From Candidatus Krumholzibacteriia bacterium (GTDB lineage: Bacteria > Krumholzibacteriota > Krumholzibacteriia > JAJRXK01): a stretch of 64,000 nucleotides of DNA. A program made the position numbers and the translations under genes. Positions 1-64,000 of this stretch are shown one piece after another (within the stretch, counting starts at the first letter, position 1; each line of letters begins with the position of its first letter). The stretch lies in assembly GCA_041484665.1 (NCBI GenBank), contig JBGPIA010000001.1:192001-256000 (forward strand). The letters run 5' to 3'. The notes under the pieces were generated by a model. That model ran no database searches. It had not been told where the DNA came from and saw only the letters and a list, made by a program, of their open reading frames with translations.

Positions 1-138
1 CAGCCAGCGACGGCGCTGCCAGCAATCGGGCACGTACTCGCTCTGGTGCGGGTCGGTGCTGGGAATGAAATAGGCGGCAACACCGTGCTTCTCCATCAGC
101 ATGCGCAGGGCCTCGATCTTGTCCCTGGTGCTCATCAT
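1..138 (-). CDS. Aminopeptidase P (M24B) family protein, N-terminal fragment running off the window edge
   Basis: Not in the ORF track. Manual translation gives MMSTRDKIEALRMLMEKHGVAAYFIPSTDPHQSEYVPDCWQRRRWL; PSTDPHQSEY is the typical N-terminal motif. GGAGAGG RBS upstream. Confidence 0.85.
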   Translation of the reverse strand, partial: MMSTRDKIEALRMLMEKHGVAAYFIPSTDPHQSEYVPDCWQRRRWL

Positions 139-329
139 CGTCACATCCTCTCCGTCGCCCCGTCGTCTTGGTGCTTGCTCTCGTTTCTACGTCGGCGGCG
201 GCTGTCGCCCGCCCCGCCGGATGGCCGAGGTGCGCCCCTCCGGGTAGCGAGGTGCGCCCCACCGCGCGGCCAGCTACCTCGCCGGCAGCGGTCTCACGCC
301 CATGGCCGGCCGCGTACGGTTCGCCACGC

Positions 330-1928
330 TCAGACCGGCGCCAGATGCTCCCCGTCGACCGCAACCGCGCCCTCCCGCGCCAGCTTGGACACCACAGACT
401 GGACGCTGAGGGCGGCGAAGCCATGCATCGAAGCCGGGACGTCGGTGTAGACCCGCGTCACGACCTCCGCAATGGTCCCGGCGCCATCGCGGATGGCGGC
501 CAGGATCGCCGCCTCGCGCGCGCGGCGGTGGGCGAGCTGCGCCACGACGGCCGCTGCGCCTGCCGCCGCGGCCGGGCCGTGCGATGGGAACACCACCCGG
601 GCGGGCAGCTTCGCCAGGCGCTCGAGCGACTCCATGTATTGGACCATGTCTCCGTCACGCGGGTCCACGAGGATACTGGAAAGCGTCGAGATCATGTCGC
701 CCGCGATCAGGCTGCCGTACTCCCGCTCGAAGAAGCACAGGTGCCCGGCGGCGTGCCCTGGGGTGAAGATCGTCTCCAGCTCCCAGCCCGCGCGCCCGCT
801 GGGCGCGCGGCCCAAGGGCAGGCGGTCGCCGTCCTGCAGCGCCCGGTCGACTGCGATGCTGCCCGCCAGCAGGTCGCGGGTCACCGGGTGGGCCCACACC
901 GGCAGCCGCCAGCGCGCGCGCACGCGCTCGACGGCCCCGATGTGATCGGGATGATGGTGCGTCAGCACGATCGCCGCAAGGCGGCGCCCGCGGTCGCAAG
1001 CCTCCTGGAGCACGTCCTGGAGGCGGGCGCCCTCGTCGTCGTAGGGGGTGGCCGGGTCGAGCAGGTAGGCCGGATCGGAGCCGACGAGAAAGGCGTTCGT
1101 GTGGGTCGCGGGCGGAATCGTCGGCGTACGCAGCGGGATGAGCTGCACCGCCGGATTGTAGAAGATGGGATGGATGCGCCCGCGGGTGAACGCGTCGCCC
1201 ATCCGTGTCATCTCGGCCGCGGCGTCGTCCCACCCGTGCCGCTCGAGCACCTGCAGCAGCAAGAGCACAGGCGGAGCGATCAGCAGCTCGCCCGCTCGCC
1301 AGCGGGCGAGCCAACGCTGCGGCGTGTCCCAGCCTCCGTCCACCAGCTCGCCGGGCCAGATCTGTGGCTCGCCTTGGCCCGGCCGTAGCGCGCCCGATTC
1401 GCTCGACGGCTCGCCGGGCTGCTCCTGCGGCGCACGAGGACCCGCTCGTGGCCGGCCCCCACCCGGGAGGTCGTCGAGGTCGGCCTGGAAGAACTGCGTG
1501 TCGAAGCGCAACAGCGTGAAGGCAGGCGTGACCATGCGCGCCAACGGACGCAGCAGCGCGCCGTTGACCCACCCCGCGCGCTCGCACAGCGCCGCGGCGA
1601 AAACCTCCGGATCGACAATCAGGCGTCGGCGCAGGTCATCGCTCTGCACGGCTTCCAGCGGGGGCGATAGCTCCGCCAGGCAGAGCCCTGTCTCCTCCAG
1701 CGCCTCGCGCGCCACTGCGAACATGAACGCGGCCAGGTCGGGTGGGGCGCCACGCACGCTCGCCGCGTGGGCCCCGTCACTGGCGCTTAGCGTGCCCCCG
1801 GGGAAGGCCCACAGGCCGCCGAAGGCGCGCAGCGTCGGCGCGCGGTGGACCAGGTAGACGCGATCATCCTGCGCGGAGCGCCGCAGCACGAGGCCGCAGG
1901 CCGGACGGATGGAGGGGCGCGCCACCAT
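330..1928 (-). CDS. NUDIX hydrolase + metallo-beta-lactamase-fold hydrolase fusion with C-terminal winged helix (LACTB2-like)
   Basis: FPGG...AREALEETG Nudix box; THHHPDHIG, TPGH, GD and PSHG MBL motifs. ATG at 1928 overlaps the upstream stop (ATGA). Confidence 0.85.
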   Translation of the reverse strand: MVARPSIRPACGLVLRRSAQDDRVYLVHRAPTLRAFGGLWAFPGGTLSASDGAHAASVRGAPPDLAAFMFAVAREALEETGLCLAELSPPLEAVQSDDLRRRLIVDPEVFAAALCERAGWVNGALLRPLARMVTPAFTLLRFDTQFFQADLDDLPGGGRPRAGPRAPQEQPGEPSSESGALRPGQGEPQIWPGELVDGGWDTPQRWLARWRAGELLIAPPVLLLLQVLERHGWDDAAAEMTRMGDAFTRGRIHPIFYNPAVQLIPLRTPTIPPATHTNAFLVGSDPAYLLDPATPYDDEGARLQDVLQEACDRGRRLAAIVLTHHHPDHIGAVERVRARWRLPVWAHPVTRDLLAGSIAVDRALQDGDRLPLGRAPSGRAGWELETIFTPGHAAGHLCFFEREYGSLIAGDMISTLSSILVDPRDGDMVQYMESLERLAKLPARVVFPSHGPAAAAGAAAVVAQLAHRRAREAAILAAIRDGAGTIAEVVTRVYTDVPASMHGFAALSVQSVVSKLAREGAVAVDGEHLAPV

Positions 1929-3292
1929 CAGAACGGCACGTCGCCGCCGGTCTCCTCCTCGAGTTTCTTGCGCAGCTGCTGCGCGTGGGAGCGCAGCGCA
2001 TCCACGACCCCCGCAGGCTTGCCCAGCTGCGTGGCCAGCGCGTCGGACTGGAGCGGCGCCGCGGCCTTGGCCCAGTCGCGCCAGCGCGCGAGCGCCGTTA
2101 CCTGCGGGCAGCTGCTGGCCGCGCGGCCGAAGGCCGCCTCGGCGGCGCTGTACTTCCCGGCGGCGAAGCTGTGCAACCCCTCGTCGTAGGCCAACGCGCC
2201 CGCGAGGCTCGTCGGCATCCAGGACGCCGGATCGCCGCCGGGCGCAGCGACGCCGGCGGTCTTCCACAGCTCTGGCAGCGAGCGCGCCAGCGGCAGCAGC
2301 TCCTGTCCCTTGGCGCCGGGATCGATGGACGGTGACGCTGGCTCCCCCGCGCCCGAGCCGCTCAAGGGGATCAGCGCCAGGCGCACGTGCATGGTGCCGT
2401 CCTCGATCACGAGGAAGCTCGTTGCGAGCACCTTCTCCACGCCGCGCTTGGCCAGCGCTTTGGCCGTAATCGTGCGCGCTTGCGCATCGTCGAAGTCGGA
2501 AACGCCGCGCTTGTCGGCCGCCAGCCAGGCCAGGGTGTGGTCCGGGCCCAGGACGGTGATCCCCTTGGCGCCCTTCAGCCCCATCTCCAGCGCAACCGCC
2601 AGCGCCGATGACGCGCCACCGGCTCCCTTGTCCGACCCCTTGTCGGCGCCGCCCAGATCCGCGGGAGGCAGCATGGCCACGGTTGCCGCTCCCGCGCCGG
2701 CATCGTCATCACCGGGCTCGGCGGTCTGGGCTGCGGCGCGCAGCAACGACGCGCGCGTGCGCAGTCGCGCGGAGATTCCGGGCAACAGAACCCCCGCGCG
2801 CTCGTAGTCCTTCGCCGCTCCCTCGCCATCGCCGAGCATCTCGAGGGTCAGCGCGTGATAGCCGGCCAGGTACGGATCGTCAGCGAGCTGCGGGGCGGCG
2901 CGCTCGAGCGCCACCCGGGCATCCTTGTAGAGCCCCAGCCGCGCCTGCACGATGCCGAGGTCGCGCCAGCCAAGGGGGTCGTTGGGCTTGGAGGCCACCT
3001 TCTGGTTGAGCACATCCAGCAGGCCTGAGACCTTGTCGTCCGGCCGGGTCACCGCATCCGTCAGGAGACGCTCGGGCACCGCACCGCTCGCAGAGGACGC
3101 GGCGACAGAGGCCTTGGCCCCCACCGCCGAACTGCCCGTCGTGGCGCCGCACCCGGCAACGGTCAACGCGCAGACGGCCAGCCCGGCCGCGCAGACACCC
3201 AGGGCCAGCGCTGCGAGACCCCGCGCCACCGGCCCGCCCCGGACGACACGCCCATTCGCGCTGCACAGCCCACGGTTTCTCTCTTCGACCAT
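1928..3292 (-). CDS. TPR-containing lipoprotein, possibly with a CsgG/TolB-N-like alpha/beta domain
   Basis: Hydrophobic signal with lipobox VAGC; TPR-like WRDLGIVQARLGLYKDARVALERA; VAMLPPAD strand; C-terminal TPR-like helices. RBS before ATG 3292. Confidence 0.65.
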   Translation of the reverse strand: MVEERNRGLCSANGRVVRGGPVARGLAALALGVCAAGLAVCALTVAGCGATTGSSAVGAKASVAASSASGAVPERLLTDAVTRPDDKVSGLLDVLNQKVASKPNDPLGWRDLGIVQARLGLYKDARVALERAAPQLADDPYLAGYHALTLEMLGDGEGAAKDYERAGVLLPGISARLRTRASLLRAAAQTAEPGDDDAGAGAATVAMLPPADLGGADKGSDKGAGGASSALAVALEMGLKGAKGITVLGPDHTLAWLAADKRGVSDFDDAQARTITAKALAKRGVEKVLATSFLVIEDGTMHVRLALIPLSGSGAGEPASPSIDPGAKGQELLPLARSLPELWKTAGVAAPGGDPASWMPTSLAGALAYDEGLHSFAAGKYSAAEAAFGRAASSCPQVTALARWRDWAKAAAPLQSDALATQLGKPAGVVDALRSHAQQLRKKLEEETGGDVPF

Positions 3293-3368
3293 GTCCCTCA
3301 CCCTCCTTTTCCACTCCACCCGCGCCGCCGGGCCGCACGCCGGCGGCTAAGCCGGCGCGCGTCAGCGG

Positions 3369-4718
3369 TCACTGATTCGCTGTCAACCCCTCCGGCTTGG
3401 GCAGCTCCATCGCCTGCGTGAGTGAGAGCCGCTCCTGCTGCTCGGCAATCGTGTTCATGGCGAACGTGGCGGGCTCGAAGTCGGGTCGCATGTCCAGGGC
3501 GAGCTGCAGCTGCTTGCGCGCGTTGCCGTAGTCCTCCTGGTCGGCGAACTCCAGCGCCTTGTGGTAGTGCTCCAGCGCCAGGACCGACTTGGCGCCTGCG
3601 CCCAGCTGCCCCACGTGCCGTGCGTTCCACTCGGTGAGCCGGCCGCCGGTGACGCACTCCGCCCACTGCACGATGGCCCGCTCGACGACCTTCATCACGT
3701 CAGCGCCCTTCCCCTCCGCCGTCGAGCCGCAGAGGTACTCGCCCGTCTCCACCGTGAACATGCTGATGCCGACCTTCACGCGGTCCTTCGCGTCGCGCAC
3801 GATCGAGCCTTCGATGAAGCCCTGGACGGCCGCGACGTTGCCGGCGCGGACCAGGCTCCCCTGGTCAAGCAGCTTCGCGTTGATCACGGCGTCGGACTTC
3901 AATCCGTTCTGCATGGCGATCTCGCGCATCAGCAGCTCGCGGCGGGTGTACGGCACCACCCGAACCGGCCGGGGCGCAGCGCCCGGGGTCTTCGCCGCTC
4001 CCTTGTCGGCCTTGAGCGTCCTGGAGTTGAGGTTCTCCTCCAGGAGCGACGTGACCAGCGTGGGCAGCGCAGTGGCCAGCGTGCCCAGGTCGAAGTCCTT
4101 GCGCGAGAGGTCGACCACATCGAAGTCAAGCAGCGCCAGGTTGTAGAGCCCGGGGCTGCCGCCCAAGAAACCGAAGGAGCGGTAGGCATCGAAGATGGGC
4201 TGGCGCCAGCTGGCGGGATAGGTGTCCAGCGACTTGGGCCGCCAGGCCGCGTCGTTGCGCAGCACCTCCTGGTAGCACTGCTGCGCGCTGCTGAAGTTCT
4301 TGGCGATCGAATAGAGCTCGGCCATGAGCTCGAGGCTCTCGATGCGCCCGCCCACGCTCATCTCGGCGCGGTGGTTCTCCCAGAGGGCCTTCACGCAGGA
4401 GAAGGATTCGGTGAGCTTGCCGGCGGCGCGCAGGTCGCGGCAGTTCTGCCGCTCGATGCCGAAGGTGTCCACGCCCTTGGCGTCCTCGCCAACCGCGGCG
4501 GAGGCAGCCGCCGGTGGCGTCCCGGCAGTCGCCTGCGTGCCGGGAGCGGTGGGCGTCCCGGCGGCCGGAGGCGTAGCGGTCGGCTTGGCCGTCGTGCCCG
4601 GGGGTGGCGTGCCGGCGGACGGCGGCGGCGTCCCCGCCTGCGACGCGGCAGCCGCCAGCTGCGCGCCGGGGGCCAGGACGATCAGGCCCAGCGCCAGGTA
4701 GTAGAGCGAGCGCTTCAT
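3369..4718 (-). CDS. Secreted TPR + CsgG/FlgO-like domain protein
   Basis: Signal peptide MKRSLYYLALGLIVLAPGAQLAAA; Pro/Thr linker; LALLDFD...RRELLMREI...RAGNVAAVQGFIEGSI pattern; C-terminal TPR. Confidence 0.65.
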   Translation of the reverse strand: MKRSLYYLALGLIVLAPGAQLAAAASQAGTPPPSAGTPPPGTTAKPTATPPAAGTPTAPGTQATAGTPPAAASAAVGEDAKGVDTFGIERQNCRDLRAAGKLTESFSCVKALWENHRAEMSVGGRIESLELMAELYSIAKNFSSAQQCYQEVLRNDAAWRPKSLDTYPASWRQPIFDAYRSFGFLGGSPGLYNLALLDFDVVDLSRKDFDLGTLATALPTLVTSLLEENLNSRTLKADKGAAKTPGAAPRPVRVVPYTRRELLMREIAMQNGLKSDAVINAKLLDQGSLVRAGNVAAVQGFIEGSIVRDAKDRVKVGISMFTVETGEYLCGSTAEGKGADVMKVVERAIVQWAECVTGGRLTEWNARHVGQLGAGAKSVLALEHYHKALEFADQEDYGNARKQLQLALDMRPDFEPATFAMNTIAEQQERLSLTQAMELPKPEGLTANQ

Positions 4719-4771
4719 GGTTGGGTCTCCTTCCACAGCGGGGACTGCACGCGCACAGGGGTGGCGAGCGC

Positions 4772-6370
4772 CTAGGACCCCAGGTCGACCTCGATCTCCT
4801 CTCCGTCCGTCTGGACCTCGAGGGGGATGAGCTTGGGTGCGAGCAGCCCTCCCTTGGCGCGGATGGTATGCCGGCCCGGCGTGAGACGCACCTTCCAGAT
4901 CATGGGGTCCGGCCCCGGGCTGTAGCTATCCTTGTCGTCGACCACCAGCTCCCTCACGTTGCCGTAGGGGTGGCCGCCCTTGCGGAAGCGCAGCACCGCC
5001 TGCACGAGCTTGGGTCCAACGATCTCGATGCGGCGCAGCAGGGGCTGGAGGTCCGCGCGTCCGACGGCGGTCAGGCGCAGGACGAAGGGCCCCGGCGAGA
5101 GCCCAGCCGTCGACCACCGCGCGCCCCCCGTCGAAGCGCCTCCGCTGAAAACGCGCGTCCAGGTCGCGCTGCCCGCGTCGGGCGCGCCCTCGATCAGCAT
5201 GTTGCCGTCGACTCCGGCAGTGCCCCAGCGAACCTCGAGCATGTCGCCCGCGGGCACCTGCTGTCCAGCGCCCGGGGACTCCCACCACAGGCCGCCCTCG
5301 ACCTTGAGCGCCCCCGCCAGGCGCGACACCTCGCCTCCCGCGCTGCCCGTCACCACCAGGTTCCAGGCGCCCGCCGAGACGAGGCCGGCCGCGACCGAGA
5401 GCTCGAGCGCGTCGGCGGACTTCGAGACGATCTTGCAGCTGACGCTCTCCCGGCCGTGCTCCAGCGAAGCCGCGATGGCACGGTCGAGGTGGCTCCCGCT
5501 GACGCGCAGGCGGCCGTCCCAGCCGGCGCTAGCGACCACGCGCGCCGGCTCGACGGCCTTGGGCTGCGGTGGCGGCTGGAAGGTCTCGACCTTCTCCTGC
5601 ACCTGCCGGACGTGGGGATCGGTGCCGGTACTCACGAACCACCGCAGCGGAAAGTCGACGCTGCCGCGCAGCGCGTCAAAGGAGCGCACCAGCTCCAGAT
5701 GATACTCCTGCTCGCCGCGTTTCATCCGGAACAGCAGGTCGTCGATCTGGATCGGGACTACGTAGACCGCAGGCTCGCCCTCTTTGGCCGTCACGCCCGG
5801 CTCCAACGCCCCGTGCAACCCCTCGACCGGGTCGTCGTGCTGGTTCTTAACGGCGACGAAGGTCGTGACCTTCTGGCTGAGGAACTCGCTCGCCCGATCG
5901 TTGAGCAGCACCTGGCGCAGCTTGCCCCTCTCGAAGGTGGCCTTGCTCAGCTCGAGAGTGAGGCGGTCCGGGTCGGAGCCCGGGTAGCGCAGGACGCCCA
6001 CGACGCGCTCGGCCTCGATCTCGCCACGGCGCTGGCTGCCCTTGACCGTGAGCTTGGCCGTACGGGCGCGAGCGGGTGGGAGCGGCTGCGGTGTCACGAG
6101 CTCGCCGGTCTTCTGCAGCCTGAGCGCGTACTCCATGTCCTCCAGCAGCTCGTTGCTGTCCACGAGCAGTGCGCTGCCCTGGCCGGTAAGGTCCGGATCG
6201 CCCTCGACCTCCACCTCGAAGCTGAACGGCGCCATGATCTGCCAGATGCGGAACGCCCCCAGCGCTCCCACCAGCACGGTGATGAGGAGCACGGGCAGGC
6301 GCATCCGGGCCCACGGGCCGCGCGGACGCCGCGGCGGCAGGGCAGCGGAGGAGGGCGCGGACTCAGGCAT
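4772..6370 (-). CDS. Membrane-anchored protein with Ig-like/beta-sandwich domains (PEGA-like C-terminus)
   Basis: N-terminal TM LPVLLITVLVGALGAF; beta-rich body; C-terminal LTPGRHTIRAKG. Start uncertain (6370 or 6304). Confidence 0.55.
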   Translation of the reverse strand: MPESAPSSAALPPRRPRGPWARMRLPVLLITVLVGALGAFRIWQIMAPFSFEVEVEGDPDLTGQGSALLVDSNELLEDMEYALRLQKTGELVTPQPLPPARARTAKLTVKGSQRRGEIEAERVVGVLRYPGSDPDRLTLELSKATFERGKLRQVLLNDRASEFLSQKVTTFVAVKNQHDDPVEGLHGALEPGVTAKEGEPAVYVVPIQIDDLLFRMKRGEQEYHLELVRSFDALRGSVDFPLRWFVSTGTDPHVRQVQEKVETFQPPPQPKAVEPARVVASAGWDGRLRVSGSHLDRAIAASLEHGRESVSCKIVSKSADALELSVAAGLVSAGAWNLVVTGSAGGEVSRLAGALKVEGGLWWESPGAGQQVPAGDMLEVRWGTAGVDGNMLIEGAPDAGSATWTRVFSGGASTGGARWSTAGLSPGPFVLRLTAVGRADLQPLLRRIEIVGPKLVQAVLRFRKGGHPYGNVRELVVDDKDSYSPGPDPMIWKVRLTPGRHTIRAKGGLLAPKLIPLEVQTDGEEIEVDLGS

Positions 6371-6389
6371 GATGGGGCGCGCCGAGGCG

Positions 6390-6974
6390 CTACTTGCAGC
6401 CCGCTGGATCGACCAGGACCTGCGCGTCCTTGCCAACCTTGGGGAAGAGCCGGTCCTGCGTGCCGATGCATGGCTCACCGCCGTGGATCAGGAACAGGGT
6501 GAGCACCTTTACGATGATGTTGCGCCCCTTGCCCTTCATCTGTACGGGGGAGTTCAGCTCGATCGGCGCGCCATCGGCGCCCACGGTCGATTCGAACAAG
6601 AGCGACAGCTTGCCGGCCTTGCCAGCGAAGCCATTGCCCTTGGCGTCGGTCACCTTGACCACGACGGGCGTGCCTTCCTTCAGTGCCACACAGCCCGAGA
6701 GGACCTTGTTGCGCGCGATCTCCCCCTGCAGCACCGCGCCCTTTTTTACGCTCCCGCTGCAGAACGGCGTCGGGAAGCGCACCTCCAGACTGTCTCCCTG
6801 GGCCAGCATGAGCTGCGTGTACTGGGCCCCGCCCGCTGCGGAGCCGGGCGCCGCAGCGCCGGCCGGGGTGGATGCCGCCCCGAGCGCGGCCGCCCACAGC
6901 AGGGCAATCAACGCAATCGCCGTGCCCGCTGCGGAGCCGGCCGAGCTGCCCTTCGCTTCGCGATTCGTTCGCAC
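6390..6974 (-). CDS. Secreted protein with a TrbI/VirB10-like beta-barrel domain
   Basis: GTG start with AGGAGG RBS; signal peptide; ALKEGTPVVVKVTDAKGNGFAGKAGKLSLLFEST..DGAPIEL pattern followed by a short hydrophobic segment. Confidence 0.55.
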   Translation of the reverse strand: MRTNREAKGSSAGSAAGTAIALIALLWAAALGAASTPAGAAAPGSAAGGAQYTQLMLAQGDSLEVRFPTPFCSGSVKKGAVLQGEIARNKVLSGCVALKEGTPVVVKVTDAKGNGFAGKAGKLSLLFESTVGADGAPIELNSPVQMKGKGRNIIVKVLTLFLIHGGEPCIGTQDRLFPKVGKDAQVLVDPAGCK

Positions 6975-7106
6975 CGTCGAACACCTCCTGCACCGGAATG
7001 TCAGCCGCCCGCCCGCTCGCCCGGGCCGGCACGCTTGGGCCGTCACGCTCGGGCCGCTACGCTCAGTCCCACACGCCCGGGCCGGCGCGTTCGCGCCCGC
7101 GGGGCG

Positions 7107-10100
7107 TCATGGCAGCTCGGGGAGGGCGGCAGCGAGCTCCGTCCACCACCGGGGTTTGAATTCGAACTGCAGCGTCGCCACGTCGCTGCCGCCCGACGAC
7201 GGCGGCGGCAGGGCGGCCGAGGACGCGGCGATCTGCCGGGCCGTCTCGGGCGCGACGCGCGCCGTGAGCGTGCCCAAGAGCGACGTGGCTACGTGGCCAT
7301 CCCTGGGCGGGTCCACATAGAGGTGGAACCAGACCATCCCCTTATTCTCCTCGCGGCCCTGGATCAACAGCCGGTCCTGCGGCCCCACGGCCAGCGTGCC
7401 GCCGGCGTCCACGCGGGCCGTCGCGAAGCCGGTCCCGGGCGCCGCGAGCATCGGCGGCGCGAGCACCGAGATCAGCTCGGTGGCTGAGCCACCCGCGACG
7501 CGGCTCACGGTGATGCGCGGCCGGGCAACCTGTCGGCGCGTGCCCGAGTAGTCGGCGACCGAAAGCAGATGGACTTCGATCTGCTGGAGCGGGATCGGGA
7601 AGGGGCGCCCAAACGCCGCCACCAGCTCGCGGGCGGCAGCAACCCGCGCCTTCTCGCGTGGGTCACCCTCCAGCTGCCCCAGGTCGATCGCGGAGAGTTG
7701 GCGCACCAGAGCCGCCACGTTATTGAGCGCCGCCGCGCAGGTGGCGTCGCTCGCGCCACGCAGCTGGCCCACCGCCCCGCGCAGCTTCCCGTACACGTCG
7801 CGGAAGACGGCCTGGTGGCTCTGCGCCTGGTGCTGGTTGCGGGCCAGCCACGCGCTGCAGAGATCCCCGTAGAAGCCCTGGCCCAGCGCGCCGCGCGCGC
7901 CCTGCATCGCGGCGGCCACCGCCGGCGGCGCGGGGGACGGAGCGGCCTCGATCTGGCCCAGCACATCGATCATGCGCGCCAGCGCCTCCTGACTGGGCGC
8001 CGGCAGCGCCGCATCGCCCAGACGCGCGTAGACGCTCTTCGCCGCGCCGGTCTGCGGACCGCCGATCGCGCGCCATGCCTCCAGCTTCCAACGCGCGACA
8101 TGTGCGGCATAGTCGGCGACGGTGCAGGGGCTGGCCGCCGCGTTCGCCGGGCACAGCGCCACCGCTGCCGCAAGCAGCGCCTCGCCCTTGCCGGCCGCTC
8201 CGCCTGCCACCGCGCGCGCCGCCGCGTAGAACGCGTCCGCCTGCGCCAGCCGGCCGGGCACGGGCCGTCCGCCGTCGCGCAGGCGCGCCGCAGCGGCCTG
8301 CGCTTTCTTCACTCGCTCGGCCAGGTCGCCCTCGCTCAATGCAGCCGCACGATAGGGCACGGCCAGGGCCAGCGCGGAGAGCCCCGCGCGCTGCTCGGCG
8401 TCCATCAGGTCGCTGGCGGCGGCGGCGCCCTCGGCGATCTGGGCCAGCGTGGCCGGCGCGGCACAGCGCTCGGGGAACCCATCGGCGGCGGCCAGTAGTG
8501 CGCGAGCCGCCCGGGTGAACCCATCGCCCCCGCGCGTAGCAGCCAGCTTGCCCGCTGCGTCGGCGGCGCGCTGCAGAGCGTGCGCGCGGGCGACCGCCGT
8601 GCCCGTCACCGGATCGTTCTCCTTGCCCTCGGCCGAGGGCACGTGCAGCCTGCGCTCCTGCGCGTTGTAGGCCGCACGCAGCTGATCCAATGAGCCGGCG
8701 CTGAGCAGCTTCTGCAGCCCCTGCAGGCGGACCACCGACTCCGCGGCAGTCTGCGCTGCCTCCTGCAGGCTGGCCGCCACGGCCTTGAGGCTCTCGTCGC
8801 CGCGCGCCGACTTCGCGGCCTTCACCAGCTGCTCCTCGAGCGCGGGACACTCGGTGTCCAGCGCCGCGCTCGCGCGCTCGCCCAACGTTGTCAGCGCCGA
8901 CTTCATGGCCTCGGTGAGATCGAAATCGCGCGCGCCTTGGGCCAGCATCTGGGAGAGGATACCCTCGTGCTCGTCGACGAGCTGCGCAAGCGTCTTCGCG
9001 CTGGCGCGCCGCAGGCGCTCGCCGGACTGTACGTTCCCCGACTCCTGGCGGGCCGAGCGCGACAGCAGCACGCCCACGAGCGCGCCGGTGACCAGCACCG
9101 AGACGGCCACGATCACCAGGCCGCTGCGCGAGCGCCGCGAGCGACGAGACGAAGGTGGCAACGGCGGCGCCGGGGGTGGGACGCCGGCGGGCCGGTGCTG
9201 GAAGGGAAGCGCCGCGGCGCCGACACCCTCACCGGCGCCTTCGCGCAGCACGCCGCCGGCGGGATGCGGCGCCGCGGCGCCGGCCGCCGCGGTCGCCGCC
9301 GCCAGCGAGCCGACCTCGCTGCGACGCACCAGGCCCGTCGCGTGCGCCCAGTCCCGACGCTCCAGCGCCGCGAACAGATCGTTGACGTATCCAGTGGCGT
9401 CCGGCGGCAGCTGCGGCGGGCGCATGTCCTGCACCATCTGCAACGAGCGGCGGAAACTCGCCTCGTCCTGGCGCATGGCGGCCACTGCGAAGTTCTCGGC
9501 GTTGCGGTAGGCGAAGGTGGCCAGGCTCAGCCAGCGCCGCCGTGCGACCGGCGCCAGCTCCATCAGCTGCCCGAACACCTCCTCGGCCGCCGGGCTGTCG
9601 CTGGCCGAGGGCAGATGCAGGCGTCCCTCGGACAAGAGCCGCGTTAGCATCGCCCGCAGCATCGGGTACCGCTCGGGGAAGATCGCCCGCAGATCCTCGG
9701 CGCCGGTGGGATCCGACGGGAACTCCATGGGCGGGAAGGGCGTCTCAGGCGTCCACGCCTTCAGCAGCTCGCAGCGGCGACCGAGATGGAAGGGGTTGAA
9801 GTCGAGGGCGGCGTACATCTCCGCAGGAATGCGCACGATGTGGCGCAGCAACGCCCCGGGCCGCCCGCCGGCGTCGCGCCCCTGGTAGGTGATCTGGATG
9901 ACGGCGTAGTGCGATGGGTTGCCCGGCGGCGGGTCCTGATTCCACAGCGGAACCTGTACCAGCGCCCGTGTGAAGTCGGCCCCGGGCTCGTACTCGCCCC
10001 ACTGGTTGCAGATCTGCTCGTGCTGCTCGATGGCAGCCGCGTCCAGCCCAGGAGTGACAGCATGGGTGTGATGGCCGGGCTTGAGCCCGGGCAGGGCAAG

Positions 10101-10133
10101 TGAGGCGTAGATCTGTTGCTCGATGGTGTCCAT
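7107..10133 (-). CDS. Bitopic membrane protein with N-terminal GAP1-like (GTPase-associated protein 1) domain and a large helical periplasmic region
   Basis: EQQIYAS...GHHTHAVTPGL and GRDAGGRPGALLRH motifs; Pro-rich linker; TM LVIVAVSVLVTGALVGVLL; lies directly downstream of the GTPase gene. Confidence 0.6.
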   Translation of the reverse strand: MDTIEQQIYASLALPGLKPGHHTHAVTPGLDAAAIEQHEQICNQWGEYEPGADFTRALVQVPLWNQDPPPGNPSHYAVIQITYQGRDAGGRPGALLRHIVRIPAEMYAALDFNPFHLGRRCELLKAWTPETPFPPMEFPSDPTGAEDLRAIFPERYPMLRAMLTRLLSEGRLHLPSASDSPAAEEVFGQLMELAPVARRRWLSLATFAYRNAENFAVAAMRQDEASFRRSLQMVQDMRPPQLPPDATGYVNDLFAALERRDWAHATGLVRRSEVGSLAAATAAAGAAAPHPAGGVLREGAGEGVGAAALPFQHRPAGVPPPAPPLPPSSRRSRRSRSGLVIVAVSVLVTGALVGVLLSRSARQESGNVQSGERLRRASAKTLAQLVDEHEGILSQMLAQGARDFDLTEAMKSALTTLGERASAALDTECPALEEQLVKAAKSARGDESLKAVAASLQEAAQTAAESVVRLQGLQKLLSAGSLDQLRAAYNAQERRLHVPSAEGKENDPVTGTAVARAHALQRAADAAGKLAATRGGDGFTRAARALLAAADGFPERCAAPATLAQIAEGAAAASDLMDAEQRAGLSALALAVPYRAAALSEGDLAERVKKAQAAAARLRDGGRPVPGRLAQADAFYAAARAVAGGAAGKGEALLAAAVALCPANAAASPCTVADYAAHVARWKLEAWRAIGGPQTGAAKSVYARLGDAALPAPSQEALARMIDVLGQIEAAPSPAPPAVAAAMQGARGALGQGFYGDLCSAWLARNQHQAQSHQAVFRDVYGKLRGAVGQLRGASDATCAAALNNVAALVRQLSAIDLGQLEGDPREKARVAAARELVAAFGRPFPIPLQQIEVHLLSVADYSGTRRQVARPRITVSRVAGGSATELISVLAPPMLAAPGTGFATARVDAGGTLAVGPQDRLLIQGREENKGMVWFHLYVDPPRDGHVATSLLGTLTARVAPETARQIAASSAALPPPSSGGSDVATLQFEFKPRWWTELAAALPELP

Positions 10134-10179
10134 GCGACCGCCAGTGCTTCGCGGCGCGCGACGGCGCGGCTGCCGGGAG

Positions 10180-12624
10180 CTACTCCGTCGGGAATGCCTC
10201 GCTCAGCGGCTGAACGAACGAGTCGTTGACGAGCTTCTCCAGTCCCTCGAAGACCACCTCGGTCTTCGCTCCGCCAGCGCCTGGGCACGCGATCGAGAGC
10301 GCCAGCTTGTGCAGCTCGAAGATGTGGCCGGCCTTCTCGCCGCAGGCGTTGACCTTCTCCGCGCCCGCCTTCTGCAGGCCGACGCGCACCTCGGCGCCGG
10401 GCGCCCAGCGCACGTCCATGGAGAAGCCCGCCTTGGCCGTGCTGCGCGCCCACTCCTGGCTGATTGGGTCCCAGTAGACGACGACGAAGCCGTCGGGTGC
10501 CGACTTCACCGTCAGCTGCAGCACCGCGCCCTTCTCCTTGAGCGTCGCCAGGCGTTGCTTGTAGCGGTCCAGCGCCTGCCCGCGCTGTCCGGTGAGGGCG
10601 GTGTCGCGCAGTCGCCGCTCGGTGTCGGGGTCCTCGAACCACCCGAGGTCACCGCTCTTTTTGTGCTCCGCGATCTGCGTGCTCAGTGTGCGCTCGCCGA
10701 CCCCTTTGATTTGGCGCATGGCCCAGCCTGCTACGGGCTTGAGGTCGTTCTCCGGGACCTCGCGCAGCTGCTGGAGGATGGTGCGGGCGTCGCCCGGCGA
10801 CTGGGCCCCCAGCGCATCCGCCATCAGCCCCAGGTACTCCAGGAGCTTCTCAGCCGTCGCGGCTAGCGTGGAGAAGTCCGCGACGTCGCTCTGCTTGGCA
10901 GCGGTGGCGAAGTCCTGCACCGTCTTACGCAGCGCACCCAGGTCCTCGCCCGGGTTGTTGCGTTTGCAAAGGGTGTCCAGCTGATGGAGGATGTCGTCCC
11001 ACTGGGTGCGCAGGGACCGTTGCGCGCCCGTGTAGTGCATCTGCTGGCATCCCTCGGCGCACTCCCGCGCGAGCTTGTCGTACTCCTCGCGCAGGGTCCC
11101 GCGCACGGGCACGAGCTTGTCGCAGATCTTGCGGCAGCTGTCCACCTGAGCGTCGGTCGCGGCATGGGTGAGCTGGGCGAAGCGCCGGGCGAACTCGTGC
11201 ATCTGCGCCGCCACGCCGCGGTTGTAGGCCGTGATGTGGCGCCAGACCCCCTCCTCCACCTGCGTCTGCTGTTGCCCGCGCAGGTCGCCGAACCAGCGGT
11301 GCTCGCGCTGCCAGGTGTCGGTTCCGAATCCCTCGGCCAGCGCCCTGAGCTCGGCGGGCGTGCGCAGGGCGGGCAGCTCGTCCTGCAGGAATAGGTGGGC
11401 CTTGTAGCGGGCCTCGAGCTCGTTGGCGCGGTGCTTCACCTCGCCCGCGCCAGCCTTGGGCAGCGAGAAGAAGGCGAAGTTCTGCACGATCAGGCGCCGG
11501 GATTGCTTGTGCAGGACGGTGCCGATCCGCTCCTTGGACTCACCGCCGTCGAGCATCTCGGCCAGTGACTCGCGGTGCGGCAGCAGGTGCCACGCGTAGA
11601 AGACCGAGTAGAAGATGAGCACGATCAAGGCGAAGCGGAAGACGAAGCGCCGCACTGCATTGAAAGCGGCAATCCTCTCCTTCTGCCGGATGGTGTCCAC
11701 CACCCACAGGAACGGCGTCTTGACGCCGATGCCGTTGGGATCTTCGGGTGGGCGCGTGGCGACCTTGCCGTCTTGGGTCTCGAGCTTGCGCACGTGGCCG
11801 ACCGACGACACGAAGAAGACCTGGAACTCCATGGAGAGCGTCATCAGGAAGTCGAAGAACAAGGCCAGGCTGCCCAACGTCTTGCGCACCTGCTCTTGGA
11901 ACACGATGTTGCGCGCCACGTGATACTGGTTGCAGATGCCGTCAACGAATTCGTTGAAGCTCTTGGCCTTCAGGTACTCGGCCTTGCGGCTGACCAGTAC
12001 CACCTGGCTCTGGTTCTCGAAGCCCGCCAGCCCGTCGGCCTTGGTGATCATCAGGCCGATGGGGATGCGCAGTCCCTTGCCGCCGCCTTCGCTGACCTGG
12101 TTGATCATGACCGTGAAGTTCATGATCTCGCGCTCGCACTTACGCGGATCGGCGATCATCTCGGGCGACAGCAGGAACAGGATGGCGTCGCACGCCTGGA
12201 AATAGCGGATCAGGTTCTCCTTGGCGGCGCTGTCCTGCTCCAGATCGATCGTCTCGCCCTTGTAATCGCGCGTGCTGAAAGGGAACTGGCTGCCGCCCCG
12301 GATGGCGGCCTTGAAATTAAGCTGGGTCTCCTCCACCGTCCCGGGCAGCCACTCCCCCGAGCGCAGGATGTTCAGGTTGTTGATGAGCTGCTTGCCGGTG
12401 TTGGGGTCCTCGGGGTCGAGGCGGAACTCCTGGTCGTGGCGGCAGGCCTTGTAGAGCATGGTGAAGAACACGCTCTTGCCCACGTTGCTGGGACCGTAGA
12501 TGCCGATGCGCCGCTCGCCCGGCAGGCGGTCGGCGGCCGCTTCCTTGCCTTTGCCGCCCTTCTTCCCTTTGAAGGGCTTGCCGATGGCCTTGAAGATATT
12601 GATCAGGAACTTCAGCAGGGCCAT
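10180..12624 (-). CDS. Membrane-anchored TRAFAC-class P-loop GTPase with C-terminal extracytoplasmic domain (TssM-like topology)
   Basis: G1 GPSNVGKS, G3 DYKGE, G4 TKAD, G5-like FVSS; TM FVFRFALIVLIFYSVFYAWHLL; about 460 aa C-terminal region. Confidence 0.8.
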   Translation of the reverse strand: MALLKFLINIFKAIGKPFKGKKGGKGKEAAADRLPGERRIGIYGPSNVGKSVFFTMLYKACRHDQEFRLDPEDPNTGKQLINNLNILRSGEWLPGTVEETQLNFKAAIRGGSQFPFSTRDYKGETIDLEQDSAAKENLIRYFQACDAILFLLSPEMIADPRKCEREIMNFTVMINQVSEGGGKGLRIPIGLMITKADGLAGFENQSQVVLVSRKAEYLKAKSFNEFVDGICNQYHVARNIVFQEQVRKTLGSLALFFDFLMTLSMEFQVFFVSSVGHVRKLETQDGKVATRPPEDPNGIGVKTPFLWVVDTIRQKERIAAFNAVRRFVFRFALIVLIFYSVFYAWHLLPHRESLAEMLDGGESKERIGTVLHKQSRRLIVQNFAFFSLPKAGAGEVKHRANELEARYKAHLFLQDELPALRTPAELRALAEGFGTDTWQREHRWFGDLRGQQQTQVEEGVWRHITAYNRGVAAQMHEFARRFAQLTHAATDAQVDSCRKICDKLVPVRGTLREEYDKLARECAEGCQQMHYTGAQRSLRTQWDDILHQLDTLCKRNNPGEDLGALRKTVQDFATAAKQSDVADFSTLAATAEKLLEYLGLMADALGAQSPGDARTILQQLREVPENDLKPVAGWAMRQIKGVGERTLSTQIAEHKKSGDLGWFEDPDTERRLRDTALTGQRGQALDRYKQRLATLKEKGAVLQLTVKSAPDGFVVVYWDPISQEWARSTAKAGFSMDVRWAPGAEVRVGLQKAGAEKVNACGEKAGHIFELHKLALSIACPGAGGAKTEVVFEGLEKLVNDSFVQPLSEAFPTE

Positions 12625-12627
12625 GGC

Positions 12628-13650
12628 CTAGCCCTCCTTCGCCGGCGCCGCGGCTTTGGCGTCGCGATCGAGGTGCTGCAGGTCCTGCTCGATCAAGTCG
12701 CCCGCCCGCCGCAGGTCCGTCTCGATCTGGCTGAGGCGGTTGCGGTTCTGGTGGCCCCAGAAGAACAGCCCCATGGACATCCCCAGCAGGATCACGACGA
12801 TCAGCACCGTCTGAAGGATGTAGGCGCCCTTGCGCTTGCTCAGCTCGTAGGCGATGTACTCGCCGGCCATGCGCTCGACCATGCCGCGGAACAGCCGGGC
12901 CACGCCCGCCTTGAAGCGGGTCCACCACGTCTCGCCCTTGTCGTACTCGTAGCGCTCGATCTGGTAGCTCAACAACGGTGCGCCGTCCAGGTGCTGCTTG
13001 CGCAGCCGCGGGAAGACGCCGTCCTTGCTCAGGCGCTGCTCCAGCGATCCCGGCACGCGGATCAGGTTCTCGCCGGGGTACTTCACGCGGCGCCGTGCCA
13101 GCTGGTAGACGAGCTCGCCTGGCTCCTGCTCCACGAGCTGGCTGGCCTTCTCGTCATCCCAGACCGGCACCTTCTCGAGGTTCTCGAAGCGCGCGATCCG
13201 CTCCACCAGGAACAGACACAGCTCCAGCTTGCCGCCGAGCGCGCCCTTCTTGAGCAGCAGCGGCAGCACGTAGGTGTGGACGAAGCGCAGGTCGGGCACC
13301 TGCCGCTGGCGCGTCTTCTCGCACCAGCGATACGCCTGCTCGAAGCCGCGCCCGTAGTCGGCGTGGTAGCGGTGGTGGATGGTCAGCGCGTGCGAGACCA
13401 CCTGTCGCAGATCGGAGGTGTCCAGGTCGGCGATCGAGACTGCGTTGAACAACGCCTGGTCCAGGGCAAAGGCCTGCGCCTCCACCTCGCCGGACAGCTC
13501 GATGGCGCGCTCGACGCTCTCGTACAGACGCATGAACTCCTCGGCGGAGAGCGTTGCCGGGGTGCGCTCGTAGGTCTCGATCAGCTGGTAGAGCCGACCG
13601 GTCCACTCCTGCCCCTTGTCGACGATCTGGGTCTCGGCGCCCTGGGCCAT
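12628..13650 (-). CDS. Hypothetical protein, helical cytoplasmic domain with one C-terminal TM helix (TssL-like topology)
   Basis: 340 aa; RBS GGAG; TM AYILQTVLIVVILLGMSMGLFFW near the C-terminus; lies between tssK and the GTPase gene. Confidence 0.7.
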   Translation of the reverse strand: MAQGAETQIVDKGQEWTGRLYQLIETYERTPATLSAEEFMRLYESVERAIELSGEVEAQAFALDQALFNAVSIADLDTSDLRQVVSHALTIHHRYHADYGRGFEQAYRWCEKTRQRQVPDLRFVHTYVLPLLLKKGALGGKLELCLFLVERIARFENLEKVPVWDDEKASQLVEQEPGELVYQLARRRVKYPGENLIRVPGSLEQRLSKDGVFPRLRKQHLDGAPLLSYQIERYEYDKGETWWTRFKAGVARLFRGMVERMAGEYIAYELSKRKGAYILQTVLIVVILLGMSMGLFFWGHQNRNRLSQIETDLRRAGDLIEQDLQHLDRDAKAAAPAKEG

Positions 13651-13737
13651 GGTCGAGGTCTCCCCCTCCGGTGCGTTGGCGCGCAGCTTCCGGCGCGCCG
13701 GTCAGCGCCCGCCGCCGCTCATCCCCGTAGCAGCCGT

Positions 13738-15207
13738 TCACTCCTCGTAGTAGATGCGCACCCGCTCGTCGGGCTCCGCGGAAAGGCCGCGCAGATCCAG
13801 CAGCCCGCGCGACGCGATCGACACCGCGCTCAGGGTTGGCTCGCCGATCTCGGAGAACAGCGCCACGAGCTTCTGCGGGTCGGCGGTGGCATCGACGGCG
13901 ACGCGGAACATGTTGGCGGTGACGCGCTCGTAGCGGTCGATCATCCAGAGACCGGCGTTGGGCCGCGGGTTCTTCTCCAGCAGGCCGCGGTCGCACACCA
14001 ACAGTAGGCTCTTGGGATTGCGCACGGCCATCTCGCGCAGGAAGCAGTTGTGCCAGGCGTCCCCCAGCTCGAAGGTGCGGGCCCCGTAGGAAGCGAGCTT
14101 GTATTTCTTCTCCTTGTAGTAGTAGACGCCGGTCTCGACCGGGGCGGTCTCGACCACGGGCGCGGCCCCCAGCAGGTACTCGGCCACCTCGTTCATCGAC
14201 TGCAGCAGCGACTGCGCGCGGTAGAAGATGCGGCCCAGCCGCTCGTGGTCGTAGGGCTCGCCCAGGAAGCGGTCGACATCCTCGAAAAAGTGGGGATCGC
14301 CCGAGGTGAGTTTGCCCTCTTGCACGAAGGTCTTGATCCCGTGCTCCAACGCGGCCGGGCGCGCCGAGAGCAGCGCGCGGAACAGCCGTAGCACCCGCGT
14401 CGTGGTGTCCCACAGCCCGTAGGGGTGGACCTCGGGGGCGACCTCCGGGATGCCATCCTCCAGCGTCGCGACCGCCGCCAGCCACGGCAGCACCACTTCG
14501 GAGATGAGCGACTCCTTGGGCTGGCGGGCGGCCGCGGCGGCGGTGAGCAGCTCGCGCAGGCGGCGCAGTTTCTTGCGCAGCTCGGCGGCGGTGCGCCCCA
14601 TGGCCGGCCACGCCGCCACGGTCAGCGCCGGCGGCTGATAGTCGGGCGCGGGCTCGACCTCCACGCCGTCCCAGACGTATTCGGCGATCATGAGCGCGCT
14701 GCGGCTGGAGGATGCGGACGGCACGATCCGCGCGCGCAACGCTGGCACGACGAAGGGGCGGCGCGCCGGCTCCTCGGCAGGATCGGGCTCCCCCACCTCG
14801 GTCGTGGCCAGCTCGGCGGCAGCCTCCGCGTCGGCCGGCTCGACCAGCACGCCCAGCCGCACCGGACGCGGCGGATTGCGTTCAAGCGTGCCGGCGGCGG
14901 AGAGCATTGCGGAGAGCTGCGGCCACGCCTCCTCGTCGAAGGCGAGCACGGTTCCGTCGGGAGCGAGACCGTTGATGCTGTGGATGTGGACGGTCAGGCG
15001 GTCGGCGCCCTGTTCGTGAGAGAGGCGCGCTCCGGACCCGCCGCCGCGCGCCGGTGGCACGAGCCCGTAGCCGCCAGCGGCCGGCGCAACCGCGCGTGCG
15101 AGCCACGCGCGCGCTTGGACGGCGCAGGCCTCCGCCTGTCGCAGGTGCCGGTCGGAGAGGAGCATCGGGTTCTTCCAATTGACCGCGAAGATGCCGTCGG
15201 CAGACAT
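13738..15207 (-). CDS. tssK: Type VI secretion baseplate subunit TssK-like protein
   Basis: N-terminal AVNWKNPMLLSDRHLRQ (TssK VxW..GM.L...H motif), GYGL and DYQPPAL motifs; T6SS context. Confidence 0.75.
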   Translation of the reverse strand: MSADGIFAVNWKNPMLLSDRHLRQAEACAVQARAWLARAVAPAAGGYGLVPPARGGGSGARLSHEQGADRLTVHIHSINGLAPDGTVLAFDEEAWPQLSAMLSAAGTLERNPPRPVRLGVLVEPADAEAAAELATTEVGEPDPAEEPARRPFVVPALRARIVPSASSSRSALMIAEYVWDGVEVEPAPDYQPPALTVAAWPAMGRTAAELRKKLRRLRELLTAAAAARQPKESLISEVVLPWLAAVATLEDGIPEVAPEVHPYGLWDTTTRVLRLFRALLSARPAALEHGIKTFVQEGKLTSGDPHFFEDVDRFLGEPYDHERLGRIFYRAQSLLQSMNEVAEYLLGAAPVVETAPVETGVYYYKEKKYKLASYGARTFELGDAWHNCFLREMAVRNPKSLLLVCDRGLLEKNPRPNAGLWMIDRYERVTANMFRVAVDATADPQKLVALFSEIGEPTLSAVSIASRGLLDLRGLSAEPDERVRIYYEE

Positions 15208-15540
15208 CGCTGCTCTCCTCCGCTTCCCCGAGCAGGCACACGCAGACAGCACCCTTGCCGTTGCGGGTGGAACCGAGCCACGCCCCTGCCGGACAGTTTC
15301 GCCATGCAGGCGCCGGATTCAACAGATTTCCGAGCTCGCCCTCTTCTGTACACCCGCCTCGAGCGGGCGTCCACACCTGAGCCGCTGGAGCTTGCCAGCG
15401 GCCGAAACAAAGGTTGCCTCGCCCGGTCGGCGGTCGGACAATTGAGCGCAGAAGTGCCCGGGGTCCGCCACGATACCAGCTGGATGCGGCGGTGGGTCCT
15501 CCGCGGCCGCCCTCCCGGAACCGTCGAAGGAGATTCCGCC

Positions 15541-16950
15541 GTGATCGAGGAGCCGACTGCCACGGATCGATGGCCGTTGGCGCGCCGCGGACTGGGCGGT
15601 GCGCGGCCGCGCGGCGCGACGACCGGTACCCGTCTGCTTTGCCTGCCCTGCCTGCGCCTGTGGATGGCCCTGCTGAGCGCCGCATCGCTGGTCACGGGTT
15701 GCGCCACGTCGCCCTACGAACGTGGCCGCCAGGCGCTCACCAGCGATCCCGCCGCCGCGGCCCGCGCGTTCGACCAGTCGATCGCAGCCGGCTCGCGCGT
15801 CACCGACGCCACGCGCGAGCGCGGCGCCGCTCGCCTGCAGAGCGGCGACACCGAGGGCGCACTATCGGATCTGGAATCGGCGCGCGCCATGGGCGATCAG
15901 AGTGCGCGGCTGGATTGGCTTCTGGGCAACGCGTACTCCAAGGCCGGACGCTACGCCGAGGCCGCCACCGCCTATCGCTCCTACGAGCAGTTCACCGGCA
16001 ACCGTGCCGTCCGCGAGGCGACCCGCGAGCGGGTCGCCCAACTCGACCACCAGGTGATGGCGGCTGCGGCCACGTCGTTGCGCGAGGCGCGCATGGCGGG
16101 AACGCAACCGCCCGACAACAGCGTGGCCGTTTACGCCTTCCAGCCTGCTGCAGGCAAGCAGGCGCCCGTGGACGACCAGAAGATCTGCCGCGCCCTCAAC
16201 GTGCTGGTTGCGGCCGACCTGGCGAAGGTCTCGGCGCTGAAGACGATCGCCGCCGACCAGCTCGACCTGATCTACCGCGAGCAGCGATTCACGTACGAGA
16301 ACCGCCAGTTCTTCGAGCCCGCGTCGCTGCCGGCCGCTGGAAGCCTCTTGCCGGCGCGCCACATGGTGCGCGGTGTGTATGGCAGTCTGCCCAAGGAGCA
16401 CCTGGCGATGGGTGCGGCCTGCTACGACGCGCTGGCAGGCAGCTCCGCTCAGTGCTCGCAGCAGGAGGGCGCGACCTCCGCGCTATTCGACATGCAGACG
16501 CAGCTGGTGCTCGACGTCCTCAAGTCCCTCAGCGTCAAGCCCACGGCCGCCGAGCTGGCGGCCATCGGGCGCAAGCCCACGCGCAATCTGCGGGCGTTCC
16601 TTGCCTTCAGCGACGGCTTGTACATGCGCGACACGGGCGACCCGCAGGGCGCGCAGAAGGCCTTCGAGAAGGCAGCCACCATCGATCCGGGGTTCACGCT
16701 CGCCAGCGAGGCCGCAGCCGCGACGGCGGTGGACATCGCCGGCGCCGACGTGGTGATCGACGTGCCGCCGCCCGTGGAATCCAGCGCCGCACAGGAGCGC
16801 GCCATGTCCAGCGCGCTCCAGCTGGGCCTGGGACTGATCCCCGATCTGGCCTCGGGTGACGGGACTGCCGGCACGGTCGAAGAGGTGGTCTCCGCGCGCG
16901 GCGAGGCGACGCTGCACATCACCGCGCGCGTCGGAGGTCAGCAGCCATGA
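15541..16950 (+). CDS. TPR + CsgG-like lipoprotein
   Basis: GTG after GAAGGAG RBS (alternative ATG 15664); lipobox VTGC; TPRs; SVAVYAF...ADLAKVSALKTI...PTRNLRAFLAFSDGL. Confidence 0.7.
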   Translation: MIEEPTATDRWPLARRGLGGARPRGATTGTRLLCLPCLRLWMALLSAASLVTGCATSPYERGRQALTSDPAAAARAFDQSIAAGSRVTDATRERGAARLQSGDTEGALSDLESARAMGDQSARLDWLLGNAYSKAGRYAEAATAYRSYEQFTGNRAVREATRERVAQLDHQVMAAAATSLREARMAGTQPPDNSVAVYAFQPAAGKQAPVDDQKICRALNVLVAADLAKVSALKTIAADQLDLIYREQRFTYENRQFFEPASLPAAGSLLPARHMVRGVYGSLPKEHLAMGAACYDALAGSSAQCSQQEGATSALFDMQTQLVLDVLKSLSVKPTAAELAAIGRKPTRNLRAFLAFSDGLYMRDTGDPQGAQKAFEKAATIDPGFTLASEAAAATAVDIAGADVVIDVPPPVESSAAQERAMSSALQLGLGLIPDLASGDGTAGTVEEVVSARGEATLHITARVGGQQP

Positions 16951-18119
16951 GCAGAACGCAGACGATCGCTGCCGTGCGCGGCGCCTCCAGGACCGCAGTG
17001 CTCGGCGCGTCGCTGACTGCCGCGCTGGTCGTAGGGGCGGTGCCGCGAGCCGTCGCCGACGTCGCGTTCGCGCAAGAGCGCACTCTCTACACTGCTATGG
17101 GCCAGAATTCCCTGCGGACCTGGGTCGTGAAGGACAAGCAGACCGGCGACCAGCGCACCTTGCGCCAATTCGCCAGCCGCTGGTTCGGCACCATCAAGAC
17201 CGGCCCCAACGCCGAGCTGGTGCTGTACACGTCGGGGGGATTCGCGCAGGACCATGCCAGCGACGTCGACGTCGCCGAGATTCGCGGGATCTCTGACGTG
17301 AAGCTCAAGGGCTTCTACCACGTCGCGTCCGATCAGCTGCTCCTCTCGGCGGGCGTCAACCTGCCTACCGGCATCACCAAGCTCTCCGACGAGCAGGTGC
17401 GCGCTGCGAGCGCCGTGGCGCCCAACGTCTACGGTTTCCGCCAGAAGCGCTACGGCGAGGGGTTCGACCTCGACCTGGGCGTCTCCGCGGGCAAGCACCT
17501 GTCGCCAGACTGGACGCTGGGCGGTGGAGTGAGCTTCCTGCACAAGGGCGCCTACGACCTCGACTTGTCCACCCGGTACGATCCGGGCAGCGAGATCGCC
17601 TTCACCGTCGGCGCCGACTTCGCGGGCGGTCGGGCAACGGCTGCCACCGACCTGGTCTACCGCCTCTTCACCTCGGACCAGACCAACGGTCAGAAGAGTT
17701 TCGACGAGGGCGGGCAGCTGGAGCTCAACGTCCGCAGCTCCGTGCGTGGAGAGCGCTTCGGACTGGATGTATCGGCGCGCGACGTCGTCAAATCGTCCAA
17801 CACGATCCTCGCGCCGCTGCCGGCGGGCACCGATGACCGCGTGGATAACGGGAACAACTTCTGGCTGTGGGTGACGCCCAGCTACCAGCCTTCGGAGGTC
17901 GTCGCGCTCAAAGGCCTGTTCGAGTACACGGCCACCGGGCAAGGGCAGCAGCAGCCGAGCAGCGGCTGGGCGACGGGCTTCGGCGGGGGGATCGACCTGC
18001 AGCTGCGGCCGTCCGCGATCCTGGAGGCGCGGGCAGAGCGCCTGGTGGGCGGTAGCCAAGCCAAGAACGTGGACCTCTCCGGCTGGGACGTCCTGCTCGG
18101 CCTGCGCGTGCAGCATTGA
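16947..18119 (+). CDS. Outer-membrane beta-barrel protein
   Basis: Signal peptide; alternating amphipathic strands (LSAGVNLPTG, YDPGSEIAFTVGAD); C-terminal strand WDVLLGLRVQH; ATGA-coupled to the upstream gene. Confidence 0.7.
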   Translation: MSRTQTIAAVRGASRTAVLGASLTAALVVGAVPRAVADVAFAQERTLYTAMGQNSLRTWVVKDKQTGDQRTLRQFASRWFGTIKTGPNAELVLYTSGGFAQDHASDVDVAEIRGISDVKLKGFYHVASDQLLLSAGVNLPTGITKLSDEQVRAASAVAPNVYGFRQKRYGEGFDLDLGVSAGKHLSPDWTLGGGVSFLHKGAYDLDLSTRYDPGSEIAFTVGADFAGGRATAATDLVYRLFTSDQTNGQKSFDEGGQLELNVRSSVRGERFGLDVSARDVVKSSNTILAPLPAGTDDRVDNGNNFWLWVTPSYQPSEVVALKGLFEYTATGQGQQQPSSGWATGFGGGIDLQLRPSAILEARAERLVGGSQAKNVDLSGWDVLLGLRVQH

Positions 18120-19063
18120 CGCGTCCGCCACACATTCCCGCCCGGGCTTCGGCCGTGGCGCTGGCGCTCGCCGTCGCGCTCGCGCTGCCGGCGTCGTCCG
18201 CCCGCGCGCAGGACACGGCCTGGGGGCTGATCCTGCAGGTCACGCGCGCGCAGCAGCTCGCCGAGCAGACGCTCAAGGACGTACAGACGCCCCTGGGCGC
18301 GGTGCTGGCCCGCATCTCCCCCGGCAGCGCCTACGCCACCGGCGAGCGGGGCCTGGGCTACTGGGCGCTGTCGCTGGGCGCCACGGGCCTGCGCTTCGAC
18401 ATCACCAATCCCGACTACACCCAGGTCGACGCCGCGGGCCATCCAGCATCCATTACCGGGCCGTTTGGCGCGGCCTACGCCGACCTGGAGGTGGGCATCT
18501 TCTCGGGCTACAGCCCCGGCCACATGCACGACATCGGATGCGTGGACGTGCTGCTGCGGGGCGGCGTGACCATCGGTGACCAGGGGAATCTCGCGAACGA
18601 GGTCGACCTGCAGCACCTGGGGCCGCTCTTGGGCGCGGGCCTGCGCGTGGGGCTGCTGCGCGGTGACGGTTTGCCGTCGATCTCGCTGTCCAGCGGCGTG
18701 AATTTCTTCGACCAGCGCACCTTCAAGGTCCGCGTGCAGCAGGCTGGCAACGACTACGACATCACGCTCGAGCTGCGCCAGAACACGTTCTTCCTGCTCG
18801 GAGAGATCTCCAAGCAGTTCTGGGCGGTGACCCCGTATGGCGGAGGCGGGCTGCTGCACCATCACCTCGAGGCGAGCTATGCGGCGCAGGTCGCCTACAG
18901 CACCGGATCGGTCGAGGTGCACGGCGCGCCACACCTGAGCGAGAGCGAGTCGATCGTGTTCGGCGGCCTGGAGCTGGGCAGCGGTTTCCTGCGCATCGTG
19001 GGCGAGGGCGGCGCTTCCGGGGGCGAACCCTACGGCACCTTTTATTTGAGGTTCACGCCATGA
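18116..19063 (+). CDS. Outer-membrane beta-barrel protein
   Basis: Signal peptide ending ARAQD; strands LGAGLRVGLL, ISKQFWAVTPYGGGG; terminal YGTFYLRF. Confidence 0.65.
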   Translation: MTRPPHIPARASAVALALAVALALPASSARAQDTAWGLILQVTRAQQLAEQTLKDVQTPLGAVLARISPGSAYATGERGLGYWALSLGATGLRFDITNPDYTQVDAAGHPASITGPFGAAYADLEVGIFSGYSPGHMHDIGCVDVLLRGGVTIGDQGNLANEVDLQHLGPLLGAGLRVGLLRGDGLPSISLSSGVNFFDQRTFKVRVQQAGNDYDITLELRQNTFFLLGEISKQFWAVTPYGGGGLLHHHLEASYAAQVAYSTGSVEVHGAPHLSESESIVFGGLELGSGFLRIVGEGGASGGEPYGTFYLRFTP

Positions 19064-20067
19064 GCTGCTCGATGAGCCCCCTCTCGCCGCCCGGTGGAGA
19101 TGCAGTGCCGCATGCAGCGCGGCGTGCGCCACGCCGTGCGACTGCTTTGACGGCGGCGCTGGCGGGCGCGCTGGCGCTGACCGCCTGCCTCTCGTCATGC
19201 CTGCTGCTGTCGCCCGACCGCCACGGCCGCTCGACCTTGACGATCAACATCGTCGTAACGGGCACTGCAATCCCCCCGGGCAAAGCGGAGCGGGCTGCGC
19301 AGAACGCCGCGCCGTCGTGCCAGACGCTGACCCAGTACCTCGCGCACCCGGCGCAGCTGTCGGCCTGGGTGCGCGTGTGGCGCTACCTACCCGGCGCCGG
19401 GACGGACAGCCTGCTGGCGGCCGAAGGGCCGCTCACGGTCGGAGCGTACGACGCCGTGCAGCAGACGTTGCCGCTGAGTGGGACGCTCCAGCTGCCCGCC
19501 GGGCCGGCTGGCAGCCGCGATCGGCTGCACGTCGGACTGCAGGCCACGGGCGACCAGCTCACGGCCACGGCGATCCCAGGCCCGGCGACCTTCGCGGGTA
19601 CGCTCACGTTCGCTTCGGGCCTGGGCGTCGGCGTGGACTCGTTTACGGTGACGCCCTTGCCGCCCATTTACGGCGCGGTGGGCCTGGTGAGCTCCCCCGC
19701 AGTCAACGGTGGCGAGCCGGCGAGCTTCAACTTCGTGCTGCGCTACGACAGCCTCACCAACCACATGCTCGCCAGCTACGAGGACCTGCAGTACGCCTGG
19801 CAAGGCACGACACATCACCTCGTGGTGAGCGTGGACGGCGGCCTGCAACCGGTCGTGATCTTCGCGGGTGCGGGAGACCTCCCCGCGCTCCCGGCGGGAG
19901 TCGACACCCAGGTCCTGGTGGACGTGCTGCCGACCGGCCAGCTCCCGGGCAGCGCCGGGGAGCGCCTGGATGCGGATGTCACGGTCCAGTTCGTCGGTGA
20001 GCCGTTGCGCGAGACCGGGCGTGTGCAGCTGACGCGCAGGGTGTCGCTCTGCCGGTTGCCGGAGTAG
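19060..20067 (+). CDS. Hypothetical exported/lipoprotein, beta-sandwich rich
   Basis: Signal with LSSC lipobox candidate; coupled to the upstream gene. Confidence 0.5.
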   Translation: MSCSMSPLSPPGGDAVPHAARRAPRRATALTAALAGALALTACLSSCLLLSPDRHGRSTLTINIVVTGTAIPPGKAERAAQNAAPSCQTLTQYLAHPAQLSAWVRVWRYLPGAGTDSLLAAEGPLTVGAYDAVQQTLPLSGTLQLPAGPAGSRDRLHVGLQATGDQLTATAIPGPATFAGTLTFASGLGVGVDSFTVTPLPPIYGAVGLVSSPAVNGGEPASFNFVLRYDSLTNHMLASYEDLQYAWQGTTHHLVVSVDGGLQPVVIFAGAGDLPALPAGVDTQVLVDVLPTGQLPGSAGERLDADVTVQFVGEPLRETGRVQLTRRVSLCRLPE

Positions 20068-20131
20068 TCGCAGCGCCACCGGCCACGATCGCGCTCGGCT
20101 TGGATCGCCAAGGGCGCGGTCGCGCGCCCGC

Positions 20132-21106
20132 TCACCCCGCCAGATAGCTCGTCCGGCCCAGCCGCGCCTGCCAGGGGTCGCCCAGAACTGCGTGGCGGTC
20201 CTGCGGCCGCAACACGAGGTCGATGTCGTACGCGACGCCGGCCGGAGCCGCGGCGGCGAGCAGCGCCTGCGCCTTCGCGCGCCAGGTCGCGTCGCGATCG
20301 AACGCCAGGAAGGACGAGAGCGGCACGGGCCCGATGCGCGCGATGATCTTGGGCGCCGGATCGACGAATTGCGGACCCAGCAGCACGCCCTCCCCCAGGC
20401 GCGCGCCCGAGGTTCCCAGCGGCGCCCGCAACGCCTGTGGCAGGCACAGCCCCGGACCGCGCGCGATCACGATCGCAACCGGCAGCCCCAGGAACTGCTC
20501 GAGCACGGTGGCGATCCCCGCCGCCGGACCGACCCAGCGGTGCAAGCGCTGTAGCTCGCTGGCCAGGAAGATCGCCTCCTGGTCGTCCAGCGGGAGGTCC
20601 GCCAGCCCAACGAACGCAAGCCCGCGCCGCGCGAAGGCCGGGTCATTGCCCACCAGGCTGAGGCCGTCGCGCAGGCGCTCCAGATCGCGGTCCAGGCGGC
20701 CCAGCGCCTTGTCGAGCACGGTGATCAGCCGACGGCCGGGGCCGTAGGCGCCCACCTGGCGCTCCCAGAAGTCGAGCGTCTGTCCGGGCTCGATGGCGAC
20801 GTGCGCCTCGTCCTGCGTGGTGGGCAGCGGCTCGAGGAACTCGTGCGGCAGTCGCTCGGCCAGCCCGTTGCGGGCCACGAACAGAATGACCGCGGTACGC
20901 TCGTCCAGTGGGGTGCCGGCCGCCGGAATCTGTCCGACCACCTCGCCGCGGAACGACTCCAGGGGCCCCACGGGGATCAGCTCGACGCGCTGCGGGTCGA
21001 CGCCCAGCGCCGCCAGCGACGCCACCGCCGCGCAGGCCCTCGGCGTCGGGATGCGCCGCAGCAGGTCCGGCATCGCCGGCGTGGATGCGCTCGCCCGGTC
21101 AGGCAT
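20132..21106 (-). CDS. tssG: T6SS baseplate subunit TssG with N-terminal PASTA-like domain
   Basis: GLAERLPHEF, LEQFLGLPVAI, ARLGEGVLLG and RIGPV motifs; follows tssF; N-terminal MPDL...GEVVGQIPAAGTPL...VILFVA. Confidence 0.75.
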   Translation of the reverse strand: MPDRASASTPAMPDLLRRIPTPRACAAVASLAALGVDPQRVELIPVGPLESFRGEVVGQIPAAGTPLDERTAVILFVARNGLAERLPHEFLEPLPTTQDEAHVAIEPGQTLDFWERQVGAYGPGRRLITVLDKALGRLDRDLERLRDGLSLVGNDPAFARRGLAFVGLADLPLDDQEAIFLASELQRLHRWVGPAAGIATVLEQFLGLPVAIVIARGPGLCLPQALRAPLGTSGARLGEGVLLGPQFVDPAPKIIARIGPVPLSSFLAFDRDATWRAKAQALLAAAAPAGVAYDIDLVLRPQDRHAVLGDPWQARLGRTSYLAG

Positions 21107-22850
21107 TGCGGGCGGGGGTGCTCTCGTCGCTCTGCGCAAGCTGCACGACCACGATCTGACCGGCCGGCGCCCTCGCCTGCAGGTCGCGTTGCAGGGCGTC
21201 CTGGAAGGCCTCCCGCTCCAGGTCGGAGGTGAACGCCCCCGTCCGGTGGCGCGCCGTGACGGTGACGCATGAGCCCACGCCGCCCGCCGTGCGCGCGACG
21301 CCGCGACCAACCTCGGCGCGCACGATGCGCGTCGGGTCGAAGGCCGCGGCCAGCGCCCGGTAATCCAGCGCGGTCACGGCCCGCGCGCGGCTGGCCAGCG
21401 CCGAGCGCAGCTCGGCCACGTGGTGCTGCGGCTCCGCCGGCGCGCCGCCGCCGCGGCTGGGCGCCACATTCACTGCATCGAGCACTCCCGGACAGAGGCG
21501 ACGGTCGTAGATCAGATTGATGCTTCCGGGAGCCAGGCCGTCGGCCTCGGCGCCGTGGGTAGTGGTGTAGGCCACCTCGATCTTGCGCGGCCTCACCGCG
21601 CGCTCGGCCGCCGTCAGCCGCAGGCGCGCCACGCCATCGGGTGAGCGGTCGAAGTAGTAACGATTGGGTGAGGCCAGGCCGTCGGGGGTCTCGGCGTCGA
21701 CGTAGCTGAGCGTGTTGGCAGCGTCGAGCACGCTATCGATGCGGAAGACCTGGCGCCACGCGACGGGCAGATCGAGCAGGTGGACCGCGTCCCCGCCCAC
21801 GTTGATCTTGGCCGTCTCACTGTTCTGGTTGAAGGCCACGACACAATTGGCCAAGAGCCGCGCGCGCTGCAGCGCGGCCTCCCCCACCCCCGCCGAGACC
21901 TTCACGCGCACCCAGCAGCGGTTGGGTACCGATGCCAGCTTCCCCGCCGCGATCCCCTCGGTGGCCGCCGCCGGTACCGCGCCCCGCCCGGCGCGCAGCA
22001 CCGCGAGGTCGATCGGGACGAAGTGGCGGTCGTAGGGGCTGTAGGGGCGGCGCTGGTCGGAGCGCACGCGCAGAAGCAGCGCCTCCTGGTCCACCGACCA
22101 CGGTTGCAGCCGGTAGCGGCTGCCGGGGACGTAGGCGGCACCCGCATCGTCGGCGCCGGCCTCCCACGTCGCCCAGATCAGCCCGAGCACCGCGCGCTCC
22201 TCCCCGAGCACGAATACCGGCACCTCGGGCACGTCCAGGCCGTCGGGCACGTCGAGCCCCAAGTGGAGCACCAGCTGCCCGGTCGCCGGGACGCGCCAGG
22301 AAGCGCCGCCGGCCACAGGCGCCCCCAATTCCTCGCTCCCGTCGGCCAACAGGCGCACCTCGCCCGCTGCCGTCTGCAGCAACACCGCCGGGCCACCCAC
22401 GCCCGGCACGAGCGCCTCGCCGACGGGCCCGAAGTGGATCGCGCGCTCCTCCTGTTGTCCGCCTTCGCCCGTGACGGCCTTGCGCCCCACCACCTGCAGC
22501 CCCTCGTCCACGCGGGTCGCGGGGTCTTTCACAGAGAGTTGCAGCACGGTCGACGACGGCACGGGAGCGCGCGGGAACGCCAGCAGGCTCTCCACCAGCT
22601 TCTCGTAGGAGAGGCCGATCACCGAGTCGAGCTTGGCGTAGAGCCGCGCGTACTCGCGCGCCACGGCGCCGAGCAAGAGCCGCACCAGCGGGTCGGTGAG
22701 GGTCGGATCGCGCGACAGACCCGGGATCTGCGCCGCGGCGTCGTCGAGCATGCGCTGCAGCACGGCGGCGTGGTCGGCCTCGTCGCGGCGCAGCCAGGTA
22801 AAGGTGGGGGCCGGGACGTCGCTGCGGGTGCGGTCGCCTTGGGTGGCCAT
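21099..22850 (-). CDS. tssF: T6SS baseplate subunit TssF / baseplate J-like
   Basis: DPLVRLLLGAVARE, ANCVVAFNQ, YTTTHGAEADG and RARAVTALDY motifs (Bacteroidota-type TssF/gp6-like). Confidence 0.8.
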   Translation of the reverse strand: MATQGDRTRSDVPAPTFTWLRRDEADHAAVLQRMLDDAAAQIPGLSRDPTLTDPLVRLLLGAVAREYARLYAKLDSVIGLSYEKLVESLLAFPRAPVPSSTVLQLSVKDPATRVDEGLQVVGRKAVTGEGGQQEERAIHFGPVGEALVPGVGGPAVLLQTAAGEVRLLADGSEELGAPVAGGASWRVPATGQLVLHLGLDVPDGLDVPEVPVFVLGEERAVLGLIWATWEAGADDAGAAYVPGSRYRLQPWSVDQEALLLRVRSDQRRPYSPYDRHFVPIDLAVLRAGRGAVPAAATEGIAAGKLASVPNRCWVRVKVSAGVGEAALQRARLLANCVVAFNQNSETAKINVGGDAVHLLDLPVAWRQVFRIDSVLDAANTLSYVDAETPDGLASPNRYYFDRSPDGVARLRLTAAERAVRPRKIEVAYTTTHGAEADGLAPGSINLIYDRRLCPGVLDAVNVAPSRGGGAPAEPQHHVAELRSALASRARAVTALDYRALAAAFDPTRIVRAEVGRGVARTAGGVGSCVTVTARHRTGAFTSDLEREAFQDALQRDLQARAPAGQIVVVQLAQSDESTPARNA

Positions 22851-22862
22851 GGGCGGGGCGGC

Positions 22863-23255
22863 TCACGCCTCCAAGTCGTAATCCAACGTCAGGAGTTGAC
22901 GCGTGGCCCGCACCGTGGCGACCACTCGGATGCGGCGGTAGGGGAAGTAGCGCCCCGGATCCTTGCCCGTGAATTCGATCTTGTCCACCACGATGCGCGG
23001 CTCGCAACGGCCCAGCGCATTGCGGATCTCGCGCACGACGTCCTGGGCCCGCCCCTGACGGAACTCGTGGTGCGGCAGGTCGGCCCCGAAGTCGGGATCG
23101 CCCGCTGTGCCCGGCGGTTTGGCAGCACCCTGCACCGGGTTGGTGAGGACCAGCCGGATGGTGTGGGCGATGGAGTCCTCCAGCGAGCCGGAGGCCATGC
23201 GGCCGCCTTCCAGGCGCAACGGGAGCACGAGGTAGGGTGCGCGTTCGTCCGGCAT
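22863..23255 (-). CDS. tssE: GPW/gp25-family baseplate protein TssE
   Basis: YLVLPLRL...SLEDSIAHTIRLVLT...DPDFG...IRNALGRCEPRI. Confidence 0.85.
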   Translation of the reverse strand: MPDERAPYLVLPLRLEGGRMASGSLEDSIAHTIRLVLTNPVQGAAKPPGTAGDPDFGADLPHHEFRQGRAQDVVREIRNALGRCEPRIVVDKIEFTGKDPGRYFPYRRIRVVATVRATRQLLTLDYDLEA

Positions 23256-23256
23256 C

Positions 23257-25083
23257 TCAGTTGAGCTTGACCATGGCGCCCTTGACCGAGACCTCCGAGC
23301 CGCCCTGGACCTCCACCTTCATCTTACCGCCCACCTTGGTGTTCATGCCGGAGACCTCCACGTCCGCGTTGGACTGTATGAGGATCTTGCCCTTGGCCTT
23401 CAGGTTGAGCTCGCCCTCGGCCTCCAGGCTGATGTTCTTCTTCGACTTGATGGAGATGTCCTCGTCGGCCTGCACCGTGACTTTTTTCTTCGCCGTGACG
23501 TTGACGTCGCCCTCGGTGGCGATCTCGATCTTGGCCTTGGGGTCGCTCTTGTCGTGTACCAGCGTGATGCGGTTCTTCTTGTCGGGCGTGGTGATCTCGA
23601 TCTTCTCCTCGTCCTTCGTATCGCGGAAGAGGATCTGGTGGCCGCTCTTGGTGAGCAGCACCTTCGCCTCGTTCTTGTCGTAGTCATTCTCGGCGGCCTT
23701 GACGGGCGCCATCTCCGCCGGTCCCCTGCCGTTGTACAGGCTTCCGATCACCACTGGCTGCATCAGATCACCGCCCACGAACGCCACTACCACCTCGTCA
23801 TCGACCTCGGGCAGGAAGTACATGCCCCAGCTCCTGCCGGCGTGGGGCATGGCCACGCGCGCCCAGTTGCTGTCCTGGTCGCCGCTGTCCCCGAGCAGAT
23901 GATGGTACCTGACCTTCACACGTCCGCGCTTCTCGGGGTCCCTGTTGTCGGTGACCACGCCGGCGAACACGTTCGGCTGTTGCGGCCGCTGGAGTGTGCG
24001 CTGCGGATGGGCGATGTCGGTCGGGACGCAGGTGAAGCGATTGCGGTAGCCGCGGCCGTCGCCCTGCAGGGTGTGGCGTACCCGCGTGACGTAGTACTTC
24101 CCCTTCTGGTCTGCGCTCACCCCCGAGATCGTGAGCTCGGTCCCCGGGTCGAGGCCGAGATCGTCGCTCTCCCCCATCCCGACCACCAGGCCGGCGAGCC
24201 AGCCCTCGCGCAGGTGCTGCAACTCTCGGTCGAGCTCGCCGAGATCGCTGGGCGGAAGCGACGGGAGTAGGTGCCCCAGCTTGTTGAAGCTCTGCTGGCT
24301 GCGGTCCTTCGCCTTCACGGCATAGGGATGGCTGGCGCTGTCCGGCGGCTTCGTCTCGCCGAACAGCGGCTTGTGGCTCTTGGCGTCCCAGCCCCGAGCG
24401 GCGAACTTGCCAGGCGCCATGCGCAGCTTCACGCTGAAACGGTGCAGCGCCGCCTCGGTCTCCTCGCCACCCATGGAGAGCTTGGAGCTGCCCGCCTGGA
24501 GGTTCGCCGCGACCTTCAGCTTCTGCCCGTCATACCACGCCCACAGCCCCTCCAGCTGGCACATGCGCCGCAAGAAATCGTAGTCGGTCTCGCCGTGCTG
24601 GAGGACGTATTCGTGCTTGGTCGTGGTGGTCGCGCTGACCTCGCAGAACGCTCCATAGGAAGACGCCAACTGCTTGAGCGCATCCGCGGTGGTCATCTGC
24701 AGCCAGCGGATGTTGCGCGGCACGCCGTCCATCAGGATGGTCTGGGAGGCGCCCCGCAGCGTCACGGAGTAGGCGCCCGTGAGCAGACGCTGGTGGCGCA
24801 CTTCGGTGACGATGCCCTTGAACTTGATGCCCTGCTCCGCGGTCTTGCCCTGCCAGGCGGCCTCGATCTCCAGCGGCTGGCCCAGTGCGTCGTAGAGGCC
24901 ATCGAGCGGCTCGCTGCCGCCGCCCACCAGGTCGCCGGCGTCGGCGGCCAGGCTCAAGCACTCCACGCTGAAGGTGTGGTGCCCCCACAGTGGCTGGTCG
25001 AGGACGATGCTGCCGCAGCGGATCTTCTTGCTGGCGAGGTCGGTCCCCGACAGCTTCACGGACACCTTGGTGGCGAACGCCAT
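23257..25083 (-). CDS. vgrG: VgrG spike protein (gp27 + gp5 OB-fold + short beta-helix)
   Basis: QHGETDYDFLRR, VTDNRDPEKRGRVKV, WARVAMPHAG, FLPEVDDEVVVAF; ends VKGAMVKLN. Confidence 0.92.
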   Translation of the reverse strand: MAFATKVSVKLSGTDLASKKIRCGSIVLDQPLWGHHTFSVECLSLAADAGDLVGGGSEPLDGLYDALGQPLEIEAAWQGKTAEQGIKFKGIVTEVRHQRLLTGAYSVTLRGASQTILMDGVPRNIRWLQMTTADALKQLASSYGAFCEVSATTTTKHEYVLQHGETDYDFLRRMCQLEGLWAWYDGQKLKVAANLQAGSSKLSMGGEETEAALHRFSVKLRMAPGKFAARGWDAKSHKPLFGETKPPDSASHPYAVKAKDRSQQSFNKLGHLLPSLPPSDLGELDRELQHLREGWLAGLVVGMGESDDLGLDPGTELTISGVSADQKGKYYVTRVRHTLQGDGRGYRNRFTCVPTDIAHPQRTLQRPQQPNVFAGVVTDNRDPEKRGRVKVRYHHLLGDSGDQDSNWARVAMPHAGRSWGMYFLPEVDDEVVVAFVGGDLMQPVVIGSLYNGRGPAEMAPVKAAENDYDKNEAKVLLTKSGHQILFRDTKDEEKIEITTPDKKNRITLVHDKSDPKAKIEIATEGDVNVTAKKKVTVQADEDISIKSKKNISLEAEGELNLKAKGKILIQSNADVEVSGMNTKVGGKMKVEVQGGSEVSVKGAMVKLN

Positions 25084-25174
25084 CGCGGCCTCTTGCAGGG
25101 CGGAAGGATGCCGGAGGCGGCCGCGAAGGGAAGGCTGCGGCCGCCCCGCTGGTTCGGCGCTGTGTCAGGAGGAC

Positions 25175-25606
25175 CTACATCAGCTCGGCGCCCCACGTGC
25201 TGTTGGGATCGCCCCACTGCACGCCATTGATCGTCAAGGATGGCGCGGAGACGAAGAAGATCTCGGTCTGCGGCGCCTCGCGGGCCTGGTTGACGTGGGG
25301 AACGACCTCCTCGTAGCTCTCGATGAACCCGTTCTTCCACTCCAGGGTCTTGAGGACCTTGTTCTCCTTGCGGGGATCGAGGAACTCGATCTTGCCCGCC
25401 TTGAAGTACTCCTGGTGGGGCTTGATGGCCCAGGTCCAGTAGTCGGTGGCCTCATCGGAGCGGCGGGTGATCTTGATGGAGGCCAGGCGCGGCCGGCTGT
25501 CCACCGGGGCGCCGTTGGTGTCCTTGCCGACGTCGAGTCCGTACTCCACGTCCAGCACGTTGGGGACGGCATTGCCGTCGATCGAAACACGGAACTGCTT
25601 GGCCAT
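25175..25606 (-). CDS. tssD: T6SS tube protein TssD/Hcp (Bacteroidota-type), paralog 2
   Basis: NVLDVEYG...D.NGAP, WAI....FKAGKIEF, KTLEWKNGFIESYEE. Confidence 0.8.
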   Translation of the reverse strand: MAKQFRVSIDGNAVPNVLDVEYGLDVGKDTNGAPVDSRPRLASIKITRRSDEATDYWTWAIKPHQEYFKAGKIEFLDPRKENKVLKTLEWKNGFIESYEEVVPHVNQAREAPQTEIFFVSAPSLTINGVQWGDPNSTWGAELM

Positions 25607-25724
25607 GACCTCTCCTTGCGGGGGGGCGCGTTGATCTGCAAGCGGCTCTGCGGGCAGCCCCAGGGCAGGGGCGCCGGCTGCCGTGCGGCCTCACGGACTC
25701 ATGGACTGCCGTCGAACCAGCGGA

Positions 25725-26120
25725 CTACTTGTTCTTCCAGTCGAAATTGTGCTCCTCGCCCTCGACGCTGATGATCTCGGGCTCGATGATGAACATCTCC
25801 TCCACGTGGTCCCCCGTGTCGGAGTACTCCACGCTGTACTGGCGGACGTACGCCTTCTTGAACTCCAGCGCCTTCATCTTGAGACCATTGGCGTCCACGA
25901 ACGTGATCTTGCCGGCCTTGCGGTTGGCATCGTTGGCGTCGGCCGCCCACTCGGCGATGTCCACCACCTCGTCGGCCACGCGCCGTACGAGGATGCCGTC
26001 GCACAGCACCTGACGGGTCGGGGCGCCGTCGCGGTCCTTGGCGGCCCGCACGCCGTAGCGCACCTCCAGGATGTTCTTCATCTCGTTTCCGTCGATCTCG
26101 ACCTTGGGTTGCCGGGCCAT
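25725..26120 (-). CDS. tssD: T6SS tube protein TssD/Hcp (Bacteroidota-type), paralog 1
   Basis: KDRDGAPT, EWAAD....KAGKITF, MKALEFKKAYVRQYSVEY, terminal HNFDW. Confidence 0.82.
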   Translation of the reverse strand: MARQPKVEIDGNEMKNILEVRYGVRAAKDRDGAPTRQVLCDGILVRRVADEVVDIAEWAADANDANRKAGKITFVDANGLKMKALEFKKAYVRQYSVEYSDTGDHVEEMFIIEPEIISVEGEEHNFDWKNK

Positions 26121-26188
26121 CACTCCTCCTTACATTTGGGCTTGCCCCGGCCTCACTGGACGAGCGGCCTCGTCCACAGGGACCGATC

Positions 26189-27628
26189 TCACGCGGACGC
26201 GACCGAGACGTCGTTGTTGCCGGCCGGATCCTCCTTCACCAGCACATTGAAGGAGTGGACCGACTGTTTGAAACCGAGCTTGAGCTGCACGTCCACCTCG
26301 TGGCGAGCGCGCTGCTCCGGCGTCGCGCGCACCTCGACCTCGGCCGAGTCGAGCGGTTTGGTGTCGCCGACGCACTCGTTGAGGAACTTGCGCAGGTCCT
26401 TCTGGATGGCGGCCAGCGTCTGGTTCGTGATGTTCTTGAACGCCTGCTTGTTGAGGTAGTGGCAGACGTTCTTCACGATCCAGTCCTCGGTGCGGATGCG
26501 GGAGTAGGTGTCCAGCCCCTCCTTGGCGGAGAGGTTCCAGTCGCCCAGCACGCGCACCTTGCCGTCCCAAAAGGCCGTGGGGATGATCCCCAGCTGCTTC
26601 ATCTTGGCCACCTTGTCACGGTCCAGGCGGAAGCGGTCCTTCTGCGGGCCCTGGATGCCGCCCTTCACGTACCCCGCGGCCGACTCGTGGGTTCCCATGG
26701 TGTCGTCGCAGGAGTAGATCAGGCCGGCCAGGTGGGCCGAGGGCGAGACGTAGAGGTCATCGTCCTCGAACTCGTGGCGAGCCCGCCCCATCAGATGGTT
26801 GCCCACCAGCGAGACGTACTGGCGCTCGGGAGTGCTCCCCTTGAGCCCCTCGTAGCCGGTCTCCATCACATCCACCATCGAGTCGTAAGTCTCGTAGTCC
26901 TCCACGTCGGCGAAGACCTGCACCTTGTACATCTCCCCCAGCTTGCCCAGGCGCTCCACTTCCTGGATGCCGCCCGGCCAGTTGGGGACGACCATGGTGG
27001 AATAGACGTTCTTGAGGCTGAAGAACTTGTACTCGCTGCGCAAGGTGTCGGCCAGCGAGTCGAACACCGTACGATCGTCGGAGTCCATGAGCTGCTCGGC
27101 CGTGGCGTTGAAGAACCAGGCGTCGACCGCCTTGCCCGGCTCGGTCTGCGCGTTCGAGAAGAAGCCGTCGATGGCCCGGTAGGCCTTCTCGATGGGCCGG
27201 ACCTGCTCGAAGACGCTGCGCAGGTTCTCGTTGAGCAGCTCGGTGAGCTGCTCCACGCGCTCGCCGGCCTTCTCCTGCACCTCGTCGAGGTCCTCACCGG
27301 CCTCGATGGCCTTGATCCAGGCCGCCAGGCGCTGCTGCAGCAGCTTACGCGGCTGCTCCCAGGTGCTCTTCTCGAGGAAGTCCTTGTACTGCGACTTCTT
27401 CGCGGGGTCCACCAGGCTGAGCGCCGGCAGGTTCACGCCGTCGGACACCGCCTTGGGCATCATCTTGCCCAGCCAGGTCATGGCCTTCTTGGCGTCACCC
27501 AGCCCCAGGCCCGACAACGATGCGGAGTACTCTTCGGCCGTTTGCGCCTCCCCGGCGGGAACTGCGGGCTCGGCGTGGACGGGCTCGGGAGCCTGGGGTT
27601 GCTGTTGCTGGTTCAGCTCATCGGTCAT
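26189..27628 (-). CDS. tssC: T6SS contractile sheath large subunit TssC (Bacteroidota DUF5458-like)
   Basis: RPIEKAYRAIDGFFSN, LYVSPSAHLAG, AAGYVKGG, TYSRIRTEDWIVK...YLNKQAF. Confidence 0.85.
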   Translation of the reverse strand: MTDELNQQQQPQAPEPVHAEPAVPAGEAQTAEEYSASLSGLGLGDAKKAMTWLGKMMPKAVSDGVNLPALSLVDPAKKSQYKDFLEKSTWEQPRKLLQQRLAAWIKAIEAGEDLDEVQEKAGERVEQLTELLNENLRSVFEQVRPIEKAYRAIDGFFSNAQTEPGKAVDAWFFNATAEQLMDSDDRTVFDSLADTLRSEYKFFSLKNVYSTMVVPNWPGGIQEVERLGKLGEMYKVQVFADVEDYETYDSMVDVMETGYEGLKGSTPERQYVSLVGNHLMGRARHEFEDDDLYVSPSAHLAGLIYSCDDTMGTHESAAGYVKGGIQGPQKDRFRLDRDKVAKMKQLGIIPTAFWDGKVRVLGDWNLSAKEGLDTYSRIRTEDWIVKNVCHYLNKQAFKNITNQTLAAIQKDLRKFLNECVGDTKPLDSAEVEVRATPEQRARHEVDVQLKLGFKQSVHSFNVLVKEDPAGNNDVSVASA

Positions 27629-27642
27629 GTTCGCGCGCCTCC

Positions 27643-28092
27643 CTATGCCTCGCCGCCGAGAGCGGACAACGTGGCCTTGAAACCGTTGAGCAGCTGCTCG
27701 CGCTGCTTGGGATCGCTGAGGGCCTTGCGCAAGGTCGCGTTGGTTTTCATGGCCTTGAGGAACTCGGCCAGGATCAGCTTCTCGTTCTTCACGGCCGTGA
27801 GTCGCTCGCTCTGGGCCACCACTGAGTCGACGCTGAAGTCCTTGATGGCGTTGAAGCGGAACTCCGACGACTCGGTCTCACCCTGGTCGTTCTTCACCTC
27901 CGCCTCCACCCGCGGCTGGTAGGTCCCGAAGACGTCAACGATCGACTTGCATTGGGTCAGGGTCGGCTCGGCCCCAGCGTTCTCGTTGAGCGGAGCCACG
28001 AACACCGTGCGGTTGCTATCGAGGATCTCGACTGCCATCGATTGGTCGATCTCCTTGATGTGGTCCGCGAACATATGCTTCAGCTTCGCCAT
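27643..28092 (-). CDS. tssB: T6SS contractile sheath small subunit TssB (Bacteroidota-type)
   Basis: C-terminal part of ORF 27643..29256 from ATG 28092: NRTVFVAPL...KSIVDVFGTYQPRVE...EFRFNAIKDF...LRKAL. Confidence 0.82.
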   Translation of the reverse strand: MAKLKHMFADHIKEIDQSMAVEILDSNRTVFVAPLNENAGAEPTLTQCKSIVDVFGTYQPRVEAEVKNDQGETESSEFRFNAIKDFSVDSVVAQSERLTAVKNEKLILAEFLKAMKTNATLRKALSDPKQREQLLNGFKATLSALGGEA

Positions 28093-28162
28093 CGTTCCCA
28101 CATCCTCCGGGATCTGAGGGGAAGGACGCCGCGAGGGCAGCGGCGTCCGGGCGTTCGCAGGC

Positions 28163-28171
28163 ATCATACCA
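28163..28171 (-). promoter_or_regulatory. Putative extended -10 promoter (TGgTATGAT) for the tssB operon
   Basis: Minus strand reads TGGTATGAT about 70 nt upstream of the tssB start. Confidence 0.4.
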
Positions 28172-28331
28172 CCGGGCGAAAAGGACCGCCTAGGAACAAA
28201 AGTCGTTGTCCGCGCGGCGGTTGCCCAATGGCATCGCCAAGGGAACAGACTGCGGAACCCGGCAGCCGCGCCGGGGGGACCGGTGCCGGATCGCCAGAAT
28301 TTGCGACAAGCGCGCGGGGGGAGCCGAGTCT

Positions 28332-28361
28332 TTGACAGCGTCTCGCGAGCGCACCTAAAAT
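28332..28361 (+). promoter_or_regulatory. Putative sigma70 promoter for clpV
   Basis: TTGACA-18 nt-TAAAAT ending 40 nt upstream of ATG 28402. Confidence 0.6.
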
Positions 28362-28401
28362 CCGACCGTCCCGCACCGACCCCGCACAGGAGGCCGCCCC
28401 C

Positions 28402-30849
28402 ATGAGCACCCGCCGCTGGAAGCCCGAGGTCACCGAGGCCCTCACGCGCGCGTCCCAGATCGCCAAGGAGCGCGGGCACGCCACGGTCGGTCCGCTGCAC
28501 CTCTTCTACGCGTTGCTGGTACCCGATGCAGGTGGGGCCGCGCTGATCCTGCGCTCCATGGGGCGCGAGGTGGCGCACGTGCGCGATCGCCTCGACGCCG
28601 CGCTGGACGCCGTGGAAAAACCGCCGCGCCCGGTCTACGAGCCCAAGCCCGACAAGGCCTTCCAGGCGGCGATCGACCTGGCCGAGACCGAGCGCAAGGT
28701 GCTCGAGGAGGAGGAGCTCAACGAGGGACACCTGCTGATCGCGTTGACCAGCGTCGACGGCGGGCTGGACAGGGAGCTGCGCAAGGAGCTGGGGATCAAG
28801 CGCGGACAGATCGTCGACGCGCTGCGCGATGTGGGGAAGGCCAAGGCGCTCGCTTCCGCCGGCGGCCCGCCGGAAGCCGCGCTCACCGGCAGCATGATGC
28901 AGTTCTGCACCGACCTGACCGGCGAGGCGCGCAGCGGCGAGCTCGATCCCGTCATCGGCCGCGAGCGCGAGACCGCCCAGTTGGTGGAGGTGCTGGGGCG
29001 CCGGCGCAAGAACAACGCCGTGCTGGTGGGCGAGCCCGGCGTGGGGAAAACGGCCATCGTCGAGGGGCTGGCCATGGCCATCGCCAAGGGGCACGTGCCC
29101 AGCGTGCTGGCCAATACGCGGGTGCTGGTGCTGGATCTGGCGGCGATGGTGGCCGGCGCCAAGTACAAGGGCGAGTTCGAGGAGCGCTTCAAGAAGCTGA
29201 TCAAGGAGCTCGAGGGCACCGCCGGCCAGGGCCTGCTGTTCGTCGACGAGCTGCACACGTTGCTGAGCGCGGGCGGCGGCGGCGGCGGCATGGACGCGGC
29301 CAACCTGCTCAAGCCCGCGCTTGCCCGCGGGACGCTGCGCATGATCGGGGCTACGACCATCGGAGAGTACCGTAAGTACATCGAGAAGGACGCGGCCTTC
29401 GCCCGCCGCTTCGTGCGCATCGACGTCGCCGAGCCTGACGAGCCCATCTGCTTACGAATCCTCAAGGGCGTGCGCCCCAAGTATGAGGAGCACCACAAGG
29501 TCAAGATCGCCGACGACGCGCTGGAGGCTGCGGTGACCCTCTCCAAGCGCTACCTGCCCGACCGCTTCCTGCCCGATAAGGCCGTGGATCTGCTGGATGA
29601 GTGCGCATCCAACATGAAGATCTTCACCGAGCGGCTGGCGATGTTGCGCGAGCGCGGCAAGGAGATCGACGATCTGAAGGACGATGACGCGTCGGCGCCC
29701 GCGCTGGAGAACTGGGCCGGGGTGCTCGAGACCCTTGCCGACGGGCTCAAGGCCCGCGGCCTGGAGGCCGCCTTCGACCTGGGCGACCGGGGTAAGGCGG
29801 CGCTGGCCGGTGCGCGCGGCGCCGTGCTCGACGCCGCGGCGAACGTCCCGTCCCATGTTGACTCGGGCCAGGTCGGCGCACGCGTCAGCCTGCGCACCGG
29901 CATCCCCGTCAGCAAGATGATGGGCAAGGAGCGCGAGCGCCTGGCCAACATCGAGCAGTACCTGCACGAGCGGCTGATTGGGCAGCACGACGCGGTGCGC
30001 TCGGTCGCCAATGCGGTGCGCAAGGGGCGCGCCGGGCTCAAGCGCCCCAACCTCCCGGTGGGCAGTTTCCTGTTCCTGGGGCCTACCGGCACGGGCAAGA
30101 CCGAGTTGGCCAAGACCCTGGCGGAGTTCCTGTTCGCGGACGAGAAGGCGATGATCCGCTTCGACATGAGCGAGTTCCAGCAGGAGCACACCGTGCAGCG
30201 CATGATCGGCGCCCCTCCCGGCTACGTCGGCTACGAGGAGGGCGGCCAGCTTACCGAGGCCGTGCGCCGCAAGCCGTACTGCGTGCTGCTCTTCGACGAG
30301 ATCGAGAAGGCCAACAAGCGCGTCTTCGACATCTTCCTGCAAGTGCTCGACGACGGCCGGCTGACCGACGGCCAGAGCCGTACGGTGGACTTCTCCAACA
30401 CCGTGGTGATCATGACCAGCAACATGGGCGGTCTTTGGATCGCGGAGCAAGACACCGCAGGCAAGCCCATCGACCCCACGTACCTTCGGAACATGCTCAT
30501 CGACGAGGGGCGCGGGCTGCGGCCGGAGTTCGTGAACCGCTTCGACGAGTTCGTGATCTTCCACAGCCTCAAGCACGAGGAGGTCCGCCAGATCCTCGAG
30601 CTGCAGCTGAAGGGGCTGCGCAAGATGCTCAAGGCGCAGGGGCTCTCGCTTTCGGTCAGCGATCCTGCCATGACGAAGCTGGCGCAGTGGAGCTACGACC
30701 CGGCGATGGGCGCCCGCCCGGTGCGCCGCACGATCGACCAACGCATCATCAATCCGCTGTCCGAGAAGATCGTCAGCGCCCCCGAGACAGCGGGCAAGAC
30801 CGTCCAGGTCGATGTGGCGGGCGACGAGCTCGCGATCTCGGTCGTCTAA
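28402..30849 (+). CDS. clpV: ClpV/TssH-like Clp AAA+ ATPase
   Basis: Clp N-domain; Walker A GEPGVGKT and GPTGTGKT; GAPPGYVGYEEGG; divergent from tssB. Confidence 0.8.
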   Translation: MSTRRWKPEVTEALTRASQIAKERGHATVGPLHLFYALLVPDAGGAALILRSMGREVAHVRDRLDAALDAVEKPPRPVYEPKPDKAFQAAIDLAETERKVLEEEELNEGHLLIALTSVDGGLDRELRKELGIKRGQIVDALRDVGKAKALASAGGPPEAALTGSMMQFCTDLTGEARSGELDPVIGRERETAQLVEVLGRRRKNNAVLVGEPGVGKTAIVEGLAMAIAKGHVPSVLANTRVLVLDLAAMVAGAKYKGEFEERFKKLIKELEGTAGQGLLFVDELHTLLSAGGGGGGMDAANLLKPALARGTLRMIGATTIGEYRKYIEKDAAFARRFVRIDVAEPDEPICLRILKGVRPKYEEHHKVKIADDALEAAVTLSKRYLPDRFLPDKAVDLLDECASNMKIFTERLAMLRERGKEIDDLKDDDASAPALENWAGVLETLADGLKARGLEAAFDLGDRGKAALAGARGAVLDAAANVPSHVDSGQVGARVSLRTGIPVSKMMGKERERLANIEQYLHERLIGQHDAVRSVANAVRKGRAGLKRPNLPVGSFLFLGPTGTGKTELAKTLAEFLFADEKAMIRFDMSEFQQEHTVQRMIGAPPGYVGYEEGGQLTEAVRRKPYCVLLFDEIEKANKRVFDIFLQVLDDGRLTDGQSRTVDFSNTVVIMTSNMGGLWIAEQDTAGKPIDPTYLRNMLIDEGRGLRPEFVNRFDEFVIFHSLKHEEVRQILELQLKGLRKMLKAQGLSLSVSDPAMTKLAQWSYDPAMGARPVRRTIDQRIINPLSEKIVSAPETAGKTVQVDVAGDELAISVV

Positions 30850-31061
30850 AGCTCGTGCCACTTGCCGGCGAAGTCTCGGCGGCGATGGTCTGGGTCGCTC
30901 GCGGTTCCACGCGTCTGTGAGCCTGCCGCGTGGCGCGAATGTGACAAAACTGTTGCGTCGCGCGCTCTGCGTCCGCTGGCTACAGCCGCCCGGAGCCGGT
31001 ACCTTCTCCGCCATCCCCCTTCTCCCCGATCCCCCTGCTACGTCCATGGGAGGTCCCCAGA

Positions 31062-31526
31062 GTGTCCAAGACCAAAATCACGGCCATCGCCCTCTGCGGC
31101 GTCCTGATCGTTGCTACAGCGTCGCCGGCGCTGTTGGCGGCCGAGCCGCCGGCTCAGCCCACTGCCCAGAAGATGGAAAGCGAGGCGAAGAAGGCGGCCG
31201 AGACCCCGGCACCCAAGGACATGTCCGTCGTCGGCGAGGTCGTCGACATGGGTTGCTACATGGCGCACCCCGCGACGGGCAAGGGCCCGGGGCACAAGGA
31301 GTGCGCGATGGCGTGTGTCAAGGGTGGCATGCCCATTGGTCTCCTGACGGATGACGGCAAGCTCTTCGTGCTGCTGCCCCCGCACGAGGGCACGGAGGGC
31401 TACGTCAAGTTGCACGAGCTGGTCGCCGAGCGCGTGACCGTGAACGGAACGGTGATGATGTCCGCGGGCGTCAACGCCATCACCGTCAAGTCGGCGGAGA
31501 AGGCTCCGGCGGCCACCAAGAGCTGA
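31062..31526 (+). CDS. Secreted OB-fold-like protein with Cys/His/Met motif
   Basis: Signal peptide; GEVVDMGCYMAH...HKECAMACVKGGMPIGLL. Confidence 0.7.
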   Translation: MSKTKITAIALCGVLIVATASPALLAAEPPAQPTAQKMESEAKKAAETPAPKDMSVVGEVVDMGCYMAHPATGKGPGHKECAMACVKGGMPIGLLTDDGKLFVLLPPHEGTEGYVKLHELVAERVTVNGTVMMSAGVNAITVKSAEKAPAATKS

Positions 31527-32317
31527 TGCGGGCGCGCCGACGCGCGACCTTCGTCATGATCCTCGGCGCCGTTCTCCTGCTGGAGAACGGCGCCCTGGCG
31601 GTGTGGCTGGGTGCGCGCCACTTCCGCACGCCGCAGAGCGCTCCGCTCGAGCGCGGCCGCCGCGTGGCCGAGCGCCTTGGCTGCTTCACCTGCCACGGTC
31701 CCGACGGCGGGCGCGGGGTCCCCAATCCAGGCAGCCGCTCCGGCAACGTCCCCGTGTGGCGCGGCGGAACGCTCATGATGTTCGCGGAAAGCGACGCTGA
31801 GATCTCGGAGTGGATCCTCGATGGAGCGCCGCGCCGACTGCGCGCCCAGCCGGACTTTGCGCATGAGCGCGCGCAGGCGCTGCTGGCGATGCCTGCGTTC
31901 CGTGGCAAAGTGGAAGGGCGCGACTTCGAGGACTTGCTGGCCTTTTTCCGCGCGGTGGCTGCGGCCGACCCGGTGGATGATGTCACGGCAGCGCGCGGCC
32001 GGGAGATCGCAGTCGACCGCGGCTGCTTCGGCTGCCACGGGCCGCAGGGGCGCGGCAACGCCAGCAATCCGGGCTCGTTCAAGGGCTACATCCCATCCTG
32101 GGATGGTCCCGATTTCCCCGATCTGGTCCAGAGCGATGCGGAGCTGCGCGAGTGGATCCTCGACGGGAGCGCACGGCGCTTGCGCGAGCACCCGATCGCG
32201 CGCCACTTCCTGGCGCAGCAGGCGATCCGGATGCCGGCCTTCCGGCCCCACCTCGGCGCAGACGAGGTGGACGCGCTTGTCGCGTACATCCACTGGCTGC
32301 GTGGCGCCTCGCCGTAG
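31526..32317 (+). CDS. Membrane-anchored diheme c-type cytochrome
   Basis: CFTCH and CFGCH, each followed by an MPAF distal Met; internal duplication. Confidence 0.88.
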   Translation: MRARRRATFVMILGAVLLLENGALAVWLGARHFRTPQSAPLERGRRVAERLGCFTCHGPDGGRGVPNPGSRSGNVPVWRGGTLMMFAESDAEISEWILDGAPRRLRAQPDFAHERAQALLAMPAFRGKVEGRDFEDLLAFFRAVAAADPVDDVTAARGREIAVDRGCFGCHGPQGRGNASNPGSFKGYIPSWDGPDFPDLVQSDAELREWILDGSARRLREHPIARHFLAQQAIRMPAFRPHLGADEVDALVAYIHWLRGASP

Positions 32318-32502
32318 TGAGGATGAGCCGGCGGGCGTCGCGCGCGTGCGTGATTCCTGGCCCCTGCGGCCCGCCGTCCCGGCACGGCCCAATTTCGCAC
32401 TACCCAAATCCCGGGTGCCCGCCTATTGTAAGGCGGCTTTTGCGTCACCTTCGATCCGGAAGGTGCCCGACAAGGGAAGACGAAGAGGGAGATTGATCAG
32501 GT

Positions 32503-33144
32503 ATGCGCAAGACGTGGATCGTTCTGCCGGCTTTGCTCGCTCTGGCCGTGATGATCGGGTGCGCGAAGCCGCCACAGGTTGATGTCGACGCGGCGAAGGC
32601 TGCCCTGGAGGCTGCCAAGGCCGCGGGCGCCACTGAGTACGCGCAGAGCTCGCTGAACGCGGCCCAGGACGCCAATGCCCAGCTCGACGCCGAGTTGACG
32701 GCACAGCAGGGCAAGTTCGCCCTGACCCGTTCCTACAAGAAGGCCACTGAGCTGGCGGCTGCGGCCAAGTCCGCGGGCGACAAGGCCGCGACCGACGCGG
32801 CGTCGGGGAAGGCTGCGGCTCAAAGGGAGGCTAGCAACCTGATCGCTCAGGCCAAGACCGCCCTCGAGGAAGCCAAGGGGCTGCTGGACAAGGCGCCCAA
32901 GGGCAAAGGAACGCAGGCGGATCTGGAGGCCCTGAAGGCCGACCTCGCCGGCGTGGAGTCGGCGATCACCGAGGCCGACAACGCCATGACTGGGCAGAAG
33001 TACCTGCAAGCCAAGGCAAAGGCGACGGCGGCGATCGGCGCCGCGAACCAGGTGAAGACCGCGGTCGAGCAGGCGATGGCGGCCAAGAAGGGTGCCGCGG
33101 CGAAGCCTGCGGCGCCGGCGGCCAAGCCCGGCGCCAAGCACTAG
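32503..33144 (+). CDS. Ala/Lys-rich helical lipoprotein (DUF4398-like)
   Basis: Lipobox MIGC; AKAALEAAKAAGATEYA pattern. Confidence 0.8.
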   Translation: MRKTWIVLPALLALAVMIGCAKPPQVDVDAAKAALEAAKAAGATEYAQSSLNAAQDANAQLDAELTAQQGKFALTRSYKKATELAAAAKSAGDKAATDAASGKAAAQREASNLIAQAKTALEEAKGLLDKAPKGKGTQADLEALKADLAGVESAITEADNAMTGQKYLQAKAKATAAIGAANQVKTAVEQAMAAKKGAAAKPAAPAAKPGAKH

Positions 33145-33238
33145 CGCCTGACCGGCTCCTCTTCCGGGGGCGTGTCCGGGATCTCCGGGCTCGCCCCTTC
33201 GCGCCCGCGGCTGTTGCCCGCCCCGCAGGCCAGCGACC

Positions 33239-33254
33239 TGGCCAGCGGCTTGCA
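33239..33254 (+). promoter_or_regulatory. Putative sigma54 (-24/-12) promoter
   Basis: TGGC-cagcggc-TTGCA with canonical spacing, upstream of the L,D-transpeptidase genes. Confidence 0.45.
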
Positions 33255-33320
33255 ATGGAATCATCTTGGTGATCTCCGTCGAACCTTCTGGACACCCCCT
33301 CCGATCACCGAGCTTGCACA

Positions 33321-34490
33321 ATGGCGAGGAAAAGCTTGCGGCTGCGTAACCGCTGGTTCTGGCTTGTGATCGGGCTCTTAGTGCTGTGCGCAGCGGCCGG
33401 AGTCTCCTACCCCGTGGCGAGCGGGAGGACGACTCCTCCCCGCCTGATGATGGGGTCTGCCGAGCACGCGGTCGCCGATGCCCGGGAGGCCGACGCCGCG
33501 CACTGGGCGCCCCAGTCCCTACAGGACGCCGAGAACCAGCTGCGCTCCGCACTTGCCGAGCATCGCCGGCAGGAGGTCCGGCTGCTGCCGCTGCGCGACT
33601 ACCGCGCAGCGACCCGAGCGCTGCAGCTGGCGCAGGACATCGCCCAGCGCGCCCGTGACGAGGCCGTCGGTCGCCGCGAGGTCGCCCGCCAGGACGCAGA
33701 GGACGCCATCGCAGCCGCCTCCGGCGAGGTGCGTCGCTCGCAAACCTTTGCCAATGCGATGCACCTGGGGGCGACCGACCACGCGCTCCTGCAGAAATCG
33801 AAAATTGGGCTGCAGGAGTCCAGCATCCTGCTAGAAGGCGGCGACTACCTGGACGCCTCCGAGCGGGCAAAGACCACGGCCGATCTGGCCCGCAAGGTGA
33901 GCGGGCGGGCAGCCGAGGCGGCGTCGCGCTACGTCGACCGGCGGCTGGTGGCCGGCTGGCGCCGCATGGCCGCGGAGACGATCACCTGGTCGAAGTCCAC
34001 GGGCGCCAAGGCAATCGTCGTCTACAAGGACGACCATCGCCTGACGCTCTATGACGATGGCGGCCCGGTCAGATCCTATCCAGCTGACCTGGGCTACCGC
34101 GCGGTCAACGACAAGCTGCGGTCCGGGGACGCTGCAACCCCCGAAGGCAAGTACAGGGTGACCTCCCGCAAGATCCACTCGCTGTATCATCTGGCGCTGC
34201 TGCTGGACTACCCCAACGCCGAGGACCGCGCGCGGTTCGACCAATTGAAACGCGAGGGCGCCATCCCGAGGTCGGCCGGCATCGGCGGGCTGATCGAGAT
34301 CCATGGCGAAGGCGGCCGCGGCAAGGACTGGACGCGCGGCTGCGTCGCCCTCTCCAATCCGGACATGGAAGACCTCTTCTCCCGCGTGGCGGTGGGCACA
34401 CCGGTGACGATCGTGGGCAGCGATGGGCGGGGAGGCGTGTTCACCGACCTCGTCCACAAACACGAGGCGGCGATGAGCCCGAATCGTTGA
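33321..34490 (+). CDS. L,D-transpeptidase (YkuD) with N-terminal TM and DUF4398-like helical region
   Basis: KLRSGDAATPEGKY, LLLDYPN, IEIHG...WTRGCVAL. Confidence 0.88.
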   Translation: MARKSLRLRNRWFWLVIGLLVLCAAAGVSYPVASGRTTPPRLMMGSAEHAVADAREADAAHWAPQSLQDAENQLRSALAEHRRQEVRLLPLRDYRAATRALQLAQDIAQRARDEAVGRREVARQDAEDAIAAASGEVRRSQTFANAMHLGATDHALLQKSKIGLQESSILLEGGDYLDASERAKTTADLARKVSGRAAEAASRYVDRRLVAGWRRMAAETITWSKSTGAKAIVVYKDDHRLTLYDDGGPVRSYPADLGYRAVNDKLRSGDAATPEGKYRVTSRKIHSLYHLALLLDYPNAEDRARFDQLKREGAIPRSAGIGGLIEIHGEGGRGKDWTRGCVALSNPDMEDLFSRVAVGTPVTIVGSDGRGGVFTDLVHKHEAAMSPNR

Positions 34491-35236
34491 TGAGTGCGCA
34501 CCCGCAACCACTGGACGCCCAGGGTGGCAGCTCGGTCGGGGCGGCACCCGCATCCGCCGCGGTGTGGCGGACCCGTCTGTGGCGGCCCAGAGGCGTGCTG
34601 GCGGTCCTGGGAGCGCTGCTTGCCATGGGCATCCTGGGCTCCGGCACGGGTTACACCTACGGTCGCTGGAACGGCTCGGCCGCACCGTCTCCGCAGGGCA
34701 TGCCCTCCGATCCGGCCGGCGTCCGCAAGCTCGTGGTACAGCAGCAGTCGGATCGCCGGAAGCTCCTGGCGGATCTCGCCAAGGAGGTGCCCCGCGGCCT
34801 TTACGTCGTCATCGACCAGACCAACAACCGCCTCTACCTCAAGCGCGACGAGAACGTCGAGCTGGAGGCCGTGTGCTCGGCAGGGTCGGGCTACATCCTG
34901 AAGGAGAGCGCTACCGGAGGCCGCAAATGGGTGTTCGATACGCCGCGCGGGCTCTTCCTCATCCACAACCGGATCGACGATCCGGCTTGGCGCAAACCCG
35001 ATTGGGCGTTCATCGAGGAAGGCAAGCCCATCCCGAAGGACCCGTCCGAGCGCGTCGAGTACGGAACCATGGGCGAGTACGCACTGGACCTGGGGCACGG
35101 CTACTTCATCCATGGCACCCTCTACGAGCGCCTGCTCGGCCGCAGCGTCACCCACGGGTGCATTCGGCTCGGGCGCGACGACCTGCGCAAGGTCGCGCGC
35201 GCGGTGACCGTCGGGACCCCGGTGTACATCTACTGA
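34490..35236 (+). CDS. L,D-transpeptidase (YkuD)
   Basis: FDTPRG, YFIHGT...GRSVTHGCIRL, VGTPVYIY. Confidence 0.9.
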   Translation: MSAHPQPLDAQGGSSVGAAPASAAVWRTRLWRPRGVLAVLGALLAMGILGSGTGYTYGRWNGSAAPSPQGMPSDPAGVRKLVVQQQSDRRKLLADLAKEVPRGLYVVIDQTNNRLYLKRDENVELEAVCSAGSGYILKESATGGRKWVFDTPRGLFLIHNRIDDPAWRKPDWAFIEEGKPIPKDPSERVEYGTMGEYALDLGHGYFIHGTLYERLLGRSVTHGCIRLGRDDLRKVARAVTVGTPVYIY

Positions 35237-35273
35237 TCCGCGGCTCTCGATCTGCGGTGCGTCACTGATCGGC

Positions 35274-36260
35274 ATGCGCCGGCCGCCCCCCTGCACTGCG
35301 GTCCATGGCTGCCAAGGCGAGGACCGCACGCGCTCCACCGCGGGCGGACGCGTGTCGGTGGCGTTCCGGGCGCCGGCATTCGTTCTGCTCCTGCGGCTCC
35401 TGCTGCTCCTGCTGCTCCTGTTGCACCTGGCGCCCCTGCGGGCAGGGGCCGTCGGTCCGCCAGCTGCCCCGGGTCGCACCGGTGGTGCGAGCGTGGCAGG
35501 CGCGGCGCGCTCCACACGCACTGCGGGCGCAGCGGTCGGGGCGGGCGCGGCTGCCGCAGCGCGCACCGTCGCGGCCGCAAAGGCAGGCGCTCCCACCCGG
35601 CTGCCAGTCGACCAACAGCCCCAGGACCCCAGTCGCGAGGCGCAGTGGCTGCAGGTGCAGAACGCCGCGCTGCGGGCGCGCGTCGAGCTCGCCGACAAGG
35701 AGGAGTTCTACCTGCTGCTGGATCTATCCGGCTCGAACCTCAAGCTGATGCTCAAAGGGGCGGTGCTGCAGAACTTCGCCGTGCAATCGGTCGAGGTGGG
35801 AACACCGCGCGTGGTCTTCGTGCGCAAGGTCCGCCTGAGGGACTGGGCAGGCCGGGTCTGGTCCGCGGGCCAGCTCGAGCCCGTGCGCGAGCGCGAGCGC
35901 GTCGAGATCATCGCGCCGCCGCCCAGCGCGGCCGAGGAAGACAGCTCCGCCGCCCCGGCCGTCCCGATCCCGCCGACGCCCGAGGAGGCGTACAAAGTCC
36001 CGCCCCTCTATCACGTGCGCTTCGCCGATGGGCTGTCTCTGGAGATCCGCCACCACACCCCGCAGGGCGCTCCACAGGCCAAGGCCTCGCAAGGTGAGCC
36101 CAGCGCATTGGCCTCGTGGTGGCGGGATGCGCGCTCCGTGTTGCGCGCGCGCACGCGGGACCGGGTGCGCTTGCTCCTGGTGCTGAGCTCCGGCGACGCG
36201 GCCTCGCTCTACCGGTCGCTGCCGCCGGACATCAAGCTGCTCATCCTCCCACCGCCGTAG
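35274..36260 (+). CDS. Hypothetical exported protein, possibly a degenerate YkuD-like fold
   Basis: Hydrophobic signal; YLLLDLSGSNLKLMLKG..LQNFAV and LSSGDAASLYRSL resemble YkuD termini, but there is no HxxC. Start uncertain. Confidence 0.5.
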   Translation: MRRPPPCTAVHGCQGEDRTRSTAGGRVSVAFRAPAFVLLLRLLLLLLLLLHLAPLRAGAVGPPAAPGRTGGASVAGAARSTRTAGAAVGAGAAAAARTVAAAKAGAPTRLPVDQQPQDPSREAQWLQVQNAALRARVELADKEEFYLLLDLSGSNLKLMLKGAVLQNFAVQSVEVGTPRVVFVRKVRLRDWAGRVWSAGQLEPVRERERVEIIAPPPSAAEEDSSAAPAVPIPPTPEEAYKVPPLYHVRFADGLSLEIRHHTPQGAPQAKASQGEPSALASWWRDARSVLRARTRDRVRLLLVLSSGDAASLYRSLPPDIKLLILPPP

Positions 36261-36288
36261 GCGATGGGGCACGGTCCACGCGGTCGCG

Positions 36289-37014
36289 TCAACCTGATGC
36301 CGGGTCTCGCATGCCGCGTACGCGCAGCGTGGTGACCTGCGCGGTCTCGAACACCGCAGCAGGAGCACCCTGGCGGATGGCCCGCCCGCGCTCCAGCACC
36401 ACCACCTCGTCGCACAATGCCAGGATCTCCTCGGCCGCGTGGGTCACGTAGAGCATCGGCACGCCGAATTCGGCCTGCGCGCGCAGGAGCAGCTCCTTCG
36501 TCCTGGACTTGAGCGCCTCGTCCAGGCCCGACAGAGGCTCGTCCAGCAGCAGCAGGCGGGGCTGGGCCAAGAAGGCCCGCGCCAGCGCCACGCGCTGCTT
36601 CTCCCCGCCCGAGAGCGTGCCGATGCGCCGCTCGAGCAGGTCGCCGATCTCCAGCACCGCGCTGACATGGGTAAGGCTGAACGGGCCCGCAGCGCCGTCG
36701 CGATCGGGCGCGCCGTAGAGGCAGTTGCGCCGCACCGACATGTGGGGGAACAGGGCGAGATCCTGGGGAACGTAGCCGATGCCGCGCTGGCGGGCCGCGA
36801 CCGCGAAGCCGCGTGCCGCGTCCGTGAGCACCGCGTCGTCGAGAACGATCGTTCCAGCGCGCGGGCGGATCAGCCCGGCGACCAGGTCGAGCAGCGTGGT
36901 CTTGCCGGCGCCCGAGGGGCCGAACAGCGCGACGACCTGCCCCTCGATCACCGCGTCCGCCTGCAGCGTGAACGCGGCCAGCGGCAGCTCGACCCGGCGC
37001 AGCTCGAGCTTCAC
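36289..37014 (-). CDS. modC: Molybdate ABC transporter ATP-binding protein
   Basis: GPSGAGKT, LSGGEKQRVALARA, LLLDEP, YVTH; GTG start overlapping the modB stop. Confidence 0.88.
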   Translation of the reverse strand: MKLELRRVELPLAAFTLQADAVIEGQVVALFGPSGAGKTTLLDLVAGLIRPRAGTIVLDDAVLTDAARGFAVAARQRGIGYVPQDLALFPHMSVRRNCLYGAPDRDGAAGPFSLTHVSAVLEIGDLLERRIGTLSGGEKQRVALARAFLAQPRLLLLDEPLSGLDEALKSRTKELLLRAQAEFGVPMLYVTHAAEEILALCDEVVVLERGRAIRQGAPAAVFETAQVTTLRVRGMRDPASG

Positions 37015-37685
37015 CGCCAGCCCTCCTTGCCCCGCAGGAGCAGCTCGCTGGCCCAGATGGCGGCGAACGCGATGGCGGTCGAAACGGCCACCAGTCGCAG
37101 CGCGGCGCCATCCTGCCCGAGCTGCACGGCCTGGTAGATAGACAAGGAGAGCGTCGCCGTCTTGCCCGGGATATTTCCGGCGACCAGGATCGTTGCGCCG
37201 AACTCCCCCAGCGCCCGCCCGAAGGCCAGCACCGTTCCCGACAACAGGCCGCGCCCGGCCAGGGGCAGGCTCACGCTCCAGAATACCCGCAGGTCGCTGG
37301 CGCCCAGCGTGCGCGCGATCTGCTCGAGCCGAGGATCCACCTGTTGGAAGGCCACGCGCGCCGAGCGCAGGAGCAGCGGGAAGGACATCACCCCGGCGGC
37401 GATCACGACGGCGCGCCAGGTGAACGCGATGTCCACTCCCAGCGCCCTGTGCAACAGGCCGCCGAAGAATCCGCGCCGGCCCAGCAGCCTGAGCAGCACC
37501 AGGCCCGTGGCCACCGGCGGCATCACCAACGGCAGGCTCAGCACCGTCTCCAGAGCCGCCCGCCCGCGCAGCCGCCGGCGCGCGAGCAGCCAGCCCACCA
37601 GCACGCCGGCGGGCAGGATACACAGCGTGCTCAGCAAGCAGACCCAGACGGTGAATCCGATGGCGTGCAGCTCGGCGGAGGACAT
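37011..37685 (-). CDS. modB: Molybdate ABC transporter permease
   Basis: LPLVMPPVATG, ARTLGA, RALGEFGAT...GNIPGKT. Confidence 0.92.
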   Translation of the reverse strand: MSSAELHAIGFTVWVCLLSTLCILPAGVLVGWLLARRRLRGRAALETVLSLPLVMPPVATGLVLLRLLGRRGFFGGLLHRALGVDIAFTWRAVVIAAGVMSFPLLLRSARVAFQQVDPRLEQIARTLGASDLRVFWSVSLPLAGRGLLSGTVLAFGRALGEFGATILVAGNIPGKTATLSLSIYQAVQLGQDGAALRLVAVSTAIAFAAIWASELLLRGKEGWR

Positions 37686-37706
37686 CGGGGTCAAGGGCTC
37701 CCTGGC

Positions 37707-38606
37707 CTAATGCGACCGGTTCCCCGTCTCCTTCTGCTGCAAGGTGTCCGGCCGGGCAGGCGACTCGACCAGGAATCCGTGGGCGGCGCACACGGCGAGC
37801 GCCGCGGGCGAGCGCAGATGCTCGATCCAGCGACGCGCTGCGTCCGGCCGCTTGGATTCCCGCAGCGCGCAGACGCAATACGCAATGCGCGGCGATTGCT
37901 CCCGCGGCACTTCGAAGGCGACCTTCACCTTCTTCGATACGCGCGCGTCCGTGCGGTAGACGATGCCGGCCTCCACGTTCCCCGACTCCACGGCCGCCAG
38001 CGCGGCGCGCACGTTTTCCACCGGCACGATCTTGCCCTCGAGCTGCCTCCAGATCCCGCGCGCCTCCAGGTACTCGCGGGCGTAGATTCCGGCCGGAACG
38101 GTGGCGGGCTCGGCCAACGCGATCCTGCGCACCCAGGGTCGCAACAGATCCTCCGGGGATAGCAGCACGAGGCTGGCACCGGGCTGCCCACCCGCCGGCA
38201 GGTCGGCCGATCCGTCGGCCGGCACAATGAGCACCAGCGCATTGGAGAGCAGGCAGCTCCGCGTGCCCGGCAGCAGCAGCCCGCGCGCCGCGAGCGTGTC
38301 CACCTTCGCCTCGTCGGCGGAGAAGAACACGTCCGCGGGAGCTCCCTCCTGGATCTGCAGAGCCAGCGTGCTCGAAGCGGAGAAGTTGAAAACGAGCTTT
38401 TCACCACTCTGGGCCTCGTAGGGCCGCGCGATCTCGCGCAAGGCGTCGGTGAGGCTGGCGGCCGCGAACACCAGGAGCTCGCCGGCCCTTGCCGGGGCGC
38501 AGGCCAGCACGACGCCGCCCAAAGCAACGAGTGTCCCGATGGCGCGTCCCCGCAACGGATCGGTCCAGCGGGCCCACGCGGGCCAACTCTGCGGTCGAAC
38601 GGTCAC
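37707..38606 (-). CDS. modA: Molybdate ABC transporter substrate-binding protein
   Basis: VFAAASLTDAL, SSTLALQIQEGAPADVFFSA, VPAGIYA, GIVYRTDA. Confidence 0.92.
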   Translation of the reverse strand: MTVRPQSWPAWARWTDPLRGRAIGTLVALGGVVLACAPARAGELLVFAAASLTDALREIARPYEAQSGEKLVFNFSASSTLALQIQEGAPADVFFSADEAKVDTLAARGLLLPGTRSCLLSNALVLIVPADGSADLPAGGQPGASLVLLSPEDLLRPWVRRIALAEPATVPAGIYAREYLEARGIWRQLEGKIVPVENVRAALAAVESGNVEAGIVYRTDARVSKKVKVAFEVPREQSPRIAYCVCALRESKRPDAARRWIEHLRSPAALAVCAAHGFLVESPARPDTLQQKETGNRSH

Positions 38607-38712
38607 GCTCACTCCTCGTGCGGCGGGCGCGCGATCGAGCGCGGGCCTGCCTGCGCGCGGTCCGACGCTGCCCGTAGTCCGCGCGCTCAGGCAGTCTGCT
38701 GCCGGCGCGCGG

Positions 38713-39876
38713 TCAGAAGACGAACTGCAGACGCGAGATGATCTTGTCGTCGGAGCCTCGCGCCTCCGTGCCGGGGGCGGTGACCAGCAGGTAGTTGAGC
38801 TCCCACACCAGGTCCCAGCCCTTGAGGAACCAGTTCACGCCCACGGTCCAGGTGCGCGTCTCGTCGCCCTTGATCACGCGGTCGGGGTCGAAGCGGTCGT
38901 ACCTGGCCAAGATTTGGTACTTGCGCTCCATCACTGTCAGGTTGGCGAGCGCGAGCACGTAGTATCCGTCCGCGTCGAGCCGATCGGCGGGCAGATTGTT
39001 GGTAGGCTCGAAGCGGTCGCGCAAGTACTCGGCCCACACTTCGATGTCGCCGGCGCGCACCTGGCTATCCACCCCCCAGGCCATCCGATCGCCCTGGAAG
39101 ACCTTGTCGGGCGCGCCACCTCCGCTGGAGTTGAATCCGAACTCGGCCGGCATGTCCGTGAGATTGGCCGCGCGGTCGGAGTAGCCGTCAGCGGCGACCG
39201 ACCACTTGCCGTCCTTACCACCGATCGTTCCCTGCCAGGGGACCACCGCCACCCGCCAAGCGAAGAGGAAGGTCTCCCCATCGTTGCGGTCGCTGTTGGC
39301 CGGTGTGCCGTTGAACATCCCTGCGGCGTACGAGAGGCGTTTCTCCACCGGATCTCCCCACAGCTGAACGCCCAGCTGACGGTTGAGCGTGAGGCGCTCG
39401 GTCATGAGCGTCCGCTCGATGGTGGGCATCCGGGGGTCAGCGTACAGCCACTCCATGCCGAACGGAGTCTTGAACTGACCGGCGCGTAGCCTCACCTGCG
39501 CGCAGTGGGTCCAATTGACGTAGGCGTCGGTCACCGCGGTGCGCATGTCCGAGGTCTCCTTGAGGCTGCCGCTCGCATCGAGCTCGAATTTGAAGTCGAA
39601 ATCGTCGCGCAGCTTGCCCGTCAGGTTCAGGCGCGCACGCCGCAGGTAGAAGCGGTCATTGCCTGTTGTGAAGCGACTGTCGCCCTTCTGCCCGAACTCC
39701 CCCTGCACCTGCACGAAGCCCCCCAGCTGCAGATCCTGCGCCTTGCCGTTGGACCGCACGACCGGAGCCGCTGGCTCGGTCTGGGCAACGGACTGCACCG
39801 GCCCCAGCAGCAGCGGCAAGAGCGTGGCCGCGAGCGCGGCTCGCCGCACAGCACCAACGTGGAGGTCGCTTCTCAT
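38713..39876 (-). CDS. OprO/OprP-family anion-selective porin
   Basis: FYLRRARL, DAYVN, AGQFKTPFGME, IERT, TVGVNWF; terminal F. ATG 39876. Confidence 0.82.
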   Translation of the reverse strand: MRSDLHVGAVRRAALAATLLPLLLGPVQSVAQTEPAAPVVRSNGKAQDLQLGGFVQVQGEFGQKGDSRFTTGNDRFYLRRARLNLTGKLRDDFDFKFELDASGSLKETSDMRTAVTDAYVNWTHCAQVRLRAGQFKTPFGMEWLYADPRMPTIERTLMTERLTLNRQLGVQLWGDPVEKRLSYAAGMFNGTPANSDRNDGETFLFAWRVAVVPWQGTIGGKDGKWSVAADGYSDRAANLTDMPAEFGFNSSGGGAPDKVFQGDRMAWGVDSQVRAGDIEVWAEYLRDRFEPTNNLPADRLDADGYYVLALANLTVMERKYQILARYDRFDPDRVIKGDETRTWTVGVNWFLKGWDLVWELNYLLVTAPGTEARGSDDKIISRLQFVF

Positions 39877-40116
39877 TTCCAGAGTCCTTGTCTGCCCGAA
39901 GGTGAGAGATGCGGGGCTTCCATCAGCGCCGGCCCGGGGCGAGGGGCCGGTCCGCCCGTTGCGCGCCGTCCCGGAGCGCTTGCGCCGCGTCTGCGTCGCA
40001 GCTCCCCCGGCGGCGGGGGCAGATGGTAGGCGCTGCGCCCGTGGGCGACAAGTGGCGTCCGAGCGCAGCCTGACTCCGCTGCGACGGCGTCCCGGGCGCG
40101 GTCGCACGGCCCCCCC

Positions 40117-40146
40117 TTGACAACTCTGGATCTGTGACTACCTAAT
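40117..40146 (+). promoter_or_regulatory. Putative sigma70 promoter of the cysteine operon
   Basis: TTGACA at 40117 followed 16-18 nt later by TACCTAAT. Confidence 0.5.
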
Positions 40147-40211
40147 GCATCAACGGGCCGATGGCCCGGTGGATCCTGACGGATCCTGCCCCGCCCCGCG
40201 AGGACCCTGTG

Positions 40212-40307
40212 ATGGACGTCTGCACTAGCGCCAGCCAGCTCCGTACGGCGTGCCGGTGTTGTGCGTGCGGTTTCATGCGGCCTGGTCTGCGCAGGGACGG
40301 GTGTTGA
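40212..40307 (+). CDS. Cys-rich leader peptide (31 aa, 6 Cys), putative attenuator uORF
   Basis: Manual translation MDVCTSASQLRTACRCCACGFMRPGLRRDGC*; GAGGA RBS; upstream of a terminator and cysteine genes. Confidence 0.75.
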   Translation: MDVCTSASQLRTACRCCACGFMRPGLRRDGC

Positions 40308-40342
40308 CGCGCGGTTGACGCGCCTCCGAGCTTCGTCCGCAG

Positions 40343-40376
40343 CGCCACCGGGCCCCCCGGGTGGCGTTTTTTGTTT
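40343..40376 (+). terminator. Intrinsic terminator in the leader region (attenuator)
   Basis: CGCCACC...GGTGGCG stem followed by TTTTTTGTTT, located before the first structural gene. Confidence 0.75.
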
Positions 40377-40453
40377 CCGGTGGCCCTCCAGCGCTCCCCC
40401 TGCGCGGTGGGCCGGTCCAGACGATCGCAAACCTGAACCCAGGAGAGTCGAGC

Positions 40454-41137
40454 ATGACCGCCGAAGCCACGACGCCCCGCGGGATCCCCCGCATCGGTGA
40501 CCCCGCCCCCGACTTCACGGCCCCGACCACGCAGGGCGAGATCCACTTCTCGCAGTGGCAGAAGGACGCATGGGTGTTGCTGTTCAGCCATCCGGCTGAC
40601 TTCACGCCCGTGTGCACGACCGAGCTCAGCGAGTTCGCCCGCCGCTCGGCGGAGTTCAAGCGCCGCAATGTGAAGCTCATCGGCCTATCCGAGGACAGCA
40701 TCCACTCGCACCTGGCCTGGCGCGAGAACATCCGCGAAAAGCTCGGCGTGGAACTCGACTACCCGCTGATCGCCGACGTGAGCGGCAACGTTGCCGAGCT
40801 GTACGGGCTCATCCACCCCGGCGAGTCGCAGACCGCGACGGTGCGCGCCGTGTTCGCCATCGATCCCAAGCACGCGGTTCGGGCGATCATCTACTACCCG
40901 CTCAACGTCGGGCGCAACATCGACGAGATCGTGCGCCTGATCGACGCCCTGCAGGCCACCGACAAGCACGCCGTTGCGACACCCGTCAACTGGACCCCCG
41001 GTGCACGTGTGGTGGTGCCGCCTCCCAAGACCGAGGCCGAAGTGACGGCGCGACGCAACGGCGCGTACGCCGAGAAGATCGACTTCTACCTCAACAAGAC
41101 CGACCTGCCCGCACAGGCGCAGGCCGCTGCGAAGTAG
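40454..41137 (+). CDS. 1-Cys peroxiredoxin (Prx6 family)
   Basis: LFSHPADFTPVCTTE, YYPLNVGRNIDEI, ATPVNW; AGGAG RBS. Confidence 0.92.
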   Translation: MTAEATTPRGIPRIGDPAPDFTAPTTQGEIHFSQWQKDAWVLLFSHPADFTPVCTTELSEFARRSAEFKRRNVKLIGLSEDSIHSHLAWRENIREKLGVELDYPLIADVSGNVAELYGLIHPGESQTATVRAVFAIDPKHAVRAIIYYPLNVGRNIDEIVRLIDALQATDKHAVATPVNWTPGARVVVPPPKTEAEVTARRNGAYAEKIDFYLNKTDLPAQAQAAAK

Positions 41138-41143
41138 CCGCCC

Positions 41144-41668
41144 ATGGCCGATGCCGCACCAGGTGCGTCTGCGCCCGGGGAGCGGGGGCCCGCATCCCTG
41201 GAGCTCGCCCCCGGATCCGGCGAGCTTGCTCCCTCGTCCGGGGGCCGCGCACCGACCTCCGTCGAGCTGGCGCCGGCGCTGGCGCAGGAGCTGATCGCGC
41301 TGGCAAGCGCCGGCTATCCGCACGAGACCTGCGGGCTGCTGCTGGGGCGTCCGCGGGCCGGCGGCGCGCACGTGGTGCGGATCGTCGTTGCGCGCAACGT
41401 GGAGTCCCTGCGCGCGCACGACCGCTACGTGCTCGACCCTGCGTCGTTTTTGGCCGCCGACCGGCAGGCCCGCGCAGAAGGGCTGGAGATCATCGGCATC
41501 TGGCACACCCATCCCGACCATCCGGCGCGGCCGTCGCCCACCGATCTGGCGGCCGCATGGGACGGTTACTCGTACGTCATCGTGTCCGTCCGCAGCGACG
41601 GCGCTTGCCAGCTGCGGTGCTGGCGCCTGGTGGGGACCGAGTTCCTGGAAGAGAGCGTGATCCCATGA
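41144..41668 (+). CDS. JAMM/Mov34 metallopeptidase (Mec-like CysO-cysteine peptidase)
   Basis: YPHETCGLLLG and WHTHPDHPARPSPTD JAMM motif. Confidence 0.88.
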   Translation: MADAAPGASAPGERGPASLELAPGSGELAPSSGGRAPTSVELAPALAQELIALASAGYPHETCGLLLGRPRAGGAHVVRIVVARNVESLRAHDRYVLDPASFLAADRQARAEGLEIIGIWHTHPDHPARPSPTDLAAAWDGYSYVIVSVRSDGACQLRCWRLVGTEFLEESVIP

Positions 41669-43053
41669 ATGGAGAGACGACTCACGCGAGTGGCGAGCGA
41701 GATCACCCAAGCACCGCGGAAGCTCGCTCGAGCGTGACGGTCCGCATTCCCGCCCCGCTGCGTCCCTACGTCGGGGGCGTTGGCGAGCTGCATGTGGTAG
41801 CCGCGACCGTGCGCGACGCGCTGCAGCTGCTCGGGCGCAGTCACCCCGGTCTGTGCGAGCGCATCCTCGATGGCGATGCGCGCCTGCGCGGCTTCGTGAA
41901 CCTCTTCGTCGGCGACCAGGACGTGCGTGCCCTGCAGGGGCTGGACACGCCCGTGGCCGACGGCAACGTGCTGACGATCGTGCCCGCGGTTGCGGGAGGC
42001 GCGGCGATAGCCCGTCACGCCATCCCGGCCCCCGCACGAGCTGCGCCGCCGGCCGGCGGCCCGCGCGCGCGCCCGGACACAACTCCTGCTGCATTCCCGG
42101 GCGCGACCCCTGCCACACGGCCCGGCGCTGCCGCCATCTCGTTGCTGGCCAACATCGGCCACACTCCGCTGCTGCGCCTGGACGGCGCGCTGGAGGTGGC
42201 GCCCTCGGTCGCGCTGTTCGCCAAGTTGGAGAGCTCCAATCCCGGTGGCTCGATCAAGGACCGGCCGGTGGCGCGTATGCTGCGGCGTGCGCTCGCCGAG
42301 AGCGCGTTTTCGGGGGGCCGGCGGCTGCTGGACTCCAGCTCGGGCAACGCGGGGATCGCCTACGCGATGTTCGGCGCTGCGTTGGGCATCCCGGTTACCC
42401 TGGTGGTTCCTGGCAACGCCAGCCAGGAGCGCCTGCAACGTATCGCGGCCCACGGCGCCGAGCTGATCCTCACCGACCCGCAAGAAGGCTATGACTTCGC
42501 CCTGCGCGAGGCGCGGCGCCTGGCCGCCGCTCACGCCGACCGGTATTGGCATTGCGATCAGTACTCCAACCCGGAGAACTGGCGCGCGCACTACGAGGGA
42601 ACCGGGATGGAGATCCTAGCCCAGGTCCGCGCCCAGACCGGCCACGCACCGGACTGCTTCGTCGCTGGCGTGGGCACGGGCGGCACACTGACGGGCGTGG
42701 GGCGACGGCTGCGTGAGGCCGATCCGCAGCTACACGTGGTGACGGTGGTACCCGAGACCTTTCCTGGGATCGAAGGCCTCAAGCCGCTGGGAGAGCCCGG
42801 CGACATCGTGCCGGCGATCCTCGACCTCTCGCTCGTCGGCGAGCGCATGCCCGTGAGCAGCGAGCAGGCGTTGGCCGCCTGCCGCCGTCTGGCGCAAGCC
42901 GGGATCTTCGTCGGCCCCTCCTCGGGGGCCTACCTGCACGCGGCGCTGGACGTCGCGGCGCGCGGCCGCTACCGGCGCGTCGTCACGGTCTTCTCCGACA
43001 CAGGTGAGCGATATCTGTCCACCGGAATGTGGAGCGCATCGCTGGCGAGCTGA
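41665..43053 (+). CDS. Fused MoaD/CysO ubiquitin-like sulfur carrier + PLP-dependent cysteine synthase (CysM-like)
   Basis: VRIPAPLR...FVNLFVG...IVPAVAGG, then a Pro/Ala linker, then IGHTPL, NPGGSIKDR, SSGNAG, GTGGT, GPSSGA in one frame. Confidence 0.85.
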   Translation: MNGETTHASGERDHPSTAEARSSVTVRIPAPLRPYVGGVGELHVVAATVRDALQLLGRSHPGLCERILDGDARLRGFVNLFVGDQDVRALQGLDTPVADGNVLTIVPAVAGGAAIARHAIPAPARAAPPAGGPRARPDTTPAAFPGATPATRPGAAAISLLANIGHTPLLRLDGALEVAPSVALFAKLESSNPGGSIKDRPVARMLRRALAESAFSGGRRLLDSSSGNAGIAYAMFGAALGIPVTLVVPGNASQERLQRIAAHGAELILTDPQEGYDFALREARRLAAAHADRYWHCDQYSNPENWRAHYEGTGMEILAQVRAQTGHAPDCFVAGVGTGGTLTGVGRRLREADPQLHVVTVVPETFPGIEGLKPLGEPGDIVPAILDLSLVGERMPVSSEQALAACRRLAQAGIFVGPSSGAYLHAALDVAARGRYRRVVTVFSDTGERYLSTGMWSASLAS

Positions 43054-43297
43054 GATCAAAGTCCGCTTGGAGCGCCGATGGGCAGAGGCCATCCGCGCGC
43101 CGGGACCACGGACCGACGGAGAGCGCCGGCGAGCGAGATCCGTCCGCCAGCCGAGACTGCAGCGCGCCGGGGCGGTCTCCACGCGAGGCCTCACCGCACG
43201 CTCCTTGTCGCCCGGAAGGTTCGCCTGATAGAGTCTGCGCGCAGGCTACTGCACCCCCCGGCCGCAGCGGTCCCGCGGCACGCCAGGAGACTTCCCC

Positions 43298-46200
43298 ATG
43301 TCGGGCTATGGCAAGGGCGGCACGACCGGCGCGACCCACGAGCTGGATCTCGATCCCAGCCTGCTGCGCGCCTTCTGGTCGCGCCGGCTGTGCAAGGTCG
43401 GGCAGAAGGTCACGCTCACCGCGCAGTTCCAGGGCGTCCCCGACGGGTTGGAGGTCGCAGTCGAGCTGCACCCGCTGTCCAAGGACGGCAAAGCTAAGCC
43501 CAAGGAGCCTCCCAAGCCGGTCACGGTCGCAGCCGGCAAGGTGAGACTGGAGTGGACCGCCGGCATCGACGGGACCGACGGCGAGACGCCAACGCTCATG
43601 GTGCTGACGTTCTCGGTCAGCGTCGCGGGCCTGCCGGTCTTCGGCGTCAGCGTCAACTTCCTGGTCGTCGCCGAGTTCGGCGCGTTGATCGAGCAGCTCG
43701 ACCGCTGTTTCTGCCCGGGCGCGGAGGCGCTGCAGCTCACCTACCAGATCGTCGATCTCTCGAAATACGTGCTCAGCGGCATCTTCCGCGTCTACGGCAA
43801 CCAGTATGAGAGCGCGGTCTATCCCGACAAGAAGGCCATCGTCTACCAGCGGCTGCTCACACCGGCCGAGTTGACCGACGGAATGCACGTGCTCGGTTGG
43901 GAGGGGTTCACCAACGCGGCTGCGGGCCCGCTGGCCAGGCCGAAGGACAAGTCGGCCCGTTTCGTGAGCCCGCTGTACAGCCCCTACGTGGTGGAGATCG
44001 AGCTGCTCGACCGGGCGATCACCGACCCCGCGAAGTGGCCCAGCGACGAGGCGCTCGGATCGCTGCCCTCTCCGGCGAAGTTCGACGGCCTGGGCCTGAA
44101 GTCGGGCGGCGCCGGCTTCGCGGCAGTCGTCCCGCCCGAGCAGCCCAAGCACTGCGGCTTCGAGATCGTCTACGCCGGTCTCGCGCTGGCGCTGGGCACG
44201 CACGTCCCTAGCGTAGCGGACATCCCCAAGGGTGACGGCCTCTATCAATACCTGCTGAACCAGCTGGGTTACTTCTGTGGTCGCGTCGATGGCTCGATCG
44301 GTCCCATCTCGAAGAAAGGGATCCACCACTTCAAGCGCACCCACTGGGAGGTCGTCCAGGACTCCAAGGACCCCAAGGTCTACCGCCAGGACCGCACCAA
44401 ACCGCTGGGCGATCCCGACCTGATCAAGATCAAGCCCGACCTCGACGCCAAAACGAAGAAGGCGATTCAGCACGAGGTCGCTCCGCGCACTTGGATGGAG
44501 ATCGTGGACGCCGCGGGCAAGCCGGTCCCCGCAAAGGTGAACGTGCTGCCAGAGCAAGGCGAGCAGGGCCGGCTCTACGTCGATGGGACCGTGCTCTATC
44601 AGATGCCTGGGGAGTTCTACAACGACGCGGCGAAAAAAGCGGACGTCACCAAGCAGGATCGCGAGGAGGCCTGGATCCCCCGCCCGTGGATCCCGGTGGA
44701 GGCGCGACCGCTGCTGCGCCGCAAGAACGGCACGGCGGCCACGGCCGCCGCGAGCGCGTCGGGGGCGGGGCCCGCGCGTGTGCTGTTTTGCGTCGTCGAT
44801 CCCGCCGAGAACCACGCCGGCCTGAACTTCCCGACCGTCCCGTTCACCGGGCTCAGCATCAAGGACCACACGGTCGTCGCGGGCGAGACGACCATGCTCA
44901 AGGTCGCGAAGAAACACGGGTTCAGCAGTGGCAATTGGATCTACAACGACCCACTAAATGCTGCATTCAAGACCGCCAATCCGAACAAGAACGCGCTCAC
45001 CGTCGGGAGCACGCTCAAGATCCCTCCCTTCCCCAACCACGTGAAGTACTTCAAGCACAAGCAGACACAGCCCGAGGACTTCGTGAAACGCGTGGTGGGC
45101 GATCTGGCGGGCACGGCCAAGGGGGACTGGAAGGCCGACAACGCCCCCGACCAGAACAAGGATGCAAGTGCGCGGGTCTACGGAGTGCGCACCAAGGACG
45201 AGAGCCAGCGCGGCGTGGAGGCCTTCCGGCTTTTGGACAAGCTGCGGCCGCTCGCTCCGTGGAAGGCCGAGGAGGTCGACGACGACGCGGCGGGGATCGG
45301 CAAGGCGGTCGCGGTGGCGCTTGCGCCCACCGGTCCCAAGCGCGGCGCTGCGGGCATCTACTTCATCGCGTCGATCCAGTCAGGGGACAACTACCGGATC
45401 GAGGCGTGGATCGATCTGCAGAAGGGCCCCGACGGAAAGGACCTGCCCAACGCCAGCGCGCTCAAGACCCGCTACGCCGCCGCGCCGCCGCGGGGGGCCA
45501 CGGGTCCGACCACCGTGTGGCGCCGCATCGACCTCGCCGAGTACCTCTACATCAAGGACCGCACGCTCGAGCCGACCAAGTCGCAGGTCGACTGGTCCCG
45601 TTTCCAGGACATCTTCCTGCGCGGCTACGTCGATCTCGTGCTGCCCCCCAACCCGGCGGGCCGTGCCCTGACCGAGGACGAGTACAAGACGATCGTCTCT
45701 CGCGCCTATCCCAAGCTCAAGGCGAAGGACGTCATCCTCGACCGCGAGGAGCTCTATCCGCAAACGAACCTGCCGTTGCCGACGCAGAACGCCGGCGAGT
45801 CGGCGAAGGACTACCTGGCACGTGTCGACGACGCGGTGAAGGACTTCCATGAGAAATTCGCCAAGGTCGCCGGGGTCTACATCCGGCAGCGAAACCGCAC
45901 TGGCGGCATCATCGTCGACTTCCGCCGCAACCACAAACCGATCCCCGTCAACGACTCCGCCGGCAACGCGCTGGCGCTGGACTGGGACGCGCGCTTCTTG
46001 TCCACCGGCCAATCCAAAGGCGTCCTGCTCATGGACCAGCGCGACGGCGACAAGGCACATTACGTGTTCGCCCACGAGCTGGGGCACAGCCTGCTCCTCT
46101 ATCACTGGAAGAACACCGGCGAGAACAACAACCAGGACCACGACAACGACGACGACTACTGCCTGATGATGTACCCGGGCGACGAGGAGGCCGGCAAGAT

Positions 46201-46498
46201 CGACCCCGAGTACTGCGGGAAGTGCGTGCTCAAGCTTCGCGGGTGGAACGAGAAGGCGCTGCCGGCCAACGCGCCGCCACCCCCGCCCGCCGCCGCACCG
46301 GCCGCGGCCAAGACCGACCTGCGGCTGACGCTGAAGGACGCCGAGGGCAACGTGCTGTCCGACGCTCCCTGCGTGCTGGAGTTCCCCGATGGCACGAAGG
46401 TCGACGGCAGGACGGACCAGGACGGCCTGCTGGTCGCCGCAGGCGTCCCCACGGGCAAGGTCAAGGTGCGCTTCGTGGACGAGGAGCAGCAGGCGTGA
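43298..46498 (+). CDS. Multidomain candidate T6SS effector: PG-binding, LysM, zinc metalloprotease and C-terminal transthyretin-like domain
   Basis: QYLLNQLGYFCGRVDGSIG; HTVVAGET...LTVGSTLKIP; HELGHSLLLYH + CLMMY Met-turn; LKDAEG...GRTDQDG; no signal peptide. Confidence 0.7.
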   Translation: MSGYGKGGTTGATHELDLDPSLLRAFWSRRLCKVGQKVTLTAQFQGVPDGLEVAVELHPLSKDGKAKPKEPPKPVTVAAGKVRLEWTAGIDGTDGETPTLMVLTFSVSVAGLPVFGVSVNFLVVAEFGALIEQLDRCFCPGAEALQLTYQIVDLSKYVLSGIFRVYGNQYESAVYPDKKAIVYQRLLTPAELTDGMHVLGWEGFTNAAAGPLARPKDKSARFVSPLYSPYVVEIELLDRAITDPAKWPSDEALGSLPSPAKFDGLGLKSGGAGFAAVVPPEQPKHCGFEIVYAGLALALGTHVPSVADIPKGDGLYQYLLNQLGYFCGRVDGSIGPISKKGIHHFKRTHWEVVQDSKDPKVYRQDRTKPLGDPDLIKIKPDLDAKTKKAIQHEVAPRTWMEIVDAAGKPVPAKVNVLPEQGEQGRLYVDGTVLYQMPGEFYNDAAKKADVTKQDREEAWIPRPWIPVEARPLLRRKNGTAATAAASASGAGPARVLFCVVDPAENHAGLNFPTVPFTGLSIKDHTVVAGETTMLKVAKKHGFSSGNWIYNDPLNAAFKTANPNKNALTVGSTLKIPPFPNHVKYFKHKQTQPEDFVKRVVGDLAGTAKGDWKADNAPDQNKDASARVYGVRTKDESQRGVEAFRLLDKLRPLAPWKAEEVDDDAAGIGKAVAVALAPTGPKRGAAGIYFIASIQSGDNYRIEAWIDLQKGPDGKDLPNASALKTRYAAAPPRGATGPTTVWRRIDLAEYLYIKDRTLEPTKSQVDWSRFQDIFLRGYVDLVLPPNPAGRALTEDEYKTIVSRAYPKLKAKDVILDREELYPQTNLPLPTQNAGESAKDYLARVDDAVKDFHEKFAKVAGVYIRQRNRTGGIIVDFRRNHKPIPVNDSAGNALALDWDARFLSTGQSKGVLLMDQRDGDKAHYVFAHELGHSLLLYHWKNTGENNNQDHDNDDDYCLMMYPGDEEAGKIDPEYCGKCVLKLRGWNEKALPANAPPPPPAAAPAAAKTDLRLTLKDAEGNVLSDAPCVLEFPDGTKVDGRTDQDGLLVAAGVPTGKVKVRFVDEEQQA

Positions 46499-46598
46499 GC
46501 TGCGTGCGGAGCGTGCGCTGGGGGGCCGCTCGCGGAAGACTCACTCGTGAGGCTGGCGCGGAGGGTAGGTCCGTGAGGCCAAAACGGAGGGTGTGCGC

Positions 46599-47963
46599 GT
46601 GAGCGAGCTGGATCCGTCCCAGGTGCGCTGGGTTGCCAACCCAGCCGATCTGCTCGGCGACGGCGCCGAGATCGACCTTGGCGAGGATGGTGAAGGTGTG
46701 CTGGTCGTGCAGCCGGTGCTGGCCTGCGGCGGCGCGCACCTGGCGCAGGGAACGTCGCAGGCGGCGGGTCCCAGCGCAGCCTTCGAGGGGCCGGAGCACC
46801 AGAACACCGCTGCGCAGGTCTCGCTGACGATCTGGGAGGGCGACGAGAAGATCGAGCTGATCACGGCGGCGACCCGCGTGCCCCTCTTGAGCGGAGCGGA
46901 AGTGACCTATGGCGAGGTGGTGTCGCTGGCGGGTGACTTCTTCCCGGCGTGGGAGGATCTGGACACCTGCGACCCGGACGAGTTGCGGGCCATTCTGGGC
47001 ATCATGGCCGACCAACGCCTCAACGGCTATCAGGAGAAGCACGACAAGCAGTTCAACCGAGCGACCGGCGGCGGATCGAAGGCCAGCGACTGGCTTCCCA
47101 TGGGACGCTACCTGAAGCTCGCTCAGGACAACTACGTGCACTTCGCCGACGGCAATCGCGCCTACGATCAGTGGGAGCGCTACCACCTGCGCGCCTGCCT
47201 GGCGGCCCACCGCCTCGAGGGGCAGCCGATGACCCACGCGGACAATCTGGTGGCGCTGCGCAGGGCGCTCCTGATCGAGGCCTTCGCGGACCACTTCCTG
47301 ACGGACCTGTTCTCGTCGGGCCATATGCGCGTCCCTCGCATCAAGCTGGGCGACAAGCTGGGCGCCAAACGAGGCGGCATGACGTCCAAGGAGATGCACG
47401 ACGAGGACAATATCCTGGGGCTGTGGGTGACCAACAAGCGCAAGGACCCCAAGCGCTGGAAAGCCCTGGGCGACAAGCACTGGAACGACGCGGACAACGC
47501 CACGAACGGCCAGCTCTGCACCGCGGCAGTGCTGCGAGCAGCGCGCGAGGTGCTTACCTGGGCGCTGAAACTCGAGGCGTTGATCGCGAAGGATCCCGTC
47601 GTGCGAAACAAGGGGGTCCAGGCGCGGCTCAACGTACTGGGCTACGCGTGCCAAGCCATCGACGGCGATATCGGACCGATCTCCATGGCGGCGTTGAAGC
47701 GCTTCCAGCAGGACCAGAAGCTGGCGGAATCGAGCGCGGCCGATGACGCGACCGTCAAGCAGCTCGACGAGATCTACACCTCGTACCAAGGCAGCTCGAA
47801 GGTGCCGGACTTGATCCCGTTCCCGGAAGCCCCAACCACGGATGCGGCCGGCAACCACTATCCGCGGTACTTCGTGGACGGCAAGGGCAACCTCATGCAG
47901 CGCGACGGCGGGCCCCACTCCAGCAAGAGCACCAGCAAGTGGGGGAACGTCTTCGCGTTCTAG
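46599..47963 (+). CDS. Zinc-dependent phospholipase C-like protein (Legionella PlcA/B-type) with PG-binding domain; candidate effector
   Basis: YGEVVSLAGDF, YLKLAQDNYVHF, EAFADHFLTDLFSSGH, HDEDN; VQARLNVLGY...IDGDIG...ALKRFQ; no signal peptide. Confidence 0.75.
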   Translation: MSELDPSQVRWVANPADLLGDGAEIDLGEDGEGVLVVQPVLACGGAHLAQGTSQAAGPSAAFEGPEHQNTAAQVSLTIWEGDEKIELITAATRVPLLSGAEVTYGEVVSLAGDFFPAWEDLDTCDPDELRAILGIMADQRLNGYQEKHDKQFNRATGGGSKASDWLPMGRYLKLAQDNYVHFADGNRAYDQWERYHLRACLAAHRLEGQPMTHADNLVALRRALLIEAFADHFLTDLFSSGHMRVPRIKLGDKLGAKRGGMTSKEMHDEDNILGLWVTNKRKDPKRWKALGDKHWNDADNATNGQLCTAAVLRAAREVLTWALKLEALIAKDPVVRNKGVQARLNVLGYACQAIDGDIGPISMAALKRFQQDQKLAESSAADDATVKQLDEIYTSYQGSSKVPDLIPFPEAPTTDAAGNHYPRYFVDGKGNLMQRDGGPHSSKSTSKWGNVFAF

Positions 47964-47976
47964 AGAGGAGCCGGCC

Positions 47977-49572
47977 GTGGCGCGGACCATTGGCGACCAG
48001 CAGCTGCCCATGGCGCGGACCGCCCGTAGGACTCCAGCCGGCCGGGTCGCAGGAGTCCTGCCCGTGGGAGTGGGACTGCGATTCGCGCTGGCGACGCTGT
48101 TGACCTGCTGCAGCCCCAAGGCGGGGCGGGAGGCGACGATGAACCTGGAGCTCAAGCTCTCCCTCGACCGCGGGGAGTACCTGGTCGGCGAGTCGGTCCT
48201 GGCCCGGGTGTCGCTCACCAACCTCCAGACCGTCCCCGTGGAGATCCCCTCGCTCGATCTGAACGATCGCATCGTCTCGTTCACCATAGGCGCTGCCAGC
48301 GGCGAGGAGATCGGGAGCTACGACGGGGTGAGCTTCCAGCGCCGCATCGGCACGCCGCGGCCCACCACCAACCAGGTGACCTCCCGCATGTTCCGAGGCG
48401 GTGAGACCGAGACGCTCAACAAGGACCTCCTGCTGCTGCGGCCGGCGCTGCCCGCGGGCCGCTACACCCTGACCGTGCACTACGCCTGGGAGGAGATCGA
48501 GCTGCACTCGGCTGCGTGCCCGTTCGAGGTGCTGCCGTCGGCGCCCCAGCAGGTGGCCGTGGGCTGGGACAGTGACATGGCCGGTCCCTACCACCTGGTC
48601 TTCGCGTGGGTCGATCAGCTGCGCGGGCAGCCGTTGCTGCTGGAGGCGACGACCTTCGGCTCTGACCACCGCGCCTTCCAGCACACGTCACGCCTGGGCC
48701 AGGTCGGCACGATCGACCAGTTGGCAGTCGCACGCGACCAGGGCGATGTGGCGCAGCTGCGCAGCGCGGTGGTGTGGAAAGAGCAGGGCAAGCTGCGTTG
48801 GCAGGCCACCGGGCCGGGGACGCCCGGTCCGGTGTCCCAGGCCGACGTCGCGCTGGACGGCTGGCGCATCGTGCCCTCCCCGCTGCGCGGCAAGGACGGA
48901 GCAGTAGCCGTCCTCGTGTCCAACGGCGCGCGCACGCAGGTGCAGGCGTTGCGACTGCAGGCCGACGGGACCAAGGTCGCCCTGGGCGCGTGGCAGTCGG
49001 GCACCGCACGCCACCAGGCGTTCCTGGTCTCGCCGCAGCAGCAGGCGCTCTACGTGCGCACCACGGACGGGTTGGGCGAAGGCTCGGGCACGCACGTGGA
49101 ATGCGTCGTCCTGGACACGTCGTCCAAGGCCGCTGTCCTGCTGCAGGCAAAGCTCGCGGCGCTGGCGCTCGCCGCCGTGATCGATGAGTCGGGAGAGCCG
49201 AGTGCGGCGGTGGCCCTGGACGCGGGCGAGCCGGGCAAGCCGATGCGGCGCGTGGTGACGCGCCTCTTCCGTGGCCCCTTACTCCAGACTGCCGTGGATG
49301 GCCCCGAATTCGAGGTGCCCGCCGATGCCACGCTGCAGCTGGTGCTGGGTGCGGACGGCTCGGTGCACGTGCTGGCGGTGCGTCCCGCGGGAACGGTGCT
49401 CTATGGCGTGGGCGAGAAGCCCCTGGAGCCGATCACGCTGCCCGCCGGAGCGCGGGAGCCCCAGCTGGTCGTGGGGCGCGCCGGCGCGGCCTTCCTGGTG
49501 GCGGCAACGCCCGCCGACGGTCTGCACCTGGCGCCCCTGAGCGCGGTGCCGGTGCCAGGGTCGATGCACTAG
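47977..49572 (+). CDS. Hypothetical beta-rich (Ig + propeller-like) protein, candidate immunity lipoprotein
   Basis: GTG 13 nt after the PLC stop with GAGGAG RBS; possible lipobox LLTC/C; alternative start 48139. Confidence 0.55.
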   Translation: MARTIGDQQLPMARTARRTPAGRVAGVLPVGVGLRFALATLLTCCSPKAGREATMNLELKLSLDRGEYLVGESVLARVSLTNLQTVPVEIPSLDLNDRIVSFTIGAASGEEIGSYDGVSFQRRIGTPRPTTNQVTSRMFRGGETETLNKDLLLLRPALPAGRYTLTVHYAWEEIELHSAACPFEVLPSAPQQVAVGWDSDMAGPYHLVFAWVDQLRGQPLLLEATTFGSDHRAFQHTSRLGQVGTIDQLAVARDQGDVAQLRSAVVWKEQGKLRWQATGPGTPGPVSQADVALDGWRIVPSPLRGKDGAVAVLVSNGARTQVQALRLQADGTKVALGAWQSGTARHQAFLVSPQQQALYVRTTDGLGEGSGTHVECVVLDTSSKAAVLLQAKLAALALAAVIDESGEPSAAVALDAGEPGKPMRRVVTRLFRGPLLQTAVDGPEFEVPADATLQLVLGADGSVHVLAVRPAGTVLYGVGEKPLEPITLPAGAREPQLVVGRAGAAFLVAATPADGLHLAPLSAVPVPGSMH

Positions 49573-49794
49573 CTCACCAGCCCCAGTGCCGCCTGCCGGG
49601 GAGTTCGAGCGTAGGGCGCTGCGGCGGTGCGCGCTCCCCCTTGCAGCGCGCTCCGCCCAGCGCGCTCCCCCCTTGCCGGGAGCCGCAGCTTCGATCATCC
49701 TGTGCGGCCACGCGCCGCCGACCTGACCGGCTGCGCTGGGCGCACCCCGCGGCCGCAGCGCAGGCTTTGCTGACCCCCTTCCGTCCGAGGCCCC

Positions 49795-51471
<1,677 letters not shown>

Positions 51472-51791
51472 ACGAGCGCCCCCCTGGTGCGGGTGCTCCG
51501 CACGGGCCGCTGGACGCGGCCTCGTGCCTGCGCCGCAGGCGGAGTCGACCCCACCCCACCGCCAGCCGGCGGCCGCTGCGCAAGCACCGCGCAGCCCGTG
51601 TGCGGTTCGCCCCATCCAAGGCATTGACTCAGGTGTAGGCCCAAACGTCCGCGGACCGGCGGGGGGCAAGCGCCTCGTCCCCCGGGCACTCTCCCATCGC
51701 CGACTGCCGCATGCACGCCTCCAGGTCTCGGACGGGTGGCGACAGCCGATCCCATCGAGCGCCCGAGCGGGCGCCCGCGAAAGGACACGTC

Positions 51792-53510
51792 ATGCATTCG
51801 TCGATTCCCTCGGCGCCGCGCAGGCTGCTCTGGATGGCCTGCGCCCTGGCGCTCGCCACCCTGGCCCCCCTGCGGGCCGGGGCCGCTGTGTTCAGCAGCC
51901 GCTTCACCTACCAAGGAGAGCTCAGCCAGGGCGGCGTCCCCATCAACGGGGCCGCCGATCTGGTGTTCAAGCTCTTCGACGCACCCGTCGCGGGCACGCA
52001 GAAGGGCAATACCGTGACCGCCAATGCGTGGCCGATCGCCAACGGGAAGTTCACCATCGACCTCGACTTCACCAACGGCGGCGCCACCCCTGGCGTCTAC
52101 GACGGGCAGGAGCGTTGGCTCGAGATCACGGTGAACGCGAACGTCCTGACGCCGCGCGAGCGGCTGGCGCCGTCGCCGCACGCCATCGTGGCCAAGTCGC
52201 TTGCCTTGCCCCTCAGCCAGACCACCGACCAGGGTACCGGCATCGAGATCATCAGCACCGCCAACGTGGCGCAGGCGAGGATCATCCGGGGCGAGACCCA
52301 GTCCCAGCAGGTTGGATCGATCGCCGTCATGGGCGAGGCGACGGGCGGCAGCCCCAATGAGAACGTCGGCGTGTTCGGTCGCAGCGACGGCTTGAATGGT
52401 TTCGGCGTGGCCGGCGAGGCGTCTTCACCCGCCGGCAACATCACCGGCGTCTACGGCGTCGCCTCCAACAGCCCTTCCGGGACGGGCGTGCTCGGGTTCG
52501 CGGCCTCCCCCACCGGCGCGACCCGGGGCGTGTACGGCAAGACGATGTCGCCCGACGGGTATGCAGGCTTCTTCGAGGGGCGCGGGTTCTTCACCAGCGC
52601 GGTCGGGATCCGCACGGTCGGCCCGCCGACGGCGATGCTGGAGATCCAGGCCAGCGACCCCGTGACCGGGTGGGCGCTGAAGGTCAACGACGAGCTGTAC
52701 GTGGATCATGCGAACAACTTCGTGGGCATCAACCGCAGCAACCGCATCGGTGCGGAGTATTTCGGCGTGCGCGCCCCCGTGGTGGGCAATGCCTACGGTG
52801 GCATGTACATGGAGACCTCCAGCGCCACCGGCAAGCCGTTCTACGGCTACGCTACAAGCGGGGCCATCAAGGTGTGGACCGAGTTCGACGCCGCCGTCAA
52901 CGAGTGGAAGGTCGTCACACCGGCGTTCCTCAATCCGGTCGACCGGCTCATCGTGAATACGTCCACCGGGAACACTGGCGTCAAGCGCTCGCCGACCGCC
53001 AACGACTTCGAGGTCGAGGGCACGGCGTCCAAGACGGCGGCCGGCAGCTGGCTGGCAAACTCCGACGCCCGCATCAAGACCGATGTCCAGACCGTTGGCG
53101 ACGCGCTGGCGACCCTCGACCAGGTTCGATTGGTGAGCTTCAAGTACACCGACGACTACAAGCGAGCGCACCCCACGCTTGAGGACCGGCGCTATCTCAA
53201 TGTGATCGCCCAGGAGTTCCAGAAGGTCTTCCCCAACGACGTCACGGGCAGCGGCGAGCGCCTGCCCGATGGCTCGGAGATCCTGCAGGTCGACACCTAT
53301 CCGCTGACCATCTACTCCGCTGCGGCGGTCCAGGAGCTGCACGGCATGCTGCGCGAGAAGGACGCCCAGCTCGCGTCGCAGCAGCAGGAGCTGACGTCGC
53401 TGCGCGATCGCGTCTGCCGCCTGGAGTCCCTCGTCGAGTCGGTTGCGGCCACCAGCGCGAGCGTGCAAGCCGCGAGCGTCCACCCCGCGAGCGCGAGCGT
53501 TCACCAGTGA
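51792..53510 (+). CDS. Secreted beta-helical fibre-like protein with C-terminal Peptidase_S74 autocleaving chaperone
   Basis: Signal peptide; FTYQGEL N-domain; GVxG repeats; WLANSDARIKTDV...VIAQEFQKVFP; coiled coil. Confidence 0.78.
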   Translation: MHSSIPSAPRRLLWMACALALATLAPLRAGAAVFSSRFTYQGELSQGGVPINGAADLVFKLFDAPVAGTQKGNTVTANAWPIANGKFTIDLDFTNGGATPGVYDGQERWLEITVNANVLTPRERLAPSPHAIVAKSLALPLSQTTDQGTGIEIISTANVAQARIIRGETQSQQVGSIAVMGEATGGSPNENVGVFGRSDGLNGFGVAGEASSPAGNITGVYGVASNSPSGTGVLGFAASPTGATRGVYGKTMSPDGYAGFFEGRGFFTSAVGIRTVGPPTAMLEIQASDPVTGWALKVNDELYVDHANNFVGINRSNRIGAEYFGVRAPVVGNAYGGMYMETSSATGKPFYGYATSGAIKVWTEFDAAVNEWKVVTPAFLNPVDRLIVNTSTGNTGVKRSPTANDFEVEGTASKTAAGSWLANSDARIKTDVQTVGDALATLDQVRLVSFKYTDDYKRAHPTLEDRRYLNVIAQEFQKVFPNDVTGSGERLPDGSEILQVDTYPLTIYSAAAVQELHGMLREKDAQLASQQQELTSLRDRVCRLESLVESVAATSASVQAASVHPASASVHQ

Positions 53511-53548
53511 GCCGCGCGGCCGCTAGGCAAGCCACGGGAGGCACGACC

Positions 53549-54127
53549 ATGAGGTTCGCGAAGCCCCTGCACCTCGCATCCGTTCTGCCCCTGCTGCTGT
53601 TGGTGTGCGCACCTCGGGTCTCACGCGCCCAGACCGGCGGCGGTTATGATTTGACCTGGAATACCATCGATGGCGGCGGGGCGACGTTCAGCATCGGCGC
53701 TGGCTACGTGCTGGGCGGCACCATCGGGCAGCCCGACGCGGGCACGCTGGCCGGGGCCGCCTTCACACTGGCGGGCGGTTTCTGGCAGGGAGGCGCCCTG
53801 GTATCGACGGGGGTCGATCCCGACGGACCGCCGATTGCGAGCCTGCCGGCCGCCTTCCAGCTGCATCCGAGCGCTCCCAATCCGTTCAACCCGCAGACGA
53901 CGGTCGCGTTCGATCTGCCGAGCGCCAGCTCGGTGCATCTAGCGGTCTACAGCCTGCGCGGCGCGCTGGTGCGGACCCTGGCCAACGAGGCCATGCCCGC
54001 CGGGCGCTACCAGAGGCGGTGGGACGGCAAGGACAATGCGGGCGCGCCGGTCGCCAGCGGCACGTATCTCGTGCGGCTGCAGGCGGGCGCATTCCGCGAC
54101 CAGCACAAGGTGTCGCTCATCAAATGA
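53549..54127 (+). CDS. Secreted protein with C-terminal FlgD Ig-like / sorting-type domain
   Basis: Signal peptide; YDLTWNTIDGGG...GTIGQPDAG...GGFW; PNPFNPQT...WDGKDNAG..VASGTYLVRL. Confidence 0.8.
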   Translation: MRFAKPLHLASVLPLLLLVCAPRVSRAQTGGGYDLTWNTIDGGGATFSIGAGYVLGGTIGQPDAGTLAGAAFTLAGGFWQGGALVSTGVDPDGPPIASLPAAFQLHPSAPNPFNPQTTVAFDLPSASSVHLAVYSLRGALVRTLANEAMPAGRYQRRWDGKDNAGAPVASGTYLVRLQAGAFRDQHKVSLIK

Positions 54128-54258
54128 CGAACCAGCGGGTCACCGAGGCGGTGACCGACCTTGATTCCCGCGCGGCGGCCTGACGGCTGCCGCGCGGTCG
54201 CGTCAAGGCCCCGCCGATCCCGGACGGGCCGAGATGGCCAACGGCACGCGCTCACGCG

Positions 54259-54287
54259 AAGGGGCCCTGGCCATGCCAGGGCCCCTT
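54259..54287. terminator. Perfect hairpin between convergent genes
   Basis: AAGGGGCCCTGGC-cat-GCCAGGGCCCCTT, 13-bp stem. Confidence 0.55.
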
Positions 54288-54384
54288 GCCGCACGAGGGG
54301 ACGGATGATCGACAGTGGGTGCCCACGGGGCCCGCCATCGGCGGGGTCCCAGCAACCCCCCGCGCGCCGCGCGTCGATTCAAGA

Positions 54385-54954
54385 TCAGGAATGGGTGGCG
54401 GCGGCAGGCGCCACCGAGAGGATCTCCATGAAATGGACGCCGTGCACCTCGTGGGCGATGCCCTTGACCGTCACCTGCTTGCCCACGTAGGGCGCGAGCG
54501 TCTTCCCTGCGGGCGTCTGATCCTTCATCAGCGCCACGTAGAAGCGGTTGCTGATGAGCAGTCCCGCCGGAAGGCCCGACTCCAGGTAGTTCGTCGTGCA
54601 GGGCGCGGACCGTGCCGCGGCATTGCCGCCTGCGTGGGACAGGGAGCAGGTGATGTCGACAACCTCTCCGGTGTAGCTCGACTCCGTCGGGGTCGCGGGC
54701 ATCGTCGAGGCCAGCTTGGTGTGAGCGGCGGGCTTGGCGTGGGCAGCTGGCGTGCTCGTGGCAGCTGCGGGCTTGGCCTGCATTGCCGGTGCCGCAGTGG
54801 GAGCGCTCGCGGGCTTGGTGGTTGCCGCCGAGGGTACAGGCGTCCCGGCGGGCTTGGGGGCGTTTGTCTTGGGCGGCTCGGCGGCGTTCGCCGAGACGGC
54901 CAGGAACGCGATCGCGAGCACCACTCCCAACGTGGCAGCGATTCGGCGATTCAT
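54385..54954 (-). CDS. Secreted protein, paralog of 31062..31526
   Basis: Signal peptide, Pro/Ala linker, GEVVDITC...GLPAGLL...QVTVKG. Confidence 0.7.
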   Translation of the reverse strand: MNRRIAATLGVVLAIAFLAVSANAAEPPKTNAPKPAGTPVPSAATTKPASAPTAAPAMQAKPAAATSTPAAHAKPAAHTKLASTMPATPTESSYTGEVVDITCSLSHAGGNAAARSAPCTTNYLESGLPAGLLISNRFYVALMKDQTPAGKTLAPYVGKQVTVKGIAHEVHGVHFMEILSVAPAAATHS

Positions 54955-55308
54955 GTCTCCAACTCTCCTCTTCTCGGACGCCACGAACGCCCAAGATTGC
55001 AGACGTCCCCTTGTCCGCCCGGCTCGGACGAGCCGGCAGAAGCGCCGTGGCCATGGTCGTGGTCCCGGCCGCGGCTCGCGGGACGCTCAGGGGTCTGGAT
55101 ACGCGGCTCTTCTACCCCCGCGGGGTGGATCGGTTCCCTCGGGAGAGTGGCGGTGGGGCGGGCAGAGTCGGGTCCCGGACCGCGCTCGTCGGCATTCATC
55201 GGATGGAAAACCGGCCCGCCACCGACTTGCGTCCGTAAGGTCATGGCGTATGTTGGGCGGGGTGAACCGCGACGAGGACCGGCCCGCTTGCGACCCGGAG
55301 AGGATGCC

Positions 55309-55734
55309 ATGGCCGTCGAGATCCAGGTCAGCTACGAAGGAGCGCTGCGCTGCCGTGCCACCCACGGTCCCTCGAAGAGCCAGTTGACCACCGACGCTCC
55401 CGTGGACAACCAGGGCCGCGGTGAGACATTCTCCCCGACCGATCTGGTAGCCACCGCCCTGGGGACCTGCCTCCTGACGACGATGGGCATCGTCGCCCAG
55501 CGGCACGGGATCGACCTGACCGGAGCCACCGTGAAGGTGGAGAAGCACATGATCGCCGATCCCGATCGGCGCATCGCCGCCCTCCCGGCGGTCGTCACCT
55601 TCCCGGCCCGCGTCGCAGCGGAGGTCGCCGACAAGGAGCGCGCACTGCTGGAGCGAACCGCCCATGGCTGCCCGGTGCAGCGCAGCCTGGATCCGCGCGT
55701 GGAGAGGCCGATCGCGTTCGTCTGGGAGCGCTGA
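55309..55734 (+). CDS. OsmC family protein
   Basis: TDAPVDNQGRGETFSPTDLVATALGTC...AHGCPVQRSL. Confidence 0.9.
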   Translation: MAVEIQVSYEGALRCRATHGPSKSQLTTDAPVDNQGRGETFSPTDLVATALGTCLLTTMGIVAQRHGIDLTGATVKVEKHMIADPDRRIAALPAVVTFPARVAAEVADKERALLERTAHGCPVQRSLDPRVERPIAFVWER

Positions 55735-55797
55735 CCCGCTCCTTCGAGCGCCAACCCGGCCGGCGGGCGCGGCGCCACACCACGCGCCCGGGCGACC

Positions 55798-57069
55798 CTA
55801 CCGCACGTCGTCGCGCACCAGCGGGTGGGCCAGGCAGTGCGGGCCACCGCGTGCACGGGAAAGCTCGTGGCTGGGCAGGAGCACGCAGACGCGTTCGCCC
55901 GCCTGCAGGTCCAGGGCGTGTTTGCCCTTGAGCACGTCGCGCGCGTCCACGACGCGGAATCCGCGGCGGGCCAATTGCTCCGCGGTGCCCACGTTGCGGT
56001 CGTAGAGCATGATGAACCCGGGGGCCAGGGCGAACGCGTTGGCACCGTCGGTCCACTGCTCGCGCTGCTGCGCCACCGCATCGCTGCCGCCGCACAGCAC
56101 GGGCTCGAGGTCCAGCCCGCGCAGCGCCAGGGCCGAGAGGAAACCCGCGCAGCTCACAGCCTGCTGGTCCCGCGAATGCAGATCGATCTCGTAGACGCGC
56201 GCCTCCTCCGAGCCACCCGGCAAAAGCACCGGCGCGTAGATCAGGCAGAGGTCGCGGTCGATCGCCGTGACCACGGTGTCCAGGTGCATGTAGGCGCGCC
56301 GCTGCGGAAGCGCCACCACGATCAGCCAGCGCGGGCCTCCTTCGCACAGCGCCAGGGCCTTGGCCAGGTGCTGCACGCCGGTGCGGTTGGTGCGCTCGGA
56401 GTACCCGATGGCGATCACATCGCGCGACAGCACCAGCACGTCGCCCCCCTCGATGCGCGGGTGGTGCGGACCTAGGTAGAGCGGCCGGTCACGCACCGGC
56501 TGCAGAGGGTCGTGCAGCACCGGGACCGACGCGAAGCGCGGATGATGATGGAAGATCGCCCGCGCCAGCAGCGACTCGCGCCAGCGTGCGGGCATGGCCA
56601 TGGCCGAGAACACCACACCGTCGCCCATGATCACCTGCGGGTCGCGCTGGAAGCACCAGTTGGGCAGCGGTGGGAGCTCGTAGAGCTCGTCCACCTCGAT
56701 GCCGGCCTGGCTCGGATCCTGCCGCACGCCGCTGACGAGCATCGTGGCCAGCTCCTTGGCCGATACATTCCGCATCCGTTCGGCCACGGCCATGCTGAGG
56801 CCTTCCAGCAGCACTTCCAACACCCAGTCCCGCGCTGCGGGATTCTGCATCGTCTCCACCAGCAGATCGCGCACTTCGAGCACCTCGATGCCCAGCAGCT
56901 GCATGATCTTGCGCACGCGCCGGTGCTCCTCCCGCGCGGCGTTGCCGAACAGAATGTCGTCGAACAGCAGCTCCTCCATCATGGCGGGGACCATGCGGTC
57001 GACCTCGGGGCCGGGCTCGTGCAGGAGCACCTGGCGCAGGCGGCCGATCTCGGAGGTGACGTGGACCAC
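55798..57069 (-). CDS. arcA: Arginine deiminase
   Basis: SEIGRLRQVLLHEPG, LLFDD, FQRD, IEGGD, MHLDT, REQWTDGAN, ELSRARGGPHC. Confidence 0.9.
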   Translation of the reverse strand: MVHVTSEIGRLRQVLLHEPGPEVDRMVPAMMEELLFDDILFGNAAREEHRRVRKIMQLLGIEVLEVRDLLVETMQNPAARDWVLEVLLEGLSMAVAERMRNVSAKELATMLVSGVRQDPSQAGIEVDELYELPPLPNWCFQRDPQVIMGDGVVFSAMAMPARWRESLLARAIFHHHPRFASVPVLHDPLQPVRDRPLYLGPHHPRIEGGDVLVLSRDVIAIGYSERTNRTGVQHLAKALALCEGGPRWLIVVALPQRRAYMHLDTVVTAIDRDLCLIYAPVLLPGGSEEARVYEIDLHSRDQQAVSCAGFLSALALRGLDLEPVLCGGSDAVAQQREQWTDGANAFALAPGFIMLYDRNVGTAEQLARRGFRVVDARDVLKGKHALDLQAGERVCVLLPSHELSRARGGPHCLAHPLVRDDVR

Positions 57070-57072
57070 GCC

Positions 57073-57510
57073 CTACCGCTCCCGCTTCCACTCCGCCAGC
57101 TGGGCGTCGTCATCCTCGGTGGGACGGATGAGCGCCATGAGCGAGAGCGCCCAGACCGTGAACGCCAGGAAAATGCGCCAGCCTGCGCCGAGCATGAAGA
57201 GGAGGAACCCGTACACGGCGACCGTCTCGGCGATGGCGTAGCGGAGGACGAAGAAGCGGGCCGGGTCGTGCCTCGCCCAACGGGCGAGCGGGCGCTTGAC
57301 CAGCACGAGCACGATGCTGACCCCGCCCGCCAGCGCAGCCAGCACCCCCGTCAGCAGCCCCAAGCTCGGCGTGGCAGCGGCGCGTGCGAGCGTCCGCCGC
57401 ACCAGCCAGCCGACGAGCACGAACAGGACGGGCGAGAGCATTCCCGTCATCCACAGGACGCGCGTGACCATCTGGGCTTGACCCGGACGCGGGCGAGCGG
57501 GCTCGGTCAT
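57073..57510 (-). CDS. Small 4-TM membrane protein
   Basis: Four hydrophobic segments; ends 4 nt before arcA. Confidence 0.6.
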   Translation of the reverse strand: MTEPARPRPGQAQMVTRVLWMTGMLSPVLFVLVGWLVRRTLARAAATPSLGLLTGVLAALAGGVSIVLVLVKRPLARWARHDPARFFVLRYAIAETVAVYGFLLFMLGAGWRIFLAFTVWALSLMALIRPTEDDDAQLAEWKRER

Positions 57511-57695
57511 GGGACCCCCAACCGAAGGCACGCGCAGAGCGCGCTCCAGAGCGCCGGCGCCGCGCATCCTAACCTGGGGCGCCGCCGCGTGCCAGGGGCG
57601 GTTTGGCGGAGCGTGCCGGCCCGTGCCCGCGCGCGGGCGGCCTCGGCGTAAGTTGCTTGAGCCGTGCTCGGCGCGGGGCTACGCTGAGCGGCGCG

Positions 57696-58202
57696 ATGAC
57701 CTCCCCGCCACCTCCGCCGCGCCCCAACACGGCGCGCGCCGCGTCTGGGCCGGTGCTGGCCCGGCCGGTGGGCGTTCCCCTGTATGTGTTGGCCGTACTG
57801 GCCGCGGCGCTGCTGCTCACGATGGTGCGCGGGACGCTCATGGCCCGCGACCGGCACTCCCGCCTGCAGCCGGCTCGCGTGCCTGCCGAGGTTGAGCTCG
57901 ATCCCACGGCGTCCCGCGACGTCACCCTCGCGGCGGGAGCGCGCTTCCTCGTAGTGCGCGTCCCGCGTGCGGTGGGCCGGCGTCTCGCGCTGCACCAGGT
58001 GCTGCCCCAGCGCACGTTGGTGCGCTGGGTGGAGCCGGTGGCGCAGGACGGCGGGCTGGTGGTGCTGCCGCTGGAGGGACTGCAGGATGGCACGTACTCA
58101 GTGAGCCTGGCTGCGGAGGGAGAGCACGCCGCGCCCGTGGAGATGGACGCTGCGCCGCTGGAACGGGAGGTGCTGGGGCGATTCGTGCTGACGCGCAGGT
58201 GA
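57696..58202 (+). CDS. Hypothetical membrane-anchored protein
   Basis: TM LYVLAVLAAALLLTMV; Ig-like DGTYSVSL. Confidence 0.45.
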   Translation: MTSPPPPPRPNTARAASGPVLARPVGVPLYVLAVLAAALLLTMVRGTLMARDRHSRLQPARVPAEVELDPTASRDVTLAAGARFLVVRVPRAVGRRLALHQVLPQRTLVRWVEPVAQDGGLVVLPLEGLQDGTYSVSLAAEGEHAAPVEMDAAPLEREVLGRFVLTRR

Positions 58203-58228
58203 GGCGTGGCAGGCACGCGACACCGTAC

Positions 58229-59278
58229 CTACTTCGATGGGGTGAAGACGAAGGGCGTGTTGAACGCTACGGTGCCTTCGGGGATGGCGGGGAACTTCCA
58301 AGCGCGCAGCTGCGCCAGCACGCACTCCCGCATGGCGGGAGCGCCCAGGCTGTCCGCGACGATGGCGGCCTCTAGCACTTCACCCGAGGCAGCAACCACC
58401 AGGCTGACGACGATCTTGCCGCGCAACGACGGGTTGCGCTTGAGCTCGTTGTCATAGCAGAACTGGATGCCCGGGGCGTAGCGCCGCACCACCGCGAGCA
58501 GCGACGCGTTGCTGCGGCCCGGCGCGCGCGCCCCTGCGCCACCGGTCCCTGTACCGCCCACCACGCCACCCACACCGCTACCGGCACCCCCAACCGCGCC
58601 GCCCCCTGTCCCGGAGCCGCTCGGTCCGCCGTCGCCACCCGCGCCGCCACTCCATCCGCTCGCGGTGAGCCCCGTGATGGCCTCGATGGAGATGAGCGAG
58701 CTCTGCAACGATGGGCCCGCGGTGGCGGATGCTCCGGCCGGCGCCGCGCCGCCGACCGAGGCCAGCTGCTCCGCGGAGCGCCCGACGCCGACCATTCGCC
58801 GGCGGCCCCCGCCGGCCGCGGGGCTCGCAGAGACGAGAGCGGGCTGCACCGACGACAAGGACGAGGATAGATCCTTGAGGACCGACTGCAGCGAGCCGGT
58901 CACGCTCGCGACCTGTTCGGTGACCTCCCGGCGCGCGCGCTGGCGGCCCACCTGGCCTTGCGGGACCGCCGGCGGCGCGGCGACTGCCGGACTGAGTGGC
59001 GCTTGCTTCGCCTTGTGCGCCGGTGGCGCGCTGGGCTTCGCGGTTTCAGACTCCTTCGACGCCGGCTTGGGCCCGGACTTCGGCCGCACCCGCGCCGCGA
59101 CCTTCTCGCCGTACCGCTCCTGGATGTAGGAGATCTCGCGCAGGACCTCGCGCTTGCGCTCGCGGGGTGCCGGCGGGCGGAGCATGAGCAGCGCCACCAC
59201 CAGGAACACGTGGACCACCACGCTCACGGCGAACCCGCCGCGCGTGGGGCCGCGCCGACTGATCCGCCTGCGGATCAT
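58229..59278 (-). CDS. TonB-like protein with AgmX/PglI (GltG-like) C-terminal domain
   Basis: TM SVVVHVFLV (SHLS-like); Gly-rich linker; IQFCYDNELKRNPSLRGKI...CVLAQLRAWKFP...PFVF. Confidence 0.85.
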   Translation of the reverse strand: MIRRRISRRGPTRGGFAVSVVVHVFLVVALLMLRPPAPRERKREVLREISYIQERYGEKVAARVRPKSGPKPASKESETAKPSAPPAHKAKQAPLSPAVAAPPAVPQGQVGRQRARREVTEQVASVTGSLQSVLKDLSSSLSSVQPALVSASPAAGGGRRRMVGVGRSAEQLASVGGAAPAGASATAGPSLQSSLISIEAITGLTASGWSGGAGGDGGPSGSGTGGGAVGGAGSGVGGVVGGTGTGGAGARAPGRSNASLLAVVRRYAPGIQFCYDNELKRNPSLRGKIVVSLVVAASGEVLEAAIVADSLGAPAMRECVLAQLRAWKFPAIPEGTVAFNTPFVFTPSK

Positions 59279-59688
59279 CGTTGCGCGTCACCCGGCCCTT
59301 CGTGCTCTTTGGTCGCAATCGTGATCCGTGGCGCCTTTGCGGCCTTGACCTCGGCGATCAGCCGCTCAACATCGCTGTAGAGCAGCCCCCGGTCTGCGCA
59401 GATCACCGCCACGGACTCGGGGTTCTCGGCGAAGCGCGGCGCCAGGAGCGCGCGTACATCCGCCAGTTGCACCGGGTGGTCATCGATGGTGATGGTCCCA
59501 TCGAGGGCATAGACCACTTCGGTCTTCTGTTCGTCGTTCACTTCGCTGGCGCGGGCTTTGGGAAGGTCCACCTTGCTGTTGTTGTTGTTCAAGAACGGCG
59601 AGATGACCATGAGCGCCAGCACGACCACCAGCGAAACGTCGATCAGGGGAACCACGCTGACTTTGTCCTTGTACTCGTAGCCGCGCAT
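59275..59688 (-). CDS. exbD: ExbD/TolR family protein
   Basis: VVPLIDVSLVVVLALMV, VDLPKA, ADRGL.Y. Confidence 0.85.
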   Translation of the reverse strand: MRGYEYKDKVSVVPLIDVSLVVVLALMVISPFLNNNNSKVDLPKARASEVNDEQKTEVVYALDGTITIDDHPVQLADVRALLAPRFAENPESVAVICADRGLLYSDVERLIAEVKAAKAPRITIATKEHEGPGDAQR

Positions 59689-59690
59689 GG

Positions 59691-60116
59691 TCAGGCCTGC
59701 CCTTGCGTGTTCACCAGCGACAGGCCCTCGGCCCCGCTGGCCTTGGCGATGTCCAGAACCGTCACCACGTCGGAGAGCCGCACCGGGCCCCGTGGTACGA
59801 CCAGCACGGTCTTGTCCTTGCGCGCGGCGAGCTCCCGCTCCAGCACCGCCCCCAGCTGCGCCAGCGATACCGCCTCGCGGTTCACCGTGATGCCATCGGT
59901 CGCCACGGTGACGATCAGGAGCTCGTCGCTGGGCGGCGGTGGCGTCTCGATGGTGGCGCCGGGACCGGCGTTCTCGGCGCTCACCTGGATGCCGTTCCAG
60001 AGCAACGCCGGCATCGTGACCAGGAAAACGAGGATGAGGATGGTGGTCACGTCGGCGAGCGGCGTGACGTTCACCTCGTTGATACCGTGGTCGACATGCC
60101 TGCGACGGGAAGCCAT
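59691..60116 (-). CDS. exbD: ExbD/TolR family protein
   Basis: EVNVTPLADVTTILILVFLV. Confidence 0.88.
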   Translation of the reverse strand: MASRRRHVDHGINEVNVTPLADVTTILILVFLVTMPALLWNGIQVSAENAGPGATIETPPPPSDELLIVTVATDGITVNREAVSLAQLGAVLERELAARKDKTVLVVPRGPVRLSDVVTVLDIAKASGAEGLSLVNTQGQA

Positions 60117-60125
60117 GGAAACACC

Positions 60126-60824
60126 TCAGCCCAGGAAGCCGGCCGGAGCAGGCTCCTGGACGACCCGGCCGCGCGTACCCGGCGTTGCTGCGGCGGGTGC
60201 GTGCGGCTGGCGGTGGCTCAACTGGCTCAGGAACTCCTCGCGCGCGTCCTCCAGCTCGACGACGCGGATGCGGATGCGGCGCACGAGCACGTTGTAGAAG
60301 ACCGTGGCGATCACGGCGACGAGGATGCCGGCAGCGGTAGTGATCAGCGCCTCCGCCACACCCATCGCTACCACCGCGCTGCCGCCCGCGCCGGTGCGCG
60401 CGATGTCGGCGAACGCGCGGATGATCCCCACGACGGTGCCGAACAGCCCCACCAGCGGGCCGATATTGCTCATGGTGCCGAGCACGCCGATATTGCGCTC
60501 CATCTCCACCTGCTCCACCTCGATGGCGGTGTCCATGCGCTGCTTCAGCTCCGGACGCGTCAGATGCAGGTGGCAGAGACCCTGCTCCAGTACGCGTGGC
60601 ACGGCGCCCTTGCGCTTGCGGCACGTGGAGAGCGCGGCGTCGTAGTCGCCGGCTCCAAGCTTGGGCGCCAGCTCCCGCAAGAAGTGCTCGACGTTCATCG
60701 TGCTCGACTTGAAGTAGAGCAGTCGCTCCACCACGAACGCGAGCGTGACGATCGAGCAGAGGATCAACACCACCAGGGTCGGGGAGGCCCGCAGGAGATC
60801 GACGAACGACATACCACCGAACAT
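60126..60824 (-). CDS. exbB: MotA/TolQ/ExbB proton channel protein
   Basis: GPLVGLFGTVVGIIRAF, GVAEALITTAAGILVA. Confidence 0.9.
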   Translation of the reverse strand: MFGGMSFVDLLRASPTLVVLILCSIVTLAFVVERLLYFKSSTMNVEHFLRELAPKLGAGDYDAALSTCRKRKGAVPRVLEQGLCHLHLTRPELKQRMDTAIEVEQVEMERNIGVLGTMSNIGPLVGLFGTVVGIIRAFADIARTGAGGSAVVAMGVAEALITTAAGILVAVIATVFYNVLVRRIRIRVVELEDAREEFLSQLSHRQPHAPAAATPGTRGRVVQEPAPAGFLG

Positions 60825-60876
60825 GATGACTACTCCCTCTCGTTCTGCGTCGGCTTCATTGCCGGCGGCGCAAGGC

Positions 60877-61392
60877 TCAGGGACGGGCAGCGCCCGTCGG
60901 CGCGCCGGCCGCGTCCAGCCCGAGCGGCTTGAGCAGCACGCGATCGGGCAGGACGACCTCCCGGCCGACATCCAGGCTGGTCGTCAGGTAGCATCGATGA
61001 AGCAGGTCCTGATAGTGCGGCTGGCGGCGCGACGTGATGAACAGGACCTGGGGTACGGCGATCTCGCCTTCAATGGTGATGGCGTCCAGGGTGCGGTCAG
61101 CACCCTTTCCGCCGCTGCGCAGTCGCGACGCCGGACCGGGCTCGGCGCTGGCGCGGGTCGTCGCCGCGCCCGGGACCATGCCCTCGGCAGCCGCTTTGGA
61201 CGTGGCCGCAGGTCGTGCCGCAGGCGTGGCGTTCACCGGGCTCGAAGCCTTGGCCCGCGTGCGCGTGGAAGCGTCGGCCACGGTTGACAGCACGACGACC
61301 GTAACGAGCGCAGCAAGCGCCGTCAGCGCAGCAAACGAGCAGCGCGGAGCGGAGCGCAGCGCGGTGCGCCGGGGAATGGGACGGCGGGGCAT
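60877..61392 (-). CDS. Exported small protein with GltF/CglF-like C-terminal motif
   Basis: Signal/TM, low-complexity linker, LDAITIEGEIAVPQVLFITSR. Confidence 0.55.
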   Translation of the reverse strand: MPRRPIPRRTALRSAPRCSFAALTALAALVTVVVLSTVADASTRTRAKASSPVNATPAARPAATSKAAAEGMVPGAATTRASAEPGPASRLRSGGKGADRTLDAITIEGEIAVPQVLFITSRRQPHYQDLLHRCYLTTSLDVGREVVLPDRVLLKPLGLDAAGAPTGAARP

Positions 61393-61399
61393 CAGAGGC

Positions 61400-62338
61400 T
61401 CACTTCTCGTGCAGCGCCACGGAGCCGCCGTCTGCATTCGGATGGAAGGTCTTGTGGAGCTGATCGGGATCCTCCTGCGAGAGGGCCCAGTACCGGTCGA
61501 ACCACTCGCGTCCCTTCGCGTCGTCGACGAAGTAGAAGCGCTCCACGATGGCAAGGTTGTACAGCGGGCCCGGCAACGTTGGATCCAGCTCGTGCGCCTT
61601 GAGGAAGGACTCGCGCGCGCCCGCGGGATCGCCGGCGTGCAGGCGCGTGATGCCGTAGTTGTTGTGGTTCGCGGCGGCCGCCGGGTTGGCGCGCAGCGCC
61701 TGACGCGCTGGCTCGTCGGCGTGGAGGAAATCGTTGCCGCGCAGCGCGACGTAGGTCAAAGCCGAGCCGGCGCTGGCCCAGTGCGGTCCGGGACCGGCGA
61801 GCCCGCGCACGAGCTCCTGGGCGCGATCGGCCTGGCCCAGCGCCGCGTAGTTCAGGGCGAGATCGGCGAGCAGCTCCGGGCGGTCGGCCGCGCCGTTGGC
61901 GCGCGCTTCCTCGAGCAGATCGACAGCCTCCTGGAAGCGGCGCGCGCGGTACAGCACCTCGGACAACAGCGACAGAGCCGGCGCCAGCATGGGATCCAGG
62001 CGCAAGGCGCGCCGCAGCTCGCGCTCGGACTGCGCGGCGGAGTCGGCTTGGGCATAGGCCAGCCCCTGCTGATAGGCCCAGCGCGCATTCCCCGGATCGG
62101 CCGCCTCCTGCTGCCGCAGCTGCGCCAGTCGTGCCGGCAGTGATCCGCCCTCCGGCTGCGCCGAATGCGACGGGCCCACGGCGGAGGGAGGAGGAATCGT
62201 GGGGTTGTCCTCGGAGTGCCAGGGCATCAGGCTGCACCCGGAGAGCGTCAGGGCGGCCGCGAGCAACAGGAGCCAGGGCTGGCTCCCGGTCCTCGAGACG
62301 CGCGCCGCCGCGCTGCGTGCAATCTGATGGGCCGTCAT
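61400..62338 (-). CDS. TPR lipoprotein (GltE/AglT-like)
   Basis: Lipobox LSGC; multiple TPRs; LYNLAIVERFY...WFDRY. Confidence 0.75.
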   Translation of the reverse strand: MTAHQIARSAAARVSRTGSQPWLLLLAAALTLSGCSLMPWHSEDNPTIPPPSAVGPSHSAQPEGGSLPARLAQLRQQEAADPGNARWAYQQGLAYAQADSAAQSERELRRALRLDPMLAPALSLLSEVLYRARRFQEAVDLLEEARANGAADRPELLADLALNYAALGQADRAQELVRGLAGPGPHWASAGSALTYVALRGNDFLHADEPARQALRANPAAAANHNNYGITRLHAGDPAGARESFLKAHELDPTLPGPLYNLAIVERFYFVDDAKGREWFDRYWALSQEDPDQLHKTFHPNADGGSVALHEK

Positions 62339-62436
62339 GTCCACGATGCGCTCCGTCCGTTCCCGATCCGTCCTCGCCGCGCCGTCGGGCGCCAGCGAGG
62401 GCGCAGGTCGATTCGGCTCGTGCAAAGGCCGTTCCG

Positions 62437-64000
62437 TTATTGTGATGTCACCCCGCCGTCGCCCGCGCTCTGCGCCGAGACCAGGGGATATGCGGCCTCG
62501 GGACGGAAGGCGAAGCGCTGCGCCAAGCGCGGCCACAAGGTCGACCGAGTTCGAGCGATCCAGCCGCCCTCGTCGCCGGGGTCGCTGCCCGCTCGCTTGA
62601 GGAGCTCGCTCCAGGCCTCCTCACCGCGGTCGTAGAACTCCCAGCTCTGCTCCTCGAGGACCTGCCGGTAGGCTGCCAGGTCGTCGGCGGAGAGCTGCGC
62701 AGGGCCCTCGCTGCCTCGCAGCGCATCGCCGAAGTGCACCAGGGCCTCGCCGATACGGTAGGCGCTCGCGGAGGCAAACGGGTTGACACCGCGTTGGGCG
62801 CAGGCACGGTAGCTCTCAAGCACGCTCTCTAGCCGTTTCTTCTTGGCTGCGAGCGATGCTTTCAGCGGCTGCGTGAGGCGCACGGCCTCGTACGCTCGCA
62901 TCTGCTCCTCCGCCTGCAGGAACGCCACCTGCGCGAGGATCTGGGGCGAGGCGAGCGATGCGTGCGTGTTGGCCAGGTCGAGATAGCGCGCCAGGCTGGA
63001 TGCGGGCAAGGCACTCCCCTTGCCCGGCTTGCCCAGGAGCGCGCTCAAAGCCGTCGAGCTGCCGACCTGGGCCAGCTCCGCCAGTGCCCTTCGCTGCAGG
63101 ATTTCCATCGCCGTCTCGACGTCGCCCGGGAAGCGGTCCATGTAGAGCGTGCGCGCATCCTCGGCGGCCCCGGCGTCCCCGGCGGACGCCAGCAGGTCGG
63201 CGGACTTGAGCAGGGCCGCGGCTGCGCCCTGGTCTTTGGGGTAGGCCTGCGCGAATCGACGGTAGGCCTCCGCCGCATCGCGCGGGCGCCGCGCCGCCTC
63301 CCACGCGACGGCGATCTGCAGGTGGGCGTCCCGCACGTATTCGCTGCGCGGATGCCGCGCGATCAGGTCGCTCCAGCAGCGCACCGCGTCGACGGCCGAG
63401 CGGGCTCTTGCGTAGCCCAGTCCTGCTCGGTAAAGCGCCAGATCGGCATGGGCGTAGTCCGGCCAGCGCGCCGCCACCTCGGCGAAGAGCTTCGCTGCGC
63501 GCCCCGGATGCGCGGAGTCGCTGGCAGCCACCGCTTCGGCGTGCTTGACGCGGCACAGCGGAATGACCGGCGCCAAACGCGCGACCAGCGTATCGACCCG
63601 GGCCGCTTTGGCCAGCAGCAGTGCCTGCTCGTAGGCGTCTGCGGCGCGGTCGTAGGCGCCCTGGCGATAGATCGCGTCGCCGCGCAGGCGCGCGGCCATG
63701 GGAGCACGAGGGTCCTGCGGATGGTCGTGCATCAGCCGCTCGAAGGCCGGTGCCGCCCGATCGTTGCGGCCGTGAGCGTAGGCCAGCGTCGCCTGCCGCC
63801 ACAGCACGTCGGCCGCCCGGGCGTCGCGCGGGTACGCCTTCACCAACGTATCGGCTGCCACCGACACCGCGGTGGCCAGCGAATCGGCGCCCAGCCCCCT
63901 GTCCTGCGCCGAGGATACGTGCTTGCGCGTCGACTCGTACCACGCGTCGGTGACGGCGACGCGCTGCCAGAGCGCGTCGGCGCGGAAGCTGGCCGTGTCG
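62437..64000 (-). CDS. Large TPR protein (GltD/AgmU-like), 5' end outside the window
   Basis: Tandem TPRs; C-terminal SLAAKKKRL...ASAYRIGE...PAQLSADDLAAYRQVLEEQ pattern. Confidence 0.7.
   Translation of the reverse strand, partial: DTASFRADALWQRVAVTDAWYESTRKHVSSAQDRGLGADSLATAVSVAADTLVKAYPRDARAADVLWRQATLAYAHGRNDRAAPAFERLMHDHPQDPRAPMAARLRGDAIYRQGAYDRAADAYEQALLLAKAARVDTLVARLAPVIPLCRVKHAEAVAASDSAHPGRAAKLFAEVAARWPDYAHADLALYRAGLGYARARSAVDAVRCWSDLIARHPRSEYVRDAHLQIAVAWEAARRPRDAAEAYRRFAQAYPKDQGAAAALLKSADLLASAGDAGAAEDARTLYMDRFPGDVETAMEILQRRALAELAQVGSSTALSALLGKPGKGSALPASSLARYLDLANTHASLASPQILAQVAFLQAEEQMRAYEAVRLTQPLKASLAAKKKRLESVLESYRACAQRGVNPFASASAYRIGEALVHFGDALRGSEGPAQLSADDLAAYRQVLEEQSWEFYDRGEEAWSELLKRAGSDPGDEGGWIARTRSTLWPRLAQRFAFRPEAAYPLVSAQSAGDGGVTSQ

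Follow-up and report, generated by a model that had tools for sequence, protein, structure and literature searches.

A probable sister system of T6SS-iii in Krumholzibacteriota and Zixibacteria with a candidate GTPase-containing envelope anchor

Introduction

How is a contractile needle held in the cell envelope when none of the known T6SS membrane anchors can be recognised beside it? The question is raised by the window (the whole stretch of 64,000 nucleotides analysed here), which comes from a genome with a completeness of 93.65% and for which the earlier note had proposed a T6SS variant with an anchor of its own. According to the consulted parts of PMC10781749, T6SS-iii has been reported solely from Bacteroidota, over 20,000 complete genomes from elsewhere having yielded none, and three scenarios are considered there for how the two membrane complexes, which are not homologous, arose. 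No description of the present system was found in our literature coverage, outside which subscription papers fall. Our main reading, to which we give a probability of roughly two in three, is that the locus encodes a cell-anchored T6SS of uncultured Krumholzibacteriota and Zixibacteria, which has a different envelope anchor and is sister to T6SS-iii by its sheath, tube, spike and TssK.

Results

The contractile core and its affinities

Pfam searches established that the window carries a real, full contractile T6SS core in the region 1928..30849, with tssB, tssC, two tssD genes, vgrG, tssE, tssF, tssG, tssK and a Clp ATPase gene all located where the earlier note had read them. The matches for TssB, TssC, TssD, VgrG, TssE, TssF and TssG exceed the Pfam cut-offs. 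On the minus strand lie tssB (27643..28092; small sheath subunit, 149 aa; T6SS_VipA at 9e-7, nearer T6SS-iii), tssC (26189..27628; large sheath subunit of the Bacteroidota type, 479 aa; PF17541 at 3e-62, and trees), the tube genes tssD1 (25725..26123; 132 aa; PF17642 at 3e-17) and tssD2 (25175..25606; 143 aa; PF17642 at 2e-11), vgrG (23257..25083; a spike of 608 aa without a C-terminal effector extension; Phage_base_V and Phage_GPD, 5e-26), tssE (22863..23255; 130 aa; GPW_gp25 at 1e-8), tssF (21099..22850; 583 aa; T6SS_TssF at 2.5e-6) and tssG (20132..21106; about 324 aa; T6SS_TssG at 1.8e-18). The Bacteroidota-like baseplate adaptor gene tssK (13738..15207, minus strand; 489 aa) matches VasE at 5e-5, its Pfam score of 22.6 lying just below the cut-off of 23.4, and TIGR03353 at 3e-9; its product matches the T6SS-iii TssK profile at 5e-17 and gives no match to that of T6SS-i. 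Divergent from tssB is a clpV-type gene for a Clp AAA+ ATPase of 815 aa (28402..30849, plus strand; Pfam AAA_2/ClpB_D2), which scores 687 bits with TIGR03345, below its cut-off, and stays below every NCBIfam cut-off, ClpB being the top model; its orthologues adjoin tssB in six of six relatives.

When compared with reference loci, TssB, TssC, TssD1, TssE, TssK and VgrG scored clearly higher against Bacteroidota T6SS-iii than against T6SS-i: TssC reached 153-186 bits versus 18-24 with four subtype-i TssC, which sets it apart from the VipA/VipB/Hcp-type sheath and tube of T6SS-i, and TssK 44-59 versus 16-23. A Bacteroidota-like character had been claimed for TssB, TssC, TssD and TssF; it holds for the first three, but the TssF part is not borne out because its scores do not discriminate (best 32 bits with T6SS-iii, 31 with T6SS-i). 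TssG leans towards subtype i (35 bits versus 25 with T6SS-iii), and a TssG search of plasmids gave no match.

Trees of TssC place the window protein together with Bacteroidota T6SS-iii against subtype i (support 100/100), and the five Bacteroidota sequences form a clade (100/100) that excludes it; nesting of the window TssC inside that clade is rejected (AU p 1.2e-5). A single clade of all new-type TssC is neither supported nor rejected (AU p 0.18), the L025 sequence having no stable place amid long branches, and the TssC of locus L039 groups with Zixibacteria. Named relatives indicate that the host probably belongs to Krumholzibacteriota.

Search for the known membrane anchors

Profile searches found no DotU, IcmF-N, TssJ, TssN, TssO or TssR family member in the window's genome, with positive controls matched in E. 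coli or Bacteroidota plasmids. TssJ (PF12790) was matched in E. coli and in three of four TssM-bearing relatives, and there was no hit in the window's genome to the IcmF-N domain of TssM (PF14331); where the TssL profile did match there, it was through the OmpA tail that long TssL carry and nothing else. TssN gave no match in the window's genome and four relatives, and none of 151 genomes exceeds its cut-off (control 3e-69). TssO and TssR had no match in four genomes including the window's (controls 2e-43 and 6e-44), these being profiles which, in the consulted parts of PMC10781749, miss 27-31% of Bacteroidota systems. With small home-made profiles, TssO and TssQ gave no match, and TssP gave one generic PKD match on another contig and none in the 80 loci described below. 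No multi-TM protein is encoded at the locus, each accessory product having at most one predicted membrane helix, and no lipoprotein equivalent to TssJ or TssR was identified in these searches.

A fixed block of envelope genes after tssK

Beyond the core genes, the interval from 1928 to 20067 contains 11 more ORFs whose GC3 is coding-like (g01 to g07 and g09 to g12). They had been described as about 11 uncharacterised envelope genes; the count stands, but g06 passes the DO-GTPase2 cut-off and g05 that of GAP1-N2. Only g07, g06 and g04 are system-specific, in a fixed block after tssK. Among 80 loci selected by g06, tssK-g07-g06 is contiguous in all 70 that contain tssK; contig ends account for only about three of the ten without it, in one genome the core stops at g07, and in some genomes g06 lies apart from tssK. 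In the first phylum sample, of 121 genomes, g07 occurs in exactly the 12 TssC genomes and nowhere else; in the second, of 151, iii-type TssC is present in 79, and g07 in 76 of these and in none outside. It is important to note that the samples cover two phyla and that kin genomes are not independent. The gene g04 is present in 65/80 loci, its strong matches being confined to TssC genomes, and g05 follows g06 in 6/80 loci and in three further genomes. In both known subtypes, as given in the consulted parts of PMC10781749, the tssK-adjacent gene encodes the membrane dock of TssK.

The candidate TssL counterpart, g07 (12628..13650, minus strand; 340 aa), has an all-helical cytoplasmic domain and one C-terminal membrane helix, at about residue 278, and this predicted shape matches TssL in its C-terminal TM topology (model pLDDT 87). 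Its fold aligns with 130 of 155 residues of Francisella DotU (Z 6.7, rmsd 3.9), DotU standing at rank 25 amid generic helical repeats; this Z lies within the helical-protein background. Sequence gives no link to TssL (profile comparison 0.1-0.4%), Foldseek returned nothing below E 0.25, and the Atlas gave no usable match.

The candidate TssM counterpart, g06 (10180..12624, minus strand; 814 aa), combines a cytoplasmic TRAFAC GTPase domain, one membrane helix and a periplasmic helical rod with a beta domain, the order found in TssM (NTPase, TM, periplasmic helices, beta domain). It scores 32.2 bits with DO-GTPase2 in Pfam (cut-off 27), its fold resembles small GTPases (Z 16.6), and the GTPase domain fills its fold-search lists. 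The nucleotide motifs are intact, those of the GTPase being retained in 71-74 of 74 family members; the Walker B glutamate, within DYxGE in the window protein, occurs in only 9/74. Profile comparison with the TssM NTPase reaches 75-86% over 130 columns, which begin at strand 4, include TKxDxxxGF and run to the last strand; the likeness is limited to half of the GTPase domain, and the best E for a single sequence is 4e-4. In a genome-wide search, seven of eight TssM fell within the first 17 rows, and none of six GTPase-like ORFs of the host scored. Weak IcmF-N matches occur in 5/48 g06 homologues, and g06 scores higher with DO-GTPase families than with IcmF-N. The periplasmic parts of g06 and TssM do not align (0.9%), and g06 is some 400 residues shorter (family 630-840 aa, TssM about 1150-1200 aa).

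Downstream, g05 (7107..10133, minus strand; 1008 aa) scores 37.1 bits with GAP1-N2 (cut-off 24) and has a membrane helix and a long periplasmic part; its place after g06 had suggested a remote TagF, a reading that we reject, its score of 16.8 equalling the shuffled maximum of 16.8. The product of g04 (6390..7046, minus strand, start uncertain) is a small beta protein that is exported and contains a hydrophobic hairpin, and is, by its position, a candidate outer piece of the anchor; a VirB10/TrbI identity appeared as an Atlas lead of 0.81 only, Pfam, PDB and profiles giving no support. With one membrane helix and periplasmic domains, g03 (4772..6370, minus strand) has one homologue among the fetched loci and occupies the place of the Ser/Thr kinase gene of relatives; its profile link to the kinase tail (4.8%) is not significant, and we do not regard it as a kinase remnant.

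An accessory module shared with other systems

The remaining genes, apart from g11, encode TPR, CsgG-like, barrel and lipoprotein products. They comprise g12 (19060..20067, plus strand; predicted lipoprotein by its lipobox; c12 family profile 7e-15), g11 (18116..19063, plus strand; exported, lineage-restricted, no Pfam or NCBIfam match), g10 (16947..18119, plus strand; exported, probably an outer-membrane beta-barrel by its sequence pattern), g09 (15664..16950, plus strand; TPR lipoprotein with lipobox and a CsgG-like domain, a homologue matching CsgG), g02 (3369..4718, minus strand; exported TPR and CsgG-like protein; family profile 4e-87) and g01 (1928..3319, minus strand; TPR lipoprotein and g09 paralogue, profile match 98.6%). 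The g09 profile is homologous to the g02 family (99.9%), whose members match CsgG at 7e-14 to 5e-18. Homologues of g11 were found in three fetched loci, in two of which they adjoin g10 with no T6SS genes in view, and g01 has one homologue among the fetched loci; g01, g03 and g11 stand beside the system only within the window's own family. The barrel gene g10 is present in 34/80 loci and in 23/121 genomes, among them all 12 TssC genomes and 11 without iii-type TssC. In two genomes of the same phylum, a canonical tssJ-K-L-M occupies the same slot and faces the same accessory module, which therefore is a shared accessory rather than a replacement anchor, since it also flanks tssK-tssL-tssM in ordinary T6SS-i relatives.

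Discussion

Our best reading is that g07 and g06, possibly with g04, would form the envelope anchor as a deeply diverged counterpart of TssL/TssM, because of tssK-g07-g06 contiguity, co-occurrence with TssC, the lack of matches to the known anchors, the slot and the topology. By analogy with known T6SS biology, TssEFGK and VgrG would build the baseplate, TssD and TssBC would polymerise, contraction would fire the spike, and ClpV would recycle the sheath; a PAAR protein may be supplied from another contig. In the same way as it binds TssL and TssM, TssK would dock here on the cytoplasmic parts of g07 and g06; g06 would cross the inner membrane, its helical rod and beta domain spanning part of the periplasm, and g04 would be the outer piece replacing the lipoprotein TssJ. 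Because g06 retains all nucleotide motifs, assembly or firing is probably gated by its GTP cycle; in some lineages g05, with its GAP1-N2 domain, would be a putative partner. The g06 GTPase and the TssM NTPase domain may be of common ancestry, and g07 could descend from TssL. For the accessory module, a role in sensing or positioning seems more likely than a channel, and it would act with the Ser/Thr kinase in most relatives.

A distinct T6SS outside Bacteroidota, with conserved envelope genes adjoining its core, is what stands of the variant originally proposed. The word "replaced", on the other hand, may be too strong because g06 remotely resembles the TssM NTPase and g07-g06 share the TssL-TssM position and topology; extreme divergence may be as live as replacement. 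It is a serious possibility, somewhat short of even odds, that g07 and g06 are true, extremely diverged TssL/TssM orthologues, an iii-type needle sitting on an old TssLM-type anchor of which only TssJ was exchanged, a view compatible with the anchor role and differing on ancestry. Gene order, topology, the TKxDxxxGF motif and a helical insert in common speak for it, along with the few IcmF-N matches and the extent of the DotU alignment, but that Z is background, g07 lacks a sequence signal, and the periplasmic halves remain unaligned. More tentatively, and somewhat improbably, the locus could represent a third T6SS anchor architecture, made of an active membrane GTPase with its GAP1 partner and of an outer piece resembling VirB10, present in about half of Zixibacteria and preserving an ancestral TssL/TssM-type anchor on an iii-type needle.

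We consider it unlikely that g06 and g05 are a co-opted DO-GTPase/GAP1 conflict switch that regulates the needle, for instance by making it fire upon damage to the envelope or by phage, with the anchor being g07 alone or an unrecognised one, possibly a diverged TssNQOPR. Both proteins exceed their family cut-offs in the published order, g06 can be separate from the core, in five loci next to PAAR and PD40 lipoprotein arrays, and TssO/Q/R profiles often miss even Bacteroidota members (consulted parts of PMC10781749); yet g06 stays while GAP1 is present in so few loci, eight accessory families have no profile match to TssN/O/Q/P/R, and TssN, near-ubiquitous in T6SS-iii, has five TM helices where the accessory genes have at most one predicted. 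CsgG-family domains form rings, and g02, g09, g10 and g12 might accordingly form the new anchor's way through the outer membrane, the module adjoining the core in 32-37/80 loci and g10 reaching every TssC genome of the first sample. That role is nevertheless quite improbable, as the module also flanks complete tssJKLM, occurs in five genomes that gave no match to TssC-iii or TssM, and in many loci does not appear within 10 kb after g06. Least probable is a free or released eCIS-like contractile injection system, the membrane genes serving only for its tethering or release. In its favour, the top score of VgrG is with a VgrG-related model, below cut-off, and no TssA was found with a small profile. 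The eCIS of the Afp/PVC type have a single-gene sheath, no TssK and a non-Clp ATPase, whereas the split TssB/TssC sheath, TssK and Clp-type recycling ATPase seen here are T6SS traits. TssA, moreover, is not among the T6SS-iii parts, with no occurrence in the consulted parts of PMC10781749.

If this lineage is sister to T6SS-iii and its GTPase-bearing anchor is shaped like TssL/TssM, the origin of the membrane complexes becomes testable, and the new membrane protein and the membrane GTPase that stand where an anchor is expected may reveal how anchors evolve. Homology of g07/g06 with TssL/TssM, if it holds, would favour anchor replacement in Bacteroidota, and if the ancestral TssL/TssM-type reading is true, TssNQOPR would be the later replacement there; TssM and the DO-GTPase conflict systems would then share one root. 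The system would be a T6SS whose candidate anchor NTPase retains the full GTPase motif set, would connect a secretion machine with a "conflict" GTPase family that had been an orphan, and would be a weapon that is frequent in uncultured lineages of sediment and soil and that would escape current membrane-complex profiles.

Among known systems, eCIS of the Afp/PVC type differ from the window in its split sheath, TssK and Clp ATPase. In Kaur et al. 2020 (PMC7159879, consulted in part), DO-GTPase families are presented as intracellular conflict systems, and there, as in the window, a DO-GTPase2 gene precedes a GAP1-N2 gene and the products of both have membrane helices; the consulted parts of that paper and of two supplements make no mention of a T6SS link. 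The window pair differs by sitting inside a T6SS operon, with a single GTPase, GAP1 missing from most loci and the Walker B glutamate in few members; no zinc ribbon or FNIII partner was seen, nor any Pfam FNIII match among the locus ORFs. T6SS-iii of Bacteroidota, with TssNQOPR, has the same type of TssB, TssC, TssD, TssE, TssK and VgrG and a membrane protein gene next to tssK, but the window's host is outside Bacteroidota, its TssC falls outside their clade, its TssG leans to subtype i, TssN, O and R gave no match, and a GTPase gene follows instead. From T6SS-i, with TssJ-TssL-TssM, the window differs in its sheath and tube and in having no DotU, IcmF-N or TssJ matches, whereas it shares the order tssK-X-Y, the topologies of X and Y and a remote TssM NTPase likeness, with a Ser/Thr kinase nearby in its relatives and an accessory module common within the phylum.

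Core genes and host genome

The T6SS genes listed in the earlier note (tssB, tssC, tssD1, tssD2, vgrG, tssE, tssF, tssG, tssK, and clpV) were all recovered by our Pfam and NCBIfam searches and, tssD excepted, are single-copy in the genome. TssB, TssC, TssD, and TssF had also been likened to the Bacteroidota forms; in a comparison with 2-5 references a side, this held for TssB, TssC, and TssD1 but not for TssF, which is undecided between the two types. TssE, TssK, and VgrG, like the first three, are nearer to the Bacteroidota references than to those of subtype i, and TssG leans toward subtype i. A TssC tree of 23 sequences separates subtype i from a group made up of the new sequences and five from Bacteroidota (100/100), and the latter five form their own clade (100/100). 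Nesting of the window TssC within that clade, a possibility raised in the earlier note, was rejected (AU p 1.2e-5), and monophyly of the new-type group gave AU p 0.18, with long branches in play. A quick tree of 32 rows agrees with this topology.

The genome containing the window is 5.45 Mb long, with a GC content of ~70% and no compositional break at the T6SS locus. Its phylum appears to be Krumholzibacteriota, which is the title of the named locus nearest to it (L023; 49% identity across the whole of g06 and an identical tssK-g07-g06-g05 order); named g07 homologues belong to Krumholzibacteria, Zixibacteria, and Latescibacteria. Searches of this 93.65% complete genome found no DotU, IcmF-N, TssJ, TssN, TssO, or TssR, with positive controls detected; the claim that neither anchor set is recognisable stands for these, and TssQ and TssP were covered with small profiles only. 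The 11 accessory genes of the locus (1928..20067) were numbered left to right g01-g07 and g09-g12, tssK taking the eighth position; this matches the number of envelope genes previously called uncharacterised, except that two belong to Pfam families, g06 to DO-GTPase2 and g05, which follows it, to GAP1-N2.

Conservation and co-occurrence

With the g06 alignment as query, species genomes yielded 121 confirmed relatives, the best 80 of which were returned and gene-clustered. Among these best 80, g07 is present in 71, tssK in 70, g04 in 65, tssF in 58, and tssC in 51, followed by g12-like genes (37), g10 (34), g02/g09 (32), and g05 (6), the counts of outer genes being limited by 10 kb flanks and contig ends. 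The tssK-g07-g06 genes are contiguous in all 70 tssK-holding loci. The commonest order is clpV-B-C-D-vgrG-E-F-G-K-g07-g06-g04, facing kinase-g02-g09-g10-g12, and the window locus is a rearranged version of it. Ten of the 80 loci have no tssK. In five of those (L041, L049, L060, L070, and L082), g06 stands at a second locus, preceded by a PEGA protein and by two or three PD40 lipoproteins in tandem, and three of the five also have a PAAR gene nearby. The core fetched from genome G215 stops at g07. In one Zixibacteria lineage (loci L181 and L183, genomes G255 and G139), the Clp ATPase gene is split over two ORFs; G255 also has a truncated tssD and a tssC broken into three, which suggests decay of the T6SS there. 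Locus L039 and further loci are titled Ignavibacteria, although their phylum grouping and the TssC tree both point to Zixibacteria.

Because the 80 loci had been selected by g06, co-occurrence was retested free of this bias, on genomes sampled from two phyla. Of 121 host-phylum genomes, the 12 that have TssC (PF17541) are also the 12 that have g07; g04 matches below 1e-27 in 11 of these, the twelfth being cut by contig ends, and weaker paralogues occur in 8 other genomes. The second sample comprised 151 genomes of one phylum, Zixibacteria by a named locus within it, where TssC is found in 79 genomes and g07 in 76, every one among those 79, and where TssN has no match above the cut-off. The test for co-occurrence with the core, proposed in the earlier note, is positive for g07, at 12/12 and 76/79 TssC genomes, related and therefore non-independent genomes being present in both samples.

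The accessory module and the tssL-tssM slot

The g02/g09 (TPR/CsgG-like), g10 (probable beta-barrel), and g12 (predicted lipoprotein) genes form a module for whose TPR/CsgG proteins CsgG matches were found. Among the 121 host-phylum genomes, g10 is present in all 12 TssC genomes and in 11 others, including 6 of the 13 that bear canonical TssM, none of which is among the 12. Since the module lies beside both T6SS kinds and also occurs in five genomes with neither, it is an accessory common to both and not the missing membrane complex. In two of the TssM-bearing genomes, G065 and G052, a complete tssJ-K-L-M faces g12-g10-g09-g02-kinase, matching the tssK-g07-g06-g04 arrangement of the new system; therefore, g07-g06 occupy the tssL-tssM slot. 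Canonical T6SS-i loci (tssJKLM, FHA, PP2C, and kinases) of the same phylum as the window were observed at L131:13621-19292 and L134:3040-8613. At L132, L133, L135, and L136, the module or parts of it, sometimes with g11, stand in fetched stretches without a T6SS gene, as an independent envelope module that has no name.

A candidate envelope anchor

From position and topology, we consider it fairly probable (about 0.68) that g07 and g06, perhaps with g04, form the envelope anchor of this system, to which TssK would bind. According to TM prediction and a structure model, g07 has a helical cytoplasmic domain followed by a single C-terminal membrane helix, which is the topology of TssL in T6SS-i. 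No sequence method used linked g07 to TssL; in a full structural search, Francisella DotU came at rank 25 (Z 6.7, rmsd 3.9, 130/155 residues) amid generic helical repeats, and we treat this modelled likeness as no more than a hint. The fold of g06 is that of a small GTPase (Z 16.6), and the protein also has a single membrane helix, a helical rod in the periplasm, and a beta domain at its end. Its nucleotide motifs are conserved among 74 members (G1 73/74, DYxG 72/74, TKxD 74/74, and TKxDxLxGF 71/74), which makes GTPase activity probable. The small g04 product is an exported beta protein bearing a hydrophobic hairpin, and its likeness to VirB10/TrbI is a weak lead.

Within the anchor reading, g07 and g06 may truly descend from TssL and TssM, or a DO-GTPase module may have been recruited independently. 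Profile matches of g06 to TssM reach 75-86% over up to 130 columns, which cover the latter half of the NTPase and include a TKxDxxxGF motif common to both, and IcmF-N is weakly matched by 5 of 48 g06 homologues. An all-ORF genome search placed 7 of 8 TssM proteins within the first 17 rows, and none of the six host GTPase-like ORFs scored. Profile comparison of the periplasmic halves gives no alignment, and at the sequence level g06 appears remotely like TssM. The DO-GTPase2 and GAP1-N2 pair was defined by Kaur et al. 2020 (PMC7159879), where the passages and two supplements searched hold no T6SS link for it.

Candidate effectors and neighbouring genes

The product of the gene at 43298-46498 (+) is 1066 aa long and carries a zinc-peptidase motif at residue 926; its N-terminus weakly matches (E 1e-4) a domain of PAAR fusions and T6SS-adjacent genes in relatives. 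The next gene (46593-47963, +) encodes a peptidoglycan-binding protein, and the two are a putative effector pair lying 12 kb away from clpV. The same PAAR-associated domain is found in an orphan PAAR-type protein elsewhere in the genome (G000:C3:289560-291461, -), likely the spike tip of this T6SS. Right of clpV lies a pair of L,D-transpeptidase genes with another gene upstream of them (32503-35236, +), and in G139 homologues of two of these three are found ~13 kb away from the T6SS, a putative link. Immediately after g01, a probable housekeeping gene (330-2267, -) encodes a NUDIX domain fused to a metallo-beta-lactamase-fold domain and a winged helix. The window also carries a peptidase S74 protein and a FlgD/T9SS-tail protein (51711-54127), and TPR proteins with ExbB, ExbD, and TonB genes (58229-63867, -).

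Proposed mechanism and comparison with known systems

If g07 and g06 form the anchor, TssK would dock onto both, each crossing the inner membrane, g04 would be the outer piece, and a GTP cycle would gate the machine, whose assembly, firing, and recycling would proceed as in established T6SS biology. Passages of PMC10781749 describe the gene beside tssK as encoding its membrane dock in both known subtypes, confine T6SS-iii to Bacteroidota, and list three scenarios for membrane complexes; ATPase activity of TssM is reported in a passage of PMC3346141. Searches of open-access literature listings found no description of a g07/g06-type T6SS. Our study adds unbiased co-occurrence in 272 genomes, the equivalence of the g07-g06 position to the tssL-tssM slot, a controlled similarity to TssM, and the ruling out of the CsgG module as the missing membrane complex. 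The distinct variant proposed in the earlier note is real, widespread, and apparently undescribed, its trans-envelope anchor being the more conditional part of that proposal, and it is a member of neither subtype i, with its TssJ-TssL-TssM anchor, nor subtype iii, with its TssNQOPR anchor, as these are defined.

Follow-up and report, generated by a model that had tools for sequence, protein, structure and literature searches.

The window is a stretch of 64,000 nucleotides from a Candidatus Krumholzibacteriia bacterium, and it carries a T6SS gene cluster in which a gene for a DO-type GTPase occupies the tssM slot. This gene, at 10180..12624 (-), encodes a protein of 814 amino acids that consists of an amphipathic helix, a G-domain, one transmembrane (TM) helix, a predicted periplasmic helical region and a C-terminal beta domain. 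The motifs G1 (GPSNVGKS, aa 44-51; 12472..12495 (-)), G3 (DYKGE, aa 120-124; 12253..12267 (-)) and G4 (TKAD, aa 194-197; 12034..12045 (-)) precede the single TM helix (aa 327-345; 11590..11646 (-)), and G4 is followed by a GF that the TKxDxxxGF of TssM also has. An earlier note on this DNA had described intact G1, G3 and G4 motifs, an amphipathic N-terminal helix and one TM helix, and the protein sequence bears this out.

The catalytic motifs G1, G3 (DxxG) and G4 (N/TKxD) are invariant in 53 of 53 family members, and the protein falls within the small-GTPase fold. Candidates for G2 (T96; T in 46 members, S in six, N in one) and G5 (S273 and G276), assigned by position only, are also conserved. 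The glutamate after the Walker B motif, E124, is kept in 14/14 close relatives and in 7/53 members of the wider T6SS family. The predicted periplasmic part shows little conservation among family members (HH 12.9% for its middle region), and a zinc ribbon was not seen in the protein.

Searches with DO-GTPase and IcmF profiles had been proposed in the earlier note. DO-GTPase profiles from Pfam match just over the cut-offs (32.2 and 27.9 bits vs 27, where canonical genes score 176-221), and the Pfam scan gave no match of the protein to IcmF (PF06761), IcmF_C or PF14331. In profile-profile comparisons the family has HH scores of 185-286 to other DO-type groups, which were collected as matches to the family's own profile and are thus biased toward likeness to it, and of 84 to three canonical DO-GTPase2 sequences. 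The score is 58 to the TssM N-domain (TssM-N) and only 35 to housekeeping GTPases, a control of two sequences; a housekeeping identity was rejected on this score. The placement in the DO-GTPase clade, rather than with ordinary TssM or housekeeping GTPases, therefore stands. Judged from its sequence, the protein is an intact single-pass membrane protein of this clade and may bind and hydrolyse GTP.

Adjoining the GTPase gene upstream, in the tssL slot, is a gene for a 340-aa helical protein with a C-terminal hydrophobic helix and no Pfam match (12628..13650 (-)). It is preceded by a T6SSiii-like tssK (13738..15252 (-), start probably 15207). The tail genes comprise tssG (20132..21310 (-), true start probably later), tssF (21099..22850 (-)), tssE (gp25; 22863..23255 (-)), vgrG (23257..25083 (-)), two copies of hcp/tssD with PF17642 (copy 2 at 25175..25606 (-), copy 1 at 25725..26123 (-)), the sheath gene tssC (26189..27628 (-); PF17541, 211 bits, sole copy in the genome) and tssB (27643..28086 (-), start approximate, the open frame extending to 29256). 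A divergent ClpV/TssH-like AAA+ ATPase is encoded at 28402..30849 (+). Downstream of the GTPase, in the tagF slot, an accessory gene (7107..10133 (-)) encodes a GAP1-N2 protein of 1008 amino acids, with GAP1-N2 at aa 4-137 (37.1 bits), a hydrophobic helix at about aa 339-359, a helical region and a C2-like C-terminal domain; a conserved gene for a small exported beta protein of family f4 (6390..7046 (-)) comes next. The order on the one strand is thus tssB, tssC, two hcp, vgrG, tssE, tssF, tssG, tssK, the tail-anchored gene, the GTPase, GAP1-N2 and the small exported gene. A weak PASTA-like match precedes the TssG domain in both loci scanned (window 20132-21310 (-) and L006:15030-15932), and matches to a profile made from the PAAR-bearing proteins of such loci are located away from the cluster, at about 43230-46500 (+) in the window and at G000 C3:289560-291461 (48 and 141 bits).

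Two TPR proteins of one locus-linked family, whose relatives bear CsgG domains, are encoded at 3369..4736 (-) and 15625..16950 (+). The second gene is followed by one for a conserved exported protein of family f15 (16947..18119 (+)) that has no Pfam match and looks like an outer-membrane barrel by eye only.

Distribution of the family and conserved gene order

Thirteen full-length relatives of the GTPase are 41-63% identical to it, and members of the wider GTPase-TM set are mostly 620-835 aa long. A genome scan gave 124 relatives, and the locus counts rest on the best 80 of these. The record titles of these 80 loci name Zixibacteria, Krumholzibacteriota, Ignavibacteria, Latescibacterota and unnamed bacteria; one relative at 49% identity (L069) is in a record titled Candidatus Krumholzibacteriota. 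Counted only at those of the best 80 of 124 loci that have enough flank, the TssL-slot tail-anchored gene is directly upstream of the GTPase in 71/77, tssK is upstream in 65/71, at least four of VgrG, TssF, TssG, TssC, TssE and Hcp are nearby in 50/58, and the f4 gene is downstream in 68/73. GAP1 is directly downstream in 6/73 loci, or in seven if L070, where the called start overlaps, is counted.

The GTPase also follows the sheath protein from genome to genome. In the window's phylum, 22 of 208 genomes have the GTPase and 22 have TssC, with 21 common to both; the mismatches are one genome, 75% complete, in which TssC is missing, and another (G173) with a weak TssC match of 61 bits and no GTPase. 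In the phylum of G510 (record title Zixibacteria) each is found in 36 of 71 genomes, and the 36 genomes are identical. These genomes are incomplete metagenome-assembled ones, and the non-independence of related genomes is the reason why the co-occurrence is given as plain counts, with no statistic attached.

In 6/77 loci (L088, L096, L104, L113, L125 and L122) the GTPase gene lies apart from tssK and the gene of the TssL slot, and TssC is found elsewhere in 4/4 of the split-locus genomes tested. In five split loci the GTPase gene follows tandem lipoprotein-like genes (with PD40 in the one scanned), and in three a PAAR gene is downstream. Other single loci vary as well. One genome (G524) has two tssK-L-GTPase-GAP1 modules (L249 and L250) and two TssC matches on other contigs; a GTPase gene at G064:C4:2113-4321 is interrupted by an in-frame TAA stop; and a fragment at a contig end, with 48% identity to the window's GTPase (L073:1-1122), comes from a record titled Wenzhouxiangella and is possibly mis-binned. 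A plasmid search with the GTPase gave three weak cyanobacterial matches only, all to the G-domain, and among RNA holders none was listed.

Family f4 consists of exported beta proteins of 170-180 aa (e.g., L075:12221-12748), and two further homologs are present elsewhere in the host genome. By eye it was taken to resemble a VirB10/TrbI-type domain, a candidate for which Pfam and PDB profile searches gave no support. Where 7 kb or more of downstream sequence is available (46 loci), genes for TPR/CsgG, f15 and f14 proteins are found in 31-38 and a Ser/Thr kinase gene in 29. TPR, TPR-CsgG, f15, f14 and kinase genes form a block on the opposite strand that is conserved in 29-32 of the 46 (L100:12852-19600 and similar; window 15625-18119 and 3369-4736), in which f14 carries variable LRR, laminin-G or cohesin domains. 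The block is a candidate for an outer-membrane part together with phospho-regulation.

Known anchors and the relation to TssM

The host genome, which is 93.65% complete, has one TssC match and one DO-GTPase2 match; IcmF-N, DotU and IcmF were not found in it, with a positive E. coli control. Among genomes with the system, IcmF (PF06761) was found in 0/38 (control G295 positive) and TssN in 0/39 (3/3 plasmid controls positive), both sets including G173 with its weak TssC only. Within the loci, blastp gave no match to TssN, TssO, TssP or TssR, and the best profile score for TssO/Q, TssP or TssR is 11.3 bits.

Against T6SS-iii references the TssK profile scores 102-132 bits and the TssC profile 257-293 bits, and in an unrooted TssC tree with long branches flagged, 12 new sequences stand apart from three T6SS-iii ones (100/100). 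On these sequence comparisons the tail (TssC, Hcp, TssK) is Bacteroidota-like, and closest to T6SSiii among the references compared. The cluster apparently represents an undescribed T6SS lineage, with the GTPase a core gene of it rather than an inserted conflict module. Literature searches, whose coverage leaves subscription journals largely outside, turned up no paper that describes it.

TssM already has a GTPase fold, so the presence of such a fold in a T6SS is no novelty by itself. The family profile aligns with TssM-N over 158 columns that span G3, PVxxxxTKxDxxxGF and the last strand (probability 92.6%, E 4.4e-7). PF14331 is weakly matched by 24/40 family members at E<=1 (best 9.2e-5), and when the 28,490 six-frame ORFs of the genome are searched with the TssM-N HMM, the GTPase reading frame comes out on top, but at E 0.47. 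This likeness is not specific to the family, because other DO-type groups also match TssM-N: their HH scores are 34-74, and three groups (60.7-74.3) equal or exceed the 57.9 of the family. Several non-T6SS DO-type GTPase groups match the TssM N-domain at HH probabilities of 94-96% (L149-L178 vs P0081-P0173). Such matches suggest that TssM itself belongs near the DO-GTPase clade.

Direct orthology with TssM was considered but gained no support. Neither of two trees joins TssM to the family as its sister, and an AU test does not reject a grouping of the family with TssM (p-AU 0.218). Monophyly of the family has an SH-aLRT of 99 in the quick tree, where a single long-branch outsider nests within the family, and only 36/67 in the careful tree. 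For the TssL-slot protein no homology to DotU was detected (profile-comparison probability 0.5%), and the Atlas and PDB gave no usable match.

GAP1 and the DO-GTPase systems

The GAP1-N2 protein of the window has no Pfam match to GAP1-M or GAP1-C; one relative matches GAP1-M at the cut-off. A GAP1 profile found matches in six of 39 genomes, each of which had contributed to the profile, and none in the other 33. GAP1 is accessory to the GTPase, not obligatory. GAP1-bearing T6SS loci are on several deep branches of the tree and GAP1-less ones in two groups, a pattern consistent with an ancestral GTPase-GAP1 pair and later loss of GAP1.

The DO-GTPase and GAP1, with FNIII components, define the N2 type of the ternary systems in the text of Kaur et al. 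(2020; PMC7159879), where they are proposed to be anti-invader systems acting near membranes. That text and two of its supplementary files do not mention a T6SS or IcmF context, and its neighbourhood source data could list such loci. The earlier note had classed the GTPase as one of the conflict-system type. The locus, however, is not a ternary conflict system: there is one GTPase copy, GAP1 was not found in 33/39 genomes, and FNIII has no match among the 23 proteins of window 1.9-32.3 kb, where conserved T6SS genes flank the GTPase-GAP1 pair instead. What survives of the note's proposal is the link between two classes of system, since a DO-clade G-domain has a GAP1-N2 gene behind it; membership in a conflict system does not.

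The same pair is found in Planctomycetes. Of 80 Planctomycete-type GTPase-TM loci, 39 span 5 kb or more; in these 39, 19 ORFs match GAP1-N2 and no T6SS genes are nearby. The GTPase-TM and GAP1-N2 pair thus exists outside T6SS, and the GTPase-TM architecture alone does not imply an anchor. In the series L264-L340, the Planctomycete-type GTPase-TM and GAP1-N2-TM pairs have conserved upstream genes of about 330 and 650 aa with no Pfam match.

TagF was tried as a homologue of GAP1-N. The alignments are colinear, with W on W and DxxGR on DRxGR, yet the HH scores of 12.3-20.6 lie within a block-shuffled null (median 11.6, maximum 20.8), and neither the PDB sequence search nor the Atlas (GAP1 clusters only) returned a TagF. 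Fold searches with GAP1 are dominated by the C-terminal domain, and the model of the N-domain is too poor for fold comparison.

A candidate membrane complex and its comparison with known systems

T6SS tails dock to the envelope by way of different complexes, TssJLM and TssNQOPR. The reading preferred here, with a probability of about 0.62, is that the GTPase is the TssM-slot subunit in a T6SS membrane complex of a third kind and anchors it in the inner membrane, nucleotide-driven like TssM. That it would be the core of an anchor is likely because it tracks, across two uncultured phyla, a T6SS in which neither known anchor complex was found. The amphipathic helix and the TM helix would hold the G-domain at the cytoplasmic face, N-terminus in and C-terminus out; the partner of the G-domain there would be the tail-anchored product of the TssL-slot gene, and the baseplate would dock through TssK. 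The C-terminal part, of roughly 470 aa, would extend into the periplasm and there contact the co-conserved exported f4, TPR/CsgG, f15 and f14 products, so that the envelope is spanned. By analogy with Agrobacterium TssM, a conformational step that secretion requires may be driven by nucleotide binding or hydrolysis. GAP1-N2, which only a minority of deep-branching loci possess, the window's among them, may be an accessory regulator of the G-domain.

Alternatively, the GTPase may be a dedicated regulatory switch taken from DO-GTPase/GAP1 systems that gates assembly or firing, a gating that the earlier note had proposed, with GAP1 as modulator and with f4, f15, TPR/CsgG and the TssL-slot protein forming the anchor. 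This is rather unlikely; a structural anchor is favoured over an added gate because the GTPase fills the TssM slot where no TssM was found. Less probable still is a membrane-tethered contractile machine inside the cell, for defence or self-killing, triggered through the GTPase and GAP1 and not crossing the envelope. The lack of a match to any known trans-envelope complex would suit such a machine, as would the anti-invader role near membranes proposed for DO-GTPase/GAP1 systems (PMC7159879), but the system does have TssK, a ClpV-like ATPase and VgrG, along with PAAR genes and conserved exported proteins, and the tail is nearest to T6SSiii among the references compared. Although GTPase-TM and GAP1-N2 loci do occur away from T6SS in Planctomycetes, an independent ternary conflict module that reached a T6SS locus by chance or hitch-hiking is highly improbable and largely refuted by the gene-order counts, with a fixed place behind tssK, and by the agreement with TssC in 36/36 and 21/22 genomes, with no FNIII match among the 23 proteins scanned in the window.

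If the GTPase is indeed an anchor of a third kind, a Bacteroidota-like tail joined to a DO-GTPase module of tssK-L-M shape is a further docking solution. The loci are frequent in uncultured phyla, occurring in about half of the sampled Zixibacteria genomes, and searches that require TssM or TssN would miss them. The DO-GTPases, whose function is only predicted, would also gain their first concrete machine, and the compact G-domain with intact motifs suits a test of the long-disputed role of the TssM nucleotide site. A tentative and rather doubtful extension is that the architecture is a missing link, whereby TssM-TagF of Proteobacteria and DO-GTPase-GAP1 descend from one Rag/DENN-like module of membrane GTPase and regulator, the anchor having begun as a GTP switch that still gates firing here.

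Several known systems resemble parts of this one. TagF (PF09867), a T6SS repressor, is comparable to GAP1 in that GAP1 sits right after the TssM-slot gene, its stand-alone forms of 232-284 aa are of similar size, and its GxDxxGR motif aligns with the SxDRxGR of TagF, though profile scores are not above the shuffled null. The SDR of TagF is needed for Fha binding in the account of Lin et al. (2018; PMC5995506); in the scans made here no Fha gene was noted. With the DO-GTPase/GAP1-N2 ternary systems the window shares the DO-GTPase Pfam match, the Walker B glutamate, GAP1-N2 directly downstream and membrane association; Planctomycete GTPase-TM relatives have the G-domain in common with it and show a weak likeness in the C-terminal domain (HH 92% vs the main T6SS clade). 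It differs from them in its single GTPase copy, marginal Pfam scores, no zinc ribbon seen and no FNIII match, in that GAP1 is dispensable and in that the GTPase is strictly tied to T6SS.

T6SS-iii of Bacteroidota likewise has TssC of PF17541, Hcp/TssD of PF17642 and a related TssK. This type, with its complex TssNQOPR, occurs only in Bacteroidota among the complete genomes covered by Bongiovanni et al. (2024; PMC10781749), and TssN is a nearly ubiquitous marker of the complex. Here, on the other hand, none of 39 genomes gave a TssN, the loci show no likeness to TssO/P/R, and the records are titled Zixibacteria, Krumholzibacteriota, Latescibacterota and Ignavibacteria.

A further counterpart is TssM/IcmF of the proteobacterial T6SS-i (TssJLM). 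TssM carries hhhhDXXG and (N/T)KXD motifs and hydrolyses GTP, and Walker mutants of the Agrobacterium protein lose Hcp secretion, as described in the text of Ma et al. (2012; PMC3346141). The GTPase of the window is unlike TssM in length, at 814 aa (family about 620-835) against TssM frames of about 1,150-1,370 aa, in having an amphipathic helix in place of N-terminal TM helices, and in an unrelated periplasmic part with no DotU partner and no match to PF14331 or PF06761. Its periplasmic domains set it outside the TssM family, and orthology with TssM is neither supported nor rejected. By position and architecture, however, it would work like TssM. Both have a cytoplasmic TRAFAC-type domain with DxxG and TKxDxxxGF, a TM segment and a large C-terminal part. 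The tssJKLM genes are contiguous and products of neighbouring genes interact (PMC10781749), and the run of tssK, tail-anchored gene and GTPase-TM gene mirrors tssK-tssL-tssM, with the GTPase as its third gene.
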